A stretch of 64,000 nucleotides of DNA, taken from Cyanophora paradoxa CCMP329. Its lineage: Eukaryota > Plantae > Glaucophyta. Where the stretch lies: NCBI GenBank assembly GCA_004431415.1, contig QPMI01000436.1, positions 582,298 through 646,297 of the forward strand. Direction: 5' to 3'. The translations under genes were made by a program, and so were the position numbers. Every line of letters begins with the position of its first letter. The stretch's first letter is position 1. The notes under the pieces were generated by a model, which saw only the letters and a program-made list of their open reading frames with translations, had not been told where the DNA came from and made no database searches. Shown in pieces: positions 1-64,000 of the stretch.

Positions 1-1685
1 AGCGGCTGGCGCCGCCGGCCCCCGCGGCCGGCCTGCTCCAGCGCATGGACGCTGCTCTGGCGCGGGCCCACGAGGAGCTGGAGGAGGCGGGGGCCAGCCT
101 CCGCCGGGAGCGGTCCCTCGCCCTGCTCGACCGCGAGCGGGCCCTGGGGCGCGCCCCGTCCTTCCCGGCGGAGGGGTACGAGCAGGTTGGAGGCGCGGAC
201 GCGGACGACGGGGGAGATCCCGTACCCCTCCTCGCGATCGCCCCCCGCCGGTCGGAAATCCTGGGGAGGCTGCAGACCGCCCGCGGGGCGCCCTCGGCCC
301 GGGGGGCGGGCGACCCCGGGGCCGCCCCTCCCCGCGAGCTCGTACCCCGGCCGGGCCGGGGTACCCCGACAATCTCCCTGGACGCCCCCGCCGGCCCCGG
401 GGCCGAGCTCTCCCCCCTCTCCCTCGGCCTTCAGGCCCTGGTGCGCGTACCCCCCTCCCCCCCTCCCGTCAAATCCTAACCCTGTACCCCCCCCGCAGCG
501 CGCGCTGGAGGCGGCGGGGGGCGCCGGGGCGCTGCAGACGGGCCGGAGCCTGCGGCCCAAGACGCCCGGGTCGCCCGGGAGCGGAGCCTCGGCCTCCGCC
601 CGCTCCGCCCTTCTGCTCCTCGCCAGCTTCTCGTCCCCGGCGCTGCCCCTGGGGCAGGCCGTATCCCCCGCCGCCCCTTCCCCCTGGGACGGCTCCTCGG
701 AGCTCGAGGGTCCGGAGCCCGAATCCCCCGGTACCCCGGAGCCCGCGCCCGCCCTCCCCCCGCGCCCCGCCTCCCGCGCCGCAGCTCCGGCGAGCCCGAA
801 GCGAAGCCCGCGGGGCAAGGCGCCGCCCCCGCCCCCGGCCCCGCCCCGCCCCGCCCCCGCCGGCCGGCGAGCGCCCGGCAACGGCCCCGAGCCTGCCGCT
901 GGCGCCCGTGGCGGCCGGGCGGCCCTCGACGGCGCCCTTTGCGCCCGGGCCGGGGCCGGGGGCGCCTTTCTTGGACTTTCGACTCCACGAGCGCCCGCAG
1001 CCGCGCGAGGGCGGGCCCCCCGTCCGCCCTTCCTGCGCCCGCCCCGCGACCCAGCCACGCACGGGCCCCTCCCGCCCCGCCTCGTGGGCGGCCTGCGCCC
1101 CGGAGAGGCGGCGCCCCTGCCCCGCGCGGACGCCCCCGCCGCCCTAGGGATCGCCCCGGCTCACCCGCACCCTTTGCTCGGACGCCCCCGGGCGCTGCGG
1201 GGCAGCCTGCCTAGCCTTCCTTTCGCTGGGCCCGAGGCCCTGGACCTAGCGCTCGCGGTGGGGCGCCGGCGCCGGGCTCGCCCCCGCGGGCCCGCTCCGC
1301 CTCCGCCTCCGCCTCCCCGGGCCCCGGGTCCCCCGCGCGGCGCGCCCCGCCCCACGGGCACCCGCCTCGCTCGGGGCGGCCCCCCATCAAACTGTGAGCG
1401 AGCGATACGTATACTATGATAATAGCAAGAGTGCAGCTGCATGCAGTCGCTGCATGCGACACGACAGAGTCTGACAAATCCAGCTAGCAGACACTAGAAT
1501 TTTAATGCGGCAGACACTAGATATAGCTAGCATGCATATGAGCTGCAGCGACGAAAAATACTCGATCCTATGAGCGAAAAATACTCGATGCATATGCACT
1601 GCGGCAAAAGAGGCAGCTAGTCAAAGCTTAAGACAGGGGAAGGGAACGGCGCCGGCTCTGGGAACAAACAGCACTGGGCTCGACG

Positions 1686-2756
1686 CTAGTCGAAGATGGG
1701 GGAGGAGCCGGTGAGGGCGCAGCGGCAGGCCGGGCAGAGGCCGTGCCCCGCGAGGAGTGGCGGGGCGCAGGTGGCGCAGAAGACGTGGCCGCACGGCTGC
1801 AGCACCCGCCGCGACTCGCGGGGCCGGCGCGCCAGGCAGATCCCGCACTCGAAGGTCGTCCGCGGGATCTCCAACTCCGCAAGCAGCAGCGCGGCCCGCA
1901 GGCGCCCCGCAAGCAGGCGCAACTCCTCGCCCGAGAGGGTCCGCAGGCGCCCCTCGTCCAGGCTGTGCTCCTCGAGCTGCCGCTGCGCGTCTGCGGCTCG
2001 CTGCTCGGAGGCGGCCAGCTGCGCCAACAGCTCCCCGTTCCGACGCCGCACGTCCGCCGCGCGCTGCTCCGAGGCAGCAAGTTCCGCTCGCAGTTGATCG
2101 ATCTGCCGCTGAGAATCCTCCGCACGCGCCTCGGAGGAAGTCCACTGCAGCTGCGCCTGTAGTCTTTCAAGCTGCTCCTTCAGATCCGTTTCCCGGTGCT
2201 GAGATCTCTCGAGCTGCTGCTGCAGATCCGCTGCACGCTTGTGCGACGTCTCTACCTGCCGCTGGGCATCTGCTGCGCGCTTTTGGGACTGCTGCTGTAC
2301 GTCGGATGCACGCTTCCGCGACGCCTCAAGCTGGCGCTGCATATCCTCGAGTTGTAAGAATGAATCCGCCACTTGCTTCTGGGAAGCCTCGAGCTGCCGC
2401 TGCAAATTTGTTGCATCCGCCACTTGCTTCTGGGAAGCCTCGAGCTGCCGCTGCAAATTTGTTGCGCGTTTCTGCGCAACCTCGAGCTGCCGTTGCACAT
2501 CAGCATTGAGCTCCTCAAGATGCCGCTGCAGCTCGTCAGCGCGATTCCGCGCGGATTCGCGCTGCCTCTGAGCGTCCACAGCGCGCTTCACAGCCGCCTG
2601 CAGGCTCTGCTTCAGCCGCACCACCTCCAGATTCGCCTCTGCTTGCAGCTGCAGCTGCTTCGTCACGATCGGACTCACGGACAGTTGCACGCCACTACGA
2701 CATGTACATGTACATGGGATGAAAGGATGACGTGCGTCAGCTGCAGCGGCGTACAT
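1686..2756 (-). CDS. Coiled-coil plus C-terminal C3HC4 RING finger (probable E3 ubiquitin ligase); likely the 3' exon of the LRR gene upstream
   Basis: Long Q/E/R-rich heptad region, then CGIC...PCGHVFCATC...CPAC RING pattern at the C-terminus. The ORF N-terminus looks intronic. Confidence 0.8.
   Translation of the reverse strand: MYAAAADARHPFIPCTCTCRSGVQLSVSPIVTKQLQLQAEANLEVVRLKQSLQAAVKRAVDAQRQRESARNRADELQRHLEELNADVQRQLEVAQKRATNLQRQLEASQKQVADATNLQRQLEASQKQVADSFLQLEDMQRQLEASRKRASDVQQQSQKRAADAQRQVETSHKRAADLQQQLERSQHRETDLKEQLERLQAQLQWTSSEARAEDSQRQIDQLRAELAASEQRAADVRRRNGELLAQLAASEQRAADAQRQLEEHSLDEGRLRTLSGEELRLLAGRLRAALLLAELEIPRTTFECGICLARRPRESRRVLQPCGHVFCATCAPPLLAGHGLCPACRCALTGSSPIFD
2364..2465. 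repeat. 51-bp tandem duplication within the coiled-coil coding region
   Basis: Two consecutive copies encoding ATNLQRQLEASQKQVAD. Confidence 0.9.
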
Positions 2757-2834
2757 ATAGCAAATAACAACAGTACCCTAGTATGGAAGAGGGTCCGGTG
2801 ACGTCAGCAGAATTCGAAACTGAAGGTCCCTGTA

Positions 2835-3650
2835 TCACGATATATATATCAGTTTCGCAATAAATGAAACCTTAAGCTTAGGGGGCAGGACATGTGCATC
2901 ATTATCACGCACTGCGACGTTAACGTTGCCCAAGACATGGGAGAGATGGGAAACGTATAAGTACGCCCTGCGCTGTGCTTCGCCTTTACGTTTCCATTCT
3001 TGCTTGTTATCTGATCTGGATATTTTGTTGTCGTAGACGACGCGGCGAGCAGGCTGGGGCCATGCGTCTACCATAGGGTTGCCTTCAACAAGCATCGATC
3101 GCAAACTGAACATGTTGCACATCTTTGGCATCTCCATCAGCTGGTTATCACGGATGGAAAGCTCTCGCAAGTTGAAGAGCTGCCCGATCTCCGGCGGCAG
3201 AGCTGTCAGCCGGTTCGCATCCACATGCAGAGTTTCCAGGTTCTCCAGATGCCCAAGCTCGGGCGGCAGTGTCGTGAGCTCGTTTCTGTCCGCATTCAGC
3301 ATCTCCAAGTTCGCAAGCTGCCCGATCTCTGGCGGAAGAGCTGTGAGCTCGTTGCAACTTATGTTCAGGTCCTTAAGGTTCTCCAGCTGCCCGATCTCCG
3401 GCGGCAGCGACGTCAGCCAGTTGCAGCTCAGATCCAGCACCGTCAGGTTCTTCAGCTTCCCGATCTCTGGCGGCAGAACCGACAACCTGTTCACGGCCAA
3501 ATCGAGCACGCGGATGCAGATTTGCCCCTCGGACGCGATCTCCGCCGCTGGCCACTCCGTCAGACAGCAGCTCTTCATGTCCATCTTGCCCTCGCGATCG
3601 CTCGAAATCCACGTGCCGCGGCCGCAGCGCCGCTCACGGCTCCGAGTCAT
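2835..3650 (-). CDS. Leucine-rich repeat protein or exon
   Basis: About six 23-aa repeats of the LPPEIGxLxNLxxLxLxxNxLT type. The 3' end reads into AT-rich, intron-like sequence. Confidence 0.88.
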   Translation of the reverse strand: MTRSRERRCGRGTWISSDREGKMDMKSCCLTEWPAAEIASEGQICIRVLDLAVNRLSVLPPEIGKLKNLTVLDLSCNWLTSLPPEIGQLENLKDLNISCNELTALPPEIGQLANLEMLNADRNELTTLPPELGHLENLETLHVDANRLTALPPEIGQLFNLRELSIRDNQLMEMPKMCNMFSLRSMLVEGNPMVDAWPQPARRVVYDNKISRSDNKQEWKRKGEAQRRAYLYVSHLSHVLGNVNVAVRDNDAHVLPPKLKVSFIAKLIYIS

Positions 3651-4763
3651 CGCTTTAGGATCGGAGCTGGATCGGAAGGAAGCCTATGATTATGATGTGA
3701 TGATCAGAATTCGAAGCAACGCGACACGTACTTTCAGCTATATACGTTGAATGATGCTTGCAAGCCGCCGATCGACGGCTATGCGGGAACGCGCATCATG
3801 ATCATGAGATTTACGGCTATAGCTAGATCTAGATCTAGATCTAGAGCGCCCTAGCCTGCGGCGCCCCGGCTGCGGGTCGGGCCGGGGCGCCGGCCGCGGC
3901 CCCGCGCGGCCGCGTGCGCGCACACACGCCATATGCATGGCCAGCCCCGCCGCACCCGTACGCGTGTTGAACGCCGAATGCTAGCGCTGGTTGAAGCCGC
4001 TATGTGGAAAGCCCCGCGCGCGCGGCGCCCCGGCTCTACATGCGGCCGCGGGCACTCGGACCATGAGCCTGCAGCTGCGACACCTGCAGATCGGGGATAT
4101 GAAGCACCCGCACCCGCGAATTCGAATGCAGGAGTAGGCCGGTTGCAATTGCATGCTGCAGTTGGTTTGCAGGAGGCCTAGGGTGAGACCCGGCCCCTAG
4201 GCCTGGGCTCTAGATCTGCGGGGGCGCGAAGCATGAGAGCAATTGCATGCGCTCTCCGGGAAGCGCCGCACCCACAAATACTGGCCGCCGGCCGCGATGC
4301 AGCCCGCGATGGTTTAGGAGCCAGGCGAGCTCGGCTCAGTAGGCACGCGTGTCAAGAAAGCTTCTAGCTGCTGGCGCCGAGCTGTCTGGTGGACGCGAGG
4401 GGCCGCTCAGTGGCCGCTGAGTGGCCTCAGTGGCCGCTGAGTGGCGCGAGCTGGGGGTACCGCGATTAAAGCCGGCAGCTCTTGGCAGTGCTTTTCGCCG
4501 TATATACGTATACGAGTACTGCAGCGGCTCACACGTGCAAGCGAGCTCACACGTGCTCACACGGCAGTTCAAGCGAGACCGCTGCCGGCAATTGCAACAC
4601 TGCTCGCTCCGATCCGTGCGTTCGATCCGTGCAGGTCGAGCCGTGCGAGGAGCTCGAGGAGCTCGAGGGGCGCGACTGCTCCGAGCGGCGCGGCCGCGGC
4701 TCATGCATATGTCTCGCTCGCGGCGCGCTCGCGGGCTGCTGGCGCCTAGTCGTCGGCTTGGAT

Positions 4764-4860
4764 CGAACGACCGCGCGCAGGTACGATGCCGCCGCCCCTA
4801 CGGTGCTGCCGACCGCAGGACCGTAGGGGCGGCGGCATCGTACCTGCGCGCGGTCGTTCG
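4764..4860. repeat. Perfect 41-bp inverted repeat with 15-nt loop
   Basis: 4764-4804 is the exact reverse complement of 4820-4860. Confidence 0.93.
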
Positions 4861-7800
4861 GACCGCCCTTAAGAAGTTGCGACCGGCGTGCCCGGCCCGC
4901 GGAGGCGGGCGGTGTTCCATCGAGGGCGCGGCGCGTGCGCTGACACGGACCGTGGCCTGGTCGGTCCGCGGTCGCTTGTCGCCTGTATTTATCAGTGCTC
5001 ACGCTCTGCGCCCAGGTGAGGTCGGGGCGGTCCTGGAGCTGTACCCCCCGGGGCCCCCTAGCCCTTTGCGATCGGGCCCCGCGCCGCGGCCTCGCCGCCC
5101 CTCCGTCCGCCTCCAGGAGCTCTCAATGAAGGTCCGCCCAGCCGCCCTCGCCCCCGCCCCGAAGCCTACTCACGCCGGCAGGCCGGCCTTAGCGGCGGCT
5201 CCGTCGCGGGCCTCTTACGGGCCGGCGCGCCCTGGGACGAAAGGCAGCTGTACCTCTTACGGGCGGGCGCGCCCCCGGCCCCGCATCCACGGGCGCTCCC
5301 GTTGGCGTGCCGCGCGGGGCTCCCGCCGCCCGCGGCGACGGCGACGGCGACGGCGGCTCCGCCGCGGCTCCGGCAGCGCTCGCCACAAATCCACGGCGCG
5401 GAGGGCTCCGTAGCCGCCCCGCCCTGCAGCTTGGGACCGGCTCTGGGTCGACGGGGCGCCCCCCGCGCCGGCATTTCTCTGGGCGGGGGCGGCTGAGCGG
5501 CGCGGAACTGAGCCCGCAGCTCAGATCCCCTCCGCGGGCTCGGCGCAAGGCCTTCGCCGCTCAGATCAGATCTGAGCTGGAGCCCTCGCGTGGCGGCGCC
5601 GGCCGGGTGGGGCGCCCCGCCCGCTCGCCGGCCGGCTCGACGCGTGGGCGGCGCCGGGCCTCCTTCCGGATCCCGTCCAAGGGAGCCGCACCGGCGCCGC
5701 GCCCCGAGGGGCGCGGCGCCCCGCGCTTTGCTGCCTTCAGCGCCACCGCCTCCGCCCGTCCGCCCGACCGCCGCCCTGGGCGCCGGGGAGACGGTCCGCG
5801 GTCGCCCCCTGCGCTCATCCTTCTCGCGTTGAAGCTCACTCTTCGCGCGCAGGCGGGGCTGGGGCGCGCCCGGCTGGGGCTTGGGAGGCTCTCGGCTTTC
5901 GCGCGCCGGGGGGATGGAGCCTCGGCCCCGCGGCGGACCCGCCCCCGCCCCCGGCCCCTGCCGCCGCAGCCCCTTTCTCTCCCTCGCCCCTTCCGCCGTC
6001 CCTCCCCGCCGCCGCGCGCGCCCCGCACGGCTCTGCACTTACGGTCCCCCGACCGCCGCCGCGGACACTGCCGCTCCCCTGCGGGCCGCCACCGCGGGCC
6101 GGGCGGCAGCGCCGCGGCTGCGGAGGCCCTCGCTGCAGGCTCCGAGTCGGCGGGGCCCCCCCGAGGTCGCCTCGGCCCTGGGACCAACGACGTCTCGCCT
6201 CAGGCCGGTCCTCTCTCCTGCCCGTCTCCCCGCTCGCTCGCCCTGACCGCATACCCCCAGGGCCTCGCGAAGCTGGCGAAGCTGGGGTGGGGACCCCGCG
6301 CCCCACGCGCGGCGGGCCCGAGGGAGGGGGGGCGCCCCGGGGCTCGAGCTCGAGCTACGCCGGGGCGCCCCGGGGCCGCCGGGCCGCTCCGGCCACGCTG
6401 GAAGGCGGCGACGGCGCGCTCCGAAGGCGCCGGCGGACAGCGCTCTGGAGGCGCTCCGGTCCAGATCTAGAGGCGAGGGCGGGCGGCGGCGGCGGCGGCG
6501 GCGGCTCCCAGCGGGCGGGGCCCCGCGTGGGGCGTGAGGGCGTGACGGAGGCCCTCGAGCCACGCGCGCGCATCGCCGCCTCCGGCGCTTCCAAGACGCT
6601 CGATGGCGGCCCGCCGCCCTCTCCGCCCCCCCCCCCCCCCCCCCCCCCCCTTGGCTCGCTCCAGCCGCCCCCGCCCCACAGGCCGGCGCCGCCCCCGCAG
6701 GCCTCGGGGCTCTTTGAGGGGCCGCCGCGCCTCCGGCCCCTGCCCGCCGCCGCCGCGCTCTCGCCCCGCGCGGCCCGCGCGGCTCCGGTGCTCTCCGGCG
6801 GGCACCAGCGGCGCCTTCAGCTCGAGCGCCCCGACGCCCTGGTCCGGAGCATTAATACTACTGGGAAGCTAGAAAAGGTTTTTGCGTCTACTGGGGATTA
6901 ATACTACTAAGCATCTATATATAAGTACTAAAAGTTTTTGCCTCGGGCTCGGGCGCCCCGACGCATGCCCCTTCTGCTCGTCTCCCCCCAGGCCTTCCGA
7001 CCTCGTAGCGCTAACTAGCCCCAGGGCCCCGGCCCGCCGGCGCCGCGACACACGTACACCAGCTCCTCGCCGGCCGCGCGACTGGGCGCATCCGCTCGTC
7101 CACCGCCGCCACCGCCACCGCGCCCGGTACCGTCACCGCCTCTCAGAGTTTCCGCCCGCCGCCCGCACCAGAGGGCCCGCGAGCCTTCGCCTTCGAATTC
7201 GCCGGCTTCGGGCCCCGCCCCACTCCGGTCGGCCCGACCCGCCTCCCCCGGCCCCTCCCCTCCCTTCCCTCCACCCTCCCCCCCCCCCCCCCCTCCGCCC
7301 CCCCAACCCATCCCCTCCTCCGGTCCCTTGCGCGCGTACCCCTTCTGCCGGCGCCCGTCCTCCCACTCGGCTGGGCGTGCGCGTGCCCTGACCGCGTGAA
7401 CGTTCCCTCGTGCACGGGGCCGCCGCCGGTCTCAGGCCTCTAGAAATTCACCAGCTGCTTAAGTCTCATTTTTGGCGAAGTACCAATTATTTTCGCCCCA
7501 ACGTACGTAGACTTCGTATACCGAAGTACCCGAAGGCCCGCGGGCGGCCGGGCCCCGCGGCCGGCCCCGGGTCCTGGCCCCCGGGCCGGCCCCGCGGCCG
7601 GCCCCCGGGCCGGGCGGCCCGGCCGCGCGCGGGCCGGGCGGGCCGGCGCGGCCCGGCGGGCGGCCTGGGCGGCGGGCCGCGGGCCCCGTAGCCTGGGGCC
7701 GTAGGCCAGACTTCCCACAAGTTTGAATCGATATCCCAGTGAGATACCCAGTAGTGAGCTACTACTAGGCTAGTACTGCCACTGTACTACGGTACTGGCC

Positions 7801-7883
7801 CTACCGTACTACCGTAGTACTGGGGTCACCGTGGCACACTGGCACAGTCTCACAGCCTGGCAGACTCACAGTGGGGTGTAGAC

Positions 7884-8389
7884 CAGTGATGCTAAACTTT
7901 CACTTTCCAAACTTTCAACTTGAAAATTTTCATGTAAATTTTCAGTAAATTTTCACCTCCAAAATGAGCAATGAAAACTTTCAATAAATTTGCAAGGGGG
8001 GTACCCTTGAAGAGGCCATTCTGGGGGCGTTTCACGCCATAAACGAGGGTCAAATCCGTCGAAATACGAGACTATGGAGGCCTGGACACATTCTGGCGGT
8101 CTCTGCTGGTGTCAAGAGACCAGAGTATGCATTTCTCAGGAACCGTACCCCCCTCCTCAACGTGAAAAGAACGGCAAAGATACATCTGCACCTCGTGCAC
8201 TTGTAATACAAAGGTCGTCAATGACATCCTAACGCATATCGCTCGTGTCTGGAGGCTTCTCTGCAGAGAAACGTGTCACTTTCGCTGTGCAAGTAAACTT
8301 TGTATGGGTGAAAATATTTGCTGAAAGTTTTCGAAAGTTTACTGAAAATTTACAGGGCATTTTGGGATAATAAAATTTCAGCAACACTG
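7884..8389. mobile_element. Non-autonomous hAT-type DNA transposon (MITE-like)
   Basis: Ends CAGTGATGCTAAA...TTCAGCAACACTG; exact 8-bp TSD GTGTAGAC (7876-7883 and 8390-8397); AT-rich subterminal repeats; no ORF. Confidence 0.88.
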
Positions 8390-8877
8390 GTGTAGACTCT
8401 CACTGTAGACTCAGTGTAGAGTCACTGTAGACCATATATAGCCTATCATAGTATAGGGTTGCGCTTTTTTTGTCACAGTGTCTAGAGATTGTGGCCGGTA
8501 AATTCGGCGGTAATTCACAAAACAAATGCATGCGCTTTATAATTACTTTTGCCGGTAATTTGTTTTTGGAAATTAGTTTTACTGGTAAACCTTTGGTAAA
8601 CAGCCGTATTAGTACCGTATTACCTATAAGTTTACCTTTACAGAAAATACAGTGCTTCACTCGGTAATCCCGAAATTCGAATGAGAACTCGCGATCAAAT
8701 TCTAAGGGCTAAGTTCCGAAAAGTTCGCAAAGGGCCAATTTCCGTGTAAAGTTGCAAGGAGTCTTGTGCAAAAAAAGACAAAGAGCCTGCAGCGGTTATT
8801 TTTTTGGCCATTTCCAAGGTCCAACTTCCAAGCCTGACTCAGTGAAGTTCCAAGTGCGCATGCCGCCGGCCCGCCGC

Positions 8878-9396
8878 CAGTGATGGTATTATTAATTCTT
8901 GGCAAATCGAGACTGCTATTGATAATCTTTAGCACCATTATTTTATATTATAATTATGGCACCGTATGTTATCGATAACCATCCCCACACGCGCCATAGA
9001 AACCCCGCTCGGACAGAGCAGAAACGTCGCCAAACTGTTCAGAACGCTCTCTTACTAAGTTATCCACTATCCAAAGCAATTAAACACTGCTGACCACCTC
9101 ATAGAAGTCTACATGGGCACTGCGGCAGAAAGACGAGGGGTTGTCATCCGGCATCCGTCGCATCAGAGCCTGCTGGCTGTTTCCTGGTGTCTGACAGCAT
9201 TTTTAAACGTTCTGCTGTCATTCTTAATCGTTTCTGCGCGTTGTTGCGCGAGGAAAACGGGAGCTTTGCACCGTACCCCAATTTATTAGCGGTGCTATCG
9301 ATAACCCCTGGAATTCGGCACCACTATCAATAATCAAAATACCTGGGTTAAAATAATGGTTGCTAAAATATGTTATCAATAACCCAGCCATCACTG
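8878..9396. mobile_element. Non-autonomous hAT-type DNA transposon (MITE-like)
   Basis: TIR CAGTGATGG/CCATCACTG plus subterminal inverted similarity; exact 8-bp TSD CCCGCCGC (8870-8877 and 9397-9404). Confidence 0.88.
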
Positions 9397-9455
9397 CCCG
9401 CCGCTGCCGCAGTGCCGGCACAACGGCGGCACTGTGCCGCGCGCGCAGCCGCGGC

Positions 9456-9963
9456 CAGTGTTCGGTAAAGTTTACTCCCCCAAAATTGCCCTGAAAACTT
9501 TCTGCAAGCTTTGGAAAAGATTGTGCAAATATTTGCACCATAGAAAACATTCCAAGCACCGCAAAAGCACTGTATTCCTTGGCAAATAAGCGTCTAAACG
9601 AGAGATATAAGCTTTATAATGATATCTGTGAGTTTAGATTCAAAGTTTGCACGCGTTTAGTCTTGTTTTGGCCTTCTTTTCAGGGTCGCCGAGAGGGGGG
9701 TACCCATCTGAAGGAGGCGACCTTCGCCCTCCTGACACCCTTGTAACTCTATCAACTCTAGAATTATGTCAGAACCGAAGGAAATGCCGCAAGCAGCCGG
9801 TAAATCTTGCTCGTAACAGGCGGTAGGGTGGGGTGGGGAGGGGGGGTCAAGTGCAAATTAACTGAAAGTTTTCTAGGGTTGTAGGAGGGGGTGAAAATTA
9901 ACTGAAAGTTTTCAAGTAAACTTTCAAGAGAAAGTTTACCCAGCGCAAACTTTCCGAACACTG
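9456..9963. mobile_element. Non-autonomous hAT-type DNA transposon (MITE-like)
   Basis: TIR CAGTGTTCGG(T)AAAGTTT / AAACTTTCCGAACACTG; exact 8-bp TSD GCCGCGGC (9448-9455 and 9964-9971). Confidence 0.9.
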
Positions 9964-10111
9964 GCCGCGGCACTGTGCCAGTCTGTGCGGCCTGCCAGGC
10001 TGTCACAGTGTGCCGCGCCGGCGCCGTGCATTGCACACTGCAGACTGCAGTACTAGAAACGTCTGCAGTGACTCTGCACTGACTCTGCAGTGTGTGTGAC
10101 AGGCTGACAGC

Positions 10112-10490
10112 TAGTGCTGGGTTCAGTCAGGCTCCACCCCTGACCCAGTCGCTCAGCCCCCCTGACTGTGACTGAATCAGTCAAACTGAGGTTCAGTCAG
10201 GCTACCGTGCAAAAACTGAGGAAAATGACCCGGAAATGACCCAGATGCGATCCATCTAAGCTGCCAAGCACAGTGCGCGGGCAGTAGGGAGTGATTAGGC
10301 GAGCAAAGCTTATAAGAACACTGGTGAAAGGAATTCGGCCCCCGTTAGCCTCGTTAGCGCCGCGGCGCGGGCGGTTTCGTTCAGATTTCGTTGTTTTTCT
10401 GGAGGTAAGACGACAGAAGATCCTTTTTAGGTCGATCCACGTCGAGCTTCAGATCGAAAAAGCCCACAGGGGGGCACGCTCCCAGCCCTA
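10112..10490. mobile_element. Non-autonomous hAT-type element with TAG(T/G)GCTGGG ends
   Basis: Ends TAGTGCTGGG...CCCAGCCCTA; flanks CTGACAGC and GTGACAGC (7/8 TSD match). Confidence 0.7.
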
Positions 10491-10905
10491 GTGACAGCAC
10501 AGTGAGTGGCACTGAGTGCACGTGCCGCAGTGCCGGCGCTTTAATTTACGGTAGGCCCGCAGGCTCCGCAGCACGCTAGGCCCTAGGCTAGTGAGATCCC
10601 GGATCCATAGCCAGAAACGAAACCGCCGGCAGATCTAGAGCAAGTTCAGCGCTAGCTATAGGCTATAGCCGTACGCGTTGACTATCATAGTATAACCGTT
10701 GAACGCGTATACGTACGTTCAACCGAAACGGGTGCGCGCGCGCCTTAAGCTTCATACGTATACGTCAACTTAGTAACCGCTTTGTGCGCGCGCATCATAC
10801 ATATGCATATATATATGTGTGTATAAGTATGCATATGCATGGGTCGGGTGTTCCACGGTTAGAGTCTGTAATTACTGTGCATGCTCGCTGAGTATTTCTT
10901 TGCAG

Positions 10906-13693
10906 TAACTGCAATGGGCGCCAAATCGTCTGTGATGGGATGGAGGAGCGAGGAAGATTGCGCTGCCGGGACCGACACCAACGCGCTCTTCAAGCGGGTT
11001 GTCGGTTACGCGAATGTGCAAGATAAGTTGGACGCATGTGCCACGCCGGGCGTTACGCACTACAATTCAGTAAAAGGTCTATTCCTGGGCACAAGTTGGA
11101 AGTGTTCGACGTGGTGCGTAGCCTAGTAGATACACACATATTGCATGCATATGCATGCGAATCGACAAGCTTTTCATGATCATGTATATTCGTTGCTATA
11201 GCTATCATGATCAGTTCACTTATATTTATTTTAAACTATACAACGCTGCGCAGCCCGCCGGTGAACAAGATTGCGACGTACAGCTCGGCGGACTGCAGCG
11301 GGGCGGCAATCAGGGAGACCAGCTACGCCGGCAGTGCCAGCGGTGACGTCGTCCCGTTCAACAACAACGTCGCCGACGCCTGCGGTCGCTCCGGGGCCGG
11401 CAACGGGGCTCCAGTGTACTTCACCGCGTCCGGCTTCAATGGCGCTGTGGGCGCGGCTGCTTGCACACCGTGGTGCGCCGGATCGGAGCCGGGCGCAGCC
11501 GCGCGCTGCGCAGCTTGTATTTGTTTCATAATTTAATCATGATCGCGGCAGCCCTCCGATCACGGTGGTCACTGCCTTCAAAAACGAGCAGCCGACCACG
11601 GGCCCGCCCGTCTGCAAGTCTGACAACGTCGCCTCCGTCAAGTATCACTACGGGGCTCTTCCGGAAGACGCCCCCGAGCTCTCGGCCGACGCTGCATGCG
11701 GTGAGGCGCTAGCTATATAGCTATATAGCCCATGCATATGGACAGCTCTAAATCCTCAGAGTTCATAATCATGATAATCATGATCAGAACATAAAATATC
11801 ATTGGATAGCTTAGTTTATATGCTACAATTCCGAAGTTCAGAGCAGCTGCAGCGCGACATTAATTATAATGCACGCTGGTCATGACTGATCGCTTATTCA
11901 AATATTCAAATCCAGACGCCAAGTTCTCGACTGCCTTCGCCGTCAAAGGCATCAACGGCGGAACCACCGAGCTGGCGTGCACCGCATGGTTCGGCTTGCT
12001 TCCTTAATTTCCATTGACATCGCTCGAATTCAATTCGCCGCATCGATATCGATATCCTCTTACAAACCTGTTTGTCTGCAGCCCCGCGCAATACAGTCTG
12101 CGGTTGTATCCGAACGGCGGCGGGTACGCGGTCGCCAAACACGACGGCGAGTACTGGGACGGGAAGCGAGCCAGATTCGAGGAGCTCAAGAGCAAGGGCG
12201 CGACGGCCCTCTCGGACATAGACGTCTTCAACTTGCAACTGGCCGAGCTGAAGGAGGACCCGGTCAAGTGGGAGTCGCTCACGACGAAGGGCGGGCTGAC
12301 GGAGGCCGAGGGGAAGGAGCTGGTCGACCTCGCGATTCTCCTGGCCGACAAGACCGACGTGAGCCTGCCGGACGTTGTGACCTTCGACGTCCCGCGGGGC
12401 TGGGCTCCACAGGACGCGTACGACTGGTATGCGCACGTGCACGTGAACAATCATTTTGAAATCATTTCATGAGACCTATATATACTTTTGCAGGAACGAT
12501 CTCCCGCCGGTGGCGGTGGAGGCCCTTCGGGAGGCCTGCCACTCCGGGCACACCTACAAGAAGTTCCTCGCGTGGGGCGACTCGGTCGCCCCGGGGGGCG
12601 AGCACGTCGTCGGGAGGGCCCAGTACGACCCGTCCGCGCCGTACTTCGGCGTCGCGATCCAGCCCAAGACCTACCAGGCGACCACGGGACAGGGCGCCGG
12701 CTCGCTCTCCGGGCGCGTGCTAAACTGGTGTGTATATGTACCGCGTCGTATACGTAATATATTAATAAGAACGTTGACTTTTTCATCGCCCAGCTACGAC
12801 GTGGTTCCCAAGACCAAGTGCTTCCTCCACAACGAGCAGACTCAGCGCCTGGACTACGAAAAATGCGACAGCCGCGCCCTGAAGTTGGTCGCAGATGGGC
12901 ACCCCACCGACTCTGAAGATCCGTACGTTGCTGCCTTCCCTTTGAATGCAGTAGTCCTCTATAGCTATAGCTAGATCTCCGAGGCTCGATCTCGATCACA
13001 TTCTCAAAGTTAATTTCGCGTGCGTGCAGGTGCTATCCCCTGTACGAGCAGAACCCGCCGTACACACTTGGGGAAATAAGAAGCATGTATGCAATCCGCG
13101 TGCGTGCCGCAGTGCCAGCTCCGAGATTCTCGCAATTGCCATATATTAAATTGCAAGATCTAGATCTAGACCTCGTGACGGCGAATTGACGCCCTTCTCG
13201 TTGTAATTAGGTCCAGGATGTGTGCACCCCGGGGTGGGACGTGAGGGCAGGCGCGGAGAGCAAGTGTGAGGCTGCCTCCGAGTCGCCCTGCGAGCTCAGG
13301 CGCCACGGATACCCCAGCGACTACATGGCGAAGCTCTTCTCCCAGACCTTGACTGTCCACCAGCAAGAGATCTCCCAAGACATCATGGCGGCCAACGAAG
13401 CGAAAGGCCAGATCGAGTACTTCTACTCGGACGAGGAGCGATACGAGATGGCTGTGAAGACAGGGACTCACGGCTATTTGCAGCTGGATACGTATGCGGA
13501 GGCCCACGCGGATGCGGAGGAGGAGGAGGACATCGAATTCGATCTCGAGCTGGAGGAGCCCGACCTCGATCTCGATCTCGATCTCGATCTCGAGGGGGCG
13601 GCCGCCGCGCTCGAGCTCGACGCCGTGCACGTGCGCACGCGTACCCCCCGGGCCCCGGGGCTCCCGGGGCCCTTCCGAAGTTCGCGGTCGTAG
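10906..13693 (+). CDS. Multi-exon cysteine-rich protein with CxxC-P modules and an acidic C-terminal tail; 5' exon(s) not identified
   Basis: GT-AG introns join exons in frame (KCSTC|PPVNKIATY, CTPC|PPITVV, CTAC|PAQYSL, YDW|NDL, LNC|YDVV). The last junction is unresolved. Confidence 0.7.
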
Positions 13694-16272
13694 TCCCATG
13701 AATATATACGTATACATAGGATATCGATGCAAATTTTAAAGACCCCTGGCCCCCCGCCCCTGATTTAATATTTATTGCGCGCACGCGCAGGCCTAGGCAG
13801 CTGCAGCGGATCGGCCCGGCGGAGGCCGGCGCCGATCGCGAGCTCAACGCCAGCGGATCCGGACTCGCTCAGTGACCACGTGCACGTGCACGCGTACGAT
13901 CACGACCTCGTGATTGGGTGCATGCGGCCCGCAATTGCAACGCCCGATCGCGAGTGCCAGATCCAGATCTATGTATAGATAGCTAAATTAAAGCTAATAT
14001 TATAGTATCCTTCATCGATCAGTCGATTGAGAAGTTCAAATTCAGCTGCGCATGAAGATACCGATGTCGACGCCGACTTATGTAAACGTACGCTAATAAT
14101 TTATGATACGTACTTCAGCCTCAAAAAGCTTGTCTCAGCCTTCAAGGCTTGGCGCATGTTAATTATATAACGTTAGATCATCGGATATGTTGATTTACGT
14201 TCGCAATGAACAATTGAAACTTCGCAAATGCATGCATATGCTTAGCTTCACCCGTCGGCGCCAGGCCCGCTGCCGCTCCCGACTCTCGACGCCTTAACTT
14301 CAAGTTTTGATTAAGATATTAATATGCATGGGCAGCTTATCTCACGTCCCGCCGGTCCCCCCGGCCCCCGGCCCCCGGCCCCCGGCCCCCCCCCCCCCCC
14401 CCCCCCCCCCCTCCCCCTCCGCCCCCCCGGCCCTTCCCCCTTCGATTCCCCCGGAACTTCCCTCTTCCCTCTCCCTCCCTTCCCCTCCCCCGCGCCCCGG
14501 CCCTCCCGCCTCGCCTCTCCGCCCCCGTCCCGGAGTCCCGCCTCCCGAATAATTCAAGACGGGCGGCGGCGCCGGCCCCGCCCCGCCCTGCCCCGCACCG
14601 CTCCCTCCCTCCCCCCCTCTGCTTCCCCTCCCCCTCCCTCGGCCGGGCACATCCAAGGTCCAAGTCAAGGTCCAAGTCAGCCGGGCGCCCCCATCCGCCG
14701 CCGCCTCCGACGCCCCCGCCGCATGCGCACCCCTGCCCGCCCGTGCAAGAAGTCGCTCCGCCGTCCGGTCGCCCGCGCCGCCGTCCGCAGGCCTCCTGGC
14801 TAAGAATACCTCCATTCCATTTATATCTACAGGCATTCGGAGCGTCCAGGCCGCCAGGCCGCGGCCGGACGCGAGGGCAGCGGCGCCCCCGCTGAAGAGG
14901 ACCTGAGGGGCCGGACGCGCCTCGAGCTCCGCTGCAGCTGTGAAGCCCACCCTCCCCCGCCCCGGGCCCGCCCGCGCCTGGCCCAGCCCCGGATCAGCTG
15001 GGCGCCGCCCGTATCGGAGCCCCTCGAGCTCGGGGCTCGCGCCGGCGCCCCTCCGCCAGGGTCGCCCCCGCCAGCGCGGGACCGAGCAGCGCGGAAGGGG
15101 AGATCTAGATCTGAACCCGGAGCCCTCGGGGACCGGAGCGGGCCGAGTTACTCAGAAAGCCGCACCGTGGCACCGGCGCCGCGCCCCGAGAGGCGCAGCA
15201 CCCCACGCCCCGTCCGACAGTCCGCGCCCCGCGCCAGCGCCCTGCTCCCGTACGTGCGTGCGTACCCCTACTGCCCGCCCGCCCGCCCGCCGGTCTCGCC
15301 CCTCGCGATCGGACAGCTCTGCCCTACATAGCTAGTCCGCCGCCCTCGCCGACGGCCCGTTCGCGATCGTCGGCAACCGCAACTCGGTACCCTTTTCCTC
15401 CCGATCTCCCCTCGAGCTCGCCCCACTTCCGTCGGGCTCTGAGGATCGCTGTACCCCCGCAATTCAATGATTGCGCATGCTTCCATGTCCCCCCAAGGCC
15501 CCCCTCCACCCAAACCCTTTCCCTTTCCGCCGCCCGGCGGCCCTGCGGCTCATCTGTACCCCTCAGGCGTCAAGAGGCCTTCCTCCTCCGCAGGGTGGCG
15601 GCGCCGCGCCATGCACGTCCGGGGCGGCGCCCCTAGGCCAGCGAGCCCAGGCACGAGCCATACTAGGATCTCCGATAATAATAATAATGAGGATATCCGC
15701 TACGTGCCACGGTGTAGCTGGCCCACAGCTAGTTGCATCTGGCATCTGGCTGTTTTACTGCCAGGCTGGCTAGGACTCCGGACTGGCTAGGTTTTACTGG
15801 CTACGACTAGCTATCAGAGTCCTTCGAATTGGCCACGAGCTTACTGGCTACGAGCTTACTGGCTACGAGTGCCTTCGAATTCAAATTCCAAACAGGCCGC
15901 TGGCCGTCGGACTCACCATAGCACTACTCGACGAGTCGTCTCAACGGATCAGAAAATCGGACGTCGACCTGGGAATGCAATCATCTAAATGCTAGTACTA
16001 CTTACAACAATCTCTACATCAGCACTACATCTCTACTTACTACTGAATCATCGCTCCATGCAGATCGAGACGGCAGAGGCCGGGGCGCTGGGAGGTACTC
16101 GAGAAAGAAGGCGCCTTGAAAAACTTGAAAACAGGGCGGGGGAGAGGCCGCAGATCGGGGAGGGTAGAGGCAGATCGCTAGACTCGAGGGGGAATCTGGC
16201 AGGAGAGAAAAAGCGGGTCGATCGCAGTACCCCATCGCAGGGCTGTACCCCCTCGTAGGGGCTGTACCCCCC

Positions 16273-17694
16273 TCACAGGAGCTGGCCGTGGGCCTCGGCG
16301 GGGTACGCGAACAGGGCCGCGGCGCCGTCCTCGGCGGCGGGGGCCTCCTCCCCGCCCTGCGCGAGGGCGCCGGGGGCGCCCTCCGGCCCCTCGTCGAAGC
16401 CGTACCCCCCCTCCAGCAGCTCCGCCTCGCCGGCCGCGTACGGGACGGCGCCGTCGGCTTCGGCGCCCGCGTACCCGTCCAGGTCCTGAAGGTCAGGTGA
16501 GGAGAAAGGCCGCGGAGGGCAAGGCGGCGGAGAGGGAAGGTTAGGGCGCGGGGCGCGGCAAGGCGGCAAGGCGGCGGGGCGGCGGGAGTCTCGGGGCTGG
16601 AGCGCGCACCGCGCGCCGGCCGTCCCGGAGCTAGAGCGCGCGGGGCGCAGGGCGGCGGGAGTCACTGAGTCCCGCGGCTATAGCTACCAGCTAGCGCTAT
16701 AGGCTAGAGCGCGCGGGGCGCGCCGGCGTGGCGCGGGGGCGTGGCACGGACCGCTGCCTGGTCCACCTCGTCAGTCTCGGCGGCCGAGGGCGCCTCGTCG
16801 TCCAGCTCCTGGTCCCCGCCGCCGCTGCCGCCGAAGTTGAACATCTGCGCGCGTGCGTGTGTGAGCGCCGCGCCGCGTCACTGGAGCCTACCCTAGCCTG
16901 GACGCAGCCGCGGCCGCCGGGCCGGCCGCCGCTGGCCGCGGCGCTATCGTGGTAGTGATCATATGAGCACCTTGTTGAAAGTCTGGACAGGCTTCTGCAC
17001 CGGCGCCTCGCCCTTCCACAGACTCTTCACCGTGTTCTTGTGGCCGTACAGGGTGGTGGCCAACTGCGCCGGGCGGACGGACGAGGCCTTGTCAGCGTCT
17101 CTGAGCGCGCGTGCACGTGTGGAGGGCGCGACGTGGCGGCGGCGGCCCGGCCGCGGCCGCGCGCGCGCGGGCGGGGGCACGTGCCATCGCCCCTGTCTTG
17201 AACATCTTGCCATACCGACTGCCGCCCGGCACCATGGACAGCAGTTTCGGCGCCATGACCCCGGCGACTGGCTTGAAGTACTTCTGGTTCTTAATGTAGG
17301 TAGGCGCCACTTGCTGTCAACCGCACGGAGTGCTTGTCAGCTCAGGATGCGGCGATACACTCAGCGGCTGTTCCCGGCAGGGACTTCGGACCTTGCGCAT
17401 GAACTCGCTGTTGATCATGTCCTTTCCCATGTCCAATCCCGTCATCGCGGTGTTGATGAACGGGGTGGCGCCCATGCCAAACGCGATGGTGTTGGCGATC
17501 TTCTGCTGCGTCTCCGGTGAGACATACTTGTTCGGTGCGACTGTGCCGACGAGGCCTGTCGAGAATTGGTTCAGCAGGTTGCTCGAATCCGTTCCCGCCG
17601 ACAGCCCGTCGTTGACCAACTCGCCCTTCTGCCCGACATTGTAGCCCTTCTGCGCGTAATTGTAGCCTTGTCTGATTTTATCAAACGCCGACAT
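16273..17694 (-). CDS. Multi-exon hypothetical protein with acidic C-terminus
   Basis: Codon-biased exons MSAFDKIRQGY...FMRK, VAPTYIKNQKYFK..., ...QTFNK, MFNFGG..., DLDGYAGAE...GQLL* separated by short introns. Confidence 0.6.
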
Positions 17695-18335
17695 TGCCAC
17701 CGCCGAGTCGGCGTGCTCGAGCTCAAGCAATTAAGGCTGCTGCGCGTGCGGATCGAACAGCTGGCGGGAAAAAAGGCGGCCTACGTGTACCCAGCGATGA
17801 TGAAATTTGATCCAGAACTAATTTCGATCGCGATCGATATCGATTTCGCTAACTTCGGAATTCGATTAGCCTAGTAGCGCTATCATAGTATCGATTATGC
17901 GCGGGCGCGGCTGCACGCTGGAAGACCCCATACGTATATGCACAAGCGTAGCGGCGTACCGTAGTACACTTCAAGGCTTAATTATAAGCTCAGCTTGAGC
18001 TTAATTATAAGCTTGGCGTGCCGCGGGCGTACGTATTCCGCGCGCCGGGTCCCGGAGTCCGATCCGATCCGGAGTCCGACGGTCCCTGTATACGTATACG
18101 TGCCCGCCCTGCGGCCCCCGGGCCGACGCGTACGCGTACGCCTGGCCCGCATGCGCAGCATGCATGTTTCGAATTCCGGCCCTCCGGATCCGTGGGTCTA
18201 GAACTGGGGACAGTATATGTGCTGCCATGCATATGCTGCATCGGCATGCTGCGGTGCTGGTGTGGGCGCCGGCGCCGGGTCGACGGGCCGTCTGGTCCGT
18301 CTGGTCCGGATCAATGGGCCGGGGGCCGCCGAATT

Positions 18336-21079
18336 CTACTTGAAGTAGGCGACGGTGAGGCCGCCGCCGCCCTCCTTCGCCACCTCGTAACGTGCCACCA
18401 GCGGGTGCGAGCGGAGGAAGTCGTGCACCGCCGCCTGGGTGGGTGGGGGGCGGCGGGGGGAGGGGGAGGGCGGGGGGGGGGGGGGGGCGGGGATCAGGAC
18501 CGGAAGGCCTAGGCCTAGGCCTGGGGGACGGAGGCGCGGGCCGGGTCCCACCTTGAGCTGCCCCGTGCCGTGGCCGTGGATGACGTAGACGACGTCGGAG
18601 ACGGCGTGGGCGCGGTTCAGCCGCCGCTCGAGCTCCGCCTCCGCGTCGTCCACCCGCATGCCCCGCTGCAAATGAGAGGTGAGGGGCTTCTTCTCTTAGA
18701 AGAACAATAGAAGGCTCTAGAATAATATAATGTAAGCTTCTAGAAGCTTCTCCGCGCCGTCCACCCGCATGCCCCGCTGCCGAGGCGAGGGGCGAGGAAG
18801 AGGACGAGGAGTTAGGAGGTAGGAAGGAAGTGGTAAGATGAGGGAGGGGCGAGCTGGAGCGGGAAGGCTAGGGGGGGTAGGGAGGATCGGGGCCGGGGGC
18901 GAAGAGTGTAAGTATAAGTATAAGGTTCGATAGCTATAGATTGATGAGATTGGCAGGCACCAGGTCGGCGGTGTTGGCGTCCATGCGGACGGTCATCGGC
19001 TCCCGCTTCTTGGCGTTCGCGGGGCCCCCGCTCACGGGCGCCGACGAGCGCACCTGCGCGCGCGGGCGCCGTCAGACCGCCTGCCCGGCCGAGGCCTAGA
19101 CGCTATATATGGCTGGGCTAGGCTAGGCTAGGCTAGGCCGAGCCTGGAGGACCTAGACGTCGATGCGGCGGGCGGCGGGCGGCGGGCGGCGGGCGGCGGG
19201 CGGCGGGCGGGCTCTATGAGGAGCAGGCGCGCGCGCGCGCGGGCTGGGCGCGCCGTGCGCGCCTGCCAGCATAGGCCCGCCGAGGGGCGGACGGCCGGCG
19301 AGCGCCCAGCTATAAATAGCCTACCCTAGCCTTGCCCCGCTAGCCAGCCCAGAGGTCCCCCGCCGAGGGCTGCCGGCCAACGCTAGCCCATGGCCAGCCC
19401 CGCTAGCCCGCCCCAGGCGCACCGTCACGGATCCCGTCGGCGGCTTGCTCTTTGCCTTGGGGACGGGGGCGCCGCGGCCGCGGCCGCGGCCGCCGCCGCC
19501 GCCGCCGCGGCCGCGGCCGCCGCCGCCGCCGCCGCGGCCTTGGCCTGCTTCTTGCTGCTCGCGCGGGCCTCCCCCGCGCCGCTGCGCACGGCGAGAAAAG
19601 TGAGGAAGGCAGAGGGTGGTCCGCAGAGGGCTCTCAGCTAGCCGGGTACGGGCCCTGGACCGCGCGTATGTGAACCTGGGCTCTGGGACGGGCCACCCCC
19701 TAGGTTCCCAACGAGCTAGCCGGCCGCGGGGTGCTAGCCGCACCCCGCGGCCGGCCTACTCTAGGCGCGCCAGAAGCGGGCGGCGCGCGCTGAGGACCGT
19801 CGGACTTGGGGGCGGGCCCCCGGTCCCGAGCTCTCCGCCCCGCACGACCCCACGGGCCTATTTATAGCTCCCAAGCGCTGAAAAGCCACGGGCCCCGGGA
19901 TTCCGACCGCGCGGATTCGAACCTGGACTCGGGGGTGGGCCCCGGGCTCTCCGCGACGACGCCCGCGGGTACGCCGTCCACGCTGAAGACCTCGTGCAAA
20001 GGCACCTGGGGGGGGAGGGGGGGGGGGGGGGGGGCAGGAGGTCAGCGTTAACGCCCTCCGCCCTCCATGCTTTCGCGCTACGAGTACTCAGTGACCGCCA
20101 CTCCCCATAAGGCCTTCAACCCTTATCTCCGCATCCAGACAGGAATTTGAGCGGGAGGGGGGCAGGGGGGGAGGGGGGGGAGGGAGGCAGGAGGTCAGCG
20201 TGAACGCCCTCCAGCAGCCCCGGCGCGGCCGGCTGCTCCCCCCACTCGCTCGCTGGGAGGTTGGGGCGCGCTCCGAGCCCTGGCTCGCTTGTACCCCCCC
20301 CCCCGAATGTACCCCCGCCGCCCCGTAGTCCCCCCGCCCGCACGCGTAGGAGCGGGGGGCCCGCTACGACGCGCCCCGATCCCTGGCTCGCTTGTAACCC
20401 CATCTCCCCCCCGCCCGCACCCCGGCGCACCTTCATCTTCATGAGGCCGACGGAGACGAGGACCTCGCCCCCGCTGCGAGGGGGCGCCCCCCGGCCCCGG
20501 CGGTCAGTCGGCGCAAGAAAGCTGGAGGAAAGGAGCGACGATCTCATAGGCGGCGAAGGGGGCGCGGGGCGGGGCGCGATCACACCCCCCCCCACGGATC
20601 CTAGGGGATGAGTCTAGATCTAGACGAGGGCCTCGCCCCCGCTGCGAAGGGGCGCGCCCGGCTCCGGCCCCGGTCAGGGCCTCCGGGGAGCGCAGAGCTG
20701 GAAGACAGGATCCTAGGGGTTGAGCCTAGGCTTTCTGAAGAGCGGCAGATCTCATATGCGGCGAGAGAGCGCAGAGAGCTGGAAGAAAGCGGCGCTGATC
20801 TCATAGGCGGCAGAGAAGATTGCGCAGACCCAGGATCTGGAGAGCGCGGGGCGGCGCCCTATCGCGGATCCTAGGCCTAGGGCCTAGCCTAGGCTAGGGC
20901 TTCTGGAGAGCGAGCCTTCTAGCGGGGCGGGGCGGCTAGAGCCCATCCTAGGGGGGCCTAGCCTAGGGCTTCCTTCTTGCGGGGCGGGGTGGACGGACGG
21001 ACCTGGGCTCGGCGGCGATCTCGCCGCCCGACCCGAGGCGCTTGACCGTGACGCGGTCCCCCACCCGCGGCACGTACAG
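18336..21079 (-). CDS. Duplicated 3' half of MutS2 (KOW-like region plus Smr endonuclease domain); possible chimeric gene or pseudogene
   Basis: Exons LYVPRVGDRVTVKRLG, GGEVLVSVGLMKMK, RMDANTADL, RGMRVDDAEAELE...VIHGHGTGQLK, AAVHDFLRSHPLV...GGGGLTVAYFK* match the 3' exons at 23495-26030. About 20410-21109 is near-identical to about 25358-26056. Confidence 0.8.
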
Positions 21080-22223
21080 CTGCGCCCCGCCCCGCGGCCC
21101 CCGTCAGCGCTTGGCGTGGCTTCAGGGGGGAGGCAGTGGACGCGAGAATCCTTAGGCAGGAGGCAGCGGACTCTACTTAGACAGGGGGCAGTGGACACTA
21201 GGCAGTGGAGGCAGTACAACCGTGCCTTCGTACAGGACAGGTCACCGTCGGCGTTCAGCTTTCAGCGGGAGGCAGTGGACTCTAGGCGGGCGCCCGGGCG
21301 GACCTCGGAGGAACCTCTCAGGGGAACTCTCACTCTCTGGGGGGAACTTTCAGGACCGTGCGGGGGGGGGGGGGGGGGGGAGGGGGAGGGGGAGGGGAGG
21401 GGGGAGGGGGGAGGGGGGGGGGGGGCGTGCGTGGGCTTGCGTGGGATTGTGCGGGGCGGGGCGGATCCCGGATCGGGGGGTGCTCGCCGGGCAGCTCGAA
21501 GGAGCGGGAGGCCAGGAGGGGGACGGGGCCAGGGGTCGGGGGTACCACGCGGTCACGCACGATAGGGTCCCGCCTCCTCCGCCTCTTCGGCGGGGGCTGC
21601 TTCCCCTCCGCGGCGGAACTCGTTCCGGACTCTGGCATTGCGTCCTCGCCGCTCTCCCCCGGCTGCGCCGGCGTCGCCCCCGCAGCGTCACCCGCACCGC
21701 CCTCCGCGCCAGACTCCCCATCCTCACCGTGCCGAAATAGCGGGCGGCCCAATCGTCACTACGAATGGCGAGCCGTCTGCCAGGCATGCGTAAGCTGCGG
21801 AAAAAGCAAGGCACTGTGCTGCGGCCCGACGAGCGGCGCTCTCGAACAAGGACCCGGGTTAGCTATATATGTCGCAGATGCCGCATTGCGTCCCACGCAG
21901 CCGCGGAAGCCGCTGCGGCGGCGGTCGTGGCGCGACGCACATTCCGTTGTCTCAGACCGTCTCTAGGACCATCGCGCCAAGACCATGCACGATTATGCGA
22001 CGCGTCAAGCGTACCTCCCATCAGACCAAGTCTGGCAAGTCGGTGCCCCAAGTCCCTCGAACGGGGTATAGATAGATCCAGAGGAGCAAAAAAACAACCT
22101 TGCGCAACCGGCAACCGCAGGCAGCTGAACAGGTGAGTTTCAATCGCCGCGGCGCCCTTGAACTGTAAGCATTAATGCTGACAGCGATGCAGCCCCATCC
22201 GCGCGCGCGGTCAGCAGATCTAG

Positions 22224-22724
22224 ATGCCGGAAAACGTGAATACCAGCAACATCGGGGCGGAGCGCGCCCCAAAGGAGGTCGCCGAAGCGCTGGAAAAGCA
22301 GCTTGAGCCCGACGACGTTCATCCTGGCGAAGAGTACGGAGATCCCTACATCTACGTCGACTTCAATGAGGACGCCATTCAGGCGCGCCGCGATCCTGCC
22401 AACAACTTTGCTCACCGCGGCATCATTCCTGCGAATCCCAAGGGAGCGATCGCCCGCGCCCTCACCATGCGCGGCGGCCGGGCTTATGTCTACCCGAGCC
22501 CGACCGCGGCCGGTGAGTCGCAGTCGATCTTCTCGTTCGCCTCACGGCAAGAGATCGAGGTGCACATGCCTCTAAGTAATTAAATAAGCCTTGGACCGCC
22601 CTCGAGCTCACGCTGCTCCAATTCTCAGGACGCCCTTCACAACATGGTGGATGATGTCAACCTCATCTGGGCTCTGAGGGCAACTGGCTTTCCTGACGTC
22701 GCGCGGGTCGTCGAATTCAGAGCA
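22224..22724 (+). CDS. Hypothetical spliced protein between the two MutS2 3' copies
   Basis: ATG-initiated, codon-biased ORF (MPENVNTSN...RQEIE) with GT donor and an in-frame next exon DALHNMVDDVNLIWALRATG. The 3' end is uncertain. Confidence 0.5.
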
Positions 22725-23494
22725 GGTTCGGCGTATGATCGTTCGCATTCACGCTTCGGCTGCTTGAATCATCCTTAAACTCGTTTTTGCGGCAGTACGG
22801 AAGGACGTGCCCGAGAGTTTGCAGCACTTAGCGCCTTTCAATTGCACCGTCCGCGTAGGCGTGTAAGAATCGGGCCGCTGGCTGGCTTCAGACCAGAGTT
22901 TTGTTTGCAATTGCGCCGCCGCAGCAAATAGAACTAAATGGCTTTGCATGTAAATAATCCGCAACAGCTTTTCGCACTACCAAAGCGCCCCCTGTCGTGC
23001 ATTGCAATTGCGGCGCCGCTGCGCACTGCGGCATGCCACTGGGCCAGGCTGGCTTGAGCCTCGAACCAGGTGCGCCTAGGCCTGCATGAGCCTGTCCGAC
23101 GGTTTGTATTGATAGCAAGCCGCGTAGCTATAGAAGCCTGGAGCTGCGCTAAGCGCTAGCTAGCGCTGGCTATATATGGACCTGGCTGGCTATATATAGC
23201 CAGCCAGGACCAGCTGGCTATATATGGACCTGCAGCTGGCAGAGCTCGAGCTAGCGCGCGCGCGTAACTTAGTAACTCGTGGTCGACGCGCGCCCTTACG
23301 CTCGTGGTCGACGGGCGCCCGTACGTTTACCCGGCCCGGCCCCGCATGCGTGCCCGCCGTCCGCGGTGTGCTCGTGTACATGTGGGCGCCGGCCAGCTAT
23401 TTCTGGTCCGGATCGACGGGCCGGGGATACACCTGCAGACGGGCCGGGGTACACGTATACGTAGTGCGGGCGCGCGCGGGCCGCCAGGGTACGG

Positions 23495-26400
23495 CTACTT
23501 GAAGTAGGCGACGGTGAGGCCGCCGCCGCCCTCCTTGGCCACCTCGTAGCGCGCCACCAGCGGGTGCGAACGAAGGAAGTCGTGCACGGCAGCCTTGGGG
23601 GGGGGGGGGGGGGGGGGGGAGGAGGAAGGGGGAGGGAGGGGGGAATCAGGACCGGACTCGGGAAGGCGCATGCCCGGGGGAAGGAGGCCCGGGCCGGGTC
23701 CCACCTTGAGCTGGCCGGTGCCGTGGCCGTGGATGACGTAGACGACGTCGGAGACGGCGTGGGCGCGGTTCAGGCGCCGCTCCAGCTCCGCCTCCGCGTC
23801 GTCCACCCGCATGCCCCGCTGCCGAGGACGAGGACGAGGGGTTAGAGGGTAGGAGGTAGGCAGTGGCAGGCGAAGGCCTAGGGGTGAGTAAGCTATAGGC
23901 TATGTAGATGTATGTCGGCGAGGATGTAGCAGGCGAATTGAAGGGGTAATGTAAGCTTTAGGGGAGGGGGCATGCCTAGATAGTTGATAGGAAGGCGGAT
24001 AGATAGATTAGCTATAGATAGCTATAGATAGAAGAGATTGGAGGGGATGAGACTCTGAGATTGGCAGGCACCAGGTCGGCGGTGTTGGCGTCCATGCGGA
24101 CGGCCACCGGCTTCCGCTTCTAGCTCTTAGGCTTAAGCGAATAATGTAGTAACAAGGCTTCTTCTCTTAGAAGAAGAATAATAGGAGCTTCTAGAATAAT
24201 ATAATATGAGCACCAGGTCGGCGGTGTTAGCGTCCATGCGGACGGTCATCGGCTCCCGCTTCTTCGCGTTCGCGGGGCCCCCGCTCACCGGCGCCGAAGA
24301 GCGCACCTGCGCGTGCGAGCGCCGTCAGAGACCGCCAGCCTGGCCGAGCCCACTGCTTCTAGCTAGATGCTATAGCTGGCGTCAATGCGGCGGGCGGCGG
24401 GCGGCGGGCGGCGGGCAGCCGCAGACTTGGCCGAGCCAAGCCTAGCGCCCAGCTGACTTAGCCGAGCCTAGCTATAGGTGCTAGGGCAGGCCTAGCGTGC
24501 ACGAGCGCCTAGCCTAGCACGCGTGCAGGCCGGGCGCGCCGGGCGCGCCAGGCTGACAAATCTAGTCTACCCGATGAGGGGCGCCGGAGAGAGAGCCTGT
24601 AACCTAGCCCGGCCCCGCTAGCTAAAATAGCCCGCCCCAGGCTTACCGTCACGGATCCCGTCGGCGGCTTGCCCTTTGCCTTGGGGGACGGTGGCGCCGC
24701 CGCCGCGGCCGCGGCCGCCGCCGCGGCCGCCGCGGCCTTGGCCTGCTTCTTGCTGCTCGCGCGGGCCTCCCCCGCGCCACTGCGCACGGCGGGAAATGTG
24801 AGAAAAGCAGAGGCGGGCGGCGCGCCCGCGCTGGAGACCCCCTCTCTCCGGATAACTGCCCCGCCCCCCGCCCCCGAACGGCCCCATGGACCTGCAGCTA
24901 CAGCTCCCAGGGCGTCCCCTCGGAGGGCTTTCAGCTAGCCGGGTACGGGTCCTGGACCGCGCGGATTCGAACCCGGGCTCTGGGACAGGCTAGCCTAAGT
25001 GCGGCAGTGGCGGGCGCCGCGCGCTCAAGAGCGTCGGACGGACCTGGATTCAGGGGCGGGCCCCGGGCTCTCCGCCCCGCACGACCCAGGGGCCTATTTA
25101 TAGCTCCCACGCGCTTCTAGAACACGAGTGGGGCGGACCTGGACTCGGGGGCGGGCCCCGGGCTCTCCGGGGCGACGCCGGCGGGTACGCCGTCCACGCT
25201 GAAGACCTCGTGCAGCGGCACCTGGGGGGGGGGGAGGCAGGAGGTCAGCGTGTACCCCCTCCAGCCCCGGCGCGGCCCCCCCTTTCCCCAACGACTGTAC
25301 CCCCGCCCTGCAGGCCAGTACCCCCGCCGGCCCGTACCCCCCCCCCCCCCCCCCCCCCCGCCCGCACCCCGGCGCACCTTCATCTTCATGAGGCCGACGG
25401 AGACGAGGACCTCGCCCCCGCTGCGAGGGGGCGCCCCCCGGCCCCGGCGGTCAGTCGGCGCAAGAAAGCTGGAGGAAAGGAGCGACGATCTCATAGGCGG
25501 CGAAGGGGGCGCGGGGCGGGGCGCGATCACACACCCCCCACGGATCCTAGGGGATGAGTCTAGATCTAGACGAGGGCCTCGCCCCCGCTGCGAAGGGGCG
25601 CGCCCGGCTCCGGCCCCGGTCAGGGCCTCCGGGGAGCGCAGAGCTGGAAGACAGGATCCTAGGGGTTGAGCCTAGGCTTTCTGAAGAGCGGCAGATCTCA
25701 TATGCGGCGAGAGAGCGCAGAGAGCTGGAAGAAAGCGGCGCTGATCTCATAGGCGGCAGAGAAGATTGCGCAGACCCAGGATCTGGAGAGCGCGGGGCGG
25801 CGCCCTATCGCGGATCCTAGGCCTAGGGCCTAGCCTAGGCTAGGGCTTCTGGAGAGCGAGCCTTCTAGCGGGGCGGGGCGGCTAGAGCCCATCCTAGGGG
25901 GGCCTAGCCTAGGGCTTCCTTCTTGCGGGGCGGGGTGGACGGACGGACCTGGGCTCGGCGGCGATCTCGCCGCCCGACCCGAGGCGCTTGACCGTGACGC
26001 GGTCCCCCACCCGCGGCACGTACAGCTGCGCCCCGCCCCGCGGCCCCCGTCAGCGTTCGGCGTTGGGCGGGAGGAGTGGCTGCCCGAGCTTAAGCAGGCG
26101 GGGAGCGAGGGAGGGGGGAGTGGGCGGGCGGGCGGGCGGATCTATCCTTTCCCCAATCCCGAGGATCTAACCGGCGCTCGGATCGAATCTGCCCCATCTA
26201 ATTTCGTCTCGATCCTCTAATCCACCCGGCGGACCTCGGAGGCCTCGAGCTCGCCCGAGGCGAGGCGCTCCGGCGTGTACTTCGCCGCGATCTCTTCCAC
26301 GCTGAGGCGCGCCCGCTGCGCCGCCCGCCCGCCCTGCCCGCCCCGCGCGTGAGGGGAGGGGCGTGAGAGAGGAAGGTTTTGGGGATTTGAGCAGCACACG

Positions 26401-29400
26401 AGGCGCCACGGCGGGGGAAGGAGGCTTTAGGGGACGCAACCAACGTCTAGGGATTCCAGGGACCAAGCGCGAGAAGCCCAGAGGCAGTATATAACCAGAG
26501 ACAAGCTCCGGCTCTGCTCCGGGGCGGAGCCTGCTGGAGGCCTAGATATATTTAGAATCTAATCATAAATCCGGCACCTGGCCACCCTGCTGGAGGCCGC
26601 GGATGACGGCGGCGATCTCCGCGCGCGCCTCCGCCGCCGCCTCCCCCACCGCCCGCTCCTGCCGCCCCAAGGTCGGACCGAGGCGGGAGAGAATGGCAGA
26701 GGGAAGGCCGAGAACCAGGCGGGCCTCTAGAGCGAGGAGCGCAGGGCGGGTTATGAGCAGGCTTACGCTAGCTTATGAACCTAAGAACTTCGACTAAGAA
26801 CTTCGCAAGCATAAGCTTGCGCAAGCTTGAATCGGCTAATGCGCTTTCTAGCTTTGGCTTCGGCTCAAGGCGGGCGGACCTGGGCCTCGCGGAGCTCGCG
26901 CTCGCGCGCCTCGAGCCGCCGCTGCTTCTCCAGCAGCTGCCGCCGCGCCCCGAGTCAGAATAGCGGGACCGGCAGGCCCAGGGGCGCGGAAATGGAGCGC
27001 GGGGAGGGGGTGGGGGAGAGGGTACGGGGTTGGAAGAGGGGGGTGGGGGTGGGGCGGGTGGAGGGGTTGGAAGGAGGGTGGGGGGTAGGGGATAGGAGAG
27101 ATTGGAAGGAGGGTGGGGGGTAGGGGATGGGTTGGGGGGCGGGAGGTGGGGTGGGGTAAGGGGTGGGGGTGTCGGAAGGAGGGGTAGATGGGGCGGGGGT
27201 GGGAGGGGAGTAGGAGATTGGAAGGACGCGGGGGTGGGGGTTGTAACGAGAGGGGGGGGGGGGGAGGGTGGGAAGGCGGGGGAGGGGGTACGGACCTTCT
27301 GCTGGAGGGCGTCGGCCTCGGCGAGGCGGGCGCGGGCCGCCTCGTTGCGCGCCTCGAGCTCCCGCCGCTCCCGCTCCATCGCCACGATCACCTGGGGGGG
27401 GGGGGGGGGGGGGGGGAGGGGGGAGCGGTGTCAGATGAGCGAGCGCAGCACGCACGCCGCCCTGCTGTGGCCGGGCGAGGGCGGGCGGGCGGATGGATGG
27501 AGGCGAGAGAGGCGGCTCGAGATCTCTGCGGCCCGCAAGCGCTCTCTCTTCTCGTCTAAACGGGCGGCCCCGCTCGAAGCTAGGCTCGCCTCGGCGATCG
27601 TGGCGACCCGGCGGGCGGGGCGGGGCCCCTCACTCCCGTTCCTCCACTAAGAGGGGGAAAGGGACCTCTCCTCCCTTCTCTTCTAAGAAGACCCGCTTGA
27701 AGGTCACTCCCGCCCTTCCCGAAGACCAAAGAACAAAATCCATCGAAGGAACCCAAAGACCGCACCTCGTTCATGTCGACCTGGGGGCGGACGCTCCCCT
27801 CCTCGCCCCCGGCCTCCCCCGCCCCCACCAGCAGGCCCCGCGCCGCCTCCACGATCCCCTGCGAGGCGCAGGCGCGGGCAAGGTCAGGTCTGTAGGCTTA
27901 AAGGCTAGCTGCAGCTGGCCGTTAGCTATAGGGCGGCGTTAGGTTCCCCGGGCCCGTTAAGGTCAGGTTTGTAAGGGCGTTTGTAAGCGAGGCTCGCAAG
28001 GTCAGGTTTGTAATATGAGGGCCCGGCAAGGCCATGCTGGTTCATAAGGTTCGTAAGGCCTAGGTCAAGCAGGTCTCTTCAATTGCAAGGGCGGCGCCCC
28101 CCCTCCCTCCCCCCCCTCCCCTCACCTCCTCCATGCCGAGGCGCTCGGCGATGGCCAGCGCGTTGGAGCGGCCCGGGATGCCCCACAGCAGCCTGCGCGG
28201 GGGAAGGGGGAGGGAGGGGGAGGGGGTCAAAGCTTTCGGAGGGGACCGGAGGAGATCGAAGAGTGGAGGCGAGTGATCGTGAGACAAGGAAGCTTAAGAG
28301 GCCAGCACTCTAATTCAGAGGAGGGCGTTTATGGATCTAAGAGTCAAAGCGAGGGACTGCAGGGAGGGTGAGCGGGCGGGCGGTTGCGGACCGGTAGGTG
28401 GGGCCCAGAGTCGCGTCGTCGAACTCCACGCTCGCGTTCTCGAACCGCGCGTCCTGCGCACGCGGGATGAGAAATTTAAAGCTGAGGGGAGAAGGATAGA
28501 GGGATGGATTCTAATGAATTCTAATGGATGGCCGTAAATTTAAAGGTAATCGCACCTGGTACTTGAGGGTCTTGAGCTCGCCGAAGTGGGTCGTGGCGAG
28601 CGTCACCGCGGCGCGCCCCGCGAGGGCCCGGAGCAGGGCGATGCCGAGCGCCGCGCCCTCCTGCGGGTCCGTCCCGCCCCCGACCTGCCGGAGAGTCAAG
28701 TTTTAATACCATGATACGGTGCAGGTTCCTTTAGATCTTGTCTACAATCGCTGAAATAAAGCTAACGCAATTTCCCCGTTTCTTTCTTAGACGATTTGAG
28801 AGCGAATCCGAGGAGAGTGCGGACCTCGTCGAGGAGGACGAGGGAGGAGGGCCCGGCGCGCGCCAGGATCCGCCGGATCCGCCGCACGTGCCCCGAGAAC
28901 GTCGACAGGCTGCAGCCAGTCACCCGAAAAGGTCAGAGGGAGAACACGCTGTAGGGGGAAGGGTAGGATCCTGGGCCTTTTAGACGACACGACTTCTAGA
29001 CGATCCATAAGCACAATCTAGCTAGATAGTCTCTTAATAACAGCAACGAGGACGCGCCTCTGGACGAGCTTGAGACTTGAGACAAAGTTACGACATGAGT
29101 TTAAGAAATACGATCCGTAAGCTTATAATTAAGCACGATGTAGTATCTATCTTAATAAGATAAAAACAGCAACGAGGACGCGCCTCTGGACGATGGACTG
29201 CTCGTCACCGATGTCCGCGAGGACGGCGTCGAACCTGCGCGCGGGGGGACCCGCGCCCGTCAGAGGGGCGCCCCACGGCCCAGGCCCTAGGGGGGCCCAG
29301 GCGGGCCCAGGCTTCTTCGCCGCGCGAGGGGGACCAGAACCCTTCAGCTCAGCCCTTCAGAGGGGCGCCCCCAGGCCCAGGCCTAGGCCTCCAGCTTAGC

Positions 29401-32400
29401 TTGCCTTGCCCCTAGGCCTAGGCCTAGGCCCAGGCGCAGAGTCTCCAGGCTGGGGCAGGACGGCGTCGGAGCGCGCACCAGGGGAGCTCGGCCGGCTCCT
29501 CGGCAGCGACGAACATCCCCGCCTTCGCCATCAGGCACGCCAGGCCAACCTGCGCGGTCGGAGGGGCGGGGGGCGAGGGGCGGTGTCAGGGCACTGCAGC
29601 TGTAGCTAGATCTAGAGCTTTGTATAGGATCGCGAGGCGGAAAATGTAATTTGCTAGAGAGGCAGTCCAGCCTGGGGTAGCTATATCGAATATTAGGCTG
29701 GGCTGCCTAATATTCGCTCTAAACGGACGGCGCCCACGTGCGTGGCGCACCGTCTTGAGGGAGACGGTCTATCCACCCAAGGTTGGGCTGGCTAATATTC
29801 TAATACTAATACTACTACTAATAGTCTAAATAGGATCGCTGGCTGAAAGGACGTCTTAATAGCTGAGGGCGCACCGTCTTGAGGGCGACGGTCGGTAGCT
29901 AGATCTAGAGCTTTGTATAGGATCGCTTTAAGCTTTAAGCAATATATAGGATCATTTGCTAGAGGCAGTCCAGCCTGGGGTAGCTATATATAGAATAATT
30001 GGGCGCACGGTCTTGAGGGCGACGGTATACACAGGGACCCTACAGCTATACACAGGGACCCTAGGACAGCTGTGTATAGGATCTTCAATGAGCTACCTAG
30101 AGGACCCTAGTCTTTTCTCTTTTCTCAAAAGATCTCTCTAAAAGGACGTCTTAATATATATTAACAGCTGAGGGAGGGCGCACCGTCTTAAGGGCGACGG
30201 TCTTGCCGCCCGTGTTGGGCCCCGTGATGGTCACCACGCGCAGGCCGGGCGCCAGCGCCACGTCGATCGGCACCGGCGCCGGGCCGCCCTGAGACAGAAA
30301 GAGGGTGAGAACGGGCGGCGTCCCCTCTAGCCAAGCGTAGCCGCCCCGGAGAGAGAAAGAGCGCGCGCGGCGCGCGCAGACAGACAGACACGGATCCAGT
30401 CCCAGCCTAGCGTACAACCCCCCCCCCCCCCCCCCCCCCCCCCCGTACCTCTTTCTCGTGCTGCCAGACGAGCAGCGGGTGCCGGCACCGCGTCAGGTAC
30501 AGCCGGCCCGCCCCCTCTGCCGGGCGAGGGAGCTGAGCAATGGAGACGAGCAGGTGCGGGCATTTATGTATGTATGCGCCGCACACACCTCCGGAGGGGG
30601 GCGCGAGGGCCGGGGCGGAGGCGCGGAGCCAGCGGGCGTAGCGAGCGCGCGCCGTGGCGCAGTCGAGCGCCGTAACGATCTCCACGAGCGTCGAGATGTC
30701 GGGCCAGACCTGCGGGGGGAGGGGGGGGGCTCAGGGAGGGGTGGAAGCCTGCTTGGGCTCGCAGTGGCTAACGAGCCAGCGCAAGGGGCGCGGCAGACCT
30801 AAGAGGGGGAGGGGGGGGGAGGGGGCGGATGGCTCGGGTAGAGGTGGGACGAGGGGGCCTGGAGGGCGGCTCGCGCTCTCTAAAGACCCGAGACGGGGCG
30901 GGGGCGGGGGCGGGGCGGGACGAGCTATCGAGCTAACGAGCTAACGCAAGGTTGGCGAGCATAACTCATGGAGACGGGTTCTAAAGACTAAAGACGGGGG
31001 TGGAGAGGGCGGGGGGGTACAGGGCGCGCCTCGCGGACGCGGTCGGAGAGGGCGAGGAGGACCTCGCGGACGGCCTCCTCCTCCGCCCGCGCCAGCTGCC
31101 GCAGCGCGTTGTTCACCGTCACCGCCTGCGCCGGGGGTATGGGTTAGACGGGGGAGGGGGGGTGCGGGCGAGAGAGAGAGAGAGCGAGGCGGGACAGGGC
31201 GAGGCGGAGGAGGAGAGCGAGCCATAGGGCGGGGGGGGGGGGGGGGGGTGAGGCGGGGAGGGGGGTGCGGGCGAGAGAGAGAGAGCGAGGCCGGGGCGGG
31301 CGGCGGCAGTGCGGGCCTGGCGGGGCCTCTAGGGGGTGGGTTGGGTGGGGGGGGGGCGGGGGGGGGGCGGGGGGGTGGACCCAAGCGGGCCTGCTGGGCT
31401 CGACAATGAGGCTGCTAGGGGGTACATCTCCAACGAGGAGGGCCCGAACCCCTTCTAGCCCGGGGGCTCCCGGGGAGGGGGGGTGAGGGCGAGAGAGAGA
31501 GAGAGAGAGCGAAGCGAGAGAGAGCGGGCGGGCCTAAGGGCGGGCCCTCAAGACGGGCCTAGAGGGGCCCCTTCTAGCCCCCCGGGCGGGCCGGGGGGAT
31601 GGGGGGGGGGAGGGGGAGGGGGGGGGCGGGCCTGCTGCGGCTCGACGAAGAGGGTCATGCCCGAGTTGGACACGTCCAGCACGATGCCACCGACCCTGCA
31701 GAGGGGGAGAGTTGGGTTGGGTGGGGTAGAGAGGGTAGGATTGGGGAGGGGGAGGGGGGCGAAGGTGCGGGGGTACGCACGCCTCCTTGGCGACGGCCTT
31801 GATGGGATCACGAAGCGGTCGTTGCGCGTCGTCACGATCGCCTCCTGCGACTTCGTGAGGGGGGGGGGGGGGGGGGGAGGGGTGGGGAGGAGGAGCCAGA
31901 GGGGGGGGGGGCGAAGTGATGGCATAGGAGGAGGGGAAGGGGGGGGGGGTGTAGGGCGGAGGGGGCGCTCAAGCTCTTCGGAGGGAGAGGGTGGGGGGTG
32001 AAGGGAAGGGGAGGGGAGGGGGGGAAGAGTGGGGGTACAGCGGGGCGCGCCTGGAGGGCGTCCTTGTACTTGACGAGGCAGCGCTGCATGATGTCCCGGG
32101 CCTTGCCGTACGCCTCCGCCTAGTTCGGGAAGGAGTTAGATAAGGTTATGAGGCTCAGTTTAGAATGGATGTGTTAGGTCGAGAGTTTCGGAAAGGAGTC
32201 AGAGAGGCTCAGAATGCTCATCCACTCTCTTTCGTTCAGAGTCTCTGTGCTTGGTGATCGGGCACCTTGCGGGCGCGGATCTGGGCCAGCTTCGGGCTCG
32301 CCCGGTCCTCCACCATCCCCTCCGGGTCCAGCGCGTTCTGTACCCCGGGGTTTAGGGGTGGGGGGCAGAGATCGGGGGTACGAAGCGTGCGAGCCTTGAT

Positions 32401-33467
32401 GGTGCGCTCGAGGTCGGGGTGGGTGGTGAGGCCCTCGACGAGGCCAAGGAGCGAGGGGAACGCCCCCTCGGCCCCCTCGATCCCCTCGATCTGGCGCCGC
32501 AGCTGCGCTCGCGCACGCGCGGAGCTCGGCTTGACTTTTGATCTCCGCCAAGGCGGGTTCGAATCCGGGCGGCGGCGGCGGCGGAAGCGCACCGCACGGG
32601 CGCCGGCGAGCGTCGTCGCCACGCCATACAGCTCGCGCCCCGTGAGGACGTACCCCTCGATCCGCACGCGCTGCGGCGGGGGTCGGCGCAAGGCCCCGGG
32701 GGGGGGGGGGGGGGGGGGGGGACGGGGGGTACGTGCCTTGACGGATTCGGCGATGTCGCGTATCCCCTCGTACTTGAGGTCGATGCCCCAGCGGTTCTCG
32801 ATCTCGTACACCTCCCGCGTCTCGCCCAGCAGCCGCTCGCTCTCCTCTGCGCGCGTGCGTCTCGTGAGCTCGAGGCGCAGCGGCGCGGCTGCGGGGCGCG
32901 CGGGCGCTCAAAGAGACCTCGGGTGGCGGCCGGGATGCCGGCGGGGCCCAGGGCGCGGCAGGCCGCGGCGCCGAGCTTCGTCGCCGCGAACGTGGCCAGG
33001 TGCTCGCAGACCTGCGCGCGCGACCGGCCTGAGGCGGCGCGGCGGGGGCGCGCCGTCTCGCGGCGAGGCGCACGCGGGACCACTCGAGCAGCTCCAGCGT
33101 CTCTTCCTGCACGGTCTTCTCGACCGCCGCGGCGCCGTCCGCCGGCGCCTCGCCCGCCTGCGGCACCGCAGACGCGCCTGGGGCGGAGGCGCCTGAGCGC
33201 GCTGCGCTGCGCTGGGCCGGCAGCGCCGAGCGCGTGCGCACGGGATTCGGGTGTGCGGGCCGTGCGGTCAGCGCGCCAGCGGAGGACCGGCCGGGCGATG
33301 CACAGCCGCCAGCCGGTCGCGGGGGCACCGAAGAAGGCCCGCGAGGCGCTCGCCCTCGCCGGTGCCGCGCGCGCCGGCGTCCTCGGCGCGCGCCATGCGG
33401 AATCGGTCCACGGACGCGACGCTAAGCAGCGCCCGATCGCAGGCACGGGGCTCACGAAGGAGCTCAT
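23495..33467 (-). CDS. MUTS2: Plastid-targeted MutS2 (MutS ATPase, coiled coil, KOW, Smr); many introns
   Basis: ETLELLEW N-terminal motif, Walker A TGPNTGGKT, ADIGDEQS, SLSTFSGH, LLDEVGGGTDPQEGAAL, ATTHFGELK, NASVEFD, LLWGIPGRSNALAIAERLG, Smr HGHGTG. N-terminal transit-peptide-like MSSFVSPVP. Confidence 0.95.
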
Positions 33468-34079
33468 TGCAAATTGCGGATCCGCCGGATCGTCTGTCGG
33501 GGGTACGCGATGCTACTGTTTCCTGTACCCGGCGCTTGGGGCCGCAAGCTGCAGAAGCTGGATGGTCGGTTCCGGATTCACCGCGCATGCAGCTGCAGCC
33601 GCAGGCCTGCAGCTGCAGCAGAAGAGCTGCGCGATATAAGCCGCCTTCGACCGCCCCGCTCGAGCTCTTGATCGAAGGGCGCGCCCGCACGCGCGCAAAG
33701 CGTCATTCGATGGACGCCACGCGCTAGCGACTTTGCGCCCCGACGTCGACGGAGTGGCTCGTAGACGCGGCAGAGAGAGCGGATCGAGGCAGCCGCCGCC
33801 GGCCAGCCGATCGGGTTCCCGGCGGGACGGCCGCGGCCGCGGGAGCCAGTTCCCCAGCACGTTCGAGCTCCGATACGCGATCCGGCTGGCAAAGCGCGCT
33901 CTTTGGCGAACGATGTCGGCTGTGAATCCGGATCCCGCGATTTCGAACATGTACAGCGGGAGGAGTTGCGCGACGCATATGCAAGCTTAAGCGTCAGCGT
34001 AATTTTTATAAAACTAATGTGCACAACGTTAGGGAGCCGATCTGGCGTCGCTAACCGCGCATCCCCCGCGCAGATTAGA

Positions 34080-34400
34080 ATGGTGGGAGGTCCGTCGGAG
34101 GTGCTGCCATTCGATGGCGGCCCGGCCCACGGCCGGGTGCCTGTACACGTGCACGTCAAAGCGGAGCGGGCGTACACGCTCCGAGTGCTGGACGCGGAGA
34201 TGCAAACGCGCGCCGAGTCGCGCCGCGCGAGCACGCCCACGGCCGCACTGGTCGTCCGGAGGCCGGGGCGCGTCGCGGTCGTCGAGATCGGCGCCTGGGG
34301 CGACGGAGACGGGTCCGGAGGCCCGGGCTCGTTCCAGGGCGCCGACGCGTCGAGCCTGGGCGTCGCGATCGGTCTCGCCGTCTACAACGCCCCGCGGGTC
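34080..34400 (+). CDS. Probable exon of a hypothetical protein divergent from MutS2
   Basis: Plausible codon-biased segment (MVGGPSEVLPFDGG...LAVYNAPR) ending at a GT donor. It may belong to the downstream gene. Confidence 0.35.
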
Positions 34401-35262
34401 CGCTATATATAATATATACGACACTCCGGTCGCCGACGCCGGCCCCGCCCCCCCGGATCCGGATCCCTGCGCGTGCAGCCGCAGTCGGCGGCGCTGACGC
34501 GTGCCCGCCGCATGCGCAGACTGCGCCGAGCGTGACGCTGCGGCTCACCATCGCCGACGACGGCGACGCTGTCGAAGCGATGAAGTGCGCTGCGCCGCGG
34601 GCCGCGCGCGCCGCCGCCGCGGGCCTTCAGGCGTTCCGCGCGCCGAGGTCCTCGCGATCGCAGGTTCTCGCTGCTGCAGCTGGAGCCCCCGCAGGAGCCG
34701 TGGCGCGATGTAGCGCTCCGCGGCTTCTGGGTGAGCCGTCAGGCCTAGGCCTAGGCTTCTGGGGCGGGTAGCTCTGCGCCCTAAGCCTAGGCCGCGCAGG
34801 TGGAGAGCGGGGAGCCGCTGCCCGGACCCCCGGCGCTGCGGCTGCGAGTGGAGGCGGACCCTGGGACCCTGGGCTCCGGCAAGCGCGCCCTCTCCGCCAC
34901 CGAGCTGCGAGAAGGGGCCTTCGAGCGCGTGCGCATGCGCGCACTTAGGCGTGAGCGAGAGAACGGGGCCGGGGACGCCGCCACTCCTAGAACCAAAGCT
35001 CGCCTAGCGCCCCCACCACACCCGCGAGCTCGAGGGGCCTAGTTCTCCGCCTCCATCCTACCGCCCTCTCCGCCACCGAACTACGAGAAGGGGCTAGCGC
35101 TTTCGAGCGCGTGCGCGCGTACACGTACCCCGCCCCCGTTCCAGATCTGTTTCCTTTCCTTTTCCGCCCCTCGCGCCCCCTTTTCTCCCCCTTTCTCCTG
35201 TCGATCGAAGTCCGAAGCAAAGGCCGCCCCGCCCCGCCCCGCCCCGCCCCGCCCCGGCCGCA

Positions 35263-38200
35263 GATCTCGAAGAGCCACCGGAACATGCCGCTGCCCCCGC
35301 CGCCGCCCCAGCCGCCGCCGCCGCCTCCGCCTCCGCCTCAGTCTCAGTCGTCCTCGACGACGCCGCCCCCGCCCCCGCCCCCGAGCCTCGCCGCCTCCTT
35401 TGACCCCGAGAAGCTGGCGGCCGCCGCGCTCGCCGCCTCGGCCCTCGCATCGGACATCGATCCCCGGGGCCAGTTCGACCTCGAGACGGCCCTCTCCGGC
35501 CTCCGCATCGCGCAGGAGGCGCTGGACTCATCCCCCCCCCGGCCCCCATGGACCCCTTCCCCTCCCCCGCACCCGTCCCCGCCCCCGCCCCCGCCCCCGC
35601 ACCCGCCCCCGGCGCCCGAGGGCGGAGAGCCTCCCCGCGGTTCGTGCACCTTTCCTTGAGCTTAGGCTTCGGCCTTCCTTTCCTTCTCTGAGGAAAGGGA
35701 ACATACGTTCGCCTCCCCCCGCAGCGCTGGCGTACGCCGTCGTTGACCAGCGGGACGCCATCATGGCCCTCGTGGAGCGCACCTCGGCCGCCCTCGAGGC
35801 CCGCCCGCTCCCCGACGGCCGCCCGCAGCCCGCGCTGGCCGCCCTCGCCGCCCTCCCCGCCGTGCTGCGCGCCCTGCGGCAGCCGACGGGCGTGGAGCCC
35901 TCGCCCGAGCCCTTCCTCGGCCCTCTCTTCGCCGGAGACGCGTTGGACGAGCCCTCGATCGCGGGTGCACTGGCCGCCCTGCCCTCCTGGGAGGATCCGG
36001 AGCCCCGCTTCTTAAACACGGCGCCGTACCTGGCCGGGATCGAGTCGTGCCTGGAGGCGGCGCGGGCGGCCCCCGGCCCCGCGCAGCGCGCCGCGGCGGC
36101 CCTCGAGGCGGCCGGGCGCCTCTGCAGCGACGCCCTCCTCCTGTCCCCCTGGGTACGTGCGCTCCTTCTGGAGCTCAGATCCCGCCTGTTCTGATCAGAT
36201 CTGATCTGATCCGAGCAGGTCCGCTCCTTCGAGGGGCGCCTCGCCCTCCGCCGCGCCCTCGTCGTCATCCGCGAGGCATCGGGCACCTTCGCACAGGTAT
36301 TTACACGTACCCCCCCCCGCCCCTAGGCCGTTCGGATTCGCGATCGTCCCCTCGGGTCGAATGAGGAGTCGAGTCGTTTGTGTGAGCAGGTGGCACGTGT
36401 GGCGGACCACTTGCGGGCCGCCGCCGTTCGGCGGCTCCGTTCCCTGTGCGCGTGTCCCCAAATCTCGATTGCGACGGCGCCGCCTCTGTCGGCGCTGACG
36501 CGTATATCTACGTTCCCCCCGCGGCCGCAGACCCCGCTCGGAGGACGCGATCCGCGGCGCGCTGGACGCCGTCGAGGCGCTCCGGTACCCCTGCCCGACT
36601 CCACCTGCACCTTCCTCCACAGCGCCTCTGCTGACGCCCCGCCTCCGATCCGGATTTCGATCCGTCCCGGCGTCGCATGCAGCCCTAACATGTGCGACCG
36701 CCGCGGCCGGCGCCTTGGACCCCCCCCCTTCCCCTCTCCTAATCACAGGTACGACGTACCCCCCCCAGGTACCACGCGGCGCCGGACCTGCACGTGGTAC
36801 CCCTGGGGGCGGCCCTGGAGGTTCTCAGGCTGGCCCTCGCCTCGGCCCGCGAGCGCGCGCTGGAGTCTTCTCCGTCTTCTTCTCCGTCCTCTCTGGATGG
36901 GGACCCCCGCCCGAGCCTCCTCTGGGCCGACGCGCTCGTCGCCCTCGGGGGCCAGTACGTCATGGTGCGCGGCCGCACAGCTTCAAAGATCTAATTATAA
37001 GCTTCACATCTAAGCTCATGATCAAGTATCTAAGCTCAAGCACTAGTGCGCGCGCTAGCGCCGGCGGAGGGAGGCGGGAACGGGAAGTGTGTCGCTCGCT
37101 CAATTCTAAACTTGAAATCTAAGCTCAAGACGAGAGCGGCGCGCGCGCGCGCCCAGGCGGCCGCACTGAGCACACGTATCCTCTCCAAACTAAATCTATT
37201 GGCGCGCGCTTTGGTCGATCGCGAATCCTAGCTATAGCTCCAGACTGCGCTCGCGCTCAGCGGCTCCGTCTTATGCTCCTTCGCAGGACGGACTGATGGA
37301 GGAGGGGATCGGGCCCCTCTTTGAGGCCTGGTCCCTGTTGCTGCGGGCCGGCCCCGCCGGCTGCCCCTCCCGCCTCGAGGCCCGCATCATCCTCTACCTC
37401 GCCGAGGCCCACGGTCCGCCTTGAGCTTACGAAGCCTAAAGCACGAGCTAAAGAAGCTCACAGAAAGCTTATATATCATTAAGAAGCCTAAAGCACGAGC
37501 TAAAGAAGCTCACAGAAAGCTTATATATCATTAAGAAGCCTAAAGCATGAGCTAAAGCTTCGAGGCCCGCATCATCTTCTACCTCGCTTGCCCGGGGCCC
37601 ACGGTCCGCCCGAGGCCGTCTCGAGCTTACAAAAAGCTCTAAGCTTGCACAAAGAAGCCTAAAGCATGAGCTAAAGCCTCGATGAGGAGGCCCGCCTCAA
37701 CCTTTACCTCGCGCGCGGCCCTCAGGGCGCGCCTATAATTAACTCTAGGCTGGCTCGAGCTCTAGATCTAGCTATAGATTTGGCGCGCCTCTAGCCTAGT
37801 AGGCCAGCCCTTCTAGTCTTCTAGCCTTCGAATTCGCCTTTAGTGCTTACAATGTAATGTACAATCTATCCCTTGCGCTAGCTAGCCCTTCTAGTAGCCT
37901 TCGGCCTTCGTGCTTAAATTATACTCCGCCGCGCAGGGATCCGCCCGACGGCGTACAGCCTCGCCGAGCGTCTGTACTGGTACCGAGAGGGGGTAGAGGA
38001 CCTCCACTTCGAGGCCCGTGCCTGTGCCGCGCTCGGTACCCCCTTCGCTTCCCTCCTCCCCCCCCTCCCCTCCCCCTCTCTTCTCCCCGCCCCTTACGCG
38101 CTGTAGCGCTCCTGGCGTTTGGGGCGGGCCGCCTTGCCGAGGGCCAGGGCTTCGTTGACCGCGTGCTCGAGATCCACCGTACCCTCTCCCCCGCCGAGCG

Positions 38201-38900
38201 GTGCGTTCCCCCGTATCCCCGTATACGTACCCCCCCTTCCCGTCTCAAACAAGCCGTAACAGGGAGCGGTACCCCATGGGACTCCGGGCCGCCGGACTCT
38301 CCGTCATGGCTGCCCTCCGCACGGCTGACTTCCACGCACTCTACGAGCACACCCGCACCTCCTACATACTCACCCTCGCCCACTCCGACCGCGCTCAGTC
38401 CGCCGACTCTGAACTTTCGCGTACCCTTTTTATCTGGCCCTGACGAGCACGCTCCTGTACCCCCGCAGCCCGAGCCTGGACTCTTGCATCGGCAGCTTAC
38501 GCTTGCAGGTCATCGCGGGCGCCCCTCTGGGGGTACACCTCGAATTTTACAAGTTCTTCCTGTGCGTACCCCCCCCCCCGGGAACAGAATCGAGAAACGA
38601 ATCAAAACGTGTAACCCCGCCCGCAGGTACGTCACGGCGATTGCGGACCCGCACAGCGTCGGCCCGGGAGCGATGTATGTCCTGTGCGCCGTGGCAGAGC
38701 TGCAGGCGCGGCTCGGCCTCTGGCGCCCCGCCGCCCGTGCCTTCGCCCTCGCCCTCCGCGCCGCCGCCCGCTTCCCCCTCGCCTTCCCCCCCGACCACCC
38801 CCGCCTCCGCCGCCTCCGCGCCGCCCTCGCCCGCTGCGAGGACCGCGCCCGGCGCTCCGCCCCTCTTCCTCCTCCGCCCAGCCCAACCCAGCCCAGCTGA
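35263..38900 (+). CDS. Multi-exon helical (TPR-like) hypothetical protein
   Basis: Ala/Leu-rich helical exons between GT-AG introns. The final exon ...AVAELQARLGLWRPAARAFALALRAA...PPDHP... resembles a TPR-like tail. Confidence 0.55.
37431..37556. repeat. 52-bp intronic tandem repeat (about 2.4 copies)
   Basis: GAAGCCTAAAGCA... unit starts at 37431, 37483 and 37535. Confidence 0.85.
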
Positions 38901-39323
38901 TCATCGGATCAGAAGCCAGCGCCGGCCGATCCCCTCGAGAGCCGGGCGCCCTCCCTCTGCACCCTCCTCCGGATCCGTCGGACCCCTGGTCATCGTATCT
39001 AGTGCTTATATCTACTTACTCTTGCTTCTTTGGAACTAGTGTCATCCGGCGCGCGCGCCGGGGCTGCTCCCCCATTCCCTCCGGATCCCTCCTCCGCCCC
39101 TTTCACGTCGGTCTCCCGATCACCCGCTGCCCTTTAAGGCTTCAACGTCAACGGTTGCAATTGGACTCGTGGTAATCGTATCTATAGCTCTATATATGAG
39201 GGCCATCAATGGGCCAAACGCGAAAAGTCAACTCCGAGAGCTCGAGACTCGGAAGTGACGCTTGGATTGCGGAGGTTCTTATAACCGCCGCAACAGCTGT
39301 GGGGGTACCCCTTCCGAGGCTGG

Positions 39324-39421
39324 CGATCGCGACGATCACGACCCTGGCGATCGCGATTTTCTCCCGATCGCGACCCTTTTCGATCGCGATTTCGAGATCG
39401 GGGACATTAATGCGATCGCGA
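39324..39421. repeat. Five copies of CGATCGCGA near the element's left end
   Basis: Copies at 39324, 39348, 39365, 39381 and 39413. Confidence 0.85.
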
Positions 39422-39552
39422 GAAAGGAAAAATCGGAAAAGGCCGAAAAGTGCCGTTTTCACGCGTGAAATCGATCGAAAACGAGGGTTCGAATCCCGGG
39501 CCCGGATTTGGACTTGGTCAGAATCTCGAGTCAAAATGGGAGAAAAATGTGA

Positions 39553-39632
39553 CCTGGACTTGGACTTGGGACTTGGGACTTGGGACTTGGACTTGGGACT
39601 TGGAAGAGTTGGAATCAGAGTCTGGACCCAAA
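39553..39632 (+). repeat. (G)GGACTT array 1 plus conserved tail
   Basis: Seven GG(G)ACTT units followed by GGAAGAGTTGGAATCAGAGTCTGGACCCA. Confidence 0.92.
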
Positions 39633-39703
39633 AGCGGGGAAATTTTCGGACGGGGAGAAAAATGTCAGGCAATCTCTATTACGATTTTCCCTTTGAGTTG
39701 AAT

Positions 39704-40149
39704 ATGGCATTCGAGAGGTTGCGCGAGTTCTGGCGTTGGCACCTCACGGGACATGACATCCCCGACGTAACACCAGAGCCAACACACAGGGCGTGCTTGA
39801 AGTCATCCGTCAATATCCGCGTCGATTCAATGAATGGATTGAGTTCCACGCGACGAGCCGTTTCCAGAGCCTCCCCGAGGCCATACGCGAAAATTTCGTG
39901 AGGCTGGTGGGACCAGGCTACGACAACCCTAACAATCATAGACCACGCCCAGCTGGCGTGACACGCGAAGCTCGAGAAGACCGTAGACTTTTCCGCAGGG
40001 AATTGAGAGAGGATAGACGGAGGCTTTCAATGGGGCTCCCGCAGATTGTGAGGGGTACAGCCCGGATTACGAGACTTACCAAGAATTGTACGGCTTCGAA
40101 AATCCCTTTGAGAGGGCACTACCAGGGTGAGGGCCAGGGGGGCCCCTGA
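39704..40149 (+). CDS. Viral hypothetical protein, frameshifted
   Basis: MAFERLREFWRWHLTG... continues in another frame as VLEVIRQYPRRFNEWIEF... Confidence 0.5.
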
Positions 40150-40466
40150 GGGTGTACCCCGGCCCGAGACTCGACCTTCGGCGGACGCACTCGGGCGATT
40201 TCCGTCAGGCCGGCTCCCTTTTTCTGCCTTCGGTCCAACGCTAAATTTGGCTTTTTCAGGCCAGTTGGCAACGTTTTCCGTTGCGAACTAGACCGCGAAA
40301 AAAATCGCCCACAAAACCGCGGTCCGCCGCCATTTTGGCTCACTCTTGAAACGGGTTCGCCGCCTTCTCTCAGCCCAAGGAAACCCCGCCTCTCCGAATT
40401 TTCACAAGTCCGCCCTCACAGTCACCTCACGTTTTGCCTTTGCTGATTTCTTTTCCCTTTGCGCAG

Positions 40467-41524
40467 ATGTCGATTCCCGCTGAGCTTGCCGAGGACTTCG
40501 CCTTTGTCCAAGCAACGTGGGCTAACTCCGGTGGCACTCAAGGGCTACCCCTGAGATGGAGCAGCGCGCCGACGCTCTGGGTACATCTACAATTATGCCA
40601 TCTTACGCGCCACTGGCCCCGAAGTGCAACTTCTCCCAAGTCCGCCTTCACGTCCAAGGCCAAGAAATCCAAGTCCAAGCAACCCAAGCCCGAGCCCCCG
40701 TCGACGTGCCCCCGTCCCCGGCTGGGTCAAGACCGCCAACGGCTGGGGCGACCCAAGCTTTTCGCCGAGTCTGCTGCCGAGACGCTCGCCTGGGCCTACC
40801 CCCTCAAGTCTTCACGAATTACCCCCTCCGTCATCGTCGTCATCTGCCCCTCAGCCCGTCGCCGAGCCCGCCCCGAGCCCGCCGATGACGCCAAGTCCGA
40901 GGCTCTGACGTCGAGTCTGACATCAACGACTTCATCGACTTTGACGTGCCGATTCCATACGACTCTGAGTCGTCTTCTGACTCTGAAGGCGACAACGAAA
41001 ACCCGACTCGCAAGCGCCGCATTATCAAGACCAAGTCAATCGTCAAGAAGAAGTTCATGGAGACTACGTCATTCACCGACAACTCCGAGCGCGTCAAGGA
41101 CCCCGCCAAGGCACACGAGAAGGACTTGAAGCTCGGCGCCGGCATTGCCCGTTCTCGCGTGACGTCACACTACAGCGAGCGCCTGACTCAGCACGTCAAG
41201 ACCATTGAGAAGCGCGTCCTCTGCAACGAGCTCCGCAAGGAGTTGGAGCGCAAGCGGCGCCACGAGCGCCTTGTCCAGTACCAGATCAACAAGGCGCGGA
41301 TCGCCGAGCGCAAGCAGAAGGAGGCGGCCGAGCTCAAGGCGCGCATCGAGGCTCAGCAGCAGCGCGAGGCAGAGGCGGCAGCGGCCTTGGCGGCGCAGCG
41401 CGAGCGCGAGCGGCAGGACTTGTGCAGGCAGCGCAGTCCCTTCCCGCATTCCCTTAAGTCGGCGCCCGAGGGCCTCATTGAGTTGGTTTCCGATGACGAT
41501 GACTCTGACTTTGAGATGCTGTAA
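40467..41524 (+). CDS. Viral disordered/coiled-coil protein with NLS-like and C-terminal SIM-like motifs, frameshifted
   Basis: MSIPAEL... through several frames to ...PTRKRRIIK...coiled coil...LIELVSDDDDSDFEML*. Confidence 0.6.
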
Positions 41525-41595
41525 ATAGTATTGCGTCATTCCATTGTACATACTTGTAAAAATTGGCCGACTATTCAGTTACGACTTGGCGCGAT

Positions 41596-41715
41596 CCTGG
41601 GACTTGGGACTTGGGACTTGGGACTTGGGACTTGGGACTTGGGACTTGGGAAGAGTTAGACTCAGGGTCTGGGCCCAGAATCTCTCTGGATCTGAGAGTT
41701 TGCCGCGCCAAGTCC
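41596..41715 (+). repeat. (GGGACTT)7 array 2 plus conserved tail
   Basis: Seven perfect heptamers at 41599-41647, then GGGAAGAGTTAGACTCAGGGTCTGGGCCCAGA. Confidence 0.95.
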
Positions 41716-41937
41716 CTAACCACCGGGCAGACATGTAGAGGGTACGGAAATCTGCATATGACGTTTCTGGTGACATTCCAGGTGAGATTTCAAGCGAGGT
41801 AGAGTCTGAACTGGTGTACGACTTGTAGCATGATACTGGACATGAAAGCTCACGAGAGTATGCAACCGAAAACGGATGTGAAGAGGGGTAGGAGTTTTCG
41901 TGTGAGATGTCGAGAGAAGGAGGGTACGAGATGGGAT

Positions 41938-41985
41938 ACGAGTAAAAAAGACTACGAGTAAAAAGACTACGAGTAAAAAAGAGTA
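41938..41985. repeat. Three ACGAGTAAAAA(A)GA repeats in the spacer between inverted arrays
   Basis: Visible 15-16-bp tandem unit. Confidence 0.8.
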
Positions 41986-42028
41986 TGAGGAGTGGTAGGA
42001 GTAAAAAAGTCGGTAGAAAAACTCACCT

Positions 42029-42172
42029 GACTTGTCTGACAAATTTCTGATCCTGGAGAAAGTCTGGGCCGGGACCTGGGTTTCAACTCTTCCCAAGTCC
42101 CAAGTCCCAAGTCCAAGTCCCAAGTCCCAAGTCCCAAGTCCAAGTCCCAAGTCCCAAGTCCCAAGTCCCAGG
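42029..42172 (-). repeat. (G)GGACTT array 3 (11 units) plus tail, inverted relative to arrays 1 and 2
   Basis: AAGTCC(C) units at 42095-42169. The reverse-complement tail is GGGAAGAGTTGAAACCCAGGTCCCGGCCCAGA. Confidence 0.95.
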
Positions 42173-42193
42173 TTTTTCTGAACCTAGGGCAAA

Positions 42194-42557
42194 ATGGCCC
42201 TGCTCCGGTGCACCGACTCGCAAGACGTCGCCTACAACGTCCTGGTCAACTCGGACGTACCCCCGAGTGCCTTGGAGTTTCCCTGGAGAGTGGACAGGGA
42301 CAGGGTGAGCAAGACGTTTGGAGGCGCAAGCACTACCTCTCCCAGCTGATCCTCGGGAAGTCGCCACGTGGACGCTACGTGGAACACATCAACGGCAACC
42401 CGCTGGACTACAGGAGGGAGAACCTGCGCTGGGCATCAATGTCGGAGATTCGCAAGAAGAGGAGGGGTACGCCAATTTACAGGAGAAGAGCGAGGAGATT
42501 CGGGAGATGATGGAGGCGACACAGGTGCTAATGCAGCTTAGCCAGTCTAGACGCTAG
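42194..42557 (+). CDS. HNH (HNH_3-like) endonuclease-family protein, frameshifted and possibly inactive
   Basis: YVEHINGNPLDYRRENLRW resembles the DHINGNxLDNRRxNLR motif. Confidence 0.75.
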
Positions 42558-43356
42558 TGGTGTGAATCTTGGTGTCGTACTCGCGACCGACCGTTTCCCA
42601 GGCCACGTAAACTTCGGCTCCGGCGCCTGGCGCTGTCGAGTTGGTAGTCGCAGTCGTGTAGTCCGCCTCTGCCTCAATTAGTTCGGCCATGAGGGTAGAG
42701 CCCACGACCATTCCAGAGGTAGGCATTCCGGCGATGTTGTTGTACAATTTGAAAGTGAATTTCGTGAAGAGGAGCCGGGGCCAGACCTGGGTACGGGATT
42801 CGAGGCGCCGTATGAATAATCGGTACCCGAGGCGCCGCCCGTGGTGGCATTCGTCATCATCTCCTTTGCGGTCATCTTCCAGAGGTTGTACATCTCAAAG
42901 GGAACGGCCTGCGTGGTCTTGTGTGTGGCATCGATGAGGGCGCCATCTAAATGCGTTTTGATGTTCGGATTCGCACCATTCCCGAATTTGCGAGTGAGGG
43001 CGGTGTTAGCGGTGAACTTGAGTTCGAGCACGCGAATGGCGGGCCGATCAGGCACAGAGGGCTCTATCTTTTTCAGGAGGCCGAGAGCCAGAGCGCCTCC
43101 GCCTCATCCGCGCTCACGCCCGAGTCGATGTCAAAGTACACGTACACGGAGCAGGAGGCGGGATTCTCGAAATCGTTGGAGGTGACGCGCAACATGACGG
43201 ATTCTGGACCCTCACGGTGAGCGGGGTGGCGTAGTTTCCGTCCCACTCCACCTTGTCCGTCCCTGCGTTGGCCACGTTCCCAGCGTTGCCGTAGAAATCG
43301 GGGACGATCGAGCCGGCAGACACGGTCTTCACGATGGTGGCCGAGGTGGTCGGCAT
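42547..43356 (-). CDS. Putative virion protein, paralogue A, frameshifted
   Basis: T/G/S-rich, beta-strand-like sequence across several frames; upstream TTTCTCA motif; similar to the adjacent gene. Confidence 0.55.
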
Positions 43357-43379
43357 TTTGCGACCTCAAATGAGAAAGA

Positions 43380-44056
43380 TTATCCGTGAAAGAGGGTGAT
43401 GTCGCCACCGATGTTCATGACGCGGGCCCAGGCACAGAGTCAGCGTCGGTGCCGTACGCGTAGGAAATCGAGCACTCACGCAGCTCCGCGCAGAGGCTGG
43501 CGCCCGTGCTGAAGTGGGGCTGGTCGGCGGCGTAGGAGAGGGGAAGACCTGGAACCTGAAAAAGGTGAAGGGGAAGCGGGTAGAGTCGAGCCGCGTGGGT
43601 TGCCGCCCGTGTAGAGGGCCCCCAGGGTCGCGGGACTTGGATTGAATTTCGTGAAGAGCACGTCGCCCTTGAGCGTACCCCTCATCTGGTAAGTTCCCGT
43701 ACCCGGAAGATTCGAAGAACTGGGTACCGGTTCACGGTGGGGCCGTACCCCGTCTCCCTGAACTTGACCTCGAGACAGCGCAAGACGTTGGCAGTGGCCG
43801 TGGCAGGTGCCACCTTTTTCACGAGTCCTGATTCGTGCAGCAGCTCGATAACCTCTGCGCTGAGGCTCAGAGGGTCGAAGAAGAGCTGGTAGGAATAAAT
43901 CTTGGGCGTGGCGTAGGCGTTCTGAACGACCTGAATCACGACGGGATTCTGCAGAAAGACGTCGACGTAACTGCCGGAGGGTATGCGTGCGAAATCCTTG
44001 GTGTTGTTGCCAACGTCAAGTGAGCCGCTGAGGGTCTGGTACCAGTTGGAAGTCAT
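43380..44056 (-). CDS. Putative virion protein, paralogue B, frameshifted
   Basis: FDPLSLSAEVIELLHESGLVKKV...LRCLEVKF aligns by eye with FDIDSGVSADEAEALWLS.LLKKI...IRVLELKF of paralogue A; both contain LFTKF. Confidence 0.55.
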
Positions 44057-44094
44057 TTACCCGGGGCAGATATTTTTTCGGATCGTAGAGGAAA

Positions 44095-46224
44095 ATGCCC
44101 CGCTTCGTATTCGTGAAAAAGCAGGTGGTGCAGGCTCCGCAGTATGGCGTGGAGCCGATCTCGCTGACTGTGGGCAGGCCCCAGGTGCGATCGGGCTCCG
44201 TGCTCAACAACGGGAACAGTACGTACGGCTTTCAGCTGAACTGGGTCGCGGTCACCAACGCCGTCAAGTACAAGGTGTACAGGGCGACCAGCATCAACGG
44301 CCCTGGGATCTCGTGGCCACGGTGAATGCGCCAACCGTCACCTACACGGACTCTCCTTTAGTTTGGGGCCCAGCGACTCTACCGCGTGGCGGCGGTTCGC
44401 GAACAGGGCAGCAGCAGCACGGGCTCTGATGGCAAAGCCCCGCCCACAACCTACGCACAGTCGCTTCTCTACACCCACGAGGGTGCCATGAGCAATTACA
44501 TTCTCTTCCAAGGCATAGGCGGCTTCAGCCCGCAGATCGAAGCCTACACCACGCTCACGACCGCCACGGCCCAGACCTACGGCGATTTTATTGCCGGGGC
44601 GGCCCCGCGTCTTCGGGCTTCCCGAAACCCGCCATAGTCGTCACAATCAACTGGGTGGCCATGGAGGGCGCGGACTCGATTCGAATTTACAGGAACGGTA
44701 CGCCAATCGGATTTGCGAGCAGTGCCCTGTCTACCTCGTACATTGACGATAGCACTGCTCTTACGTGGGGCACGGAATACTCTTACCAGGTGGCCGGCAT
44801 CGTGGGCGGTGTCGAATACGACAAGTCCGATCCGCTCCTGGTCTGGACTATGCCAAACGCCCCACGAACGTGACGGCATCAGCACCCAACGACCAGCAGC
44901 AGCCTGTCAGCCTCAGCTGGACTGCGTCCACGGGAGCGACGGGATACAAGATTTACAGAGACGGGGCCTACCTCACAGACTCCGCGACCAACTCCTACAG
45001 CGACACGACCACCGTCTGGGGTACAGGGTACGAGTACCAGATCTCCGCGACGAACACGGGAGGGGAGGGCCGAAGAGTATTGCGGCGTACGTCACCACGG
45101 ACCCGGGGGCGCCCACTGGGCTCACTGCAACCCCCGCGGCGGGGCAGCACAGCCTGTTGTGCTCGAGTGGTCGGTGCCGGTGACGGGCGTCACCGTCTCC
45201 TACAACATCTACAGGGGTGGCGTGTTCCTTGCCAGCGACACGAGCAGCCCCTTTTCGGACACAACGACCGTTTACGGAACCACTTACACTTACACCATCA
45301 AGGGCGTCAACCAGATCGGCGAGGAAGGCCCTCAGTCCTCGTCTGCCAGTGCAACAACTGCAAACGCTCCTGTTTTGGGTACATTCTCCTACACCGGGCC
45401 GACCAGACTTTCGTAGTACCAACGGGGACTGTGGCTGTGCGTGTCATCGTATGGGCGGCCGGGGGTGGAGGCGGAGAACGCGCAGGTACGGGGGTCCGTG
45501 GAGGCGCGGGTGCTTGCGTAGTTGGTACATTGGCTGTGTCCTCGGGGAGACGCTCATCCTTGTTGTTGGATGCGGCGGCCCAAAGGGTGTATCGGGACTG
45601 CCACTGCTACCGTCTACGGAGGTGGTGGAAGGGGCTGGAGCCATAGCGTCGATCCGGAGTACAAAAACGGCGCCGGTGGTGGTCGTTCTGCAATTCAGCG
45701 CGTTGCAGGGACCGACTTGGTTGTTGCAGGGCCGGAGGTGGGGGTACATGTGATTCGAATGGCGGCGGGGGAGTAGGCGGGGGTTGACCGGTGGTGCGGC
45801 TGGGTTGGTTGGAGTAACCGGAGAGATACCGGCTCAAGGAGGCACCCAAACCGCTGGCGGAGCCGGTGTTGTGGCCTCAGGGGCCAGGCCCAGCAACCCG
45901 GGAACTTTGCGCCAAGGTGGAGAGACTGGGCCTGATTCAAGCGGCTACAGGTTCGGTGGTGGTGGTGGTGGTGGTTACTTCGGTGGAGGCTCTGGGTCCA
46001 GCAGGAGCGGAGTGTCAGAGAACCCAATAGCAAGAATGTTTGGAGGTGGCGGTGGCTCGAGCTACATAGGAAACTTGACGGATGCTACGGTGTATCCTGG
46101 GTCCGGCCAGGTGGCAGGAAATAGCGGAGACGCTCACTACGCAGCAGGCATTGGTAGGGGCGGCAACGGTGGCTCGTCTTTCAGCGACGGTGGCAACGGT
46201 CGAATTGTGATACTCGCGGTGTAG
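44095..46224 (+). CDS. Fibronectin type III repeats plus ALK/LTK-like glycine-rich domain (putative attachment protein), frameshifted
   Basis: Four FN3-like units (LSW...GATGYKIYRDG...YSD...YEYQISATN..GEG), then FSYTGADQTFVVP...WAAGGGGG...GGGGGYFGGG...GGGGSSYI...GNGRIVI. Confidence 0.8.
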
Positions 46225-46244
46225 TTATTCCTAGTTGTTCCAGA

Positions 46245-47303
46245 TCAGCTCGCCAGTGCCGCTACCTGGTCTTTGAGAGTTTGAACTTCTTGTGAAAGTT
46301 CCTGAATTGCCTTCAACGACAGGGAAATGAGCCTGTCGTAGTTTACCCGAGAAATCCATCCGCGTTCTCGAAAACGAGACTCGGGAAGACGCCTTGGACT
46401 TCCTGTGCGATGAGACCGTAATCCGTTTTCGAACCCCCGAGGATGTGTTCTTCCAGGTGAACGACACGGGATTCAGCTGCAGCAGAAGAGGGAGAATGCC
46501 CGACATGCTCGCGACATTTTCTTTCAGGCGGCTATCGCTCGACGAGTTTGTCAGGTATCCTTGAGCATCCGAATAAACGGCTCGGTTTCCATCGCCCGTG
46601 AGCGTCGAGACGATGAGCCGACCCGTGATGCCAACGCCGACGGTTCCGCACAGCAGTCGTTCGGTGCCGTTGTTTCTCAAGGATAGACCAGAGCTGACGC
46701 TTCCGCTATCAACGATTGAAGTGTTTGCTATGCTTAGGCCATTAGTAGGGCCTTCGATTGCCGAGGTAAATAGAGTACCTGTAACACCAACGCCAAGAGT
46801 CCCACAGAGGAGTCTATCGTTTTCGTTGTACTTTATAGCTACGCCTGAACCACCGCCATTTATGTACGGTGACGTTCCGGTAATTTGCAGCTTATCGTCC
46901 AATGTAACGATGCCCGCCAAGTTTGAAGCCCCGCTCACCCTAAGCCCCCCACCACGTTTGCTCCGCCTCCTTGCACATACAGAGCCGCATTCCCCTCCCC
47001 GTTCACAGTCCCATTAAAGGTCACCTGATTCGTGGTGTACCCGCTCCCGTCCCAGGCCCCGTTCGTGACGGTGAGCCTCTGCGTCCTCACGCGCCCCGGC
47101 ACGGCCGACCCGCCCTCCCGCGTGCGCATCTTGTCGCAGCGCAGCTCGCCGACGCGGACGAGGTCGGCCTCGGAAAAGGGGACGGCCGTGGCGTTGTAGG
47201 GGGCCTCGGTGGCCTGGTTTCCGAGGGTGGTCTCCTTAATCGTGTGATCGCCCTTGTGATTCACGCTGGCAGCATAGGTAAATAGAGGGACAGCGACCGA
47301 CAT
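46245..47303 (-). CDS. Fibre protein with C-terminal intramolecular chaperone (peptidase S74-like), frameshifted
   Basis: Beta-repeat shaft, then SSDSRLKENV...LNPVSFTWK...GLIAQEV...LKAIQELSQEVQTLK coiled-coil tail. Confidence 0.82.
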
Positions 47304-47327
47304 TTTTGGATTGCATCAGAAAATCGA

Positions 47328-50300
47328 TTACATAAGCAGCTTGCCGATCGCGGTCCAATGAATAAAAAGCTGGACAATTTGGGTGGGCGTGACCGTCATT
47401 CTGGGTTGGAATCTCACTTTAACTGTAAAGCCAGTGTGACTCACCGCCGTGACGTTGGCCCGTAGAAATCGACATCCGTGCTGCCGCCGGGATTGATGTC
47501 GAACGAGGGGTTACGTTAATAACCGGCGTTGGGTTTGCTGGGGTCCCCAGTCCGCCTCCAGTGTCGTACGCCTGTCCGAATGTAATGTTGAACGTCACCG
47601 TGTATGTTGAATTGATGTTAAACTCCGTGTACGCAGCGTAGGAGTGGAAGGACGTGCCGTGCGTTATGTACGCATCCATGTTCACGTTTCTGTGCCCGTG
47701 GCTGGTGAGCGAGTACTCTGTGTGACTGTGCGTAGAGGGTGGGAAGGAAGTGGGTCGGTCGATGACATTATCCCAGTACACATTGTGACTGTGTGTAGAG
47801 GGGGGGAAGGTAAGTGGCTTGCCCGTTACGTTGTCCCAATCCACGGAGATGTTCGTCAAGTCCGGGGCCGTCCAGTCGCTGATCTGAGAGATGGTGTGCT
47901 GGTGGTCTGCGTGGGGATACGTACTCGGCTTCCCCGTGATGCTATCCCACGCCCACGTTGTTGGTATCACGGGTATCGTCGGCCTCCCGCTGAGATCTGC
48001 ATACGCCCCCGTGTGTGCCACCGTCGCCAGCTGCGGCACGGCAACGCCCACGGTGCTCACGGCCTGGCTCGCCCCCGGCGCCATGTGCCACTCGTAGTTC
48101 TGCGATGCAAACACGGGCTGGCCTGGCTCGGGCGCCCAGTACTCGATGCCTTTGGCGATCTTCTTGGTGTATGGTGCTGCAGGCCTGTCAACCAATTTAT
48201 CGACGTAGGCCTTGGGTACCAGCCAGTTTGCCTTGGGCTCTGCGAATTGATCCCGTTGTCTATGAAGGCCCCGTAATTCCTGAAGGCCTCGGCCTCCCAC
48301 CAATCCTGCATGCGGAAGGTCCCGGGAATCTCGAGGCGCGAGTTGGCGTCCGCCAGGCGGGCCACCTGCGCCCTCCGTTCGACGAGACGCCCGAGTGACG
48401 GATGGCCGAGCCGAATTCGCGCCTTAGGGCTTCGATGTGATTGATCCTGTTGAGGCCCTCCTGGTAGACGGCAATTAAGACGCGCTTCCGCCCCTTGGTC
48501 TCCTCCTTTATCATCTGCTTCAGGTCGCGCATAAGTCGACTCAGGGCGAGCGAAGTCGACCGAAGCCCTCCTGCATTTTAACGGTGAGCTGGGAGAGGAA
48601 GAGCACGGTCGCGCGATCGATTTCGAGCAGGGTCTTCTGGTCCTTGGGGTACGGTAATCGTTGATGCTGTTGTCGAGCGCGCGAATGAAGGCCTGCAGCT
48701 CCTTCGGCTCCTTGATTTCGTTTAACCGCAGCTCCTGGGCCAAGAGCGAGGCCATTTCGCGCGCCTCCGAGGGTCGTACACACCCAAAAATCCGGAGCCC
48801 AGCTCGCCCTCCAGCCGATTAATTCGGTTGCGCAGCTGGCTCGCCTCGTCGCCCCACGTCTCGACGCCCCAGTCGTAGATCTGTTGCGAGAGCTCCGCGA
48901 TGAACTGTATGGTGTCGGTCGCCCAGTCGACGGGGTACTTGAAAAAGTTCTTCACGATTTCTTCCGCGCTGCGCCGTTGATGATATCCACGATCACCTGC
49001 GCGATGGCGCCCGCGAGGATGGACAGGCCAAGTCCGCCCACCGTGCCGATCCTCATTTTCGTGAGGGCGCTCAGGGCGGACGACATGCCCGTCTGAAGGC
49101 CAAAGAGCCGACCGTCATGATCATCTGATCGCGGAACGTATCGAAGAACTCGGCCTCCCTATCTTGCCCTGCGAGAGCGCCTGGTAGGCCGAGAGCAGGC
49201 CGCCGGCCGTCGCCAGCCCAAGGCCCGCCGCCGCCGCGCCCGCCCGCCGCATGGCCCGCGAGCCCGTACCCCCGAGCCGGCGCCCACCAAGTCGATGCCC
49301 GCCCCCTGAAATAAATCGGCTGCCCCGAAAGACATGCCGTCGTTGTTCGCCGTACCCGCCGCCGAGAAGAGCGTCTCGGCGCTGAGGGCCTCCTTGGCCA
49401 CCCCGGGCCGCCTTGCCCTCGGGCGCCCCAGGTACGCGTCGCGCTGCTCTTTGGTGGTGAATCGCTCGAGGTCGAAATCGGCGAGGGCGTCGGCGGTGGC
49501 GCGGTTCCAGTCGCCGTAGGGCATGAGGGCGTTGCGCAAAATAACGTCCGAGTCGCCCATCACGCGCCTGTCGAGCGTCTGAAACACGCCCTCGGAGGGC
49601 AGGCGGGCGGTGCCCGGGCGCATCTCCTCCACGGAAACGTCGTCCCTCTCCGCGAGTGTGATGTCGTCTGGGCTGGCCAAGCCGACGCCCGCGCCCTCAT
49701 CGGCGTACGCCCTTCCCCTTCGTTTTAATATTTGATTGGCCTCCCGTTTCAATGCTTGGTACTCTGTCTCTACCTTGGTCTTTCTTGCCTCTTCCTCTGC
49801 CGCCTTGCGCTCTGCGATCTTCCGCCTCTGCTCTTCTATCTCGGCGTTGCGTCTCGCCGCGTTCTCCTTCGCCTGCTGCTTCCGCTCTTCAATCACCCTG
49901 TTTGCGTACTCCTTGTCCGCTTGGGCCTTTCTGTAGCGCTCCTCGATCTGACTCTTGGCCTCGTCTCCTCTCTTCCTTAGATCGCCCATGAATGCCGTCG
50001 TATCTATGTGAATCTTGTATTTGGCGGGTGGGTGCTCACGTTTGAAGGCCTCCAGATCGCGCACCATGGCATCGTACTGCGCGAGCCCCTCCGCTGGAAT
50101 GATGGCTCTTCGCATTTCCCAAAATTTGCTCAGCTTGCCCACGTAATCGACCATGGAGAGGTACGCGCTCTGTGCGCCCGCGCTCACCGTTTTCGGATTG
50201 GCTCGCAGCTCTGCCACAAACTTTCCCTTTTGCATCCGGTACAGTGACCATTCGAGGGCTCCCCGCCATAGGCTCACTTCCGTCCGCAGTTCGCGGTGCA

Positions 50301-52508
50301 TCTCCTCCACGTCGCCGTATGCTATCCAGATGGCATCGCTGATGGGCCTCTGAACAGCCTGACGCTCAAAGTTTTTCCACTTCTCATCGGCCATCTTTCT
50401 CCTCAGTTCTTCGGCGTCTTTCTGACCCCTTCCCGTCAGCTGATCCATAACGTAGCTAAAGTCGCGCATGTTCTCTTCCATGGCGCGGACCTGTCCCCGA
50501 TGCATTTCCTTCTTTCAGTTTTTGAGCTCCGAGCGGTAAAAATCCATCTGCGCCCCCTGAACGTCTCCAGTCGTCGCTTACGCTCCGCTACCTTCGGCTC
50601 CTCCAGCCGTGCAAATTCCTCGTCTGATGCAGTTTGCATTGCCTTCAGTCGTTCCTCTTCTGTCTTGGCAGCTGCCTCCTCGTCCGCCCTGCGCCGCTGC
50701 TCTAACGCGTCGAAGAGGGCCCTCTGATCCTCGAGCGTGAGGCCAATGAGCTCTTCCACCTGGTCGCTCCTACCCAGCCGCGCGAAGGGCAGCCTCTCGG
50801 CGGCCGGCCTCGGATCGGGCCTCGGCGTCGTCTGCGTCTCGGCCGTCCCCATGGGCGAGCGAGCCTCTGCCGTGGCCGCGTACTTGAGCAGCCTCTGTGC
50901 CAGCTCGTCCGCGTTGGCCTTGAATTTTTTCGACTGCTCGTCCGCGCGCTCGGCGGCCTCCTTTAAATTTTTGATTTCCTCCCGGAGCCTGTTCGCCTCC
51001 TGCACCGCCCCCGTTTGCAGCTCTCCTGCCTTTCTCCTCGTTTCCTCTTCCTCTTCCAGCAGCTGCCTTCTCGTCTCTGCCTCCTTTTCCAATTTCTTCT
51101 TCCTATCCTCGATCTCTTTCCTCTGCGCCTCAAGCAGCTCGGTGCCTGCGGTCAGCGCTTCAATTTCCTGCAGCTTTTTCGCCTTGGCGGCTTCCCTTTG
51201 CTCGTTTATCCTCTTCAGCTCCTCCTCGGCGTCGAGTATCATTTTCGTGCGCTCTTCCGCGACCTGGCGCTCTGCCGACCTTAGCGCGGTGAGGGCGCTC
51301 TCTTCCTGCCTTTGCGCGTCTGTCATCAGCTTGTTCGCTTCCGCCTTCTTCTCCGCGACCTCTGTCATTTCCTTGTCTTTCAGCTCGCTCCATTGCTTCT
51401 TTTCGTTCTCGAGTTTGTAGTACTCGCGCTGCGCGTCCTCGGTATCGAATTTAATGGGGGTCTCGCGTTCAGCTCGTCGATTTGCCTCACGAACCCTTCC
51501 GATCCTTGTAGTATTTGATGCCGCCTACGATGAGGGCGCCCCGAAGATGGCCGTTGAAGTGGCGAGGCCTGCTACCTTATCCATGCCCTCCCGCCTGAGC
51601 CGCCGCCACCCGAGCCGCTGCTGCCCCGCCCCGCCCACTGGCGTGCCGCTGGAGCCCCCTCCGCCCCCGTGCCTGTACCCCACCCCGGTGCCTGTACCCC
51701 CACCCCGGTGCCTGTACCCCACCTCCCGTGCTTCCACCACCCGTACCCCACCCGGAATCGCACCCGGCACCTTGGGCCCGCCGATGATGTCGTCGTACAG
51801 GTGGCGGTGCGCCCAGTCCGTGATGTCGGCCTTCACGTGCGGGTGCTTGACGAGGGCGTACCTCTCGTCGTGGAAGTGGTCCTTCAGCGCCCAGTTCTGC
51901 GTCTTCGCCCAGTCCGAGCGATCGGGGAGCACGTCGGGCGCCGTTGGGATGCGGCCCCCGCCCGTCGTCTCCGGCGTCTCGCCCGTCCTGTCGGCGCTCA
52001 GGGCGCGGATGTTGACCTTGAAGTGGTCGAACCACGCGAAAAACTCCTCCCTGTCGCGCCTGTACTGCTCGGGCTCCATGCTCGGCAGCGCCTGGCGGCT
52101 CCAGTAGATGTGGCGCAGGGGGCCCGCGATGCGCTCGAGTGCGTTGTACCCGGGCCTCACGTCTCCCTCTGCGCCCTTTAGAGTCAGTTTCACGAGGTTC
52201 AGGGTGGCATCCTTTGCGGTGACCGAGTTTGCGATTTTCACGTCGGCCGCCCTCTTGATAATGTTCCAGTCCACGCCCGTCTCGGTCGTCACGCCCCAGA
52301 GCCCCTTGATAATTGCGGTGAGGTCACCGTAATCGTCCAAGGTACCGACGGACGTCAGGAAATCGCTGTAGGTCGCGCCCTTGCGCAGCCTTATCTCATC
52401 CGCGTAAATTCCCCTCACGCTCAGGCTCCCGTCTATCGCGAAGGCACCGTTCAGCACCTCGTCCGGATTCGGGATGGCCATGCGCCAGGGGTCGTCGAGC
52501 ATCGACAT
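47328..52508 (-). CDS. Giant protein (about 1700 aa if single): Gly/Thr linker, long coiled coil, HxH phage-tail-fibre repeats and fibre-tip-like end; heavily frameshifted
   Basis: Overlapping same-strand ORFs with no intergenic gaps. E/K/R/A-rich coiled coil at about 49.7-51.5 kb; WDxITGKPxTFPPSTHSH repeats at 47.7-48.0 kb; ends ...LFIHWTAIGKLLM*. Confidence 0.6.
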
Positions 52509-52533
52509 TTTATCCGCGAGAGAGAAAAATTAA

Positions 52534-53010
52534 CTAATGCTCCGCGTCCCACGTCCACTTCAGCTTGCCGCTCACCTCGCCCGTTGTCCAGCGGCCCACG
52601 GGCACCTGCCAGAAAACGTCGGCGTAGGGGTAATCGGGCCTGATAGTGATCTGCTCGTCACGCAGCCAGCGGTAGGCCTCGGAGGCGTCGCGAATCTTTG
52701 GCTCCCAGTATTCCCCACCCGTGCCGTTCGGCAGCGAGTACCCCTCCCTTGCTACCCGTACCCTGTAAAAGTGATCGCCCATTAGCGTGTCTACCCCCCT
52801 GTACTCGAATTCTACGATTAAGGCCAAGTCCTGCCATGCGCTCTCACCGAGACGGATGTGACTGAGGCTGTGCAGCAGCCCGTATTTAATTGGACCAGAG
52901 GCGGTTACAAGATCGACTCTGTAAGTAAGGGGCGAGGGGTAGCCAGGCACGCCCGTAAAGGTACGCGTCTTGACGCCCGAGCCCTTTCGCGGGAATATGA
53001 TCAGGCGCAT
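52534..53010 (-). CDS. Viral hypothetical protein
   Basis: Intact 158-aa ORF with upstream ATTTTCGCAG motif. Confidence 0.65.
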   Translation of the reverse strand: MRLIIFPRKGSGVKTRTFTGVPGYPSPLTYRVDLVTASGPIKYGLLHSLSHIRLGESAWQDLALIVEFEYRGVDTLMGDHFYRVRVAREGYSLPNGTGGEYWEPKIRDASEAYRWLRDEQITIRPDYPYADVFWQVPVGRWTTGEVSGKLKWTWDAEH

Positions 53011-53039
53011 TTAAGGGGGCCTGCGAAAATCTAGTCGGC

Positions 53040-53488
53040 CTACTTAGCGTAGGCCCAGAGGCCGAAGTTCTTGACGATGAAGGCGTTGTTCTTCTTGGTG
53101 GCGCCCGTGATGTCGGTGAAGCGCACGCGCAGCTCCTGGAATTTGTCGTACGCGACGTAATTCGGGCGCACGGCCATGGGCACCTCGAACCAGTAAAGGA
53201 TGGTGTTTTCCAGGCCGTCGTGGCCCACGTCGGAATCACGACCTTGTTGATGCACGCGTTCACGTTCGAGATGGTCGTGACGTTCAAATCGGGCACGTCC
53301 ATCAGCAGCACGTTTACGGTTTTCGCGGCGGTGGGGTCCGGAATCGCGGTCGTGTCCAGCTCCAGGTAGACTCCCTTGATCTGCAGCGTGTCGATGTCGG
53401 AGGGGATCTGGTTCAGCCTGAGGCGCCAGAAGCCCTCGGAATCCTGCGTCTCTCCGTTCGACTGGACGTAGAGGTTAACGCAGGACAT
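53040..53488 (-). CDS. Possible single jelly-roll minor capsid (penton-like) protein, one frameshift
   Basis: About 150 aa, alternating beta-strand pattern, C-terminal FQELRVRFTDITG reminiscent of penton-type proteins. Inference only. Confidence 0.4.
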
Positions 53489-53517
53489 TATTTAGGGCCT
53501 TAGGAGGGGCTGAGAAA

Positions 53518-53706
53518 TTAAGCCCGCTTCGGTCCCATGTTCAGGAGGGTGGGCCCCACGAAGTAGTAGCCCGCGAATTGTGCGAGGAGGATCCGCAGCA
53601 GGTAGTAGCGCGCGGGCGACATGTACGCAACGGCGCCGAGGGTCAGGAGGCTGCCCAGGTAGCGCGAATCGCTGAGGATGTTGTCGAGGCTCGGCAGGGA
53701 CATCAT
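53518..53706 (-). CDS. Small membrane protein
   Basis: 62 aa, two hydrophobic stretches, upstream AATTTCTGA motif. Confidence 0.6.
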   Translation of the reverse strand: MMSLPSLDNILSDSRYLGSLLTLGAVAYMSPARYYLLRILLAQFAGYYFVGPTLLNMGPKRA

Positions 53707-53734
53707 TCTCGGGTTTAAGGCCCCTTTCAGAAAT

Positions 53735-54085
53735 TTACTTGGGCATGAAGAAATTCCTGACGCGCTCTCCCTCCTCGTGCAGCGCCCACTGCAGCCGGTC
53801 GATGACGGCGGCCATCACGGGCGGGCTCGCGGCGGGGTTCTTCGCGTACGCCCGGGCGTCCTCTGCCATCTGGGGGTGGTACTGCTCGACGCGCTTGGCG
53901 TAGCTCGCGATGGCGCGGCGGGTGCACCGATCCAGGTCAGCCGCCATTTCCGCCGGTGCCTTCGGCTGCTGCTGCTTCTTTCGCGCGTAAGTCCTAAGAA
54001 GCCAAGGGTAGGCCGCGGTGCTGCTGCTGGAGTTGCTGGGCGCTGGAGCCTCTGCGCTGGGGGCTGGTGTCGCGGGAGTCTCCAT
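53735..54085 (-). CDS. Viral hypothetical protein
   Basis: 116-aa ORF with upstream TTTTTCTAG motif. Confidence 0.55.
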   Translation of the reverse strand: METPATPAPSAEAPAPSNSSSSTAAYPWLLRTYARKKQQQPKAPAEMAADLDRCTRRAIASYAKRVEQYHPQMAEDARAYAKNPAASPPVMAAVIDRLQWALHEEGERVRNFFMPK

Positions 54086-54386
54086 TTCCCATGTTCTCTA
54101 GAAAAAAACGGGTACCGGTTTGCGTCATCTGAATGTCGACGTGGTGCGGCCCTATGTTCTGCGTGCTCTCGCGCCTCTGCTGCTCCGGTGGGGGTTCGGG
54201 CTCGGGCTGTCCGCGGCGGACGACCCTAAGGGCCGCCGCCTTCAGGGCGCCCAGCACTGTGTTGGGGCCGACGCGCTCCGTGCCGCCCAGCAGCTCCGAG
54301 ACCAGGAAGAGCGCGCCGCAGACGACGGTGATGATGTCCGAGTGGGTGCATTCCCCTGGAACATTTTCGCGGGCCCGTCAGATTTA

Positions 54387-56412
54387 TTATCCGCTACCCC
54401 TTCCCCTTCCGCGCCCCTTGCCTTTGCCGCGCCCTCGGCCCCTGGCCCTCAGGTCGCCGATTTCCGCGGCCTGCGGCGCGAAGCGGGGATCGTCCGCCTG
54501 GCCGGCGTCCGCCTGGAAAATCGTGAAGAGGTACCCGTCCGTGTTGTTGTCGGTGTTGTTCGTGTTTCGCGCGTGCGACCACTCTTTCAGTAAATCGCGC
54601 CTCTGCTTGTCGGGCAGCGTCTTTGAGAGGTACTCCTGCAGCTTGCTCGCGTAATTTTCCTCTGGGATCAGCGACGCAAGGACGGTGGGCGGATCTTTCC
54701 CATGCCTATCTTCTCTTCCGTCAGCATGCGCTCGAGCTCTGCGATTTCCACCATCGTATCGATGCTCGGTTGAGGCCCTGCCTCTGCCCTCTTCTGGTCT
54801 ACGAGGCGCTGCCCCGCCGCCGTGAATTTCGCGGACAGAATTTGGTGCAGCCGCTCGTACACCGTCGTGGTGCTCGGCTCCTTCTCCTTCAGCAGCACCA
54901 CCCAGTCGTAATTCGCCCACAGCACCTGCAAATTCGATATGTGATCGATCGTCACCAGCACGTGGGCGTGCAGCGCGCCGTCCGTCGGCCCCACCTCCAC
55001 GCCCCCTTGCACGCGAATTCCGATGATTGCGTTGGCGTACGTGTCGTCCTTGTACTTGCCGTTCTCTTCCTTCATATTGAAGCGTATGAACTTGTAGAAT
55101 TCTGCATCCGAGAGCACCTCTGCGAGGCTGTCGCGCAGCGCCGCCGCCTCGAATTCTCGCGCCTCTCCCAGGCGCTTGTGGGTGTTGAAGAGCACCCAGT
55201 AGCGCGACTGGCGCGCCTGTCGTATGTCGTACCGCGTGCTTCCGTCGGGATTCTTTTTGTTGAGGATGAAGACCGACCGCCCCGTCTCGCTGATTTCCGT
55301 GATCACCTTCTCGAGCGCCTCCAGCCCGTTTGCCTGCGCCGCCTGCAGTCCCGTTTTCGCCTTCTCTATGTTCTGCTTTACCTCTTGCGCGTCCGCGAAG
55401 GTTGCCATTAAATCTTCCATGCTCGGCGCCACGATTTTCGCCTTTCTGATTTTCGACTGCGCAGAGTTGGGCTCGATGACGGACGATCCGAAGTCAGCGG
55501 CCGTATCCTTTGCCTTTTTCGTGGTCTTTGGCTTCGGCCCGCCGAGCACGCTCTCGACCATGTGGTCGCGCGTCTGCTTGGAGACGGTGGCCGTGTCGCC
55601 CCTCTTTCGCCTCTGCAGGCCCAAGATCACGAGCAGGCCCTTGTTGCCGAGCAGCGTGACGCACTTCTGGCAGAGCCACGAGTTTCTGGGCGACACCGTG
55701 GGCACCTGCGCCGGCTTCTTGTCCTTGATGAGGGGTACGGCTCCTGGCCCTTTTTCTTTCCCTTGCCGTTTTGCTTGGCCGCCACGCGTTTGCCTTCTCT
55801 ATGACCGCGACGTACTCTTCGTACACGGCATCCTTCCTCGCCTGCGCTGCCTCCCTCGCGGCGATTTTCTCTGGCGTGTTGGCCCCCTTGGCGCTCGGCA
55901 CGGGCGTGGCTTCGTACATGAGGCGAAGGCAGCGGTAGCAGATTGGCGGCGATTTCTGCGCGCTCTGGTACGTGCGCGGTATGGCGCGCAGTCGCTCCTC
56001 GGGGAGTTTATCGTACTCGATTTCGCTGTGGATGCTCCAGAGGGTCGCGGGCTCGTGGTATGATTTATCGAGCAGCGATGGGAGCATCTGAACTTCTTTG
56101 GTGGCCGAGAGCTTGATGTAATCGGATATGCTCTTCTGCTGCTGGAATATGCCGTCCTCGCCCTGAACCAGCACGTATCGCTTCGGAATCTCAACGACGG
56201 GCGTCTCGAGCTCGTCCACGCCGGTATCGGGCGCGTTTCCCTTTGCCTTTCCCTTTCCCTTCCCTTGCCCTTGCCCTTCGGCTTAGGCTCCGGCTCCTCT
56301 TCCTCTTCCTCCTCTTCTTCCTCCGACTCGGAGGACGGGACGTGGGCTCCTCTTCCTCTGACTCGCTCGAGCTCTCTGGCTTCTTCTTGCGGCCTCGGCG
56401 CTTCGGAGGCAT
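54387..56412 (-). CDS. Long HUH-superfamily endonuclease (Rep-like) with basic N-terminus and two CxxC motifs, frameshifted
   Basis: Motif I-like YWVLFNTH, motif II GALHAHVLV, motif III LQEYLSK (YxxK); CYRC and CQKC; N-terminal PPKRRGRKKK. Confidence 0.78.
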
Positions 56413-56433
56413 TTATTGGACACGAGAAAAAAT

Positions 56434-57269
56434 TTACACGAGCTTTACAGCGCCCGTCTCGAGGGCCTCTACCGTCTTCGTAATGTACAGCTGCAGCAGA
56501 TCCTTAAGGTTGCTCTGCGGCAGCAATTTTACGTCTACGTGCATCTGCCTGGCGGTTTCTCGCTTCCTGTAGCCCGTCTCCTTGCCCGTCCACTGCATGC
56601 CGAGGGCGTCCTTTCTCCGTATCGGCCGCACCGCCGTCTTCTGGTACTCCTCCCCGAACCAGTCGTCCTTGTAGAAATTCGGCAGGCCGCCCTGCCCTCC
56701 GTTTGCATGAACTTGATGAGGAAATCCGACGCCTTCTTGCCGTCGAATTGCACGCGCGAGTAGTGCACCAGCGTGAGCAGGATGTGCGCGTGGAGCCGCC
56801 CCGACCGCGGCCCGTACTCGATGCCGATGTTCGCGTTGCCCTTCTCCACGTGCGTGTCGTACTGGTCGGACTTGAAATCGAAGCCCTTGGGGTTCGCCTT
56901 GTCGGGGTACACCCCATCTTTATGCACCGCGCCAGCTGCCTGTCGTCGTAGAAGAGGGCCTCCAGCCCCTGTGAAACGCGTCCTGCACCTTGGAGCCCTC
57001 TCCCTGCTCCGCGGCTTGTAGTTGGTCTGGATGGTGATCATGAAATTCGACTCGCGCTGCGGCCGATCCTCCCGTTCAGTTTCCTCACGGGCGCCGCGTC
57101 CAGCACCTTCTGGAACCACGTCTTGTCGGGCGCCAGCACCTTGTCGTTGATGTTGCCCACCACGATGTGCGTCTCTACCGGGAGCGGCCGGAGGCGTCCA
57201 TGCGGAGGTGAGGGTTCGGTGCCCGGCTTGCCTGTTTGCTGCCACGCCCCTCGCGATGAGGTTGAGCAT
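56434..57269 (-). CDS. HUH-superfamily endonuclease (rolling-circle Rep-like), frameshifted
   Basis: Motif I-like FMITIQTN, IEYGPRSGRLHAHILL (motif II), LQLYITK (motif III). Confidence 0.8.
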
Positions 57270-57342
57270 GTCAGACCAAGGCCTAGAAAATTTTCCGAGG
57301 CTGGGGTGAGCTTCCACGTGGGCCCCGGGGTACGTCCGCACC

Positions 57343-57381
57343 TCACCTGAGCATCACCTGAGCCTCACATGAATCACCTGA
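57343..57381. promoter_or_regulatory. Four TCAC(C/A)TGA boxes between the divergent HUH and VLTF3 genes
   Basis: Copies at 57343, 57354, 57365 and 57374. Confidence 0.55.
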
Positions 57382-57470
57382 GCAACGCCTTCTGCAACAA
57401 GTGCTTCCTCACTTGCAAGTGGGACCCACTCTCCTCTGAGAAGCCAACCTGTTGGTTCTGCAGGGAATAG
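57369..57470 (+). CDS. 33-aa zinc-ribbon micro-protein
   Basis: MNHLSNAFCNKCFLTCKWDPLSSEKPTCWFCRE*, with CxxC...CxxC. Confidence 0.4.
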   Translation: MNHLSNAFCNKCFLTCKWDPLSSEKPTCWFCRE

Positions 57471-57498
57471 CTCAGCTGCAGTACGAGGACTCAGAGGA

Positions 57499-58324
57499 AT
57501 GGCAGACTCTAACGAAATCGATCTCCTCCTCCGAAACTTCGAGCAGATCCAGCGCTACGGCGCCATCCTTCACGACGAGGGGGACCCAGACTTCGACACT
57601 CCGGCACCGTACCCCGCCGCCGCCGCCGCCATCGCCAACTCCTACCTCGGGGCCGGAGAGCGCCCCCGCAAGCGCAACCGCCGCACCCAAGGCCCCAAGG
57701 CGAAGCCGCTGTCCCCTGCGGAAATTGCAGCTCTACCGCCCTCGTTGGTGTTCACCTGGATGGGGATCTGGTTTGCCAAGGCTGCGGTCTGGTCCTGGAT
57801 CTTTATTATCCGGACCATCAACCCTGGCTGTCAGCGAGCTCCACAGCAACTACCTGCGCAAGTACCACGTTTCCGAGCGACTTAAGCAGCACTGCCTGGA
57901 GGATTCTCCGGTACCCGAGGACGTGCTGGCAGCTATTGCGAGGCGCATGGCGGGGAAGGAGTGGAGCAAAGACAATATCCGCCAAGTTCTCCGGCTCTGA
58001 AGCAGCAGAAGTACATCGAGCGCTGGGCGCAGATCAAGTGGCGCATCACGGGCGAGCGCCCGCCTCCGATGAGCGCGGAGGACATGGACCGGGTGCAGGA
58101 GATGTTCGCCCTGGTGGAGGTCCCTTCAGCATGTTCAAGTCGCAGGGCAGGAAGAACATGCTCAACTACAATTACGTTTTCAGGCAGATTTTCGTGCTGC
58201 TGGATTTGCCCCAGCACCTCCCCTTTTTCCCTTGCTCAAGAGCAGGCAGAAACTCTCGGAGTTAGATTCGATTTGGAACAGGATCTGCGAGTACAACGAC
58301 TGGCATTTCTTTCCTACTCTTTAG
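57499..58324 (+). CDS. VLTF3: Viral late transcription factor 3-like protein, frameshifted
   Basis: Zn ribbon DLVCQGCGLVL; YLRKYHVSERLKQ; QKYIERWAQI; RKNMLNYNYVFRQIF...FFPLLKSRQKL..LDSIWNRICEYNDWHFFPTL*. Confidence 0.88.
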
Positions 58325-58331
58325 CTACTCT

Positions 58332-58668
58332 TTAGTGATCGCGGCGGCCTTCCGCTCGAGCGCCTGCTTGATTCCGAAGCTGGCGCTGGTAGCCTTGATT
58401 AGCATGTTCGTCTGCCGTGTGTGAATCCGAGGATGAACATAATTCCGCCGGTGGGGTCGTCGTCGAAGAACTTGAGGGTGAGCACGTATTTCGAGAGCAG
58501 GCCGAGGGAGAGGCCGTTGACGGCGACTTGCGCGGCGAGCTCGGCTGCGTGGCCCGCCCTGTTTTCGCCTTCGTGCGAGGAGAAGGCGGCGTCGATGAGG
58601 GAGCCGGATGCCAGGCCGAGGGCGTACTGCACGATAGCCTGGGAGAGCCCTAGGAGCACCTTTGACAT
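58332..58668 (-). CDS. Small hydrophobic (membrane) viral protein, frameshifted
   Basis: Hydrophobic G/A/L-rich helices, DPTGGIMFILG. Confidence 0.55.
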
Positions 58669-58689
58669 TTTCCTAGCGCCTCGGAAATT

Positions 58690-59052
58690 TTTAAGGGGCG
58701 CGCCTAGGCGTCGGAGTCCTCGTCCTCGGTCTCCTCTGCCTCCTCCTCCGAGCCCGATTCCGAGGTCGCAAAATCGTCCGGGTCGCGCACGTAAATCACC
58801 TGTCTCCCTCTTCGTCTGTCATCTCCTCCGAGCTGGTGTCCTCACTGCCAGCGACTCGGCCGCGGCCTCGTCCGCCGCCTCCGCGGTCAGGCGCTCCCAG
58901 TTAATTCCCAGCGCGTCGCAGATCCTCTCCAGGGCGCTGCTGACCTCGCCGTCGTTAAAGGGCGAGGAGGGGTCGAGGCTCGCCTCCAGGAGGCAGTCGT
59001 AAGCGATGGACTCGACGCGGAAGACGGAGGCGATGTGGGCGCTGGGCGACAT
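58690..59052 (-). CDS. Small acidic viral protein
   Basis: ORF 58819-59052 preceded by TTTTTTCTGAG motif; probably frameshifted 3' part. Confidence 0.5.
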
Positions 59053-59078
59053 GCTTACGCACGAAGCCTCAGAAAAAA

Positions 59079-60144
59079 TCAGGCGAGGCCGCGGTGCTTC
59101 CTGAAATTATCTATCATGCCGAGGAGCGTCTTGTCCACCGTGCCGTCGTCCGGACCCACGAGATTTTCTCCGTTGACGGTTTCGCCCTCCAGTACTCCTT
59201 GGATCCGATGCGGAAGGGGGCGGCTCCTCGGCCTTGTAGACGTACAAAACGTCCAGAGGGTTCGTAGAGTTGTTGGAAGAATCGATGATAAGGCAGTGGT
59301 TATCCTGCGTGTACTTATCGAGCAGGTAGTAGAAGGCGCGCTGGGAGATGATGTCGCCCCACTCCTTTGCGAGGGCCTCGCGCTGCATCGCCTGCGAGCA
59401 CTTGAAAATGACAGCCAGATCAGTATTGGAGCGCAGGACGGGATTGATGCCCTTGGCATACTGCGTCGTGATAAGGGTCATGATTTTGTAGTGGCGCCCC
59501 GCCACGAAGAGCTCGTTGAGGGCCTCGTCGTACCGCAGCCGAGCGTCGGAAATCACGTCGTCGAGCAGCACGAAAAATCGCGGGTCGACGGGATCCTCCT
59601 TTCCCGCGAGCACGTCTTCGGACTTGTTGTGCTGCATGATCGCCTGCTGCCTCCTGAATAAATGGAAGAGCACGCCCGGGTTGTACTTGGGCCAGATGAA
59701 GCGCTGCGGGATGTACTGCTTCCAGTAGCCGTTCAGGCGATCGGTCTGGCTGATCACGATACCCCCCGGGAAGGTGCCGGAGAGGTTGAACATGAGATCG
59801 CGGAGGAAGAAGGACTTGCCCGTGCGCCGCTTGCCGACGCAGACGACCGTGGCGTCGGACTTGACGGTGTTCACGTCGAACCACTTGAGCTCGGGCAGGC
59901 AGGCCATGCGCTCGATGCCTCCCGTCTTCGAGTTGTCGAGGAAGGCGTTGACCTGCTCGGGCGTGAGCTGCTGGCCGTCCTCTGTCATGCCCATGGCGCA
60001 GCTGGCGCCGGCGGCGGGGCCGTGCCCGAGCCCGTGCCGGTGGCCTGGCCGGCGGGGCGGGGCCGCGGGCGCTGCGCCTGCGGGCTGGGCGGGCTGGGGC
60101 TTGGCCGCCTTCGGCTTCTTCGGCTTCTTGGGGTCCTTGGCCAT
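59079..60144 (-). CDS. A32: A32-like (FtsK/HerA) genome-packaging ATPase; frameshift near C-terminus
   Basis: Walker A VGKRRTGKS, Walker B FVLLDDV, GRHYKI, ITTQY, LRSNTD. Confidence 0.93.
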
Positions 60145-60156
60145 TTTACCCCTTCA

Positions 60157-60369
60157 TTCAGATTTTTCGAGGGTGCTCCAGGTCCTCGTAGTCGATACCT
60201 AGCTCCAGGTCCTCGTAGTCGATACCTAGCAGCGCGCAGCCTCTCTAATGCAGCTTTCGAAATCGCTCAGAATGTCTGGAACGCTTTGGCTGTAGTCTGA
60301 GCTGAAGAACTCATCTCGGTAATGTCGATGCACCATCCGGATGAATTTTTCCGCCCAGGCCTCTGCCAT
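60157..60369 (-). CDS. Small acidic protein with 27-bp internal duplication, frameshifted
   Basis: MAEAWAEKFIRMVHRHYRDEFF...LGIDYEDLELGIDYEDLEHPRKI*; duplication at 60175-60228. Confidence 0.45.
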
Positions 60370-60400
60370 CCCCTTCATTCAGATTTTCTTGCGACCCTGG

Positions 60401-60876
60401 ATGAAGATCCTCGGCGTGGATGTGGGGGTCATCAATTTCGCATGGTGCCTCATCGAATTCGATCCGCAGACAAAGGAATCCCAGATTCTCGACTGGCAGA
60501 AGATCGCCCTCTTCCCGTCTGCGCGCTGCTGTGGCCGCCTGGTTGCGCGCCTGGTGGAGGTTACTCGCGGCCATAGCGCCTTCGGCCTTCCCGACCAGAT
60601 CGCGATCGAGGGCCAGAGGACGGGAATCAATCGCTGCATCGAGTGCACGCTCCACGCCCTGCTGTACGGGCGTGCGCGGATCGTGAGCCCGCGCGCCATC
60701 AAGCACTTCTTCAAGATCTCGAACCCGAGCTACAAGGAGCGCAAGCGGGCGCCGTGGACAAGTGCCGCGACCTCGTACCCGCCGAGCTCGCCGACATCGC
60801 GGATCGAAACGGCAAGCTCGACGACCTCTGCGACGCCTACTTAATCGCCCTCTACGCCGCGCTCAATCCGTTGTGA
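60401..60876 (+). CDS. Poxvirus A22/RuvC-like Holliday junction resolvase, one frameshift
   Basis: MKILGVDVGVINFAWC, IAIEGQ, YKERK, KLDDLCDAYLIA catalytic motifs. Confidence 0.9.
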
Positions 60877-61075
60877 TCCATTGTGATTTCTAGGCCCCGC
60901 CGCCAGATGGGATCCTCGTGCCGCAAGCCCAGGTCCCTCTGCTGCGAAATCTGCCGCTGCCCCAGACCAAGCGCGGCTGGGTGCTCAAGGCGGGCGTCTA
61001 CGTCTGCTGCCCCGGTGCGCCGTCCGCTACTACGCACTTTTTTCTGAAGGCTGTCTACACCCGTAGCTAGATCCC

Positions 61076-61400
61076 ATGGAGCACGCCACTACTGCTTCAA
61101 GTGCCGCTCCAACACCAAGCTCGCCAACGTCGAGGTGCGTACCAGCAAGAACAACCGCCAGGTGGCCGTCGCTCCTGCACGCAATGCAGCGGCCGCGTCT
61201 CGCGCTTCATGCGCCGGGTCCTCGAGGAGGGGCCCGGGAGACCAGCCCTCCGCCGCAGCGCCCGCAGGTGACCGACGCCGCTGGCCGGCCGCCGGCTCGA
61301 GCCAGGCACCGGCAGCCCCTACGGCCCGAAGCCCCCGCGGCGCCCGGCAGAAGGCCAAGGCGGCCCCCGCGGAGGGCGACCGAGCCCGCTCGAGGCCCAG
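61076..61400 (+). CDS. DUF5679-like zinc-ribbon protein, frameshifted
   Basis: HYCFKCRSNTKLANVEVRTSKNNRQVAV.SCTQCSGRVSRF. Confidence 0.65.
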
Positions 61401-61677
61401 CCCAAGCGCCAGCGCGCGCCGAGGAAGGCGGCGAGCGAGCCTGCGATTCTTCAGCAGTGATTCGGCGGCGCAACTGCCCTGCCACTGCTTCGTCTGCGAC
61501 TACCCCCCACCTGCTTCCCGGGCCACCTGCAGTTCGGCCACGAGATCTCGGTGGCGCGCGTGGGCGGGCGGGCCCGCCTCGTCTGCAGGCGCTGCGCGCG
61601 CGGCTCTTCGCGGATTTTCGCAGGATCCGCGACAGGGAGCTCACGGGCAGTATTTCTAAGTCCCTCCCAAATTGAGA

Positions 61678-61919
61678 AATGGCCTCCTGCTGTTCGATAG
61701 GGACATGTACCAAATGCAGAACCGATTCGACGGCATCTACCCCGAGCGCATGCCGCAGGAGCAGTTCCCGCCCGCACTGGCGGACCACCGCACGCACGGC
61801 CTGCGCAGGCCCGGGCGGGCAGCTGATGTGACGCCGGGGGCGCGCGGCGGAGCGCGACTGGTCGCCCTCTGGATTATAGCGGGGATCCTGGTGGGGTACC
61901 TCCTCTTCGACCAGTGTAA
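61678..61919 (+). CDS. Small C-terminally anchored membrane protein
   Basis: C-terminal LVALWIIAGILVGYLLF; upstream TATTTCTAAG motif. Confidence 0.5.
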
Positions 61920-62270
61920 TTTCTCAGTGACCCCGTACCCGATGTCTCGATCTATCCCTTATTGGGCCCAATCGATACGCAAATTGAGATGCTGCGCGCT
62001 CGCATGCAGAGCTTACGCTCGAAGAGGATCCACGGATGTACCCGAGATCAAGGCGGGGTGGCCACGCTGCCGACGGATATCGTCGAGACATTCGCGATTG
62101 GTGTACAGACTGCAGGACGAGGTCCGTGCACGGCTCTGGCAAATCGTGATGGGGCAGAGGGCCGCGGCTACCGTAGCTTCGCCGACCAGAGGGACGCGGC
62201 CGAGCGCAGGTGGAGAGGCAGTTCCCGAGACGTCGGGGGCGCCAACCATATTTTTCTGTGATGGGTAAAC

Positions 62271-62534
62271 ATGCCGGAGGCGCAGAAGAAGCCGCGAAAA
62301 AGGCGCCCAGAACGGGCAGAGCGGCCACCAAGGCGGAGTGAAGAGGCGAAGGAGAAGCTGAAGGGCCGCCCGAATTTCCTAGGACCGAAGCCGCTGTACG
62401 AGGACGTCTCGCCGGCGAAATATTCGTGGCGATGCGCCCGACGAAGCAGGGAAGAAGGGGGCGAGAAGAAGGACGGGAAGGAAGACAAGCAAGACGATAA
62501 AATTTCAAAGCCAGCTCCTAAGAAGTGCAAATGA
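62271..62534 (+). CDS. Small lysine-rich viral protein
   Basis: 87-aa ORF, upstream TTTTTCTG motif. Confidence 0.45.
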   Translation: MPEAQKKPRKRRPERAERPPRRSEEAKEKLKGRPNFLGPKPLYEDVSPAKYSWRCARRSREEGGEKKDGKEDKQDDKISKPAPKKCK

Positions 62535-64000
62535 GGGGGCTCGCCTCGCGTTTCGCGCCGCGCAACGTGCTCGCGATCCCGGGGGGCGGGGACTCGCACA
62601 TCACGCCCTTCGAGAGCGACAAGTACGCGCACTTTCAGCAGCTGATGAAGACGGCGCTGGCGAGGGCCACGCCGGAAATTCGGTTCGAGGAGCGCGATCA
62701 ATCGGACAAGCTCGCCGAGGTGGAGGCGCAGGCCATCGCCAACGCGTACTACATCAACAAGTTCCAGCAGATGGAGTCGAGCCTCGACGAGGAGTACGAG
62801 GAGGGCTTCCGCGCCTGGCTGATGGGCCAGTCGGCCTTCACCGCGAACCTGAAGGCCAAGGAGCGGGCGCCTGCGACGTGGACGGCAAGAACCTGACGGT
62901 GCTGCCGGCGTGCGGGAGTTCTGCAAGTCGAAGGAGGATCAGATCACCGAATTCCTGAAGCGCAAGAAGCGCCTCGAGACGCTGGCCCGATGAACCTCGA
63001 GGACGCGTACTACTACTACAAGTACATCATCACACGGCGAGGAGTTCAAGCCCACGAGCATCTACGCGCGCGAGAACAAGAAGCCCGAGGAGCTGATCGG
63101 AGGGAAGTACGACCCCGACTGGACGAACCGCAACACGCGCCAGCCCTTCGCCCAGGCCGAGCCGCCCTCGAGCTCGGACAGCGAGGGGCCGGGGCCGGAC
63201 GAGAGCCGCCAGCGCGACGTACCCAGGGAGAAAAGGCGGGCGAAGAAGCGGATGGACAAGGAACAGTACATCAAGGCCCGCGCGAGCAGAAGGTGCGCAT
63301 CACGGACGGGGACAACGAGGCCATCGAGGCCAGTTTCCCGGAGGCGGCCATGGGCAGAGCAATCAAGGCGGGCAAGGCGCGCGCGAGGCCCTCATTCAGA
63401 AGGCCCTGCCATCCAAGGAACCAGAGACGAAATGATCGAGTCAGACTCCGACAACGAAGGGGGGGCCCCGCCTCCGGGGCCTCCGCCTCCGCGCCTCCGC
63501 CCCCGGGCCGAAGACGCCACCGCTGCAGCCGCAGCCCGGCCCCTCGCAGCCCCGGACACGGTGGCCCGGCCGTCGGCGCCCCAGCGGAGCAGCAGCCCCC
63601 GCCGCCGCCCCCGCCGCCACCCCCGCCGCCGCGAGCCACAGGCGGGGCCCTCGCGCCCGCCAGAGGTGGTGGCGGCCGAGCGGTGGCCGTTGCGGCGGCA
63701 AGGGCCGTGCTCGAGCGGGTGCCCGTCGCCGTCCAGGCTCAACTCGCAAACGGCGGGGATAGAAATCGCCCCCTCGTCCCGCGCGAGATGGAAGCCATGG
63801 ACAAGCGCAGGGCCGCGTACAAGGATACGGGGCGGAGACCCGGTATACGACGATGGACTTAAACGATGCGCTTGAACTGGCCGCCAAGAAGGTGAAAGAG
63901 GCGACAGAAGCTCGCCGTGCGGGGCTGCTGAAGAAAATTCGCTCGGTGCTCCAGGCAATCCAGCCAGTCCAGACGATCCCATGGACGAGGAGGCGGAAGC
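62531..64000 (+). CDS. Viral hypothetical protein, frameshifted, runs off the window
   Basis: Ordered N-terminal part (FRAWLMGQS...LTVLPGVREF...PMNLEDAYYYYKYII) followed by a Pro/acidic low-complexity region. Confidence 0.6.

What the first reader, a model, noticed from the sequence alone, without database searches (positions are those of the whole stretch)
39198..64000. Integrated Mriyavirus/Yaravirus-like small 'giant-virus relative' in an algal chromosome
Seen: compact genes with motifs of an A32 ATPase, VLTF3, A22/RuvC and HUH Reps, contiguous with spliced host genes. Known: VLTF3, RuvC, A32 and an HUH endonuclease without a DNA polymerase is the signature of Mriyaviricetes, and is not the pattern of Polintons, PLVs or virophages. 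Inference: this is an endogenous copy in a probable glaucophyte, a lineage with little described virology. No integrase is visible, so the integration route is open.
Basis: partly seen in the sequence, partly recalled or inferred. Interest (0 to 1): 0.92.

Follow-up and report, generated by a model that had tools for sequence, protein, structure and literature searches.

The report
Multi-copy mriyavirus provirus with precise end
This is the left 25 kb of a small giant-virus relative that sits in about thirty or more places in the genome of the alga Cyanophora paradoxa; its left end starts at the same six-letter motif at several insertion sites and no integrase is seen in this part, so it likely inserts itself on purpose, possibly using its own rolling-circle cutting enzyme.

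Summary
Confirmed. From 39,191 to the window end lies a compact viral gene block: A32 ATPase, VLTF3, RuvC, tandem HUH plus HUH_long, fibre genes. It abuts an intron-rich host gene. The ATPase is 97-100% identical to Cyanophora paradoxa proteins; ATPase or capsid models lie on 30 listed contigs, 12 carrying both 3-5 models apart. Sister copies place a divergent Nucleocytoviricota-type capsid gene just right of the window. In four DNA runs depth jumps about 100-fold at 39,191, and contigs with different flanks join at that base, so the end is precise and starts with TATATA. ATPase and VLTF3 group with gamadvirus-like sequences, not giant viruses, on a long branch (no Yaraviridae or PLV in the trees). 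No PolB, integrase or helicase is in the 24.8 kb seen; the right part is unseen. Mriyaviricetes regions in a glaucophyte assembly are already noted in a preprint. What my searches did not find in print: the copy number, the exact end, the shared motif, the distinct lineage. Best guess for insertion: the HUH enzyme (0.4) against an unseen or borrowed integrase (0.35).

The parts
39191..64000 (.). Left part (24.8 kb) of the provirus; runs off the window
   Evidence: Depth step and loose ends at 39190/39191; composition shift; no second copy of the first 70 nt elsewhere in the window
39191..39196 (+). TATATA shared by the copies at the junction: target motif or first bases of the element
   Evidence: Different flanks join before 39190/39191 in 4 of 4 runs; only TATATA in 39191-64000
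39200..39259 (+). Two subterminal hairpins
   Evidence: First 70 nt fold at -12.7 kcal/mol, z -3.36, 1 of 200 shuffles as good; the other strand z -2.09
39324..39420 (+). Five direct copies of CGATCGCG, iteron-like (inferred)
   Evidence: the motif is also common in the host part (13 of 21 matches lie left of the junction)
39556..39604 (+). (GGGACTT)n array, box 1, followed by a GGAAGAGTT...TCTGG-like tail
40467..41524 (+). Frameshifted ORF of unknown function, long coiled coil
   Evidence: No Pfam or PHROG hit; model of the C-terminal 211 aa is one long helix
41598..41651 (+). (GGGACTT)n array, box 2
42091..42170 (-). (GGGACTT)n array, box 3, inverted; 87% over 101 nt to box 2
42190..42510 (+). 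HNH endonuclease
   Evidence: HNH_3 E 2.4e-7; four PHROG HNH families
44095..46224 (+). Fibronectin-III plus glycine-rich fibre-like gene, frameshifted
   Evidence: fn3 E 0.001, Gly_rich_2 E 0.008; phage tail PHROGs to E 5.5e-9
46231..47303 (-). Fibre gene with S74 intramolecular chaperone
   Evidence: Peptidase_S74 E 7.3e-6; tail PHROGs
47419..48755 (-). Phage-tail-like repeat protein, frameshifted
   Evidence: phrog_14 E 2.1e-11
49159..52508 (-). Unknown ORFs, largely coiled coil
   Evidence: No hits
53040..53488 (-). Beta-rich ORF of about 150 aa, candidate minor capsid protein (untested guess)
   Evidence: Sequence only; no similarity to a gamadvirus candidate
54600..56412 (-). HUH_long: N-terminal extension plus C-terminal HUH domain, about 600 aa across frameshifts
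56470..57269 (-). Short HUH endonuclease, frameshifted
57499..58324 (+). VLTF3, several frameshifts
58399..58668 (-). Small hydrophobic protein shared with 12 of 81 related loci; Mriya_50-like (label tentative)
   Evidence: tblastn E 2e-6; no hit with the cluster I took for Mriya_50
59079..60144 (-). A32 packaging ATPase; one frameshift near the 3' end against intact sister copies
60401..60876 (+). RuvC/A22 Holliday junction resolvase
61076..61660 (+). DUF5679 zinc-finger-like ORF, a family also seen in the gamadvirus-like loci
   Evidence: E 5e-4
62531..64000 (+). Mriya_1-like gene (label from gene order), followed by the major capsid gene in sister copies
   Evidence: Sister proteins E to 8e-11 against cluster C5; P0168 is this gene fused in a model to the capsid

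Best explanation
This is one copy of a young, high-copy family of mriyavirus-like proviruses in Cyanophora paradoxa whose left end is precise and begins with TATATA, and which likely inserts by a targeted reaction, most likely catalysed by one of its two HUH endonucleases. Step 1 (shown): the genes are those of a Nucleocytoviricota dwarf virus, with HUH plus HUH_long in the Gamadviridae arrangement and a capsid gene in sister copies. Step 2 (shown): many near-identical copies exist, and several different host flanks join the same terminal base. Step 3 (inferred): the virus copies itself in the nucleus with host polymerase by HUH-primed rolling circle, RuvC resolving concatemers and the ATPase packaging them. 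Step 4 (inferred, about 0.4): an HUH enzyme bound to the subterminal hairpins or repeats joins the circle junction 3' of a host TATATA, as the Y1 transposases of IS200/IS605 do at their 4-5 base targets. The frameshifts in this copy are probably mostly assembly errors. The confidence below covers steps 1-3 and a targeted insertion; the enzyme alone is 0.4.
For: Gene calls. Copies: ATPase models on 22 listed contigs, capsid on 20, 12 with both 3-5 models apart, union 30; nine full-length ATPases 97.2-99.4% identical. End: summed depth 19-103 on the host side against 1,872-23,266 inside; loose ends before 39190/39191 in 4 of 4 runs with agreement 0.53-0.67, i.e. different flanks; a 409-nt contig at host depth runs 38826-39219 in 4 of 4 runs. 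Trees: ATPase with gamadvirus-like rows at SH-aLRT 99 against 14 giant-virus rows; VLTF3 likewise at 100; profile bits 310 vs 153 and 165 vs 85. Capsid: Capsid_N, top folds all Nucleocytoviricota capsids, TM about 0.67. Integration genes are said to be absent in mriyaviruses (10.64898/2026.06.19.733378); IS608 inserts 3' of a fixed tetranucleotide (PMC5027513). Terminal hairpins z -3.36. Errors: an indel against all four runs sits even in unique host DNA at 38568; sister ATPases are intact.
Against: The right part is unseen and may hold a tyrosine recombinase or rve integrase; related Zora/VC134/VC218 groups carry such genes. No empty site or right junction was seen, so target, duplication and terminus cannot be told apart. 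The junction contig reaches 29 letters into the element, under the 31-letter bar. Depth was laid only to 39,540, so the 100-fold repeat is tied to the viral genes by contiguity, composition and absence of a second end, not by reads. The capsid scores weakly and no better against gamadviruses (20-25 bits) than giant viruses (30-35 bits), and none of the 25 capsid-cluster rows is from the contig that matches this window. PDDEXK, SSB, Mriya_48, VLTF2 and minor capsid profiles found nothing in the window. The HUH profile matched no solved HUH structure. The trees hold no Yaraviridae, Zora, Zephyr or PLV rows.
Confidence: 0.8

Rival explanations
1. Same virus, but a tyrosine recombinase or rve/DDE integrase inserts it, encoded in the unseen right part or lent by the many resident Polinton-like viruses; TATATA is then a crossover core or a duplicated target, and TG at 39197 the true end.
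For: TG follows TATATA; a palindromic hexamer suits such enzymes (own knowledge); related groups encode RVE or YR; 366 PLV capsid genes are listed for this assembly (PMC10120064 supplement); one contig shows TATATA also after 39251; single terminal contigs are 53-58 times host depth, about twice 30 copies, as inverted ends would give (depth is no copy number).
Against: No integrase in 24.8 kb; mriyaviruses are reported to lack them.
Confidence: 0.35
2. Copies entered by accident through host break repair during infection, and TATATA is simply the end of a linear viral genome.
For: Proposed for Nucleocytoviricota regions without mobility genes; needs no enzyme.
Against: Several flanks meet the same base without trimming, and about 30 contigs carry near-identical genes.
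Confidence: 0.12
3. The high-copy sequence at 39,191 is the end of a separate host transposon that happens to lie beside or inside the viral block.
For: Reads were laid only on the first 350 bases; depth (75- to 280-fold) exceeds the listed gene copies; the ORF at 40467 lacks the viral AAATG start context.
Against: No second end or second TATATA within 24.8 kb; viral-type composition starts at the junction; the repeat boxes run up to the HNH gene.
Confidence: 0.08
4. The element is not a mriyavirus proper but a neighbouring PLV-like lineage (Zora, Zephyr or unnamed) that took the ATPase, VLTF3 and HUH module from gamadviruses.
For: Capsid is short (457 aa against about 550) and very divergent: 28 hits among 1.84 billion proteins, the distant ones 21-34% identical; PLV-style fibre genes; several mriyavirus core genes not found in the window.
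Against: ATPase, VLTF3, RuvC, two HUH, Mriya_1-like and DUF5679 all match gamadvirus-like loci; capsid falls on the gamadvirus side in a quick tree, with weak support (92, long branches).
Confidence: 0.15
5. The junction is a chimeric assembly of a free virus and a host contig.
For: The junction contig misses the formal bridging bar by two letters; this copy has many indels.
Against: The same 409-nt junction contig at host depth is in 4 of 4 runs from 2012, 2019 and 2024; one run may be the assembly's own data.
Confidence: 0.02

Closest known systems
Gamadviridae (Pleurochrysis endemic viruses, Phaglo-G), class Mriyaviricetes (PMC11253617)
   Same: ATPase 49-55% identical; VLTF3 convergent with the ATPase; RuvC; short HUH followed by HUH_long with a C-terminal HUH domain; Mriya_1-like gene upstream of the capsid; no PolB seen. 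[quoted passage not shown]
   Different: Long branch at or outside the base of the group; capsid 457 aa and barely similar; HUH_long about 600 aa against 1,590-1,860; PDDEXK and SSB are not between ATPase and Mriya_1, RuvC is; phage-like fibre genes; about 30 or more chromosomal copies; glaucophyte host.
Yaraviridae (yaravirus)
   Same: Same class signature by the paper's table: capsid, ATPase, VLTF3, RuvC, HUH.
   Different: One HUH in Yaraviridae, two here; no yaravirus sequence was available to compare.
Mriyaviricetes regions in a Glaucocystophyceae assembly (10.1101/2025.04.19.649669)
   Same: Very likely this family; host group and virus class agree.
   Different: The passages I read give no copy number, ends, target motif or HUH; its figures and supplements were not visible and may show this locus.
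Zoravirus/VC134/VC218 PLV-like groups (10.64898/2026.06.19.733378)
   Same: NCLDV-like capsid module, some with HUH.
   Different: They mostly carry RVE or YR integrases and Mriya_48; RuvC plus VLTF3 plus tandem HUH are not their described signature.
IS200/IS605 Y1 transposases (works-like comparison)
   Same: Single-tyrosine HUH enzyme, subterminal hairpins, fixed short motif against the left end.
   Different: Bacterial 1-2 kb elements; no sequence match to TnpA was found here.

Membership tests
Mriyaviricetes | Nucleocytoviricota-type double jelly-roll major capsid protein | tested here: met
   In sister copies, directly after the window's last gene; not in the window itself. The model was built with giant-virus capsids in its alignment.
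Mriyaviricetes | Capsid falls in the mriyavirus clade | tested here: inconclusive
   Weak profile scores both ways; FastTree support 92 with long branches, no Yaraviridae rows
Mriyaviricetes | A32 ATPase grouping with mriyaviruses | tested here: met
   SH-aLRT 99 with gamadvirus-like rows against 14 giant-virus rows; PLV and Yaraviridae not sampled
Mriyaviricetes | VLTF3 | tested here: met
Mriyaviricetes | RuvC-like resolvase | tested here: met
Mriyaviricetes | HUH endonuclease with motifs I-III | tested here: met
Mriyaviricetes | No PolB, no RNA polymerase | tested here: inconclusive
   None in 24.8 kb; right part unseen
Mriyaviricetes | SF3 or SF2 helicase, PDDEXK nuclease, Mriya_48, Mriya_51, VLTF2 | tested here: inconclusive
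   Not in the window; may lie to the right or be too divergent
Mriyaviricetes | Genome of 35-45 kb | not testable with these tools
Gamadviridae | Tandem HUH and HUH_long | tested here: met
   Same order as in 5 loci with a complete HUH_long
Gamadviridae | Nesting within the family in core-gene trees | tested here: inconclusive
   Basal long branch; a position outside all gamadvirus-like rows is not rejected, p-AU 0.425
Gamadviridae | Conserved block Mriya_1, PDDEXK, PEV_27, SSB, ATPase, VLTF3, minor capsid | tested here: not met
   Order differs and PDDEXK, PEV_27 and SSB are missing between Mriya_1 and ATPase
Polintons / PLVs / virophages | pPolB or primase-helicase, rve or YR integrase, PLV-type capsid | tested here: not met
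   Capsid is NCLDV-type; none of these enzymes in the window; right part unseen
Megaviricetes giant endogenous viral elements | Core genes grouping with giant viruses | tested here: not met

The most novel reading that the evidence does not exclude
A new family-level lineage of Mriyaviricetes has become an integrating virus without an integrase: its duplicated HUH enzyme works as a Y1-type transposase that pastes a 30-40 kb double-stranded DNA virus behind host TATATA motifs, and the dozens of near-identical copies in Cyanophora are latent proviruses that can still excise and make particles.
Probability: 0.25. Interest if true: 0.88.

Novelty: new variant of a known kind. Interest (0 to 1): 0.64.

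Why it matters
Mriyaviruses are held to be the closest living relatives of the ancestors of giant viruses, their rolling-circle replication is only predicted, and they are reported to lack integration genes; their endogenous copies have been read as accidents. A culturable alga with about thirty or more near-identical copies and a base-exact end makes three things directly testable: how an integrase-less member of Nucleocytoviricota integrates, what the second HUH gene is for, and whether glaucophytes, for which I know no isolated virus (own knowledge), carry an inducible one. It also suggests that some 'giant virus' regions reported in Cyanophora are these dwarfs.

Tried and rejected
Close relatives were not found in IMG/VR by capsid or terminal motif, nor in JGI metagenomes by ATPase (2 loci, about 50% identical). 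Phage collection: 1 weak Mollivirus hit. Earlier findings of the scan: nothing in 5 look-ups. Rfam: 0 matches. No canonical circo/geminivirus nonanucleotide (consensus recalled). Telomere-mediated integration rejected: the array is GGGACTT, the glaucophyte telomere is TTAGGG (PMC3622300), and the site is internal. Fold of the 40.9-41.5 kb ORF gave a bare helix. Atlas: capsid-like clusters for the capsid with recognition under the tool's mark, nothing for HUH_long, no answer for the 51.5 kb ORF. HUH profile against PDB: only chance aprataxin hits; no paper found tying SIRV1 ORF119 to TnpA. The first giant-virus capsid profile (115-120 bits) was circular, as it held hits to the query; the unbiased one gave 30-35. 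One search was circular and is not used. The first ATPase tree had no outgroup and inflated branches. L087-L094 were first taken for mriyaviruses but are giant-virus contigs.
Full report
Observation. The window changes character at about 39.2 kb. Left of it are intron-rich host genes with long G/C runs. Right of it are tightly packed genes, CTAG falls from 5.8 to 0.64 per kb and AAAAT/ATTTT rises from 0.31 to 2.46 per kb. Pfam finds Pox_A32, a weak Pox_VLTF3, an RNase-H-fold resolvase, HNH_3, fn3 and DUF5679 among 51 frames and an S74 chaperone among 130 more. PHROGs add phage-tail similarity for three fibre-like genes (29 frames). No polymerase, helicase, tyrosine recombinase or rve domain was hit.

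Host and copy number. The ATPase core is 100% identical to EukProt proteins labelled Cyanophora paradoxa. One cluster has 18 members (15 listed) and seven more clusters hold one Cyanophora model each. P0127 (tig00020629) repeats this window's own frameshifts, so the window probably lies on that contig. A fused gene model led to the capsid: P0138 ends in a capsid fragment, and a search with it returned Capsid_N proteins in clusters of 25 rows, one of which is the window's own upstream ORF. Listed ATPase models lie on 22 contigs and capsid models on 20; 12 carry both, 3-5 model numbers apart; the union is 30. Nine full-length ATPases are 97.2-99.4% identical, twelve capsids 83-99.8%. P0168 joins a protein matching the window's last gene to the capsid, so the capsid should begin about 0.5 kb right of the window if this copy goes on; no capsid model from tig00020629 was listed.

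The end. Contigs of four DNA runs (2012, 2019, 2024, 2024) were laid on 36,500-39,540. Summed depth is 19-103 in the three bins before the junction and 1,872-23,266 after it. Loose ends lie before 39,190 or 39,191 in all four runs (5, 3, 4 and 6 contigs shown; 136 rows were cut), with agreement 0.53-0.67 where several contigs are pooled, so different host flanks meet the same base. A 409-nt contig at host depth runs from 38,826 to 39,219 in 4 of 4 runs; it reaches 29 letters into the element, two short of the tool's bar for bridging, which is what a 31-mer assembly does at the edge of a repeat (inference). The element therefore starts with TATATA, then TGAGGGCC. The first 70 nt fold into two hairpins (z -3.36); five CGATCGCG copies follow; three (GGGACTT)n boxes, two direct and one inverted, lie within 3 kb. 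No second copy of the terminus and no other TATATA occur in the 24.8 kb. Depth is not a copy number, and it was measured on the first 350 bases only.

Affinity. The ATPase fetched 80 IMG/VR loci whose gene order matches the Gamadviridae table of PMC11253617; Pfam confirmed capsid, A22, YqaJ and VLTF3 clusters, while the labels Mriya_1, Mriya_50, SSB, minor capsid and VLTF2 are my reading of gene order. Profiles from these loci find VLTF3, ATPase and RuvC in the window and, through sister copies, the Mriya_1-like gene; they do not find capsid, PDDEXK, SSB, minor capsid, Mriya_48 or VLTF2. Both HUH genes match a profile of ten gamadvirus-like HUH proteins and lie in the same short-then-long order as in five loci with a complete HUH_long; motifs I, II and a single-tyrosine motif III are visible. 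With giant-virus rows as outgroup the ATPase groups with gamadvirus-like rows at SH-aLRT 99 on its own long branch with two outside relatives (52 rows); lying outside all of them is not rejected (28 rows). VLTF3, read with X at the breaks, gives the same split (30 of 31 rows). The capsid is the odd part: 457 aa, 28 hits in 1.84 billion proteins, weak scores against either profile, but a clear Nucleocytoviricota double jelly-roll by fold (pLDDT 71; giant-virus capsids were in the folding alignment). I file it as a mriyavirus-like lineage beside Gamadviridae, not as a member of that family.

Frameshifts. Nearly every gene here is broken by single-base indels. Sister ATPases and capsids are whole, the assembly is PacBio RSII/Canu with majority-rule correction (PMC6704402), and an indel against all four runs occurs in unique host DNA. 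Most breaks are probably errors; decay is not excluded.

How it works. Shown: virion, packaging, resolvase and HUH genes; many young copies; an exact left end with a shared hexamer. Inferred from PMC11253617: nuclear, host-polymerase, rolling-circle replication. Inferred here: targeted insertion. A fixed short motif against the left end, subterminal hairpins and a single-tyrosine HUH enzyme recall IS608, which inserts 3' of TTAC (PMC5027513); AAV Rep integration is a second precedent (recalled). I give this 0.4. An unseen or borrowed recombinase or rve integrase gets 0.35: TG follows the hexamer, neighbouring virus groups carry such genes and the assembly holds 366 PLV capsid genes of other types. 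Repair capture gets 0.12 and a separate transposon end 0.08. Viral genes in this alga are reported to be methylated and silent (PMC12344493), which fits latency or burial alike.

What is in print. Mriyaviricetes-related regions in a Glaucocystophyceae assembly are stated in one sentence of 10.1101/2025.04.19.649669 (passages and sections 10, 11); its figures and supplements were not visible and may show this locus. Endogenous Yaravirus-like or dwarf elements are known in Phaeocystis (10.1101/2022.07.28.501842 and PMC12480563, passages). Giant-virus-like regions in Cyanophora are noted in PMC12344493 (passages, section 9). PMC11253617 (parts 1-4 of 7 and a supplement search) does not name Cyanophora in its two held supplements. 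Also seen as passages only: 10.64898/2026.06.19.733378, PMC12220804, PMC10120064 (plus supplement rows), PMC3622300, PMC6704402, PMC5027513. Searches found no account of the copy number, ends, target motif or integration route; most subscription papers are not searched.

Verdict. Real, endogenous, multi-copy and mriyavirus-like; the bare presence is already noted, the precise motif-bound end and the distinct lineage appear new. New variant of a known kind, interest 0.64; 0.88 if the HUH enzyme proves to be the integrase.

Noticed in passing
window 8878-9396: A 519-bp element with CAGTGATGG terminal inverted repeats and an 8-bp target duplication CCCGCCGC, hAT-like MITE (family label recalled), inside an AT-rich 7.7-10.3 kb stretch that looks like nested non-coding transposons.
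   Followed up: partly
window 39191-39251: One contig in one run leaves the element after 39251 and continues with TATATA and unrelated sequence: a possible excision footprint or mini-copy bounded by TATATA on both sides.
   Followed up: no
window 43356-62531: Most viral genes share an upstream ATTTT(T)C about 20 bases before an AAATG start, a likely viral promoter or translation signature.
   Followed up: partly
P0003, P0004: ATPases 90% and 83% identical to the Cyanophora one on an ENA contig (3.4 kb) and a Logan contig (8.2 kb): relatives outside this assembly.
   Followed up: partly
P0173, P0174, P0175; P0140-P0142: Capsids only 56-59% identical and Mriya_1-like proteins 66-69% identical in the N-terminal part point to several subtypes while the ATPase stays 97-99% identical, suggesting module exchange among copies.
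   Followed up: no
window 1686-3683: Host LRR plus RING finger gene on the minus strand.
   Followed up: no
window 38030-38131 and 38642-38845: Host-side bins with raised depth and loose ends fall on low-complexity C-rich sequence, not a second element.
   Followed up: partly

What the first reader, a model, noticed from the sequence alone, without database searches (positions are those of the whole stretch)
54387..57269. Two tandem HUH Rep paralogues, one with a Zn-finger/NLS extension
Both genes keep motif I, HUH (LHAHxL) and YxxK, and share GxExGP..G.LHAH.L.T..H.S. The long one adds a basic N-terminus and two CxxC motifs. Inference: they may divide labour, for example one for rolling-circle initiation and one for strand-transfer integration or excision as HUH transposases do. 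This could explain integration without an integrase.
Basis: partly seen in the sequence, partly recalled or inferred. Interest (0 to 1): 0.8.

Follow-up and report, generated by a model that had tools for sequence, protein, structure and literature searches.

The report
Known twin-nickase pair, compact zinc-finger version
These two neighbouring genes of a virus-like element repeated in an alga's genome match the short and long DNA-nicking (HUH) genes already described for gamadviruses, small relatives of giant viruses; they likely act together to start and finish copying of the viral DNA, and the long one carries a cysteine pair, predicted to bind zinc, that the gamadvirus long proteins share.

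Summary
Two tandem minus-strand genes (57269-56434, 280 aa; 56412-54387, 676 aa) each have motif I, LHAH and YxxK. The long gene also has a basic N-terminus and two CxxC motifs. The frame breaks are likely assembly errors: short-read contigs fill them.

The arrangement is already published. Gamadviridae (Mriyaviricetes) encode HUH followed by HUH_long (PMC11253617). In trees the long gene groups with gamadvirus HUH_long and the short gene with HUH (98/89 and 97/94). An independent duplication is only borderline rejected (AU p 0.047-0.058).

New here: this HUH_long is compact (676 aa against 1591-2114), and its CxxC pair is also present in 8 of 8 full-length gamadvirus HUH_long proteins, in a region the paper calls uncharacterized. 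Near-identical long genes lie on at least 23 Cyanophora paradoxa contigs, in two subtypes.

Best reading: two active single-tyrosine nickases that likely cooperate in rolling-circle or hairpin replication. HUH-driven integration is possible but unshown. No integrase was found in the visible 25 kb, but the element runs off the window. The scan noted this element and its twin nickases before, on other pieces of the same genome.

The parts
56434..57269 (-). Short HUH endonuclease gene (280 aa in intact sister copies); orthologue of gamadvirus HUH; broken by 7 likely assembly errors in the window
54387..56412 (-). Long HUH gene (676 aa in intact sister copy P0001); compact orthologue of gamadvirus HUH_long
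56380..56412 (-). Basic N-terminus MPPKRRGRKKK, NLS-like (inferred), followed by an acidic tract
   Evidence: not conserved in most gamadvirus HUH_long
55929..55943 (-). First CxxC (ICYRC) of a predicted split zinc site
55661..55675 (-). Second CxxC (LCQKC), followed by the CxxCxxxLxxxxxL pattern shared with gamadvirus HUH_long
54935..55213 (-). Long protein: motif I (RQSRYW) to motif II (LHAH)
54621..54668 (-). Long protein: motif III helix with the single predicted catalytic Tyr (YLSK)
   Evidence: (Y596 and K599 invariant in 13 of 13 rows)
56757..57056 (-). Short protein: motif I (RESNF) to motif II (LHAH)
56476..56523 (-). Short protein: motif III (YITK)
   Evidence: (Y269 invariant in 26 of 26 rows)
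57499..58335 (+). VLTF3-like gene (context; frame-broken)
59107..60144 (-). A32-like packaging ATPase (context), 44-55% identical to gamadvirus ATPases
60341..60844 (+). RuvC-like resolvase (context; Pfam Ydc2-catalyt hit)

Best explanation
The two genes match the short HUH and the long HUH (HUH_long) of gamadviruses, lie in a multi-copy virus-like element of a glaucophyte alga, and likely encode two active single-tyrosine nickases that work together at the viral origin or ends to start and close rolling-circle or hairpin replication.

Shown: both keep the catalytic motifs; order and strand are the same as in gamadviruses; the long protein has a CxxC pair that gamadvirus HUH_long also has.

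Inferred: (1) The pair comes from one old duplication. (2) The catalytic Tyr sits on a C-terminal helix after the sheet, as in IS200 TnpA and rudivirus Rep. IS608 TnpA uses hybrid two-site dimers, so the paralogues would supply two non-equivalent sites, one for the initiating nick and one for termination and re-ligation. (3) The zinc site and basic tails would give the long protein DNA recognition and nuclear targeting. Integration would be a side use of the same strand-transfer chemistry, or come from another route.
For: Published pair and rolling-circle inference: PMC11253617 sections 6 and 7. Same order in 8 of 8 informative gamadvirus loci, plus 2 loci whose downstream ORF runs off the contig; 3 of the 13 loci end too early to tell. 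Profile match of the window's long family to gamadvirus HUH_long: probability 98.7, covering motif I to motif III. Diagnostic motif I is RQS/TQS-type in long proteins and ESN in short ones. Trees split long from short with 98/89 (37 rows, LG+G4) and 97/94 (28 rows, mixture model). His, His, Tyr and Lys are invariant in 13 of 13 long rows; His, His and Tyr in 26 of 26 short rows. Between the two host subtypes of the long gene the HUH core is 91% identical, against 55-57% for the N-terminal region and the insert, which points to selection on the catalytic core. The model of the short protein (pLDDT 70) has IS200 transposase 2ec2 tied at the top of the fold search (Z 7.2, rmsd 5.4, 120 aligned) and parvovirus nickases at Z 5.6-5.7. 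Hybrid-site dimer of IS608 TnpA: PMC3597680, start of abstract in a search listing.
Against: No activity or origin was tested. The fold matches are middling: Z under 8, tied with an unrelated adenovirus protein, and no Foldseek hit reached E<=0.001. The long model is poor (pLDDT 45). AU tests barely reject or fail to reject an independent duplication (p 0.058 and 0.047), and long branches meet at that split. HMMs of the gamadvirus CxxC regions land on the matching knuckle but are not significant (best E 0.41 and 0.082). In the paper's table 6 of 21 gamadvirus representatives lack a HUH_long call and Phaglo-G lacks the short one, so the pair may not be obligate, or those contigs are partial.
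Confidence: 0.55

Rival explanations
1. Division of labour: the short HUH starts replication and the zinc-finger HUH_long is a dedicated transposase-like enzyme that integrates and excises the genome by single-strand transfer.
For: Near-identical long genes on at least 23 host contigs. No integrase hit in 189 frames of the visible 25 kb. A preprint states that integration genes are absent in mriyaviruses (10.64898/2026.06.19.733378, passage). IS200/IS605 TnpA chains appear at ranks 6, 8 and 9 for the long model, weakly (E about 0.01-0.02). The left end holds palindromic repeats that fold better than shuffles (z -3.3). Phaglo-G, found on a Phaeocystis genome scaffold, is scored with HUH_long only. 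IS91 transposases have an N-terminal zinc domain before the HUH core (recalled).
Against: The same pair and CxxC motifs occur in gamadvirus contigs of IMG/VR that show no sign of host flanks within the stretches read, so the pair is not peculiar to integrated copies. The short protein resembles TnpA at least as much as the long one does. No IS91 or Helitron Pfam family was hit. The junction, target site and right end are untested.
Confidence: 0.2
2. The pair serves replication or genome-end processing only; the copies entered the chromosomes through host double-strand-break repair or through a recombinase supplied in trans, and then spread by recombination.
For: Earlier scan notes describe tyrosine-recombinase elements in the same genome (unchecked). 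2 of 7 subtype-B long genes sit next to a short gene closer to subtype A, consistent with recombination between copies. Viral endogenization without integrase is reported across eukaryotes (PMC12344493 and 10.1101/2025.04.19.649669, passages).
Against: Many copies at 97-100% protein identity within each subtype suggest a recent, repeated and efficient route rather than rare capture.
Confidence: 0.2
3. The duplication in this lineage is independent of the one in gamadviruses, and the CxxC pair is a convergent addition.
For: AU p 0.058 and 0.047 for joining the two window-lineage families. The N-terminal regions do not align by profile outside the HUH domain. The lengths differ about threefold.
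Against: Same gene order, same long-type motif I, same knuckle patterns in register (CxRCxR, then CxxCxxxLxxxxxL), and 98% of bootstrap trees split long from short.
Confidence: 0.1

Closest known systems
Gamadviridae HUH and HUH_long (Mriyaviricetes; Pleurochrysis endemic virus 2 genes 11 and 10; PMC11253617)
   Same: Short gene directly upstream of the long gene on the same strand; both with motifs I-III; long-type and short-type motif I; CxxC pair upstream of the HUH domain; VLTF3, ATPase (44-55% identity) and RuvC-like gene in the element.
   Different: The long protein is 676 aa against 1591-2114 aa; knuckle spacing is 59-90 in this family against about 177-233; it has basic/acidic and GR tails; VLTF3 lies directly next to the HUH pair rather than about 9 kb away; the host is a glaucophyte and the element is multi-copy in chromosomes; all markers sit on long branches.
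IS200/IS605 TnpA (Y1 HUH transposase) and rudivirus SIRV1 Rep
   Same: Single Tyr on a C-terminal helix, small ferredoxin-like HUH core; TnpA is tied for best fold match (Z 7.2). The paper reports SIRV1 Rep as the best HHpred hit for mriyavirus HUH.
   Different: No sequence or Pfam match; two paralogues instead of one homodimeric protein; 280 and 676 aa; encoded in a virus with a packaging ATPase.
IS91 transposases and Helitron Rep-Hel
   Same: HUH core with an N-terminal cysteine-rich zinc region (recalled); rolling-circle transposition without a classical integrase.
   Different: One Tyr in motif III rather than Y2; no fused helicase; no Pfam hit to these families.
Mriyaviricetes-related embedded regions in a Glaucocystophyceae assembly (10.1101/2025.04.19.649669, Fig. 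5f text)
   Same: Same host group and virus class, embedded in the host genome.
   Different: The preprint's main text does not mention HUH (0 occurrences); its supplements were not seen.

Membership tests
HUH endonuclease superfamily (Y1) | Motif I, HUH motif II and Tyr-x2-3-Lys motif III in both proteins | tested here: met
HUH endonuclease superfamily (Y1) | HUH (ferredoxin/RRM-like) fold | tested here: inconclusive
   Short model pLDDT 70; TnpA Z 7.2 tied with an unrelated fold, NS1 Z 5.6-5.7, TrwC Z 5.1; long model pLDDT 45
HUH endonuclease superfamily (Y1) | Metal-dependent ssDNA nicking and joining | not testable with these tools
   needs purified protein
Gamadvirus HUH / HUH_long pair | Short HUH plus a larger protein with a C-terminal HUH domain, adjacent | tested here: met
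Gamadvirus HUH / HUH_long pair | Orthology: long with long, short with short | tested here: met
   98/89 and 97/94; the alternative is only borderline rejected
Mriyaviricetes | Packaging ATPase, VLTF3, RuvC-like resolvase and HUH together | tested here: met
Mriyaviricetes | Double jelly-roll MCP; 35-45 kb; no DNA polymerase | tested here: inconclusive
   Only about 25 kb visible; no match to the ORFs of gamadvirus loci L015/L016 other than ATPase and VLTF3; no polymerase family hit in the visible part
Gamadviridae | Placement within the gamadvirus clade in marker trees | tested here: inconclusive
   ATPase falls on the gamadvirus side against 4 distant rows but on a long branch (1.38); no identified Yaraviridae in the tree (36 of 80 loci used)
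Gamadviridae | Family-specific PEV genes and SF3_hel2 helicase | tested here: inconclusive
   tblastn of ORFs from 14 gamadvirus loci hit only HUH, HUH_long, VLTF3, ATPase and one small gene; window is frame-broken and partial
IS91 / Helitron transposases | Y2 motif; Helitrons also a fused helicase | tested here: not met
   One invariant Tyr, no helicase domain, no Pfam hit; defining features recalled
IS200/IS605 TnpA | Homodimer acting on subterminal hairpins of a small insertion sequence | not testable with these tools
   Only a fold resemblance; the element is a large virus-like unit

The most novel reading that the evidence does not exclude
HUH_long is the missing integrase of gamadvirus-like viruses: its zinc site reads the structured genome ends and, with the short HUH as partner, pastes a whole capsid-packaged dsDNA virus genome into chromosomes by single-strand transfer. 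That would be HUH-driven proviral integration of a Nucleocytoviricota-related virus, and it could be tested in a cultured alga that carries many near-identical copies.
Probability: 0.2. Interest if true: 0.75.

Novelty: new variant of a known kind. Interest (0 to 1): 0.4.

Why it matters
The tandem pair is in print, so the headline is not new. Two things add value. First, the region of HUH_long that the founding paper calls uncharacterized carries a conserved CxxC pair across two lineages whose proteins differ threefold in length, which gives a first functional handle. Second, the 280-aa and 676-aa versions are small enough to purify, and they come from a cultured alga with many copies. That makes two open questions testable: why these viruses keep two active nickases, and how integrase-less mriyaviruses enter host genomes.

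Tried and rejected
Complex prediction of the two HUH domains gave no answer (score 0.00, alignments not used, partner fold uncertain). It is no evidence either way.

No whole genome is held, so the right end, the junctions of sister copies and the unseen genes could not be read. The left junction could not be tested with reads.

Close relatives with DNA context were not found: viral contigs with the long ORF or the short alignment, and metagenome contigs twice, gave no confirmed locus. The PEV2 record is not held. The paper's HUH alignment (Fig. S12) is a picture and was not seen.

Pfam gives no family above cut-off for either protein. A PDB sequence search with the short profile gave only chance hits (E>=0.9). 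Atlas hits for residues 75-275 scored 0.80 or less, leads only. VIA search of the whole long model gave Z<=5.7 and did not test the zinc region.

A first tree with 6 distant short HUH proteins left the four clades unresolved. I dropped those 6 and 2 long-branch rows, and further rows.

No RNA holder was listed. Two runs guessed to be RNA have contigs on parts of both genes, which is not evidence of expression.

My first guess that 42.5-44 kb is the major capsid gene was not supported by any search and is not claimed. Literature searches for the CxxC pair in HUH_long, or for HUH heterodimers in such viruses, found nothing relevant; most subscription papers are not searched.

Full report
Setting. 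The window is intron-rich, GC-rich host DNA up to about 39 kb, followed by a densely coded element that runs off the right edge. The element carries an A32-like ATPase, a VLTF3-like gene and a RuvC-like gene. The nearest proteins are EukProt gene models that the cluster look-up labels Cyanophora paradoxa. Long-gene models lie on at least 23 contigs. On the 15 contigs where I held both a short and a long model, they carry consecutive gene numbers.

Observation. Both genes are on the minus strand, short first (57269-56434), then a 21-nt gap, then long (56412-54387). Each start has an A/T run followed by TC shortly upstream. The genes are frame-broken in the window. Contigs from 4 runs of 4 studies carry an extra base at 7 places in the short gene and 3 in the long gene, among 12 rows shown and 3 not shown. 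The places are enriched in letter runs, and the 7-nt shortfall of the short gene equals its 7 listed places; the long gene is 5 nt short, with 3 places listed and a low-complexity stretch skipped. These are likely assembly errors, although contigs of a multi-copy family show the majority form, not this copy.

What it is. Yutin et al. [quoted passage not shown] I fetched 13 gamadvirus-like loci by their short HUH, one of them the contig already fetched as L001. In 8 loci a complete 1591-2114-aa HUH_long follows on the same strand, in 2 the downstream ORF runs off the contig, and 3 end too early. L001 has the same length as a contig in the paper's table. The profile of the window's long family (P0001, P0002 and three unnamed homologues at 23-28% identity) matches the gamadvirus HUH_long profile from motif I to motif III at probability 98.7. 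Trees of the HUH domain separate long from short with 98/89 and 97/94. Long branches meet at that split, and the alternative of an independent duplication has AU p 0.058 and 0.047, so orthology is well favoured but not proven. A tree with distant outgroup rows left the base open.

The zinc motif. P0001 has four cysteines, all in two CxxC motifs, and the pair is kept in the three distant homologues. All 8 gamadvirus HUH_long proteins also have a pair upstream of the HUH domain, in the patterns CxRCxR and CxxCxxxLxxxxxL. The spacing differs (59-90 against about 177-233). HMMs built from the gamadvirus knuckles land on the corresponding knuckle but are not significant, and the profile comparison did not extend into this region. 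A shared split zinc site is therefore a reasonable inference, not a result. I did not find it in print. The NLS-like start is lineage-specific.

Evolution within the host. The long gene has two subtypes, about 67% identical overall, 91% in the HUH core and 55-57% in the N-terminal region and insert. The short gene is about 95% identical across subtypes. Two of 7 subtype-B long genes sit beside a short gene closer to subtype A. This fits selection on both catalytic cores and recombination between copies. The gene models come from an error-prone assembly, and several lack a motif where spurious introns were called.

Fold. The short model (pLDDT 70) has a ferredoxin-like core with the Tyr on a C-terminal helix. 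IS200 transposase 2ec2 ties for best match (Z 7.2, rmsd 5.4, 120 aligned) with an unrelated adenovirus protein; bocavirus and B19 nickases and TrwC score 5.1-5.7. Foldseek found nothing at E<=0.001. The long model is poor (pLDDT 45), with weak TnpA hits and generic matches in the wide search.

Mechanism. I commit to cooperation in replication: two Y1 nickases that supply non-equivalent active sites for initiation and for termination or re-ligation, with the long protein adding DNA recognition and nuclear targeting (0.55). The analogy is the hybrid-site dimer of IS608 TnpA (PMC3597680, start of abstract) and the nicking-joining Rep of SIRV1 (PMC6668415, passages). No step of this was tested directly. 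The integrase reading (0.2) has circumstantial support: many near-identical copies, no integrase hit in 189 frames of 75 aa or more in 39-64 kb, a preprint noting that mriyaviruses lack integration genes (10.64898/2026.06.19.733378, passages), and a structured left end. Against it, the pair is general in gamadviruses, the rest of the element is unseen, and earlier scan notes mention recombinase elements in the same genome (unchecked).

Family. The ATPase is 44-55% identical to 76 of 80 retrieved loci, which include six contigs matching published gamadviruses by length, and 30-32% to the other 4. It sits on a long branch, and no Yaraviridae were identified in the tree. Gamadvirus-specific genes were not detected in the visible part. 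I file the element as a gamadvirus-related mriyavirus with family membership open. Mriyaviricetes-related regions embedded in a glaucophyte assembly are already reported (10.1101/2025.04.19.649669, passages; supplements not seen, and they may bear on this). I also read passages of 10.1101/2022.07.28.501842 and PMC12344493.

Verdict. The feature is real and of a known kind. It is a compact variant with a newly noted conserved cysteine pair and good experimental access. Interest 0.4.

Noticed in passing
window 39150-39550: Likely left end of the element: five copies of a CGATCGCG-type palindrome; the single strand folds better than shuffles (z -3.3, 1 of 100 shuffles as good). The exact junction is not fixed.
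   Followed up: partly
window 39556-39630, 41596-41686, 42056-42173: Three (GGGACTT)n arrays, two on + and one on -, each joined to a shared motif of about 35 nt; the last two form 59-nt inverted arms 369 nt apart. Iteron- or origin-like; a candidate HUH substrate.
   Followed up: partly
window 42300-42510: Small HNH_3 endonuclease-like frame next to the arrays (E 2.4e-7).
   Followed up: no
window 44400-48300: Fibronectin-III/glycine-rich protein and a Peptidase_S74 chaperone-containing fibre-like gene, phage-type receptor-binding candidates.
   Followed up: no
window 56413-56440 and 57270-57300: A/T-run followed by TC shortly upstream of both HUH starts, like the promoter word in an earlier scan note.
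   Followed up: partly
EukProt models P0001/P0002 families: Two subtypes of the long gene (67% identical) beside a nearly invariant short gene; some copies look recombinant.
   Followed up: partly
window 54200-57500: Contig depth is about 3500-4200 in run X1 and about 900 in X8; it could not be compared with single-copy host DNA, so copy number or episomal replication is open.
   Followed up: no
P0023, P0024, P0026, P0010, P0014, P0029: Environmental relatives of the compact long and short proteins (Logan, ENA and JGI for the first five; source of P0029 not looked up) show that this lineage extends beyond the host genome; their genomic context was not available.
   Followed up: partly
window 31500-33300: Intron-split host gene fragments that resemble MutS2 by eye (label recalled, not tested).
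   Followed up: no
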